A stretch of DNA of 45,922 bases from contig NC_068983.1 of assembly GCF_001194135.2 (NCBI RefSeq), positions 118,483,073-118,528,994 of the forward strand, given 5' to 3'. Made by a program: the position numbers and the translations under genes. Source of the stretch: Octopus bimaculoides. Taxonomy: Eukaryota. The notes under the pieces are model-generated. The model saw only the letters and a program-made list of their open reading frames with translations, did not search any database and had not been told where the DNA came from. Positions 1-45,922 of this stretch are shown here, piece by piece (position 1 is the stretch's first letter; each line of letters starts with the position of its first letter).

Positions 1-3000
1 ATAATTGATAGTATAAAGCTATTTTCAGCCGCAAATGTATTCTTTCCCAAGAATTATATCCCAAAGAAGAAGTTAAAGGAGGGAGAAACATGAGAGATAA
101 AAGGTGAGATTCCACTTGGTATTGTCCATTGTAATATATATATATATACATATATATATATATGTATGTGTGTTTGTGTGTCTGTGTTTGTCCCACCACC
201 ATCACTTGACAACCGATGCTGGTGTGTTTACGTCCCCCGTAACTTAGCGGTTCGGCAAAAAGAGACCGATAGAATAAGTACTAGCCTTACAAAGAATAAG
301 TCCTGGGGTCGATTTTCTCGATTAAAGGCGGTGCTCCAGCATGGCCGCAGTCAAATGACTGAAACAAGTAAAAGAATAAAAGAATTCTGCCAATCTACCA
401 CCCTTAATTCTTTCTGATTTAGGCATAAGCAGGTAATATTAGCAGGAGTGAAGTTAGTGTTTAACTGATATTTTATTGGCCCTGCAGGGATCAAAGGCAA
501 AGCTGATCCTGGTGAAATTTGAACTGTGAAGATAAAGAACTTTTTTGGCCCTGAAGGGACAAACGGCAAAGCTGACCTTGGTGAAATGTGAACTCGGAAC
601 ATAAAGAGCAAAAACCTCACTTTAATGGCCCTGGAAGGATGAAAGGTAAAGCTGGCCCTAGTGAAATCTGAACTCAGAACAAATACCTCAAGGCTCCCCC
701 CCCCACCCAATGTGCTCTAACACTTCTGAAAATGAAAAAAAACATTGAAATGAGGAAAATGCATATTTGTAAGAAATAAAACTATGAGTTAAGAAGAAAT
801 TACTTTCATTTAATAATTAACATATAAAAATACAATGCATATTCCAACAACTAACTAAATACATTACAGTCAATAGTTGGATGACTTTGTTTCTGGGTTC
901 TTCAACATTTTAATAGATTTCTTTACAGAACATTAATTGAATTCAAGCATAAGCATTAAGGCACAATAAATGCCATTTAGCCTTCGTCAAATCAAAATTC
1001 TAACTAAAAAATTTGTAACCATTGCAGTGTGTGAGTGTATGTGAATATATATACTTATATATATGTGAACACACACATACATTTAAAATCCATTTGTCTT
1101 CATGCAGTAGTTTTCTTCTGAGGCTTGTGTTCATTTGCACATTTTGAGGCAAACACTGTTACTGTTTGACAGTATATAGGATGAGTAATGAAATGACAAT
1201 ATGTGGAATGATGACACTGTATGAACAATAATGCATTTCTAAGCATATGATATCTATATATATATATTAATTATTTACATGTAAATACAAATACAAAGAA
1301 ATATAAATATTTATTTGTAAGACTGGCACAAGGCCATATCTGTTGGGGGAGAGAGTGTAGTTGATTATATCAACTCCAGTACTTGACTGGTGCTTATTTT
1401 GTTGAGCTTGGAAGAATGAAAAGCAAAGTCGATTCAAGAGACTTAACCAAACGTGTTACTACAATTCTAATTTTAAACCTGTCTTTCTGATTTCAGTGGA
1501 AATTTCTCCGATAACTTTAGAGACTTGGCTTCACAAATTGTATACTTAATAAATATAAATAATTTATTTGAAGTTTTTCTGTTTAAATTTTTTACATCAA
1601 TATAAATAAGATCTTGTATCAAAATATTAATCAATTTTCAGAGCCTTGAAATTCTGCAGTCATGACAAAAACAAACACCTGCTAGAAAAGACTGGATTCT
1701 CGAAAGCATTCTGATAAGAACATAAAAAAAAAGAAGAAAAAAGAAACCGATAATCAGGAGATGAAAGTTACCAGATTTATTTGACCTGTTGGACACTTCA
1801 AATTGTATTTTATACTGTAATCAGTGCAGTATTTTAATTTAGTTATTCTGGTTCATAACTGCTACAGTTAAACTCTGTCAGCTTGGTTGGTAGAAGGAAG
1901 GGTAGCCTACAGTATGAGCAGTTTTTTCATATTATGTCAATCCACGATCAAAGTATTGAAAGATCATAACTCACCAATATTTTTTGGTTGAAACCTGTCC
2001 TCAGAAAAACAAAACTATACATAATAACTGACGCTAAACTTCAGTTACCATCCTATTTTCCTAAATCTAGTGCTAACTTTATTGTGTTAAAACAGCTCTG
2101 GATGACAATATACAAGTCAAGTCTAATTGTATACTTTCATCTGGTTACTCTGGAGCAGAAGCAGAATAGGACATGTTTTTTAATATCCTTTGCTACTCTT
2201 TGGAGTTTGTAAACTGGGATTTCTTTCTTTTATTTATTTATTATTATTTTTTTTAAATTCTTACATTCATTTAATCCCTTTACATTAAATATTTCTTTTT
2301 TAATCTTAATACAGACATCATTGTCAAACTAAACAGAAACCAATGCAATGAAGTACAGTGATGTGCTTCTTAACCTCTGTGGGTATGAACTGCTCTGGTA
2401 TGCTCAATATTTGATTATTTAGAGAGGCTGAGAAGAGAAAAGTATTATTTAGAAGAATTATAAGTTTTGATGATTATTTAGAAAATTTTACAAACTCATT
2501 AATATTTACAGTATTCATATCTACATTACATTTCCATCAGACGAGTATACTTTTATTTCTAAAATATGACTTATATTTTTTTCTACTAGGCTAATGGCTG
2601 TTATCGTCATTTAGTTCTGGTTTGTTACCATAGAACAAACATATGCTATGAAAGTATTTAGCTGTATGTGTACAAGCTGGTGACTCAGAAAATTCAACAC
2701 ATTGAAGTATCGAGATTTTGTTCATTTTATATATTACTAGGATTTTTCAATTGCAAAATGAGATAAAAGTCAACTTTTATTAAGTACACTTTTGATCAGC
2801 ATTTTGCCACTGAAGTGTGTCTGATCAAAACTGATTGTTTAACTAAACATCTGTTTTACCTTTAAATATGTATTATGAACATCTCAGGAATCATAAATTA
2901 GACTATTTGTTCTCAGCACTATGGGTAATATTTGGTTAAAAAACTCAAATAGAGGCTTCCTTGGCATATTTGCTGCAGAAGTTTCCTTACCTATGAGAGC

Positions 3001-3479
3001 AAAGGAAAATGTTCATTTCTTAGTCTATTTGAAATAATTACTAAATGGCTAAAATGGTAATCAAATAAGACTTAAAATTTTAAGACATAGTAATATGTCT
3101 TTTTTTTTTTCCTTCTTCTAATTTCAAAATATTTCTTTAAAATATTTCATATTGATTAAAGATTGACACAAATCTTTAAAAAGGATTTTTCAAATGTTCA
3201 TGTATAGAATATTACTACTAGTGTAATACAAAAACTAGGTGAGGCAGAGTTTTCTGGAATTTGATCAAACAATAAAAACTGTTGAGTGAGATTAGAATGA
3301 ATTTCAGCTCTCCAATTAACTATAACATTTTTTATCAATGGGCTTTAGATAATCATTATTTTATCTATATATGGCTATTGGACATTCTACCTTCATATCT
3401 ATGTATGGAAAATACTCAGCTAAAACTTGCTTCAGTTGCAAAGTCTAACAGTCTTAGATGTTGCTCATAGCATTGCCAT

Positions 3480-4210
3480 ACTTGTAGTTAAGAAAAAGTT
3501 AGCTGATGTGGAGGATTGGAAGCCATCAGAATACTGGAAAAGAGTTACCTGTATCATGATGATTTGCACTGACATCGTGACTGCTGCTCAGTGCCCTGTG
3601 AATACTATGAAGACATGGACAGCTTCAATAGAGACAATGAGGCTGTGGTTAGAAAGAAGGGAAGAAGCAGACATTCTGAGTGTGTCCACACATTGGTGTT
3701 CATCCAGCAACTGATGAACAGAGCCTTAGGTTCTGGAAAGCTGCTGGAAATTGGTCAAACCCTGGCTGGAGAAGGTTGCTGCTGGAAGGTTATGTGCATG
3801 GCAGCAGGATTCAGCTCCTTGCCATATCTCCAGAAAATGTCAGAAGTGGGTGTCAGAGAATTTCTATGACTTTGTCAACCCCGGTTTCTGGCTTCCTAAT
3901 TGTCCTGATTGTAATTTCATGGATTGCTATGTGTGGGGTGCAGTTGAGAAAGACACCAACCACTCTACCTGCACCACCAAGCCCAAGTTAGTGCCCAAGA
4001 TCAAGGAGGTATTCAAAGATCTTCCCAGAGACACAAGCAAGGGCTTTCGAGACTGTGGTGGAAGCTGAGAGCATCTACTTTGAGTAAACTGTTATCTCCC
4101 AGCCATAATCTAGTTAATATTTTTTTTTTTTAATACTTTTTATTTTTGGATGGGACATTGTATTTTTTACCCCTTTTATGTAAACTGTCAAATTTAGATA
4201 TACATCCTAT
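3480..4210 (+). mobile_element. Decayed Tc1/mariner transposase fragment, DD37D (maT/Bmmar1-type)
   Basis: ORF 3751-4068 contains WQQDSAPCH...WLPNCPDCNFMDCYVWG; I count 37 residues between the D of QQDS and the D of MDC. Confidence 0.8.
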
Positions 4211-7200
4211 CTCAGATGGTAGTGCTCCACACACACACGCAAGCATTTACACTGCACCTCCTCCTAATAAAAGCTGTCTAGCTGAGTGGCAGAGATTTAC
4301 TCACCAAACTGCTCACAAGTGAGCCACAGAAAGTACTGTTTCTCTATATCTCTTCTACCTGATATCTAAATCATCTATCTGGAATGTTGGTTAGTCCAGT
4401 CAAACCTGACAGAGACATATGATCAATGACATTCCAGTCATGACCATCCTGTTTTTGAGGGTATCTAGAGCTACATCATTCAGTATGACCTTTCCTTTTT
4501 AAAGATGGTAGACTGTAAGTTTAAGGCAATTTGGTTGCTATTTCTAGGAGACTAACCAACAACATAGAGGCTTACTTGTTGACTTGTCTTTCATATTAGT
4601 TGCTTCTTTAGAGCAATAAAAAAAACATCCTCTTTTGAAATGTTTGTATAGAATGTCTGTACTACAGTCTGACTTCATCTCATTATTCCTGATATTACCC
4701 CTATTCATCATCCTGAAATTCTAATTTTTATATGACTCACTATTTTATGTCTATTTATCCCTATCACTAACTTGCAATATATTTTCACATGATGTATAAA
4801 TTGTAATTCATCTCTATACTAGCATCTTTCCTACATTACTCAAAACTGCACTGATGCTGCTCAGTTGCTTTTCGATTCATATCTTTCAGTTTAAATGCCA
4901 TACTTTCACAATACACATTCTCCAGGTGATTATTTGCCTTTACTGGCCCCAGTCATTCTCATGTGGTAAGCCTCATAGTAAAACTCGCCTAATTTCTTTT
5001 ATTTTCTTCATACTTTGATTCCTATATAAAAGAATAATATTTGTAGCACTCTCTCTCTCTCTCTTTCAGGCACTCTTATGAAAAAGTAAGCATTGCATTG
5101 ATTCCAGTGACTTATAGGGTCAGTTACACAACATTCTCCCCACCAATCAAATTGAATGTCACTTTGTCACAGGGTTTCTAATAACTGAGTGGACTGGAGC
5201 AATATTGAAAGAAGTGTTTTGCTCAGGAATACAATGCACTGCCCAGTCTGGGAATTGAAATCACAATCTTACAATCAAGAGTGCAGCATCTTACCCACTA
5301 AGCCACGTGCCTTCACACATGTACATTCAAACAATCACATAGTGTGTACATTTTTTTTATGAATTACAATTTATCAAATGTATTAATTTAGCCAATGATG
5401 ATCATCATCATCGCAATATAATAAAAACAAAGACACTGTTAACTACAGAGGGTAGCACATGTATGTTGCTAACAATGTTAATTTAATCATTTCCCTGTAA
5501 TCTGGAAGTTTAATGAAATGATAGAACATTATGGAACCTAGGCAAAGTTTAATTTTAAAATTAAGCGCAGGAAAAACATTTGAAATCTGTAGGATCTAAT
5601 GGATAAAATTCTGTTAGTGAGGGAAAAATCAAAATTCTATTAGTGAGGTGAGAAACCATTTTGAAAATTAACTTCAAAATTTGTTTTTAACTTTAGTAGT
5701 TAAAAAGAGGATTTAATTTTAGTCTTGCTTATAAAATCTATCTTTTGAATTTTGCTTAGCAAAGCAAATTCTTTGAGAAAACAGTTAATGAAAGGAAAAT
5801 TACATGATATTTATTAACAGTTGATAACTTTTAATTTTAGAAAATGTGAAAAATTTCAGCAATATATCTAACTGTTTTGTTTTTTATTTTTATGAACCAT
5901 TTTAATTTGTACAATAATATCAGAGATAATAATCAGAGTAAAGCACTTTTTTTAATGCATATTAGTAAACAGTAACAGAATTAATCCCACTCCACATCAT
6001 AAATGAGATAAAATTGTTGTTTAATCCTAGATCAATCTTGATTAAACATATTTTTGATCAAAGGAATTCTGGCCATTACAGAAACTTCTTTTTCTTGATA
6101 TTTATACTTAGGACTATATTATCTAGTATGTTCTTAATTTTCTAAAATGTAAAAGGGTGTGATTTGACTGCTAATTTTAGCATGACAAGTGACTGGAACT
6201 GTCTCTTTTGAATCTAGTTTTGTTACATAAATTATAAAGAAAGAACATGACTGATCAGTTGCTTATCACTGTAAGATGACAGTAAACCAATATAGGCAAA
6301 AATTAAGTGCTTTCTGTTAAGATGGTACTGGATTAGCATTTCTAAACACTTTGTCAAATTTTGCAATCACTCATACTATACATATTGAAATATTTTTTAA
6401 ATCATAACAAATAGGATTTTTAAATGTCAATTCTGTTTTAGAATACCTTTTATTTTCTTTTATTATTCTCTTATTTTTTAAAATCTAATATCATTTTTTA
6501 AATTTGTACATTTTACTGTTTGGTTTGCCAATATAATATTATTCAAAACATACTCTGTAAAATATCTTGCAATACAACTTAAGGTATCTTTCAAAATGTT
6601 TTATTAATTATTAATTACATATCACATCGCATATAATCCAGGTAAATAATAATAGTTTGTTTTTTTTTTGTATTTTTTTTTTTTACCTTTTCATAGAAAA
6701 TTATGATTATTTAGATATTTTACTTACAACTTTCAACATAGCTGGGATATAGGGCAGGTTCTAAAAGTTATTTTATATAAATTTTGTTGTATCGTAAACT
6801 TAATGCTAAATTGCTTTGGGGGTGGGTTTTAGTATGCAATTTTATTACTGCCATCTACTGAATTTGAAAACAAATTTTTAAGTACATTTATTCTATTCTT
6901 TATTTATTTTTTGCAATATGTTTATCAAATTCCTATAAAATATGAACGGGACTCTTAGTACATGAAGCAATTTACACAGATGAATTCTAGAAAAAAAATG
7001 GTTGATGCACTTAAAAGCTTACATATTAGGTAATTTAGTTTCCATTATATAACATCTATTTTCTAATTATGTAAAACAAATGTCAGACTCTCTCTGTTTT
7101 AATAATTAAATTTCTACTTTTGGTAATATATAGCAACCAGTTTTTGAAATAATTCTTGCAGATTAATTTATACACCTTTCATGAACTTAGGTCTGTAGAA

Positions 7201-7258
7201 ATTTTCAAATACTGTGTTATATGAATTTTGAATATTTTTTTTACATTCATACTTATTA

Positions 7259-7293
7259 TAGTAGTAGTAGTAGTAGTAGTAGTGGTAGTAGTA
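7259..7293. repeat. (GTA)n microsatellite; many other simple repeats, e.g. (TA)n ~7895-7945, 9280-9320, 20430-20497, 43585-43657; (AAT)n 25828-25874, 26100-26143; (CA/TG)n 30940-30992, 32866-32912, 39778-39817; (TACA)n 36170-36212
   Basis: Direct reading; explains the poly-V, poly-I and HT/CV-repeat ORFs in the track. Confidence 0.95.
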
Positions 7294-7808
7294 TTGTATT
7301 CTGGTTTCGATATCAGCAGAATTATTTTGAACAATGCTGACATTATAAAGACTGTCTTTAAGGAATTAGAGCAAAAAAAAAAAAAATTTGAGAAGAAAAT
7401 ACTCTTTATACTAAACATGTTGACTTTCAACTTCATTTTATAACATTTTGACTAAGTACAATGCCCTATATTTATAGGGAAGGGGAAATGGGAATTTGAA
7501 TTTCATGCCTCTTTCCAAGTGTATAAGTGATATAAAGTAAAATGAAAGGGTTTCATTTTACATCTGAAACAGAGTTTTGTGGACTTGGCTTGCCGAGAGC
7601 TTACCTGTGCACTATAGTGCTCACCTTTGTTTTGTTCATCATATTTTCTGATATTTTATGGTAATATTTGGCATGGTTGCATACTCATGTAACTTCCCCC
7701 CATTTACATATTTACACTCACATATACATAATGTTTTTCATAATGTATTGTGTAATTTTACAATCAATATTCTGCCAATACTTTTTATCCTTTAAGATAT
7801 CAGTTGTC

Positions 7809-7814
7809 TTTATT
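7809..7814 (-). terminator. Candidate polyadenylation signal AATAAA for the minus-strand gene
   Basis: tttatt on the + strand ~570 nt beyond the stop codon; such hexamers are common in AT-rich DNA. Confidence 0.3.
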
Positions 7815-8386
7815 CCTGTAATTCCTAGCTAAGGTATTATTTTTAATATGTTGGATTATATAATCTTGGTATATACATCTATCTACTCATATTACATATA
7901 TATATATATATATATATATATAGATATATATATATATATATATATATGAAATGATTTTAACACTGTGCATGGCATAAATAAATTTTGTTACATAATATCG
8001 TTGAAACTAATGCTTGATGCAGATACTGATTGTTTTTGTATTTTTGAGTTATGAAACCATAGAAACCAATTATGTAGAAAGCCCAATGGTTAAAAAGTGA
8101 TCAGTCAAGAAATGAAGTTTTGTTTTGTTGTTGGATTGATATTCAAACTTTTATATATATATATATGTATATATATATTATACATTTTAGATTAACTTAG
8201 TTTGGAAGACTGAACTTTTGAAATTGTTTTCAGTAACTTCTGCAATGGTTGATTATTTCATGAGGTTCCTGCTTCTTTCTTTTTTTTTTTTTTTTTTTTT
8301 TTTTTTTATCCATTATTGTTCCTCAGATAGTTTTTGCTCCTAGAATGAATAGCTATAACTGACATTGTGTAATGAAAAGAATTATT

Positions 8387-9196
8387 TTAAAATGCAAAAT
8401 TCGGTAAGCTCTTATCACGGGTAACTTCACCACCACAACTATCAACAGATGTCTGAAATCCATTTATTAGCAATTGTGAAGCAGATTTGCCAACAGCAGG
8501 GATTAATGCTTGTCCATTTTGGGTGCTAGATTTATTAGGGAGTGGATTTTCTATTTGTCTCTCAGAGACAGGTATAGAGTAGTGGTCTGGTTTAGGAACC
8601 TTGCTGTGAGAATACATTACCTTTGGGCTGATTTTACCAGAAGAAGAAGGCTTTTGCTCAGCAGGATCTTTTACAATCAAATCTTCTTCACTTATGTGGA
8701 GCTTAATATTATAGCTATCCTCACTGTCACTGGAAGAATGGTTGGAACTTGAGAGCATTGAAGTTGAAGAATGCTCATCATTATTAAAAGTGTCAGTTTC
8801 AAGAGGCCCATCACATTTCAAATGACTATCACAAGGCAAATTCTTATTCAAATTATGGTTACATCCTTCAACAGGAAGATTTGGTTGACTGTGGTTTGGT
8901 TCAGCATATATCACTTGAGTTTCAGGTAAAGCAATATCTAGACCATTGGAAAGAGTTTCTTTATCTGTAAGCTGAGTAGCAGAAGACACAGCAGATAAAC
9001 GGTGCCGTTTAGGAAGCTTTAATACACCATTCTGAGTGTCATTTACTCTTTCTTTTGGCAACTTGTTAGATGAGAAGCTCTGCATAAGTTTGGTATTCCC
9101 ATTTGGAATGCATCTTTCATTGTAGCTCACTGACGGTACCTCACTGAATGTACTCTCTTGGATATTATTCGTATAACATTCATCAGTTGTTTTCCT
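8387..9196 (-). CDS. Terminal coding exon, 269 aa Ser/Asn/Pro-rich cytoplasmic tail RKTTDECY...DKSLPNFAF*
   Basis: Longest clean ORF in the window (810 nt incl. TAA); acceptor ttttcctttttgcag|AGG in phase 0 matches the upstream donor; low-complexity composition. Confidence 0.9.
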   Translation of the reverse strand, partial: RKTTDECYTNNIQESTFSEVPSVSYNERCIPNGNTKLMQSFSSNKLPKERVNDTQNGVLKLPKRHRLSAVSSATQLTDKETLSNGLDIALPETQVIYAEPNHSQPNLPVEGCNHNLNKNLPCDSHLKCDGPLETDTFNNDEHSSTSMLSSSNHSSSDSEDSYNIKLHISEEDLIVKDPAEQKPSSSGKISPKVMYSHSKVPKPDHYSIPVSERQIENPLPNKSSTQNGQALIPAVGKSASQLLINGFQTSVDSCGGEVTRDKSLPNFAF

Positions 9197-9284
9197 CTGC
9201 AAAAAGGAAAAAAAAAATTTTTAGACCAAATTTAGCAAAATCTTTATATCATGATTAATTTTATGATTACATTTAACAAATATA

Positions 9285-9322
<38 letters not shown>

Positions 9323-9655
9323 GAGAAATATATATATTAAGATAAATATTAATGATTACTTTTTAAGTGACTCCTTTGTATAAGTGAGGTAGAAATATTA
9401 TTTGATTGCTGAGATATTGCAATGATCTTATTGAAGTTTCTTATTACCTTCTTAAAAAATTAGAGCCAAAAGATGAAAATTCAGCCACATTGAGTATTTA
9501 AATATATAAACATATTCTCACAATGGATTTTTTTCTTTATATTGTGTAATACTAAGACTTTCCTCACTTCTTTTTTAAACATTTGATCCAGTTTTTTTCT
9601 CTCTTTTAACATCTAAAACTGGAGTATTTTTGAAAAAAGTTGCTTGACAGTCTAT

Positions 9656-9962
9656 CATCATCATCATCATCATCATCGTTTAACGTCCGCTTTCCATGCT
9701 AGCATGGGTTGGACGATTTGACTGAGGACTGGTGAAACCGGATGGCAACACCAGGCTTCAATCTAATTTGGCAGAGTTTCTACAGCTGGATGCCCTTCCT
9801 AAGGCCAACCACTCAGAGAGTGTAGTGGGTGCTTTTACGTGTCACCCGCACGAAAACGGCCACGCTCGAAATGGTGTCTTTTATGTGCCACCTGCACAAG
9901 AGCCAGTCCAGAGGCACTGGCAACGATCTCGCTCGAAAACCCTACAAAGGCCAGTCTATGAT
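9656..9962 (-). mobile_element. RTE-LINE 3' tail copy (antisense)
   Basis: Starts (CAT)n-cgtttaacgtccgctttccatgctagcatgggttggacg, the reverse complement of the tail at 14100-14279 and 27700-27832. Confidence 0.85.
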
Positions 9963-12900
9963 GATCTATAAAGGTATTGCTTATCTCTTGCTTGTGTACC
10001 ATTTAGCAGATGATAGAAAAATGTCACTCTGGTTAGAAGGCAGGTCCACAACAACAAAAGTCTGGTACCTATACCTAGTAGCATAAACTAAAGCATTTAG
10101 AATCTAGTGTCTTGCTCAAGGTATGAACACACAATTCTTGAACTGATCTTCCAAGTAACATTTTGTCTTAAACCAATATACTAGATATGATGAAGAAAAT
10201 AAATTAAATAAATTAAAGGTTTGGTGTCACAATGCACGTAAAAAAGGACATTTATACAGTCTAAGTAAGTGACTCTCTTCTTAAGACTTTGAGTAATTAG
10301 AATAAGAATATTCTAATTGCTATAAATGTTCATTTCTTTTGACTATATTCAAAGCCTTATCTGTTTTATAGCACTGTAAACAGAATCTCATGATACACAT
10401 AAATTAAGTGAGACAGCATCAACCAAATATTAAAATCACATCATGGTTTCAGCTTGTCATATGACCTGTGAGAATATTATTTAGATAAGACACTAATGCG
10501 CAGTTTAATTTAGCTCTCTTTTACTCCTTTCAATCCAGGTTTAGAGGATATAATAAATGGTAAGATTCTTGACGTAGGTGTTCAATAAATGAGATACTCC
10601 TGATACCACTAAAATTCTTATTAAATGACACACCTAATGTCCAGTTAAGTACATTGGAGGTGGCTAAGGTGTTTAATCTTTAGTCATGAGGGTTAAAACA
10701 AATTGAAGAACTTCTGACTCTTCAAATGATAAAATTTAACAATTAAATTTTTTTGTTGCTCATTAAAATTTCCCAACAAAGTTCATCTGACTTTTCAAGG
10801 AATTTTATGTACTATTCTCTGAAAAATCCAATGAACTTTCAAGAAAAGAATTAGTTGAATAAGTTTTTTTGTTATAGAAAGAAATATCTTTTTGCACGTT
10901 CTGTAAAATGTAAAAAATAAACTAAACTGTAAAACAGAAACATCAACCAACAAGCTTTGCATTGTCTTCTTCTTTACTTTAACTTTATCTTTATATATGT
11001 AACTATCAATATATTGTCACCTTCATTATTAATATATTGCAGAAATATACTGAAATATTGTAAATGTAGACTTATAAGGATATATTATTCGTTTACTTTA
11101 TTGATTTGAACTCAGCTGTGAAAATTGTTTAATAAATCAAACTTTAGACCTTATAAACTATTCACATTTCATTCAAGATCATGAATTTCAAGTTTATCAA
11201 TATAAAGTGGAAAATATTGAACCAGTGATAGAAAAATTAAAGATGAGGAAGGAATAAGTGAGAAGACTTATTTGCTCATTTTCATTTCTATCAGATTTTA
11301 GATTCAACAAGAGTACATGTTCATGCAAAGATCAAGTTCATGCAAACATGCAGAGCATAGTGTTTGTTGCTTTTTTGAAACCAGCTAAACAACATGCAGT
11401 TATGTATTGGTTTACATATTAGAATACCATCTTAATCAGACCAGCTGAAAAGGTGTGTGTACACACACAAACAGGTTTGCTTAATATATCTGAAAAAGAA
11501 AGAAGTATTTTGGTAAATATATTTTATAATACTATTTATAAACCTTAAAGATGTATATTAACAAATATCAAATGATACTGAAATAAATGCATTGATAAGT
11601 GACTCAAGTAAAAGCAATATATATACGACACCATATGATAAATAATATCTAAAGATGACAAACAGCAACAACATCAAAAACATGGGTGGGATTTATAAGA
11701 AAAGAAATAACAAAATGAAACAATTACATGGAAAGCAGTCTACAATTTGGAACATTTTTCTTATTAATATATTTCATAAAAGAATAACCCAACAACAAAG
11801 ATACATTGATTAAAAATAATAAAGCAGAAAACAAATGATAGATGATGTAATTTATAACTGTTTTTGTCATTGACAACTGCATTAGTTGTTTAGGTTACAT
11901 GAATCTAAATGTAGGTGTACTGGGTATGTAGTACAATGACATAGTCTAAACAATATTTTAGGAATTAATTTTTATAGACGGAAAAGCTATTACATACAAA
12001 GTTAGGGACTGGAATACTTATAGAATGTCTCTTGAAAGCAGCATTGCACTGGGGCCTTTGTAAAAGACAACTCGTGCTGGTTTGATACACACCCCACCAC
12101 AATAAGCATTAAGAGTTCTGTATAATTCACAAGTGCTTTGTTAGCATGTAGTTCTGAGTTCAAATTCTTCTATGGAGAATGTAGACAGATATTTCTAGAA
12201 ATACAACCCTGACAAACTGGGAAGTTGTGACAATCATGTCAGACACAAGAAGCATTAGTGCTGCAACAAAAATAATATGGCTCCCATTAGATCTGAAAAC
12301 TGAGATGAGGATTTAGTTTTCTTGATTTCCTCTGCTGCTATTCACAACAATGGTATAAGGCCAGAACTTTGGAGGAACGGGGTTGGTCAATTAAATCAGT
12401 TCCAATACTTAACTGGTACTTTGTAGGGCTGGTGCTAGGAAGTGCAGGGCCCAATTAGAGAATTTTCAGTGGGATCCTCTACTCTACAAAAGCAAAGATT
12501 GATGTTTTATGCTTTGTGTAGTATGCCAATCCCAGCTGAAAAGAGTTGAGGGCTTGAGGCTCTACCATTAGTCACAATGATATACTAATTGAAAGCTCAT
12601 ATGAAAGTTTTTAATGTTTTATTACAAGAAGTCAAACCTGTATACGGAAACTTCTCTTGGTGCAAGGCCAAATTTGAACAAATCTGTCTAATTGGCTTAA
12701 AATCAGGCCAGGTACTTTGTTTTATCAATCTTAGAAAGTTGAATGGCAAAGTTGACCTTGGTAGAATTTGAATTCAGAAAATAAAGAGCCATAACCAAAT
12801 ATTATAAAGCATTTTGTCTGACACTCTAATGATTCTGTAAATCTCTCTGCTGACATTTGCAATAATAACAAGAATAATGATCTGACAGTACCCAAGCATG

Positions 12901-13039
12901 GTCCCAGCCAGTAGGCTGTCAACAGTACTTCTGACAATTGTATAAGCCTACAAATTTAGGGAAGAGGTAAAATCACCATTGATTTCATCCAATTTCAGAT
13001 TTCAAGTTACTTATCAAGTCAAATTTATGGAAAGTCTTT

Positions 13040-14279
13040 TTTGTAAACAGAATGGTAGAGTATTCTGTGTGGTGACAAAGGGCTTCTCGCTCAGAGTAAA
13101 AGGTAGACTGTATGACACATGTATGTGAACAGCCATGCTACATGGCAGTGAAATATGGGCCGTGATTGCTGAGGACATGTGTAAGTTTGCAAGGAATGAA
13201 GCCAGTATGCTCCACTAGATATGTAATGTCAGTGTGCATACATGACAGAGTGTAAGCACCCTGAGAGAAAAGTTGGATTTAAGAAGCATCAGATGTAGTG
13301 TGCAAGAGAGACGATTGCGCTGGTATGGTCATGTGTTGCAAATGAATGAGGACAGCTGTGTGAAAAAGTGTAACACCCTAGCAGTTGAGGGAACCTGTGG
13401 AAGAGGTAGATCCAGGAACATCTGGGATGAGGTGGTGAAGTACGACCTTCGAACATTAGGCCTTAGTGAGGCAATGACTAGTGACCAGGACCTTTGGAGA
13501 TATGCTGTGCTTGAAAAGACCCGAAAAACCAAGTGAGACTGTAGCCCATGGCCTATGCCAGTGGGTGTAACCAGCCCATTTATGAATACCCCTCATTCAT
13601 TGGACAATAAACCTTGCTTGTGAAGACCTACTGAGGCAAGTGAAATCAAAATCAAAATTGCTGACCTGGCCAACGACAGTACTGCCTGATTGGCACTCGT
13701 ACCAGTGGAATGTTAAAAGAATATCCGAACATGGGGTGTAATTGGCCCACTTATGAGTATCCCTCATTCATTGGACAATGAACTTTGCTTACAAAGACCT
13801 ATTGAGGCAAGTGTAAACAAATCAAAATCACTGACATGGCCAATGATAGTACCGCCTGATTGGCACTCGTGCCAGTGGAACGTTAAAAGAAGCATATCCG
13901 AGCGTGATTGTTGCCAGGGCCACGGATTGGCTCCTGTGCCAGTGACACGTGAAAAGTATCATTCGAGCGTGATTGTTGCCAGTGGCGCCTTACCAGCACA
14001 TGTGCTGGTGGCACGTGAAAAACTACATTCAAGCGTGGTTGTTGCCAGTGCCGCCAGACTGGCTCTTGTGCAGGTAGCATGTAAAAACACCTTTTGAGCG
14101 TGTCATTACCAGAACCACCTGACTGGCCACCTTCAGAGTGGTTGGCGTTAGGAAGGGCATCCAGCTGTAGAAACCTTGCCAGGTCAGATTGAGCCTGGTG
14201 CAGCCTCTGGCTCACCAGTCCTCAGTCAAACCATCCAACCCATGCCAGTATGGATAGCGGGCGTTAAATGATGATGATT
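13040..14279 (+). mobile_element. 5'-truncated RTE-clade LINE: ORF C-terminus plus repeat-containing 3' UTR and (GAT)n tail
   Basis: Translation GFSLRVKGRLY...RRLRWYGHV...GRGRSRNIWDEVVK..DLWR with in-frame stops; 3' end ...gttaaatgatgatgat. Confidence 0.88.
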
Positions 14280-14588
14280 TTATGAGAAAACAATCTCGAC
14301 AAAGCTTTCCAACTGAGACCATGAACAGTAACAGCCAAGATAGCAATTATCCCCAATTTTTTTTTAAATGTGGGATCTTGAAATGTGAGTTAATGTTTGT
14401 TAGGTGTCTCCTTTGCAGACTTTAGTAAGGACTGTTGCAATATAGTATTAAGTAGATTTTTGAAATACATAAGTAAAATCTGAAAGCAAATTTGAGTGAT
14501 GGTACCATTTTGTATTACTTACTCCTCTATGTAGGAAAGGTTTTATACCGACAACATGTGAGGCAAACAATATCAAATTTATCCGTAC

Positions 14589-14718
14589 CAATGATGATAA
14601 ATATAGATCAGGTTGGGTAAAGTCATCAGAAGGAATATGACAGTATGTCTCCCCCTTGGAACTGGCCTGAATAAAACTACCATATTCAGATGGCAAGTTG
14701 CTTTTCCTTCGATTATTT
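14589..14718 (-). CDS. First cytoplasmic exon: NNRRKSNLPSEYGSFIQASSKGETYCHIPSDDFTQPDLYLSSL
   Basis: Acceptor (t)n-cag|A and donor TTG|gtacgg; 130 nt, phase 2 to phase 0; basic stop-transfer NNRRK directly after the TM; overlaps ORF-track 14448..14696. Confidence 0.88.
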
Positions 14719-15520
14719 CTGAAAAAAAAAAAAAACCAGTGTATTAAGAAAGATTAGAGGAAACAGTATAGAAGAATTAAAAATAAAAGGGAAAAAAGAT
14801 GTACAAATCTAAAAAGTAGAATTGGTGCTGTTAGACAAAATGTAACAATGGAACCTAACTAATAAAAAAAATGTATGAAGTGAACAATAACAACTAGAAT
14901 ATCTAAAATTGGAAATGGATATCTATATAAAGTTTATAATTTCCATCTGAGGCAATTTTTCTCAAGCAAAAAAGACAAAACTATTAGAAATAATTAAAAT
15001 ATAAATGGCTACTCTTTGTGCAAGAAGACACAAAACTTGTCTAGATATTTATATTTAGTTTTTGACTTGGCAACCAGAAGTTTAGAAAATGGTTAAGGAT
15101 AAGATAGGCAAGGAAGATTGATTCAATCATTGTAGTGTCATATAATTCCTTAGAATTTATTACTGTGAACTGAATAGTCATGAAGCTTAAAATCTTTAGG
15201 AGAAAGGAAAATGGGATGTTGTTATGTTTTCCAATCCAGCTAGGTACCAAAACTAGTTCACCAATAATTTGCTGTCAAACTACAGTATTGTAAATTTGCA
15301 TATTGGTTTCTTCAGACAAACCATAAAGGCCTTATAATTTTTGGAAGTATTAACATTCATGCATTTAAGGGCATAATAGCTTAAATGAAGTGAATTGTTC
15401 ACAATAGATTAGTCAGCTCAGTATTTTTCACCATATAAACATAATTTGCTGAAAACTATGTTTAATAATGCTTATAATCTAAATTCTTGTCAGTTTGGAA
15501 TGAAAATGAAGTGTGTTTAA

Positions 15521-15721
15521 CCCTTTAGCATTCAGATTACTCAGTCAAATGTAATACTTATTTAGTCACATTGTTTTGTATCTCATTGCTTTGAGATTTC
15601 AATATGTGACTATTTTTAGAATGACATTGTAGTGTTCAGTGTGAGAGGCAAGAAATGGCTAGTTTGAACATAAGATAGTAGAAAATTTGGGCTGGATATG
15701 ACTAGTTTAAATGCTGAAGGG
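15521..15721. mobile_element. piggyBac-type MITE, 201 bp
   Basis: TTAA|CCCTTTAGCATT ... AATGCTGAAGGG|TTAA: TIRs with one mismatch and TTAA target duplication. Confidence 0.8.
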
Positions 15722-17039
15722 TTAATAAATTTTTAGATTTATAAAGGGCAGAGATGGATAGATTTACTATAAAATATGCTATAATTTGTTCAAGAGAGCT
15801 ACAAGTAATTCCCTTTAGTTTCTCCTTGGATTTTGGTTATGTGGGTCCTAAGTAATAACATATATTTCTTCTAGACTTCACCATAACTGTCTAAAGATTT
15901 TCAGGAATCCAAATAGTTATTTTGTTACAATATTCTGATATTGTTGCTGAGTAGCAGAAACCATTTTAACCATTTGTGATAAAATAAAACTACAAGTGGT
16001 ACCCAACAGAAGTAACCTGACAAAGAAATAATGTATGCTGAATATTTAATTAATTTTACTGAGTAAGAAATTAGAATTTCTGTACAAATTTAGTGAAATA
16101 ATTTCAACACATTATTTGGATAATTACACTACACCACAGTTTGAGTGCAGCTAAAAACATGTTCTTAGCCATTCATGTTTCTATGTCATGAATCATTGTA
16201 GGGGGTCATTCAAAGTTTGTGATAAACTGAAATTGGTGATGGGGGGGGGGGGGCAATTATGTCCAACATTATGATATTTCAGTCAGATGTGGTTTAGGAC
16301 CAAAGTTAGGTTTAAATTAAAAAAATTCATATATTTAAATATAGCAATATTACTCTGTTCCGTTATATATTTCATATCCTATTCTTGTGAGCATTAGCAT
16401 CATTGGCTACAAATTTCCAATGAGTTAATCACTGCTTCACTGCATTTCTAATAATGAGAATGGCAAGGAAATAAAATGTGTATGTGTGTACATCACACAT
16501 GCCTGTGATATGAAACAGTGCTATTTTGTAGATTTCTTAGCTGTAAGGTACACAATAAATAGGTGTAGCATGGGCATGGCTGTCCATGAACTTAGTTGCC
16601 TTCTCCACTGCTGTTACTCTCTGAGATCCATTAGTATTGTGGAAGTATACTTGGGCATGAGTTGACTTCCACTACATGGAAGCATGTTCATATCTATATA
16701 TATTATGTGATTCTTCATTGTCTCTGCTCTGACTGCTAAATCCACCTTATGAAGTATAAGTCAACCTGAGACTATAGTAGAAGATAACTGTCCAAGATTG
16801 TGAGCAGTGGATTTAAACCTGGGAACTACACAGCCGTGTCTGCTTTTGTCTTGATATTCATCATAAATAATCTATTCAGTTTACTACTTTACATCATCAT
16901 CATCACCCTCATCATGTAACGTCTGTTTTCTATGCTGGTATTAGTTACATAATATCATGTTCTCTGTGGGATGAAGTTTGACACGTCATCTAAAATGCAG
17001 ATATCTTCACATAAAGTAGGATTCTGTATAACTTATAAA

Positions 17040-17820
17040 GTTTTGTCTTATTTTAAAGAGCGCCAGTGTTAATAATCAGTTTCAAACGAATATATGATCA
17101 ATACTCTCCGTATATGGGTACGTACAGAACCGGACGGTTCTGTTAGCTTCTTACGTCTCCAAGGTCAACTTCGACTTTCCTACTTTCAAAATCGATAAAA
17201 TATACCAGTTATTTACTGAAGTCGATTTAATCCACTGCCGTCTGTACGAAGATGCAATAAGCTATCATGGTACAGTAAAACTTGAATTTCCTGTTCAAAC
17301 GTAGGACCCTAACAACAGGTAAAATGACACACCTAGTGGGATACAGAACCGTCATATCAATATTAATTATATTAACAATATATTACTGTCATTATAACTG
17401 AATAAATAAAAAAAAACTAAACTAATCTTGAATTTAGTACTGATAAAACGATATACTATAAACTATGTTCAAATTGGTTTTAATTCAAGCGAGATAGCAG
17501 TAATTCATTTCGCTTTCTTTGACTAGCTTTCAAAACCAATAAAAAGTTAGTGAATGTTTTCTCATTTCTGTAAAAGTTATCTCCCGTGGATAACATTATT
17601 TCACATCTAATACTTGTTTTGAGTGAAGGAACATTACGGCCGTGTTTTGGTTCCGTTTTAGTTAAGGACTTTTTAAGGCTCAAATCGTCACTGTCCTTCA
17701 GAGAAGCACAAACATAACGCGAAGCAAATTACTTGATAAGATAATTAGTTATCTAGTGTCTTATTAAAGAATTTCGAGCATTTGTAAGATTATTGATTTT
17801 TATGAAACGGAATAAAGGAT
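17040..17820. promoter_or_regulatory. CpG-retaining intronic patch, candidate internal promoter or first exon(s)
   Basis: About 25 CpG in ~780 bp by eye versus a handful in the preceding 2 kb; strong minus donor GGAGAC|gtaaga (17155/17154) and plus donor CAACAG|gtaaaa (17318/17319); no match to the repeat families seen elsewhere in the window. Confidence 0.45.
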
Positions 17821-20431
17821 GCAAAGGAAATGAAAAAGATAAATTTGCAAGTTTGAGAAAATAAGACTACTTTCCTATGTTGTTGTTCTAGATCTATTTC
17901 AGTCATGATTTAGCAGACTTAAGATCAAAAGCATTCCTGTCTAAGATAGCATCCCAAAAAAGTGTCAAGGAGGTGTTTGCTGGCATATGCCAAACTCTGG
18001 CCCTCAGATATATACTACCTTTGTTTTTCAACTATTACTAGTGATATTTGTTCTTCAGACACTCCTATCCCTCGTCTCTCTCTTCTTGTCACTTATATGG
18101 TGTCTGTCCACCACAGGTCGCCGTGCAAGGGTCCCTGTGGTGAACAGCCATTCCTCCTCCTCCCCCTAACGTTGTTCCTTTGGACCCACCACCTTTTCAT
18201 GTCAGTTTGCAACATGAACTGTGTTGATCTCAGTCATCTCAGGACAATGAAGGCCAAGCTCTTCCTCCAAACTAAAGAAAAGAAATATTTACACCTCATT
18301 ACATATTTTCTGGCACATCCCATGTAACCCTTCTTTTTTCAGATCCTAGAGTGTTATTTGATGGAGATTCAGCGGCAACTTTTAACAAGTAGATTGACTA
18401 CTTTGAAGCTTCCTAATTGACCTATATGAAAACAAAGTGTTGCTTATAAGCAGTGATCTTTTTCCTGAGCAAAATATCCCATCTACTGGTATTACTGCTA
18501 CATGTTTTATCAATCCTGCTTAAATACATTGACAAGATTTGAAGTATGAAATGGGCAACATTGAAGTAGATTCCATGGAATAAAATTGAAATAGTTGACT
18601 CTGAGAGGAAATGGGAGGTGACATTCTACTGATGTAACAGTTAAATTATGTTAAAAATTGACAACATTAAAATGCTTTGACCATTCTTTTTACAGAAAAC
18701 TTTGCAATTTTAATTAAGTAAATCTTGAACCAAGAGAACCAAACATCAGAAAAGCACGAATAGAGGATGGCTATGGTATGGTAATCATTAAAAGGAAACA
18801 ATAGCATTGCTAAGTGGTAGGGGTAAAATAAGCAAAAATCAAAAAATGCCAGTGACATAATCATTTGACACAAAGCAGGAAACACTTTTGTACTATTTTT
18901 TTATTAGCTTGGTTGTTTGTACACCTGTACAAAGATTGCACACATGCGCGCGCGCACACACACACACACACGCACAGACACACACACACACACACCTATG
19001 TATATGTCATTAACCTTCAATCAGGATGGGGAGATGGAGTAAATAAAATAATGAGACAAGAGGAATGCAAGCAGTAAGAAGAAACTAAGAAAAAGAAAAA
19101 AAAGATTATAACAAGAGGCTGGGTCAGGCTGCTTATTAACAAAGAAAGCGAAACAGGTGAGACTTCCTGTTGTCTTAAAGATAAAAGGTATTTAAGATAG
19201 AGAATTTGATAATGAGAATAATTTAGCTTATCACACTGGGTCTACAGGGATTGTGGCTGGTACTCTCTAACAAGAAGAATATGCATAGAGTTATAATTAT
19301 CTTTAAATAAACTTCGACTGAAATATGAATACAAATACTTTCTACTGAAATTATTGTAGAATATCTTTATAAATTGTAGTCAAGAAAGTAAAATTTGGGA
19401 GAGAATTTCAGGCTTTCTGAGATAAGGCAAAGCTGATGAGATAAAATGCATTTTACTAAGAAATGGTTAAAGTTGCTTTAAATAGCTTCTACATTTCTGA
19501 TTTCAACACTGTTAATGACTAAAAAAAAAAAGAAGAAAGGAAAATTGCTGCTTCAGATACAATTACCATAAACTGAAAATAATGATGTGAGCCTTAACTT
19601 TTAAAGTATAATCAGCAACCAGTTACTGCAAAATAAGACTAATTGTAGAATTAAGATGTATTTTAGACCAATGAACTGTTGATATACTTGTAAAGGAAAT
19701 ATAAAAATTATCTCCTTCATTTAAGGTGCTATTCATCAAATGTGGTTTAGTGAGGATGTTATACAGCTAGTTAGTGTCAGTGATAAAACTATTTCCATCA
19801 GAAAAGCAAAAAACATAAGAAATCCCTATAATAACCATAGAAACTAATATGATAACCACTGTTATCAACCCAGTAATTTTTAGAAGTTTTGTCACCAAGG
19901 AATTTTATTGGTGAGTTTTGATGTTTTTTTTATTATATATTTTTTTAATTTAGAAGTAACTGTATTGCTACTATAATGGTTTCTATTCTTCTGGTGTAGC
20001 AGACTACAAACCTTCTTTACCAAGGCATATCTGACTCAACTGTCTCTCTCTTTCTTACCATCCTTACCAATAGCCATTACTTCCTATGTCTTTAACCCAT
20101 TTGACATTAACAACTCCATCCACATTTTTCTTGCATTCATTGACCTATAAGTATGTTAAAATGAACATCAACCGACCAGAAGGGTCTGCTAAAGTCATAG
20201 GCATTACCTCTAAACTCTGACCAATTAATTAACTTATTGAGTGCAGACTAATTTCAACAATGTTTATGATTAAGTTATAACATGATTATACTCTACAATA
20301 ATTATTCTGTTGAAGAATCCTTGCTTTGTACAGATCTAAATTTATAAAAGGTTTGTTTATATATCCTGTACAAAACCAATTGGTAACATTGGCTTAATGG
20401 ATTTATAATACTGTATACATTGATTTTTATA

Positions 20432-20497
<66 letters not shown>

Positions 20498-20501
<4 letters not shown>

Positions 20502-20755
20502 TAGTATATTGCCACTTAAGTGTGGCTGACCCCTAGGGGTGGATGTTACTGTTGCTTTTAGCCCCAGGAGGACATCTCCTCCAGCTGGCTTATCGACACA
20601 CGACTGTGTCCTGTTTGCCAAGGGAAGTTATCCCTCTCACCTCGATCTGCAGCACGTCGATAAGCCAGCTGGAGGAGATGTCCTCCTGGGGCTAAAAGCA
20701 ACAGTAACATCCACCCCTAGGGGTCAGCCACACTTAAGTGGCAATATACTACACT
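20498..20755. repeat. Foldback element with perfect 100-bp inverted arms and 58-bp spacer
   Basis: 20498-20597 is the exact reverse complement of 20656-20755 as read by eye. Confidence 0.92.
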
Positions 20756-20801
20756 TTATCGTGCAGTTACTGTTAATACTTCATTTAGAGAATTAACATT
20801 G

Positions 20802-20837
<36 letters not shown>

Positions 20838-20840
<3 letters not shown>

Positions 20841-21185
20841 TAAGGCACATAGCTCAGTGGTTAGGGCGTCTGACTTACAATCGTGAAGTTGTAAGTTTGA
20901 TTCCTAGAATGGGCTGTATATTGTGTTCCTGAGCAGGACACTTTATTTCATGTTGCCCCCCAGTTCACTCAGCTGTAAAAATGTGTTGCAACATCACTGG
21001 TGCTAAACTGTATCAGCCTTTGTCTTTCTCTTGGACAACATCAATAGTGTGGAGATGGGAGACCAATATACATGGGTGACTGCTGGTCTTCCATAAACAA
21101 TCTTGCTCAGACTTGTGCCTTGGAGGGGAACTTCCTAGGTACAATCCCATGGTTATTCATGACTGAAAGGGGGTCTTTACTCTTT
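20838..21185 (+). mobile_element. tRNA-headed SINE with CORE-like segment; related antisense copy at ~5070-5320
   Basis: Head gctcagtggttagggcgtc...gtttgattcc followed by tgtgttcctgagcaggacacttta. Confidence 0.65.
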
Positions 21186-23586
21186 ACCCTATATATAATT
21201 TGGTGGATCTTCATCATGTGCTCTGAACTTTTCACTATTTATCAAACAGTTAAAAAATAAAGATGTGAACAAGTGACAAAATGAGAATGAAATATTTTGT
21301 AAACAAATGATAATACAAAGATGCAGAGATTAGAGAATGGTTGTTAATTGGACTGTAATCAGGCTGGAACACCACCATCAAAGGTATAATTACTAACCCA
21401 CTACTTATAGTCTGCTACTTATTTTATCAACTTTCTGAAGGATGAAAATCAAAAGGCAAAATTGACTAGACTGGAATTCGCACTCAGATCCGGATAACCA
21501 AACAACACAAGGTATTTTGTCCAACACTAATGTCTCTACCCTCCATCCTTCCACTCACTGTCCTAAGTTTGTCATTTTATCTATTTATTTACTGCAGAAA
21601 GCACTGATACTGGAAGGTTTGCAAAAGAATTGTGATGGGGTTCTTACAATGGATTTCAGTGCAGTATGCCTCCTGCACACCCACTCATCACTGTTCATAT
21701 TGTTTTGTGCCTTTGTCCTTTCTACACTACAATAAAATAGTAGATACTTTCATTAGTTAGAACAATGATTAGATTTCGTTGTCCTTAATCCTAATGTCTA
21801 TTTATTTAAAAGGCTGACTACTGTTATTATATATTAGCCCAGCTTCTGAGAAATATCAATCAAGAGGTATTTTAGTGTTGTTAATATTTTCTTCTGTTTT
21901 CATGGCTTTACTTGTATAGATATGTAATATGATTCTATACACTGACAATTGAATCCATAATATTACAGAATGAAGTGTCATATAAAAGACAAAAAAAAAG
22001 GGGGGGGGGATTAAAGGATAATTAGTGAAATTGCTTAAACAACACTGAACTCCTGTGTTAAGATAATTCTCTCCAGGACCTGAAAAGCTGAAATGTGACT
22101 GCACCCTATCTTATCATTCTAATTTGATTCTCTTGAAAATTACAAGAAAATATTTTGGACAGGAAAATAGTAATATAAATATTATTTCCCTGGGTGGTAA
22201 ATTGTTAGAGAAATCAACTGATAAATCTAATAAGAAGAAATTAGTTGTGTCTCAACTGTGTTGGTAGCAGTCTAGCTCTATCCAAGATGTATAGATTTAG
22301 AAATATAGGTCAAGCTATCAAGTGACACAGCAAAAGTTTTACACCAATTTCAAAGTCTTAAAATTGTTTTATAGTTTTGATTATGTTATGTCAAAGGACT
22401 GATTATTTCTGTAAAATGAATTAATGTGACTGTAAATAAATACACTGAAATGAGATATTTTGATTCAATATAATAGCATACTGTTTTCCCATTGAATTTT
22501 AATGTTACTCTAATATGTGTTTATAAAAACGAATATGAAACATTTCAAAAACTTCATTTATTTAATAATTTCATTTTGATGAAATGTGATCTGTGAGAAG
22601 AAGGTGCTGTTACCCTTTGTGAATGCCAGACCAAAGTAAGAAATTTTTCACAGCTTTTATTGCAATTTTAGTGTTGTTGATACCGATAGTTAAAATTTGA
22701 AATTCAATTCATTGTTGAATTCAGATTATCTTAGCTTAAAATAATTTTCAGATATAGAAAACTATATATATTTAAAAATTCATATTAGTTTATAATAGAT
22801 TTATACTCAAATATTAATTAAACAAAAAACTTTATGATGAGTAAGCATATATTCATAGTTACTTGTTCCCATTGCTTTATGCACCCAACCATCTAATCTA
22901 AATCCATTTTCATCCTTCTAAGATTTCTAAAGTGGATGAATTCTTACAAAATCTTACAATTAAGCTGAATGTGTGAACTTGCACTTCATGTACACACACA
23001 CACACACTAATTGGATTATCTCTTCTTAATTTATAACATGCCTTTAATTAGCAAATTGCCAGTCTTCTCTTTTGATCGTCCTTTTCTAATCCTCATTTAT
23101 TATTATTTTCAATTGAAAAATGTTTGAAAAAAGTTACCATAAAAGGATTACAGAAATATTCACATGAATGATATATAATCATGGAAAAAGTTAAAAATTT
23201 TTTTTACAAAATATAAAAAATGTGTACAATGGAGATATTAAACAGGCATTGAGATAACAGTAAAACGGTACAAAAGATAATTGAACGAGTGTGTGAGAAA
23301 AGAAAGTCATAGAAATGATTATTAAGATACATGAGTAGATTTAAATACTATATTACAATTACCTAAAAGTGATATAATATATGCCTTAAAAGTTATAGGG
23401 GTATTACATAAAACCTAAGGTGTTATCTAAAACATCTATGATCCAAACCATAGAAATTGGAGGAAAAATATTTAACAAGATGTGTTACACAAAACTATGA
23501 AAAATGTTTCTTTATTTTGATATTCAAAATAATTATACAACAGACGTAAAATGTAAAATAAGAAAATTGGTTTATTAAATACTTAC

Positions 23587-23695
23587 TTGAAGCATTTGCA
23601 CAGAAAATATATCAAGGCAATGGACAGTATTAAAGTAAAAATTGCCAGCAAAGTTCCTATAGCTATGACAGCACTTGTAAGGTAGTGGCATTGTC
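23587..23695 (-). CDS. Transmembrane exon: (G)QCHYLTSAVIAIGTLLAIFTLILSIALIYFLCKCF(K)
   Basis: Acceptor tgtttgactctgcag|GA and perfect donor TTCAA|gtaagt; 109 nt, phase 1 to phase 2; ~24-residue hydrophobic stretch followed by CKCFK. Confidence 0.92.
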
Positions 23696-25639
23696 CTGCA
23701 GAGTCAAACAAGGCATTAAACAGTGGTTTATAACATACATTACATTCTATACTAATTCATAATGAATTACAGCATCACATCAGTTTTAGAAGCCCTTGAA
23801 TGTTTTTGCTTAAAAAGTGAAAGGAAATTGTTAACAAATTACCTCAAAATTGTAAGGCTCTACTTGTAGAAATTAAAGACAAAAGAAATGATGTAATGAA
23901 AAAGCACAGGAAAGAAGAGATAAAAAAAAAGATGAAGTTTGTAGGTATTTCAATAAATGAGATAAATTTTCAGTATGAGGCTATAATGATTAATTGCATT
24001 GTCACATTGAAGTTTCTGCTTTTTATATACTTTTTTTTTTTGTCAGCTAAGGGTAGAACCATCCTATCCTATTTAGCTAGATATGTCAAGCAAAAAGGTA
24101 TTAAGAGGAAGTATTTTGATATACTGATGTAACAAAATTCTACTTATAGCCTGATTACCATTACTGAAAATTCCACAGAGAGAGAGAGAGAGAGAGAGAA
24201 AGCAATAAATGTAGATGGAAAGGGAGTTTGAAAAAATGAATTAAAAAACTGTTTTTCGTATGAAGGAAAAAATATAAAAAAAATAAGGAAAAAATGATAT
24301 TGTTTAATACACTTTTAACAGGGAAAGGAAATTATTTTGAAATAATGAAATTTTTTTTTTTGTGGGAGGGGAGTGTTTCAGCTGCTTTATAAATCAGAGC
24401 TTGAATTCATTCCATTAATGAAATATATTCCCCTATTCGCTTCCTAGACTGATGATTAGTAAATATTTACATCACAGTCATCGTTTTGATTTTTCTGGAG
24501 TCACCATTACTGAGTTCCTGCTGCATATTGTTCTTTGTCTTTTAATTTGAATAAGTTTCTGAAGCAATAATTACAAAGATTCAAAACGAGTTACAGCCAG
24601 CCAAAGACAAGGGAGAATACTCTGCCTGACAATTTTACTTGTTTGTAACACTAGTTGAACCAGATGAAATGCAACTACTGTCAAAATATTTGATTCAATA
24701 TGTAAATTTCCAATTTGTTTTTTTAAAAAAGAAGAAAGTTCCATTCTAACCCACATAGTTAAATGGATTATAAAAAAATAAGTATTATATGTATTTTGAA
24801 CCTTTCATTAGTTTCTGCTAATAATTTCTGATGCAATACCCGCAGTAATATTCTTACATTATCTACTTAATTCCTACTATTTTATGTTTGATGTTGTTGA
24901 TGTTATCTCCAGCTGTATTGCTATGATAGCAAACAACTTTAAAAAGAACTGTTCTGCTGTATCAAACACAAGATACCATAGCTTCTTGATCTTCTGCTAA
25001 ATAATAAAAACAACAAATGCATTCCAAAAAGTTTCTCTTGCTCTCAAGAGAGTAAACATTCTAAAACCATTTAGTCGCCTATATCATAGCTTCTGAAAAC
25101 AAAGATTGACATCTATTAATTATATATCTTTCAGGCGTATCTGCTGTGTCGGAGCTTTAGAACGCTTCAATACACTTTCCAGCGCCAACCAACCAGCCAA
25201 CCGACCAACCGACCAAACTAACCATCTACCAAACCATCCACCCAACCAACTAACACAGTGTGAGATTCAACCAACAGTGTTTACTATGACACCAATTCCA
25301 AGGATGTTATCCGCCCAACCATTAAGAACAATCTCTATATTTTGAAGTTCGTCTTCCTTGTAACTTAGTGAACTCTATATCCCATTCTCTAACATGCAGC
25401 ATCAATCATAGTTGTTGTTGTTTTGGAATATCTATTTCTCTAACCCACATTCATTTTTGCATCAACAACAACTCTTGTATGTTTTTCTGGCCTGAATTTT
25501 ATTTTTTTAATTTTTTTTTTTTTTTGTATTGCCACACAACCACAATCAGCATCTTCCTATTTGTTTTTGCATAATCACAATTATGCAGAAAAGGTTAACA
25601 ATATCCAAAAAATATACCAATGTAATAATGATTTCAAAT

Positions 25640-25826
25640 TTTGGCACAAGGCCAGCAATTCCAGGAGAGGGGCTAAGTTGATTACATTGACCCCACTGCT
25701 CAGCTGGTACTTATTTAACTGGCCCCGAAAGGATGAAAGGCAAAGTCAAATGCAGCAGAATTTGAATGTAAAGATGGATAGATAGCTGCTAAGCATTTTA
25801 TTGCCAGCTCACCAACTTAAACCTAT

Positions 25827-25874
<48 letters not shown>

Positions 25875-26098
25875 GTCCTTTTTACTATGGGCACAAGGCC
25901 TGAAAATTGTCGGGAGGGGACTAGTTGACTACATTGACCCTAGTGTTTCACTGGTACTTGGTTTATTGACCCTGAAAGAATGAAAGGCAAAGTCAACCTC
26001 AGTGGAATTTGAACTCAGAATGTGAAGATGGATGAAATGCTGCTAAGCATTTTGCCTGGTGTGCTAATGATTCTGCCAGCTCAACACCTTAAACCTAC

Positions 26099-26145
<47 letters not shown>

Positions 26146-26350
26146 TATCCTTCCTACTATAGGTACAAGGCCTGAAATTTGGTGGGAAAGGGTTAATCGA
26201 TTACATTGACCCTCAGTGCTCATCCCACTTATTCTATTGACCCCGAAAGGATGAAAGGCAAAGTTGACCTTGGCAGAATTTGAACTCAGAATGTAAAGAA
26301 TCAGAAGAAATACAACAAAGCATTTTCTCTGGTGCTCTAATGATTTTGTC
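25640..26350 (-). mobile_element. Three tandem copies of a third SINE family separated by (AAT)n; other fragments at 440-690, 1320-1440, 12350-12420, 12690-12790, 21350-21520
   Basis: Recurring core gaccccgaaaggatgaaaggcaaagttgacct...gaatttgaactcagaa. Confidence 0.8.
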
Positions 26351-27043
26351 AGTCTATCGTCTTGATGAGGATGATAGTAACTGAAAATTGCAAACTCTTC
26401 ATGCTTCCTTTTCATTAGAAAAATACTCACAAGAACATCAGTAGAAACCAGTCAAATGTTACAGGATATAATTTGACCACTAAGGAGAAAGAGAAGAGAC
26501 TTGAGGTTTCTCATTTAAGGTTTCTAAACATATGACTATGATGACAAATATGATGATGATGATGGTGAAAATGGAGAGGTTGACAATGTGAATGAGGAGG
26601 AGAATTAAAGAACAGTGAGGAGGGAAGGCAGAAGAAGAAGAATATCTAATGAAAGATCTAAACAGTTAATATTGCCTAAAAGAAATTGGTATACTGAAAT
26701 GTCAGATAGAAGCATGCATTAAAAAATCACAGAGGTGTTATGACTGAAATAAGTTGTAACAGTTAGGAGTGATGTGTGTGTGTGTGAATGTGAGTGTGTA
26801 GTACAATGTTTGCTTCCCAACTACATAGTTTTGAGTTCAGTCACACTTTGTGGTACTTGGGCCAATGTCTTCTACAATAGCCCCAATTTGACCAAAATTT
26901 GTGAGTGGATTTGATAGATGGAAACCAAAATAAACCCATTATGTGTATGCTTGTGCATAAGTGTATGTGTGTGTATATATATGTGTGTGTGTGTGTATAA
27001 ATGTATATATGTGTATATATGTACACATATATACACATATGTG

Positions 27044-27338
27044 CAGGGCCGGCCCTAGGCGAATCAAATTTTAGTATCAATATCCTTTGACTCTTCAACC
27101 CGTAGGGCAGACTCAAGTTTTATGTAAAATTCCATTACTTGATGAGAAGATTTTGCAAAAATTTTATATCATACAGAAAACCGAACATGGAATTTATTTG
27201 TTTCAGTTGTTCAAAGCATTTTGAAACTGAGTTAATTGATGTATCCAGTATTGCAAAATAAAAATTCATTTTGTAGCTTTGTTTACTTTCCTGGATAGGT
27301 TCATTTTCTCCTTCATATGAGAATTGTTGTTTCTTTCT
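27044..27338 (-). mobile_element. hAT-superfamily transposon relic (transposase fragment plus terminus)
   Basis: Minus peptide RKKQQFSYEGENEPIQ...KMNFYFAILDTSINSV..CFEQLKQINSMFGFLYDI resembles ZMYM1-like hAT transposases; GC-rich terminus CAGGGCCGGCCCTAGG at 27044; cut by an N-gap. Confidence 0.7.
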
Positions 27339-27481
27339 NNNNNNNNNNNNNNNNNNNNNNNNNNNNNNNNNNNNNNNNNNNNNNNNNNNNNNNNNNNNNN
27401 NNNNNNNNNNNNNNNNNNNNNNNNNNNNNNNNNNNNNNNNNNNNNNNNNNNNNNNNNNNNNNNNNNNNNNNNNNNNNNNNN

Positions 27482-27832
27482 ATACACCATTTTGAGCGTG
27501 GCCGTTGCCAGTACCGCCTGACTGGCCTTCGTAGGATTTTCGAGCAAGATCGTTGCCAGTGCCCCTGGACTGGCTCATGTGCGGGTGGCACATAAAATAC
27601 ACCATTTTGAGCGTGGCCGTTGCCAGTACCGCCTGACTGGCCTCCGTGCGGGTGACACGTAAAAGCACCCACTACACTCTCTGAGTGGTTGGCGTTAGGA
27701 AGGGCATCCAGCTGTAGAAACTCTGCCAAATCAGATTGGAGCCTGGTATAGCCATCTGGTTTCACCAGTCCTCAGTCAAATCGTCCAACCCATGCTAGCA
27801 TGGAAAGTGGACGTTAAATGATGATGATGATG
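27482..27832 (+). mobile_element. RTE-LINE 3' tail copy, little diverged
   Basis: ...gttggcgttaggaagggcatccagctgtagaaac...gttaaatgatgatgatg; near-identical to the reverse complement of the 9656-9962 copy. Confidence 0.85.
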
Positions 27833-28019
27833 ATATATATACACACATATATATAGTGAATCAGGGTACGAGGAATAGGTAAACCAACCAATTGAAAGTA
27901 CATAAACTCATGTATGCAAACCAGCAGTAGAAGAACATATTGATACCCGTTTGGATTATGTATTCCTATTAACCAAATATTTTGAAAATTTTGGAAACCT
28001 GACTATACATATATATATA

Positions 28020-28787
28020 TTGGGTCATCCCATAAATAATGCATGATTTTTATACATCTTCTATATTTCAAAATTAAGATAAACCAAGTTCTTTTTTCAT
28101 CTAAAATATACTCTCCTTCATTTTCTACAATGCTCTTCTATCTATCTGGTAGACATTCACTTGTCCGTGACGAAAATTACTCCTCCAGTACTGTTCTGAC
28201 CTCGTCTAGGGAATTCACACTTTTTCCATCCAAATGATTTTGAAGACTTCAGAATAAATGATAATCAGATGGGGCAATGTCTGGTGAATATGGTGGGTGG
28301 GGCATTGTTTCTATTGAAACTGCTCCAGCCTTTGGAATGTCATCTTCACTGTATGTAGTCAATCATCATCCTGATGGAAGATCCCCTTTCGTCTTGAAAC
28401 CAAAGATGGTTGTTTTTCTTCAAGTGCTGACTAAATCCGCTCAGTCTGCTTGCAGTAGATCTCCTTTGTTATCATTTGGTTTGGTTTTAAAAGTCCAAAT
28501 TGGACTAAACCTTTCATATCCCACCAAACAGATAACAACACCTTATGTGGGTGAAGACCTTCTTTAGCCTGGAGTGCTGCTGTTTCTCCTTTCTCTACCC
28601 ACTGTCATCAGAGCACACATTCACTCTCTGCATGTGATTAGACTCAAGAAAATTTGTGAAGAACTCATTGCTGACTTTTCAAATGGCATGCAGGTGTCAA
28701 TGATTGGTTGAATGACCAAATCCAAGCTTCTCTGCAAGTTCCTCAACAGTTACAATGGAATTTTATTCCACCAGAGTTTGCAATAAA
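28020..28787 (-). mobile_element. Decayed mariner element (3' part with TIR)
   Basis: Minus translation MPHPPYSPDIAPSDYHLF*SLQNHLDGK (mariner YSPDxAPxD motif) with stops; TA followed by terminus TTGGGTCATCCCATAAATAATGC at 28020. Confidence 0.85.
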
Positions 28788-28874
28788 CACTCATAATGCC
28801 CGGCCTGGGAATCGAAACCGCGATCCTATGACCGCGAGTCCGCTGCCTTAACCACTGGGCCATTGCGCCTCCAC
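28788..28874 (-). mobile_element. Head-only copy of the same tRNA-derived SINE
   Basis: Reverse complement reads GTGGAGGCGCAATGGCCCAGTGGTTAAGGCAGCGGACTCGCGG...GTTTCGATTCCCAGG; truncated where it meets the mariner relic. Confidence 0.8.
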
Positions 28875-28901
28875 ATACATACATAAACATGCACACATAT
28901 G

Positions 28902-28936
<35 letters not shown>

Positions 28937-29459
28937 ACCTATGCATATATACATATATGTAAGTGTACTTATATTCTTTTTTTAAGTGTTGTACTTATTC
29001 TATCAGTCTCTTATGCTAAACAGCTAAGTTATGGGAATGTAAACAAAGCAACATTGTTAGTCAAGTGATAGTAGTAAGACAAACACTAAGACACACACAC
29101 ACACACTATTTTATTATTTATTAAAGCCCCCCCCCCCNNNNNNNNNNNNNNNNNNNNNNNNNNNNNNNNNNNNNNNNNNNNNNNNNNNNNNNNNNNNNNN
29201 NNNNNNNNNNNNNNNNNNNNNNNNNNNNNNNNNNNNNNNNNNNNNNNNNNNNNNNNNNNNNNNNNNNNNNNNNNNNNNNNNNNNNNNNNNNNNNNNNNNN
29301 NNNNNNNNNNNNNNNNNNNNNNNNNNNNNNNNNNNNNNNNNNNNNNNNNNNNNNNNNNNNNNNNNNNNNNNNNNNNNNNNNNNNNNNNNNNNNNNNNNNN
29401 NNNNNNNNNNNNNNNNNNNNNNNNNNNNNNNNNNNNNNNNNNNNNNNNNNNNNNNNNNN

Positions 29460-29690
29460 CTTTCACCACAACTTTCTCTCACTCTTACTTCCTGTTTCTG
29501 TTGTGCCCGTAATTCAAAGGGTCAGCCTTGTCACACTGTGTCACGCTGAATATCCCCGAGAACTACGTTAAGGGTACACGTGTCTGTGGAGTGCTCGGCC
29601 ACTTGCACGTTAATTTTACGAGCAGGCTGTTCCGTTTATCGGATCAACTGGAACCCTCGACGTCGTAAGCGACGGAGTACCAACAACAGT
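29460..29690 (+). mobile_element. 3' body of the same tRNA-derived SINE, after a gap
   Basis: Near-identical to 41038-41260 (tttcaccacaacttt...gaaccctcgacgtcgtaagc). Confidence 0.8.
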
Positions 29691-30937
29691 ATTTGAGTAC
29701 TATTTTTCTCACCTTGCACATATATGCTTACTTGTGTGATTGAGTGAGTGAGTGAGTGTGTGTGTGCGTGAGAAAGAGAGAGATAGAGATAGAGAGAGAG
29801 AGAGGGGGAAGGCTTTTTTCAGTTTTTGCCTACCAAATCCATGGCTTGGGACTATAGTAGAAGACAATTTTTGCATGTGTGTGTGTGTGTGTGTGCACAT
29901 GTGCATACATGTCATCATTGTTCGAATGCTCCTTTCTCTATGCTTGCATAGTTAAGTTGAAATTTGTTTTAGCAGGTCTTCTACAGCCTGTTGGGTTTCA
30001 CTATTTTCAACTCCTACCTGTTTCCAAGCAAGTTGAAAATTCCTCTTGATCTTCAAAGAACAAACATGTTTCTACAACAGATTGGATTTCAAACAAATGA
30101 TACCATTTGTTTGAAATCATGATTTTACTTACAGTCACCATGCAAGTTTCAAGCATGAAATGCAGACATTAAATTATGACGATGACAGTGCATGAATGGC
30201 TNNNNNNNNNNNNNNNNNNNNNNNNNNNNNNNNNNNNNNNNNNNNNNNNNNNNNNNNNNNNNNNNNNNNNNNNNNNNNNNNNNNNNNNNNNNNNNNNNNN
30301 NNNNNNNNNNNNNNNNNNNNNNNNNNNNNNNNNNNNNNNNNNNNNNNNNNNNNNNNNNNNNNNNNNNNNNNNNNNNNNNNNNNNNNNNNNNNNNNNNNNN
30401 NNNNNNNNNNNNNNNNNNNNNNNNNNNNNNNNNNNNNNNNNNNNNNNNNNNNNNNNNNNNNNNNNNNNNNNNNNNNNNNNNNNNNNNNNNNNNNNNNNNN
30501 NNNNNNNNNNNNNNNNNNNNNNNNNNNNNNNNNNNNNNNNNNNNNNNNNNNNNNNNNNNNNNNNNNNNNNNNNNNNNNNNNNNNNNNNNNNNNNNNNNNN
30601 NNNNNNNNNNNNNNNNNNNNNNNNNNNNNNNNNNNNNNNNNNNNNNNNNNNNNNNNNNNNNNNNNNNNNNNNNNNNNGTATCATCTTTTATCTTTTACTT
30701 GTTTCAGTGATGGGAGGACGGCCTTGAAGAGTTTTAGTTGAACAAATCAACCTCAGCACTTATTTTTTTCTTTAAAACCTGATAATACTTCTATTGGTTT
30801 CTTTTGCTGAACCACTAAGTTATGGGGATGTAAAAAAAAAAGCAATACCAGTTGTCAAGTGGTGGTGGTGGACAACCACAAGCATAAAAATATACAGATA
30901 TATATGTATGTGTGTGTGTGTGTGTGTATTGCTTGTA

Positions 30938-30995
<58 letters not shown>

Positions 30996-31782
30996 AGCTT
31001 CTTTCAGTTACCATCAACCAAATCTACTCATGTGGCTTTTATTGGCCTGAAGCTACATACAGTAGAAGACACTCGCCCAAAGTGCCATGCAGTGGGACTG
31101 AACCTGGAATCAAAGCTTCTTACTATAACAGCCACACCTGCATCAATATGTGTAAATTATATAACTGTCTATCTATCTATGTGTGTGTGTGTGTACATAC
31201 AGAAAGGGGAGAGAACTGAAGGCAAATCAGCCATTTATCAATCCCCTTTCCCTGTCATACCTTCAACTGCATCTCCAATCATGTTCCATTCCCTAACATT
31301 CTCCTCTTACACTCTAATGAACTTATTCACCTACCCTTCTTGATTCTTTGTCTGTATCTTCTTTTATACTCACCTTCTTGTATCTTGAAAGTATGCTCTG
31401 ACACACTGTTGCCACCACCACTGTCTTCTTACCAGTTACTCCTACCAATCCTTATATAATGTAGGGTAGCCATGTATCTCTTCTATAACAAGACACCTAT
31501 GCCTGACCCTCTGCCATACATTATGATAGAGAGTCAGGCACCTCCCAACACCTAGCATGAAGTCACCACCATCTCTGTTACAATCCCACTCAGTGAATGG
31601 GCTTTTTTTTCTTTGTCTTGCAAGAAGTGCCAAGCACACCCTGTAAAGTGCTTGGCCTAAAAAAAAGGGCACAAGGAAGGGTAACACTAAGCCAGATTGG
31701 AGCTTAACACAATCCTCTGGCTTGTTGGATCCTGTCAAACTGTCTAACACATCTCAGCATGGAAGAGAGACATTAAATAATG

Positions 31783-31829
<47 letters not shown>

Positions 31830-32862
31830 TCAGTTGTTGGTATTTTAATGTTCAGGATGCTGGGAAAGAATCAAGTTCACCTGGGTGATGCCAAACAAAG
31901 TGGGTCACTCAGAATCTTGTCCTACCTAAGTTTAAAGTCACTTGATGAAAGTGGATCTTTTTTTCTATGCTTTCATGATGTAACTGATCTATTCAACAAT
32001 ATAGAAATGCTGCTGAAACAGCTGTTTTGAACCTCTAAAATCCATTTGTGTTTTTATTTTATATAAGTATAAATATTTAGTTGCTATGTACGTTGCACCA
32101 TTGCAGTTATCTGGAACTCAGAATAGGATGTTCCAAGTACATCTGGATACCTAACTGCATTTGATCATAGATATTATATCTCTTCAACAGAGTGCAATAA
32201 AATGTTCCCTTGACGATCCATGGCACTTAAGCATTCAAATACACATCTAACATCTAGTGCTGAGTTCCAAATAACTGCAATGATGAAATGCATGTAGCAA
32301 CTATATATTTTATATTGGTGTGTATCTTAATTTTCAACTACATAATCTCTGTGTATCATAACTAGTAACACTAGTAAGTTCTGTGGTTGAATTACCACTA
32401 TAAGAAGCTGACTGGGTAATGATAATCTGCGTGGAGCTCTAACTCATACAGCAGTAGTCATACATCTGTTTGTACATACAAGATATCATCATCATCATTT
32501 AACATCTGTTTTCCATGCTGGCATGGGTTGGATGGTTCAACAGGAGCTGGTTAGCCAGAGTGCTCCACAACGGTCCATTTGTTTACTCTGGCATGGTTTC
32601 TACATCTAGATACTTTTCCTAATGCCAACCACCTTACAGAGCGGTTGACATTAGGAAGGGCTTAGGCAAACATTTATATGTAAGTGCATGTATGTTTGTG
32701 CTTTTTTACCTAAACATTTGTTGATCTGGAGTGGACATTTATTAGGACACACAAAACAGATGCACATATATAATTCATATGCGAATATGAATTAACTGAG
32801 ACACCATGTGAATGTGTGTGCAACTGTGTGTATGTGTGCGCAACTGTGTGTATGTGTGCACG

Positions 32863-32915
<53 letters not shown>

Positions 32916-34128
32916 ATGTGTGTGAACCTTATATCTAATTATATACACTGTTGATATATGAAATACATTAGCATCTGAACATAATATACCTGTTTAATAT
33001 TTCATTCTAATAGATTCTATTGATTGATACATCAAGTACATAATATATTCAGTTAAAAATATAATCTTCAGGTTACATCTTTTCTAAGAGAGAAAGTAAG
33101 AAATGACATACAAAAATACATGACAGACTTTAATGACATTAGACATAACTCTCAAAAATAAAACACTTTCAGTGCATTGTTTTCTTCTTTGCATGTGTGT
33201 GTGTTTGAATATCTTGATTTTGTTTTTCTAAATACATACTGTTGGAGAGAAAACTGCAAGTATTGGTTAAACATTATATTGTGTTTGAGCTATATCAATT
33301 TAAGACTATTATAAATAAATTTGAAACTGCAAAGAAAATAAGAAACACATGATAAAATTCTCTAAAATATTGTATAAATCTTACTGTTTAACTGATATGA
33401 GAGAGAGAGAGAGAGAGAGGGAGAGAGAATAGGGTGCGGTTGGGGGAAAATAGTGATAGAAACAAGTACCAAATGATTTGGAAGAAAATCAGAGCAATTT
33501 AATATTAAAGAGATAGAACTTGATAATTTATAAAGCATTTTCCAGATCATATAAAAGAAAGAAAAAAGAAACAGAAAGCTTGAAGAGATAGATGCCAGCT
33601 GTATTAGTATTATGGTTTGAGAGCAGGGCATAGATGGATTCAGCGAAGTATATACAAAAGTGGAATAGAAGAACTATAAACTACTGGTGGTGAAAATGGA
33701 TAATATTTTGACAATGCTATATCAGTTGCTAGGAGGGTGCAGAAGAAGAGAGTGGCAAGCCAACAGCTGTGAAGTATAAAAGAAGACCAAGTCAGTTGCC
33801 AATAAACTATACAGTTATGCTATACTCTGTACATGATACCGTTTCATAAAGGATGCACCAAGTATTGGCACCGATTTTCTAAACTTTCAAACAAGACAAA
33901 CAAGTATATTATGGGTATAAGAAGGTTTTTTTTTAATTTCTTTTTTTTTTATAGCATTATTTCTAATTAAGAGCAATTTTACACCAAGGAATCACAGGTT
34001 TCTTGGAAATAACCAATTTGTTTTAATTATAATACACTGCAAACATTATTGCTTCATACATATGTGTGTCATCATCATTATTGTTTAACGTCTGCTTTCT
34101 ATGCTGGCATGGGCGGGACTGCTTACAA

Positions 34129-34168
<40 letters not shown>

Positions 34169-35116
34169 ATTATATATATAATATATGTAAATATCGAACA
34201 ATGAGAATGAGTGTTTAACACTGCATTAGTGGACAAAGATTCTCTATTTGTGTACTAAGGCTACCATTGGTTTCATGTAAAGAAACCAATGGGGTTACAT
34301 AGGCCATAGAAACTGCAAAACTGGCCCGCATCAGTGTATATGATTTGAGAAGGAGCTTTATCTATGCTACAATTAAATGTTTGTATCTTTAAACATTTTG
34401 ATACTTATTCCATCAAAAATTAACACACACACATTGAAATGGTCATAGTTATAACTATAAGATTAATGAGAATTTGGGACCAGTAATCAACTGAAGGGAA
34501 TTTATGTAAAATTACAGCAACTGGTAGTTTGCACAGAATTATTGTTTATTAACCATTAAAACTGTTACCACATTACTAAGCATTAGCTGCAAGATCATGA
34601 CTGTCCAAATGATTATAAGTTGGTAAAATAATAAACTGTCAAATCTAAAGTAGTTAATTTCTGGAGAAAATAAGGGAGAATTTAAGAAATTTTACCATAA
34701 ATCCTTAGATTAGTCTTAAATAGTCTGAAGATTTGGTTTTTAATTTTTTTGAGGAATGAGAACATAGTACTAATTTGACTTAATTTACAAAATTTAAATG
34801 AGTGTCAACTATTATTAACTCTACAGAAAAAAAGCCAGATGGCTTGAATTGGTATATCAAATAAAATTCTTTGCAAATTTTTATCAATTACTAACATATT
34901 TTTAATAGCCCAGCAGTTGTAATAAGGAAATAATAAATGGCTTAGCATTTAATACATCTAAGGGGATTTAAATTTGATTGTTAAATAATATTGGCAACAA
35001 AATATGATAGATGATCATAGAATATTCTAGATAGGTGCATAAGTGATAGATGGAAAAAGAAAAGCAAAAAATAAAGAAAGAATGTGTTACATGCTTAAAA
35101 ATTAAAAAGTACATAC

Positions 35117-35184
35117 CTCTTACATCTTGAACTGTGTCCCCAAGCATAGTTTCACAGCGTTCCCCAGTGTAGTCTATGTGGCAC
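35117..35184 (-). CDS. Exon of EGF-family ligand-like gene: second half of EGF module plus stalk, (R)CHIDYTGERCETMLGDTVQDVR(G)
   Basis: Acceptor ...ccaattcttag|G and donor AGAG|gtatgt; 68 nt, phase 2 to phase 1; C-x8-C with YxGxRC motif typical of the C5-C6 loop of ErbB-ligand EGF domains; joins in frame to the TM exon. Confidence 0.88.
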
Positions 35185-35337
35185 CTAAGAATTGGTAATT
35201 AGCAGACAGCATTTGATTAACACAGTGTAAATTTAAATTGGAAACATGCAACAGCCAGGAGGGATGAAAATATCTGTTTGGCTGCACTAAAGACTATGTA
35301 GCAATAGTCTTTGATGTCATTTTCAGAAATAGTTTAA

Positions 35338-35864
35338 CCCTTTTGATGCTAACTTGTCCAAGACTGTCCACAATTCTTTGACACAAAATTTTTCTATAAA
35401 GTAATCTAAATTAAAATTTCTCATTAAAATTTCATGTTAATTTATGTTTCAATTAGCAGCTTAATAATTACTAAGATATTTTCATAAATTCACTATTATT
35501 TTCAAAATTAATTGAAATAAACAGGGTTCAACAGAGTGAAGGCACGTGTCTTAGTGGTTAGGGTATTTGGCTGATGATCATAAGTTCAATTCCTGGTGAC
35601 GTGTTGTATCCTTGAGCAAGACACTTTATTTCAGCAAGACACTTTATTTCAGCTGGCAAAAATGAGTAGTACCTGTATTTAAAAAGGGCCAGCCTTATCA
35701 CACTCTGTGTCATGCTGAATCTCTCTGAGAACTCTGTTAAGGGTACACAAGTCTGTGAAGTGCTCAGTCATGCATATTAATTTTATGAGCAGGCTGTTCC
35801 ATTGATTGAATCAACTGGAACCCAGTTGGAGTGCCAGTTCAACAGAGAACTGGTAACAAGAAGG
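35338..35864. mobile_element. piggyBac-type MITE interrupted by a SINE
   Basis: TTAA-CCCTTTTG at the left end and degenerate CAAGAAGG-TTAA at the right end. Confidence 0.55.
35537..35836 (+). mobile_element. Diverged tRNA-derived SINE with 11-bp TSD, nested in a piggyBac-type MITE
   Basis: Flanked by GTTCAACAGAG at 35526-35536 and 35837-35847. Confidence 0.75.
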
Positions 35865-36182
35865 TTAAAGGGCCATTAAAAATGATCACAAACCCTCTAC
35901 AAACATATCCTGCTTAAGGTAGTGAATACTTTAACTCTTGATAATGGTGTTAAAAAAAATAAAAACAGAATTGGTTTTGACTGTTTCTTTTAATACCATA
36001 TTGGGGAAGATATAAAACAATTAAAAATGAAATATAATTATCAGAATAACCTTAAATAAATTTAAATGTGCTACTCTATTTTATTTAAAAATTTTATTGC
36101 ATGAGCCTCTTTTCTTTACTGAATAGTGTTTTCCTTCACAACATTGTTTACTGATGCATACATACATGTATACATACATACA

Positions 36183-36213
<31 letters not shown>

Positions 36214-36227
36214 CACCCGTGCATGTA

Positions 36228-36383
36228 AAAGACATCCACTACACTCTCAGAGTAGTTGGCATTAGGAAGAGCATCCAGCTGTAGAAACCCTGCCAAATCA
36301 GATCAGAATCTGATGCAGGTCCCTGGCTTACCAGTTTTCAGTCAAACTGTCCAACTCATGCCAGCATGGTGAACAGATGTTAA

Positions 36384-36415
<32 letters not shown>
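36228..36415 (+). mobile_element. RTE-LINE 3' tail copy; further degraded copies at ~31640-31785 (+), 32485-32640 (-), 34070-34120 (-), 41440-41575 (+), 16900-16940 (-)
   Basis: gttggcattaggaagagcatccagctgtagaaacc...gttaaat(gat)n. Confidence 0.75.
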
Positions 36416-37446
36416 ATATATCCTTATGTATCTAAATAAATAAATAAATAAATAAATAAAATGAAAATGAAATGCTATTCCAATGAATTCAGTTTGTTCC
36501 ATCAGCACAAAGATCATGTCTAAAAAAACTAATTTATAGTCAATACTGGAATTATTTAGATTTTTTTTTTCATTACTCAAAATATATGATTAAAAAAAAA
36601 TGCTTGTGATAAAGCAATTATGGACTTAGTAGTAAAACACTTTTTCTCTTTAAATAATTATTCTTTGATTGATAATAAAAGTAGTTTAAAAAAAAAAACC
36701 CACAAAAAAAGCTATGTCCACAGATTATATAATGCAAAATTGAAATCATGAAACATGAAAATGGTTCCTATAAATTTTTACTTGGAAATATATATTTAGA
36801 AACACAAAGCGATTTATCTAGTTGTCATGAATTCAGAGTAAGAACTACATAAATTCATCTTAGATACTAAAATAAAAATTAAAAGTTAAAAAAAAAAAAA
36901 TTCCGATTTCTAAGGATATTAATGAAAAAGAATAGTTTCCTTTAAAATCACTGATGCTGTGCTTTATGCATAGATTGTTTATTTGTGTATATATAAAAAT
37001 GTAAAGTGACAAATCTGGTTTCAAAGAGGTTATATATTTTATGTCACAATGCATCAGCAATATTAGATTTCTGTTTATATCAAGTGAATGAAAATAGTAT
37101 GGTTTAACATATATTAAGATCTTTACAATATATATGTAAAGTGCATATATATATATATATATATATATACATACACAATACCTGATGGAGATATGGGGCT
37201 CTGTTGTAACCTATGATGTCTTGGATAGTATAACCTGGCAGAACCCATCATTCTTCAGATTGAACCATAGTGAAACTCACAGAGGGAAAGAGGAAGAGAG
37301 AAAGAAAAAGAGAAAAACTTAAACATTGGACTGGTACTTTCTTTGCTGTGCATACAGACTAGAATTGAATACAAAAAGCAATCTATTTGACATTCCCATG
37401 AATATGACAGTAACTTACCAAATGCACACACATATATTTATGCATA

Positions 37447-37577
37447 GGTGCAGGAATGATTGTGTGGTGAGAAGCTTGCTTCCCAACCACATGGTTCTGG
37501 GTTCAGTCCCACTGCGTGGCACCTTGGGCAAAGCCTTGTGAGTGGATCTGCTAGATGGAAACTGAAAACAGCTTGTA

Positions 37578-37617
<40 letters not shown>

Positions 37618-37815
37618 CTGTGTTCATCCCCCTACCATCACTTGACAACTGATGTTGGTGTGTTTACATGCCCGTAACTTAGCAGTTTGGCAAAAGAGAC
37701 CAATAGAATAAGTACTAGGCTTACAAAGAATAAGTTCTGGGGTCGATTTGTTCGACTAAAGGCAGTGCTCCAGCATGGCCACAGTCAAATGACTGAAACA
37801 AGTAAAAGAAAAGAT
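37447..37815 (+). mobile_element. Composite SINE-like element (head, CA/TA microsatellite, tail)
   Basis: gagaagcttgcttcccaaccacatggttc...gtcaaatgactgaaacaagtaaaaga; tail part also at 170-385 and 43320-43560. Confidence 0.8.
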
Positions 37816-37963
37816 TGTGTGTGCACATGTAGGTATATATCCTGTCAAGGTTTCATCTCTTTAAAAGCCCTATCATTCATCACTTGTTCCAGTATCATCC
37901 TCACCATTATCATTCACATGTCTATCACCCATGTCACCATCATTACTCTTTACTCTCTTTTAA

Positions 37964-45922: not shown

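Follow-up and report, generated by a model that had tools for sequence, protein, structure and literature searches.

The window analysed here (45,922 nucleotides of Octopus bimaculoides contig NC_068983.1, positions 118,483,073 to 118,528,994 of the forward strand) holds the 3' end of the gene LOC106868416, which very probably is orthologous to the neuregulin-type (Ig-EGF-TM) EGFR/ErbB ligands of bilaterians, the best explanation of the sequence comparisons presented below. A preliminary description made from the letters alone had proposed a cephalopod EGFR-ligand precursor with a neuregulin-like tail, and this reading as a putative ligand of the neuregulin type is supported by the matches of the EGF domain, an intron between EGF cysteines C4 and C5, a transmembrane (TM) helix, and collinearity with vertebrate pro-neuregulin-1 (pro-NRG1).

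Gene model and exon map

The four minus-strand exons of the window (E1 to E4, Table 1) have the canonical borders and the phases (2-1, 1-2, 2-0, 0-stop) that had been described, as confirmed by their AG/GT sites and by identity to RefSeq. The joined peptide of E1-E4 (CHIDYTGERCETMLGDTVQDVRGQCHYLTS-AVIAIGTLLAIFTLILSIALIYFL-CKCFKNNRRKSNL...NFAF*, 371 aa) matches the C-terminal 371 aa of XP_014769147.1 (LOC106868416 isoform X2) at 100% identity, with the E1 peptide identical to residues 286-308. RefSeq labels this protein "uncharacterized protein", and its version-1 record is marked PREDICTED. The gene had been called hidden, which does not hold: the exact model is already in RefSeq, and the sister-species orthologues of O. 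sinensis and O. vulgaris carry the NCBI name "pro-neuregulin-2".

Table 1. Features of the 3' end of LOC106868416, in window positions
Feature	Position	Strand	Length	Borders and phase	Product or content
Exon E1	35117..35184	-	68 nt	acceptor ...TTCTTAG, donor GTATGT; phase 2-in/1-out	third EGF loop (C5-C6, CHIDYTGERC) and start of juxtamembrane stalk (ETMLGDTVQDVR-G)
E1-E2 intron	23696..35116	-	11,421 nt		three assembly gaps
Exon E2	23587..23695	-	109 nt	acceptor ...CTCTGCAG, donor GTAAGT; phase 1/2	stalk end (QCHYLTS), transmembrane helix AVIAIGTLLAIFTLILSIALIYFL, start of Cys-rich basic membrane-proximal tail (CKCFK)
Exon E3, short form (isoform X2)	14589..14718	-	130 nt	acceptor T14CAG, donor GTACGG; phase 2/0	tail residues NNRRKSNLPSEYGSFIQASSKGETYCHIPSDDFTQPDLYLSSL
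Alternative E3 extension (isoforms X1 and X3)	14523..14588	-	66 nt	distal donor GTAAGT; in-frame	
Exon E4	8387..9196	-	810 nt	acceptor ...TTTTTGCAG; phase 0/stop	final 269 cytoplasmic tail residues (RKTTDECY...SLPNFAF); stop codon TAA 8387-8389

The statement that the gene is assembled from four exons stands insofar as all four are real, but they are merely the 3' end of a gene ranging over ~250 kb (isoform X1), with most of the full protein encoded upstream of the window. By tblastn, only the last four coding exons lie in the window, and those for EGF C1-C4, the Ig domain and the N-terminus lie outside it. None of the upstream exons gave a tblastn match in 35185-45922, a stretch that includes a 666-N gap (38284-38949) in which the C1-C4 exon could in principle fall; a regex search of the window for the C1-C4 exon was also negative.

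Support for the junctions comes from the RefSeq models, the orthologous models and the transcript contigs of one relative. The joined peptide shares its junctions with the orthologues of O. vulgaris (97% identity) and Argonauta hians (63% identity), and tblastn with E4 gave 98.5% and 65% identity to these two species, respectively; as conservation of sequence, such identity and shared junctions are far beyond chance. The E1-E2 junction is free of extra residues in all isoforms found for O. bimaculoides and O. sinensis, as in the one model available for each of O. vulgaris and A. hians, and the junction falls at a conserved Gly-Gln (slash, ...VRG/QCHYLTS in Octopus species and ...IKG/QFNKLTS in Argonauta). 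A cuttlefish-like orthologue was present as a single uninterrupted open reading frame (ORF) on 3.1-3.3 kb contigs, for which four sequencing runs were assembled, and the four-exon peptide aligned to it in one continuous alignment; these contigs are read as spliced transcripts. The distal donor of E3, overlooked in the preliminary description, adds VRINLILFASHVVGIKPFLHRG (22 residues) to the tail, and the same 22 residues are found in O. sinensis XP_036357499.1.

Three N runs (27339-27481, 29138-29459 and 30202-30677, flanked by interspersed repeats) make up 941 bases of the E1-E2 intron and touch no exon, so that the reading frame across these gaps is not an issue. Scans of the window for tRNA genes and Rfam families gave no matches, and a Pfam search of seven other window ORFs gave no meaningful match.

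Stalk, membrane anchor and cytoplasmic tail

C6 of the EGF domain is followed, after 20 residues, by a hydrophobic helix of 24 residues with basic residues behind it. The Kyte-Doolittle maximum (19-residue average) was 2.72 at this helix versus 0.76 elsewhere in the joined peptide. AlphaFold2 predicted the segment as helical with pLDDT above 90; the single-sequence model of the Ig-EGF-TM part had a mean pLDDT of 46.6, was confident at the TM helix only, and was of insufficient quality as a query for fold comparison. The Pfam search that had been suggested for the joined 371-aa peptide returned as its sole result a weak DUF4418 match on the TM helix, which we treated as noise, and Ig domains emerged when the full-length protein was searched.

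The cytoplasmic tail is Ser-rich and comprises ~320 aa, or ~340 with the alternative 22-residue insert. Two tail motifs, R-x-R-L-x-A-V-S and LHISEEDL, are conserved across cephalopods, gastropods, bivalves and a nemertean; both are carried by E4 (KRHRLSAVS and LHISEEDL in octopus). The C-terminus has the form hydrophobic-x-hydrophobic and reads NFAF or NFVF in cephalopods. Searches at E-values up to 10 with the Pfam family of the neuregulin intracellular region (PF02158) gave no match to the window peptide, to the full-length protein or to any of 10 lophotrochozoan orthologues, with fish pro-neuregulin-1 as control scoring 440 bits. Using hhalign, a nine-sequence lophotrochozoan tail alignment was compared with the fish NRG1 tail and gave 26% probability over the juxtamembrane stretch only, so that no homology of the tail to that of vertebrate NRG1 was detected. 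Of the long neuregulin-like tail that had been claimed, length and position are retained, and on the evidence of these profile searches the tail is neuregulin-like in these two respects only.

The exons upstream of the window encode a signal peptide or, alternatively, a start without a leader, and the N-terminal domain, the Ig domain and EGF C1-C4. From what is common to the family, the protein would be synthesised as a membrane precursor of type I. Proteolysis within the stalk would then free the Ig-EGF ectodomain, or the ectodomain would be displayed to an adjacent cell, and its EGF domain would bind and activate an octopus EGFR/ErbB receptor. The tail would probably control how the precursor is trafficked or shed, or how it signals back into the cell that makes the ligand.

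A precursor of the same neuregulin type could instead act mainly while tethered, signalling to the touching cell and back through its tail rather than being shed, for which vertebrate NRG1 type III, acting in a membrane-tethered mode, offers a precedent. The length of the tail, the conservation of its motifs across lophotrochozoans, and the tail insert added by the alternative donor in two Octopus species would all suit such a role. Nevertheless we regard a mainly tethered mode as unlikely, given that C6 and the TM helix are separated by a stalk of 20 residues, a typical place of shedding, and that family reviews quoted in PMC12593006 describe ectodomain shedding for all EGF-family members. 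No sequence feature tells the shed and tethered modes apart.

Full-length architecture

The full protein consists, in order, of a signal peptide, an N-terminal domain, an Ig domain, one EGF domain, the stalk, the TM helix and the tail, and its isoforms have alternative N-termini, one of which lacks a signal peptide. Because it contains one Ig and one EGF domain and not many repeats, its EGF domain is not the last of a series as in the non-ligand repeat families that had been named as the contrary case. Pfam searches of XP_014769147.1 identified the Ig domain at residues 161-251 (Ig_3, 39.9 bits; V-set, 37.3 bits; I-set, 28.1 bits; all above cut-off). This domain, encoded outside the window, directly precedes the EGF domain in all three O. 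bimaculoides isoforms and in the orthologues. The N-terminal domain matched NRG2_N (PF25518) at 13.8 bits (E-value 0.07), below the cut-off of 27. At E-values up to 10, NRG2_N had a match in 7 of the 10 lophotrochozoan orthologues in the alignment, the sub-threshold octopus match included; it was above cut-off in four (Gigantopelta, Ylistrum, Haliotis and Potamilus), which align with octopus residues 8-150.

An exhaustive HMMER search recovered collinear orthologues in Gigantopelta, Patella, Haliotis, Ylistrum, Potamilus and Tubulanus, and, among 1.84 billion representatives, Oncorhynchus kisutch pro-neuregulin-1 with an E-value of 4.1e-15. By BLASTP, the octopus protein and O. kisutch pro-NRG1 are collinear, with 29% identity over 268 residues spanning the end of the N-terminal domain, the Ig domain, the EGF domain and the TM helix. 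The combination of EGF, I-set Ig and TM defines the NRG type in the survey of Barberan et al. 2016 (PMC4914847), who found it in most bilaterians, one mollusc included.

EGF domain and the C4/C5 intron

The single EGF domain has six cysteines, of which C1-C4 (CEDQHYCLNKGECWYRLPPLDEKYC) are present in the RefSeq protein and encoded outside the window, while E1 encodes C5-x8-C6 with its Y, G and R. Both ligand features to which the preliminary description had pointed, the intron between C4 and C5 and the YxGxRC loop, are present. The intron upstream of E1 is in phase 2 and splits the Lys codon of C4-K-C5, the third base of which opens E1 next to the acceptor at 35184; an intron at this position is a near-invariant feature of the EGF-ligand family (PMC11686035). 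The third loop keeps the pattern aromatic-x-Gly-x-Arg-Cys (DYTGERC in octopus). In an alignment of 9 orthologues, the cysteines as well as G270 and G292 hardly vary, and inspection by eye shows the loop Arg kept in 8 and replaced by His in Potamilus.

When the EGF domain was searched against the PDB with phmmer, ranks 1-22 were all ErbB ligands (E-values 3e-6 to 4e-3), among them epiregulin (3e-6), EGF, epigen, NRG1, Spitz and amphiregulin. These precede any Notch or coagulation-factor EGF, the first Notch EGF appearing at 7e-3. Taken alone, the domain is closest among solved ligands to epiregulin and EGF and not to NRG1, as might be expected of a ligand of the Spitz/TGF-alpha type (EGF and TM, no Ig), with which the part encoded in the window (EGF loop, TM helix and tail) would agree equally well. 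An Ig domain ahead of the EGF domain in every isoform and in the orthologues, together with full-length similarity to neuregulins, makes a ligand of that type very improbable. We consider it still harder to credit that LOC106868416 encodes an adhesion or matrix membrane protein with an EGF module, or is a dead gene or annotation artefact, despite the EGF domain falling below the Pfam cut-off, since the only EGF domain of the protein has the intron and the YxGxRC loop of a ligand, its solved-structure matches are dominated by ErbB ligands, an intact reading frame is shared by four octopod species and by more distant relatives, and the contigs of a relative are read here as spliced transcripts. 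As to that cut-off, Pfam EGF (PF00008) had no match in the octopus protein at E-values up to 10 and scored 17.4 bits in the Argonauta orthologue (cut-off, 21.5 bits). EGF folds would not separate ligands from structural repeats.

Comparison with known ligands

The octopus protein shares with the Ig-containing, membrane-bound vertebrate pro-neuregulin-1 and -2 the order of its parts, from an optional signal peptide and an N-terminal domain (a sub-threshold NRG2_N match in octopus) to a long tail, as well as alternative N-termini (one lacking a signal peptide) and the C4/C5 intron. It differs in having no detectable PF02158 and in its C-terminus, which in vertebrate pro-neuregulins reads ...NQDPIAV. 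A six-frame regex scan of the readable window, that is, outside gap sequence, found no second (alpha/beta-type) C5-C6 exon; such exons are a feature of NRG1/NRG2 and not of the wider type.

Further counterparts are the neuregulin-like proteins of molluscs and a nemertean (Patella vulgata XP_050391907.1, Haliotis asinina XP_067673078.1, Ylistrum balloti XP_060065639.1, Gigantopelta aegis XP_041364523.1 and Tubulanus polymorphus XP_074648029.1), which are collinear with the octopus protein from signal peptide to TM helix and have both tail motifs in common with it, although overall identity is only 20-24%. The N-terminal domain is more diverged in cephalopods than in these proteins, leaving NRG2_N sub-threshold, and cephalopods are without their terminal ...DQDPIPI-type ending. 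An NRG-like ligand of Crassostrea gigas was counted by Barberan et al. 2016 (PMC4914847).

Drosophila Vein, an EGFR ligand with an N-terminal beta-barrel domain, likewise combines Ig and EGF; one bivalve orthologue of the octopus gene gave a weak Vein_beta-barrel match (17.7 bits). Vein is secreted and is not known to have a transmembrane anchor or a cytoplasmic tail, whereas the octopus protein has both, and the clear TM helix in E2 does not fit a Vein-type ligand. C. elegans SISS-1 and IGEG-2, EGFR ligands that are activated by shedding, resemble the octopus protein by description in their Ig domain, EGF domain, single TM, C4/C5 intron and a form lacking a signal peptide, but they are much shorter (SISS-1, 274 aa) and have no N-terminal domain or long tail (PMC11686035, PMC12593006).

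Significance

The analysis is a correct reading of a gene that was already annotated and is functionally uncharacterised, and it adds little as discovery because both model and name were in public annotation. What it provides is verified window coordinates for the exons of the ligand loop, the membrane anchor and the tail, with the alternative donor, and the RefSeq label "uncharacterized protein" can give way to "neuregulin-type EGFR ligand precursor". Literature searches with the gene identifiers and for cephalopod neuregulin returned no paper characterising this ligand in any cephalopod, which makes the gene readily available as a candidate in studies of arm regeneration and of signalling between glia and axons in the octopus.

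In one paper on cephalopod regeneration, the nerve-supplied NRG1 of salamanders and newts was raised in connection with nerves reaching the arm tip, and no cephalopod gene was named (PMC10550383). We tentatively suggest, as a speculation that we hold to be rather doubtful, that LOC106868416 may correspond in octopus to nerve-derived neuregulin, acting, once shed or when displayed on axons, as a signal for glial wrapping or nerve-dependent arm regrowth, and that its lophotrochozoan-specific tail (R-x-R-L-x-A-V-S, LHISEEDL and the 22-aa insert) would signal back in a manner not shared with vertebrate neuregulins. If this were true, the locus would make the idea of nerve-supplied NRG1 in regenerating arms directly testable.

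Exon structure and gene identity

The window, AT-rich animal DNA interrupted by six runs of N, carries on its minus strand the peptide pieces quoted in the preliminary description, spread over four exons (E1 to E4). E1 completes a codon with its opening base and supplies a single base to the codon it shares with E2; E2 in turn leaves off after two codon bases and E3 at a codon boundary, so the phases chain as 2-1, 1-2, 2-0 and 0-stop, exactly as first described. Joined, the exons encode 371 aa, and the intron upstream of E1 cuts a codon between C4 and C5 of the six EGF-domain cysteines, a placement described as near-invariant among EGF-family ligands (PMC11686035).

Positions of exons and other features in the window
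Feature	Position	Strand	Details
E1	35117-35184	-	68 nt; acceptor TTCTTAG; donor GTATGT
E2	23587-23695	-	109 nt; acceptor CTCTGCAG; donor GTAAGT
E3, short form	14589-14718	-	130 nt; acceptor T14CAG; donor GTACGG
E3, long form	14523-14718	-	in frame; donor GTAAGT
VRINLILFASHVVGIKPFLHRG insert	14523-14588	-	66 nt
E4	8387-9196	-	810 nt; acceptor TTTTTGCAG; stop TAA at 8387-8389
Stalk cysteine	23675-23677	-	in GQCHYLTS
Tail motifs in E4	8990-9016, 8686-8709	-	KRHRLSAVS and LHISEEDL, respectively; orthologue alignment
C-terminal NFAF	8390-8401	-	
Gaps in E1-E2 intron	27339-27481, 29138-29459, 30202-30677		
DLAEFLQLDALPNANHSESVVG repeat copies	9663-9956, 13883-14215, 27520-27834, 36228-36341, 38950-39184	both	copies flank gaps 27339-27481 and 38284-38949
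Inverted repeat	20494-20597, 20656-20759		104-nt arms, 58 nt apart
Tc1/mariner-like ORFs	3427-4068	+	overlapping, broken
MDLRSIRCSVQERRLRWYGHVLQMNEDS... ORF	13273-13536	+	

A first protein search with this product returned the O. vulgaris "pro-neuregulin-2, membrane-bound isoform isoform X2" (97% identity, 100% coverage) and a 646 aa A. hians protein with Ig domains (63% identity). A second search returned O. bimaculoides XP_014769147.1 ("uncharacterized protein LOC106868416 isoform X2", 656 aa), the C-terminal 371 residues of which match the window peptide at 100% identity; the four-exon chain therefore reproduces an existing RefSeq model. Grouped with this protein in its 90%-identity cluster are isoforms X1 (678 aa) and X3 (536 aa) and, from O. 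sinensis, the orthologue LOC115209589, one isoform of which is called pro-neuregulin-2 by NCBI. The gene had been presented as hidden and as composed of four exons; it is neither, as RefSeq contains the exact model, orthologues in sister species carry the name pro-neuregulin-2, and the gene extends over ~249.6 kb (assembly GCA_001194135.2), with E1 to E4 as its last four coding exons and the only ones that tblastn places in the window. The PSEKQCEDQHYCLNKGECWYRLPPLDEKYCK exon, and those for the Ig domain and the N-terminus, gave no tblastn match in the window.

A cuttlefish-like orthologue of 663 aa, whose 90%-identity cluster contains an Acanthosepion pharaonis protein, is one unbroken ORF on contigs of 3.1-3.3 kb from four sequencing runs. 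Because the octopus gene spans ~250 kb, these contigs read as spliced transcripts, and the window peptide aligns with them continuously through all three junctions (residues 1-279, E 2e-38).

The E1-E2 intron (11,421 nt, of which 941 are N) holds three assembly gaps, around which lie interspersed repeats also present in other parts of the window; repeats are the usual reason for such gaps. No gap adjoins any exon, so frame continuity across them is immaterial, and independent assemblies agree with the order and orientation. The E1-E2 junction falls at a conserved Gly-Gln with zero insertion in the O. vulgaris, O. sinensis and A. hians proteins (...VRG/QCHYLTS in Octopus species versus ...IKG/QFNKLTS in Argonauta). 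An undiscovered alternative exon may lie inside a gap; the known isoforms need none.

Protein architecture and neuregulin kinship

The full-length protein opens with a signal peptide or, in X3, with a short start that lacks a leader; next come an N-terminal domain of ~130 aa, a single Ig domain exceeding Pfam cut-offs and a single EGF domain. A stalk of 20 residues leads to a hydrophobic helix of 24 residues (KD19 2.72 versus ≤0.76 elsewhere in the peptide; pLDDT >90 in the predicted structure), after which follows a Ser-rich tail of ~320 aa. When the EGF domain was compared with all solved structures, the best 22 matches were all ErbB ligands, namely epiregulin (3e-6), EGF, epigen, NRG1 (4e-4), Spitz and amphiregulin, with the first Notch EGF ranking behind; for this domain alone, epiregulin and EGF outscore NRG1. 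The protein has this single EGF, contrary to the alternative of a non-ligand protein in which it would be one repeat among many. In Octopus species the stalk cysteine is a seventh extracellular one, apparently unpaired; in Argonauta the site reads GQFNKLTS.

Among 1.84 billion representatives, an exhaustive HMMER search (E ≤1e-3) found 79 matches. The top full-length ones, collinear from residue 8 to ~350, came from Gigantopelta, Patella ("pro-neuregulin-1"), Haliotis, Ylistrum ("pro-neuregulin-2-like"), Potamilus and the nemertean Tubulanus. The search also retrieved a genuine vertebrate neuregulin, the pro-neuregulin-1 of Oncorhynchus kisutch (E 4e-15). BLASTP aligned this fish protein collinearly over 268 residues (29% identity), covering the last part of the N-terminal domain, the Ig and EGF domains and the transmembrane helix. 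The Pfam NRG2 N-terminal domain was detected at E ≤10 in 7 of 10 aligned lophotrochozoan proteins and was sub-threshold in octopus (13.8 bits versus a cut-off of 27). Exon structure, domain order and homology to ErbB ligands and neuregulins are established, and the protein matches the "NRG-type" (EGF, I-set Ig and transmembrane helix) present in most bilaterians, with one member in oyster and none in Lottia in a sample that lay outside cephalopods (Barberan et al. 2016, PMC4914847).

Cytoplasmic tail

The tail had been called neuregulin-like, a description that fits its length and position only. The Pfam Neuregulin intracellular region (PF02158), scoring 440 bits in the fish protein, had no match at E ≤10 in octopus or ten lophotrochozoan orthologues; the tail belongs to no Pfam family, and hhalign of lophotrochozoan against fish tails gave 26% probability, covering the basic juxtamembrane stretch only. 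The tail is even so under constraint, with R-x-R-L-x-A-V-S (octopus KRHRLSAVS) and LHISEEDL kept in cephalopods, gastropods, bivalves and the nemertean.

The C-termini of gastropod and nemertean orthologues read ...EDQDPIPI, ...DDQDAIPI, ...EDQGPIQI or ...ENQEAVPL, by eye resembling the vertebrate NRG1 ending ...NQDPIAV; cephalopod tails stop earlier, at NFAF or NFVF. By eye, all these endings have the form hydrophobic-x-hydrophobic, a pattern consistent with a class II PDZ-binding motif.

Splice variants and repeats

X1 and X3 contain 22 additional residues, VRINLILFASHVVGIKPFLHRG, after ...YLSSL that X2 lacks; they are encoded immediately past the short E3 donor and end at a distal donor stronger than it. 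The O. sinensis annotation holds the identical insert, which is partly hydrophobic and lies in the cytoplasmic tail. No second C5-C6 exon, as in the alpha/beta pair of NRG1, was found in the readable window sequence. The X3 N-terminus (MILNENILQN...), encoded outside the window, replaces the signal peptide and N-terminal domain; this leaderless start has parallels in C. elegans SISS-1 (PMC11686035) and in those vertebrate neuregulins that lack a leader.

An interspersed repeat translating ...DLAEFLQLDALPNANHSESVVG... has at least five copies, with arm identities up to 96%. The E2-E3 intron contains a 99% complementary inverted repeat, an element that may form a hairpin or be MITE-like. The plus-strand broken ORFs are similar to the C-terminal portion of Tc1/mariner transposases, the sole support being a weak match to Sleeping Beauty transposase (E 0.04); they had no Pfam match, nor did the MDLRSIRCSVQERRLRWYGHVLQMNEDS... 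ORF, which resembles the end of a retrotransposon ORF.

Prior knowledge and proposed function

The RefSeq model and the orthologue names pre-exist, as does the description of NRG-type ligands as a bilaterian class. Our literature search found no paper on LOC106868416 or any cephalopod neuregulin; a cephalopod regeneration paper cites nerve-supplied NRG1 of salamanders and newts regarding nerve dependence and names no cephalopod gene (PMC10550383).

By analogy with the family, the protein would be synthesised as a type I precursor, its Ig-EGF ectodomain released or presented via the stalk, its EGF domain would bind an octopus EGFR/ErbB receptor, and its tail may have a regulatory or back-signalling role. 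The ErbB-ligand matches and neuregulin homology bear out the original interpretation of a cephalopod EGFR-ligand precursor, and its correctness is a useful result in itself.
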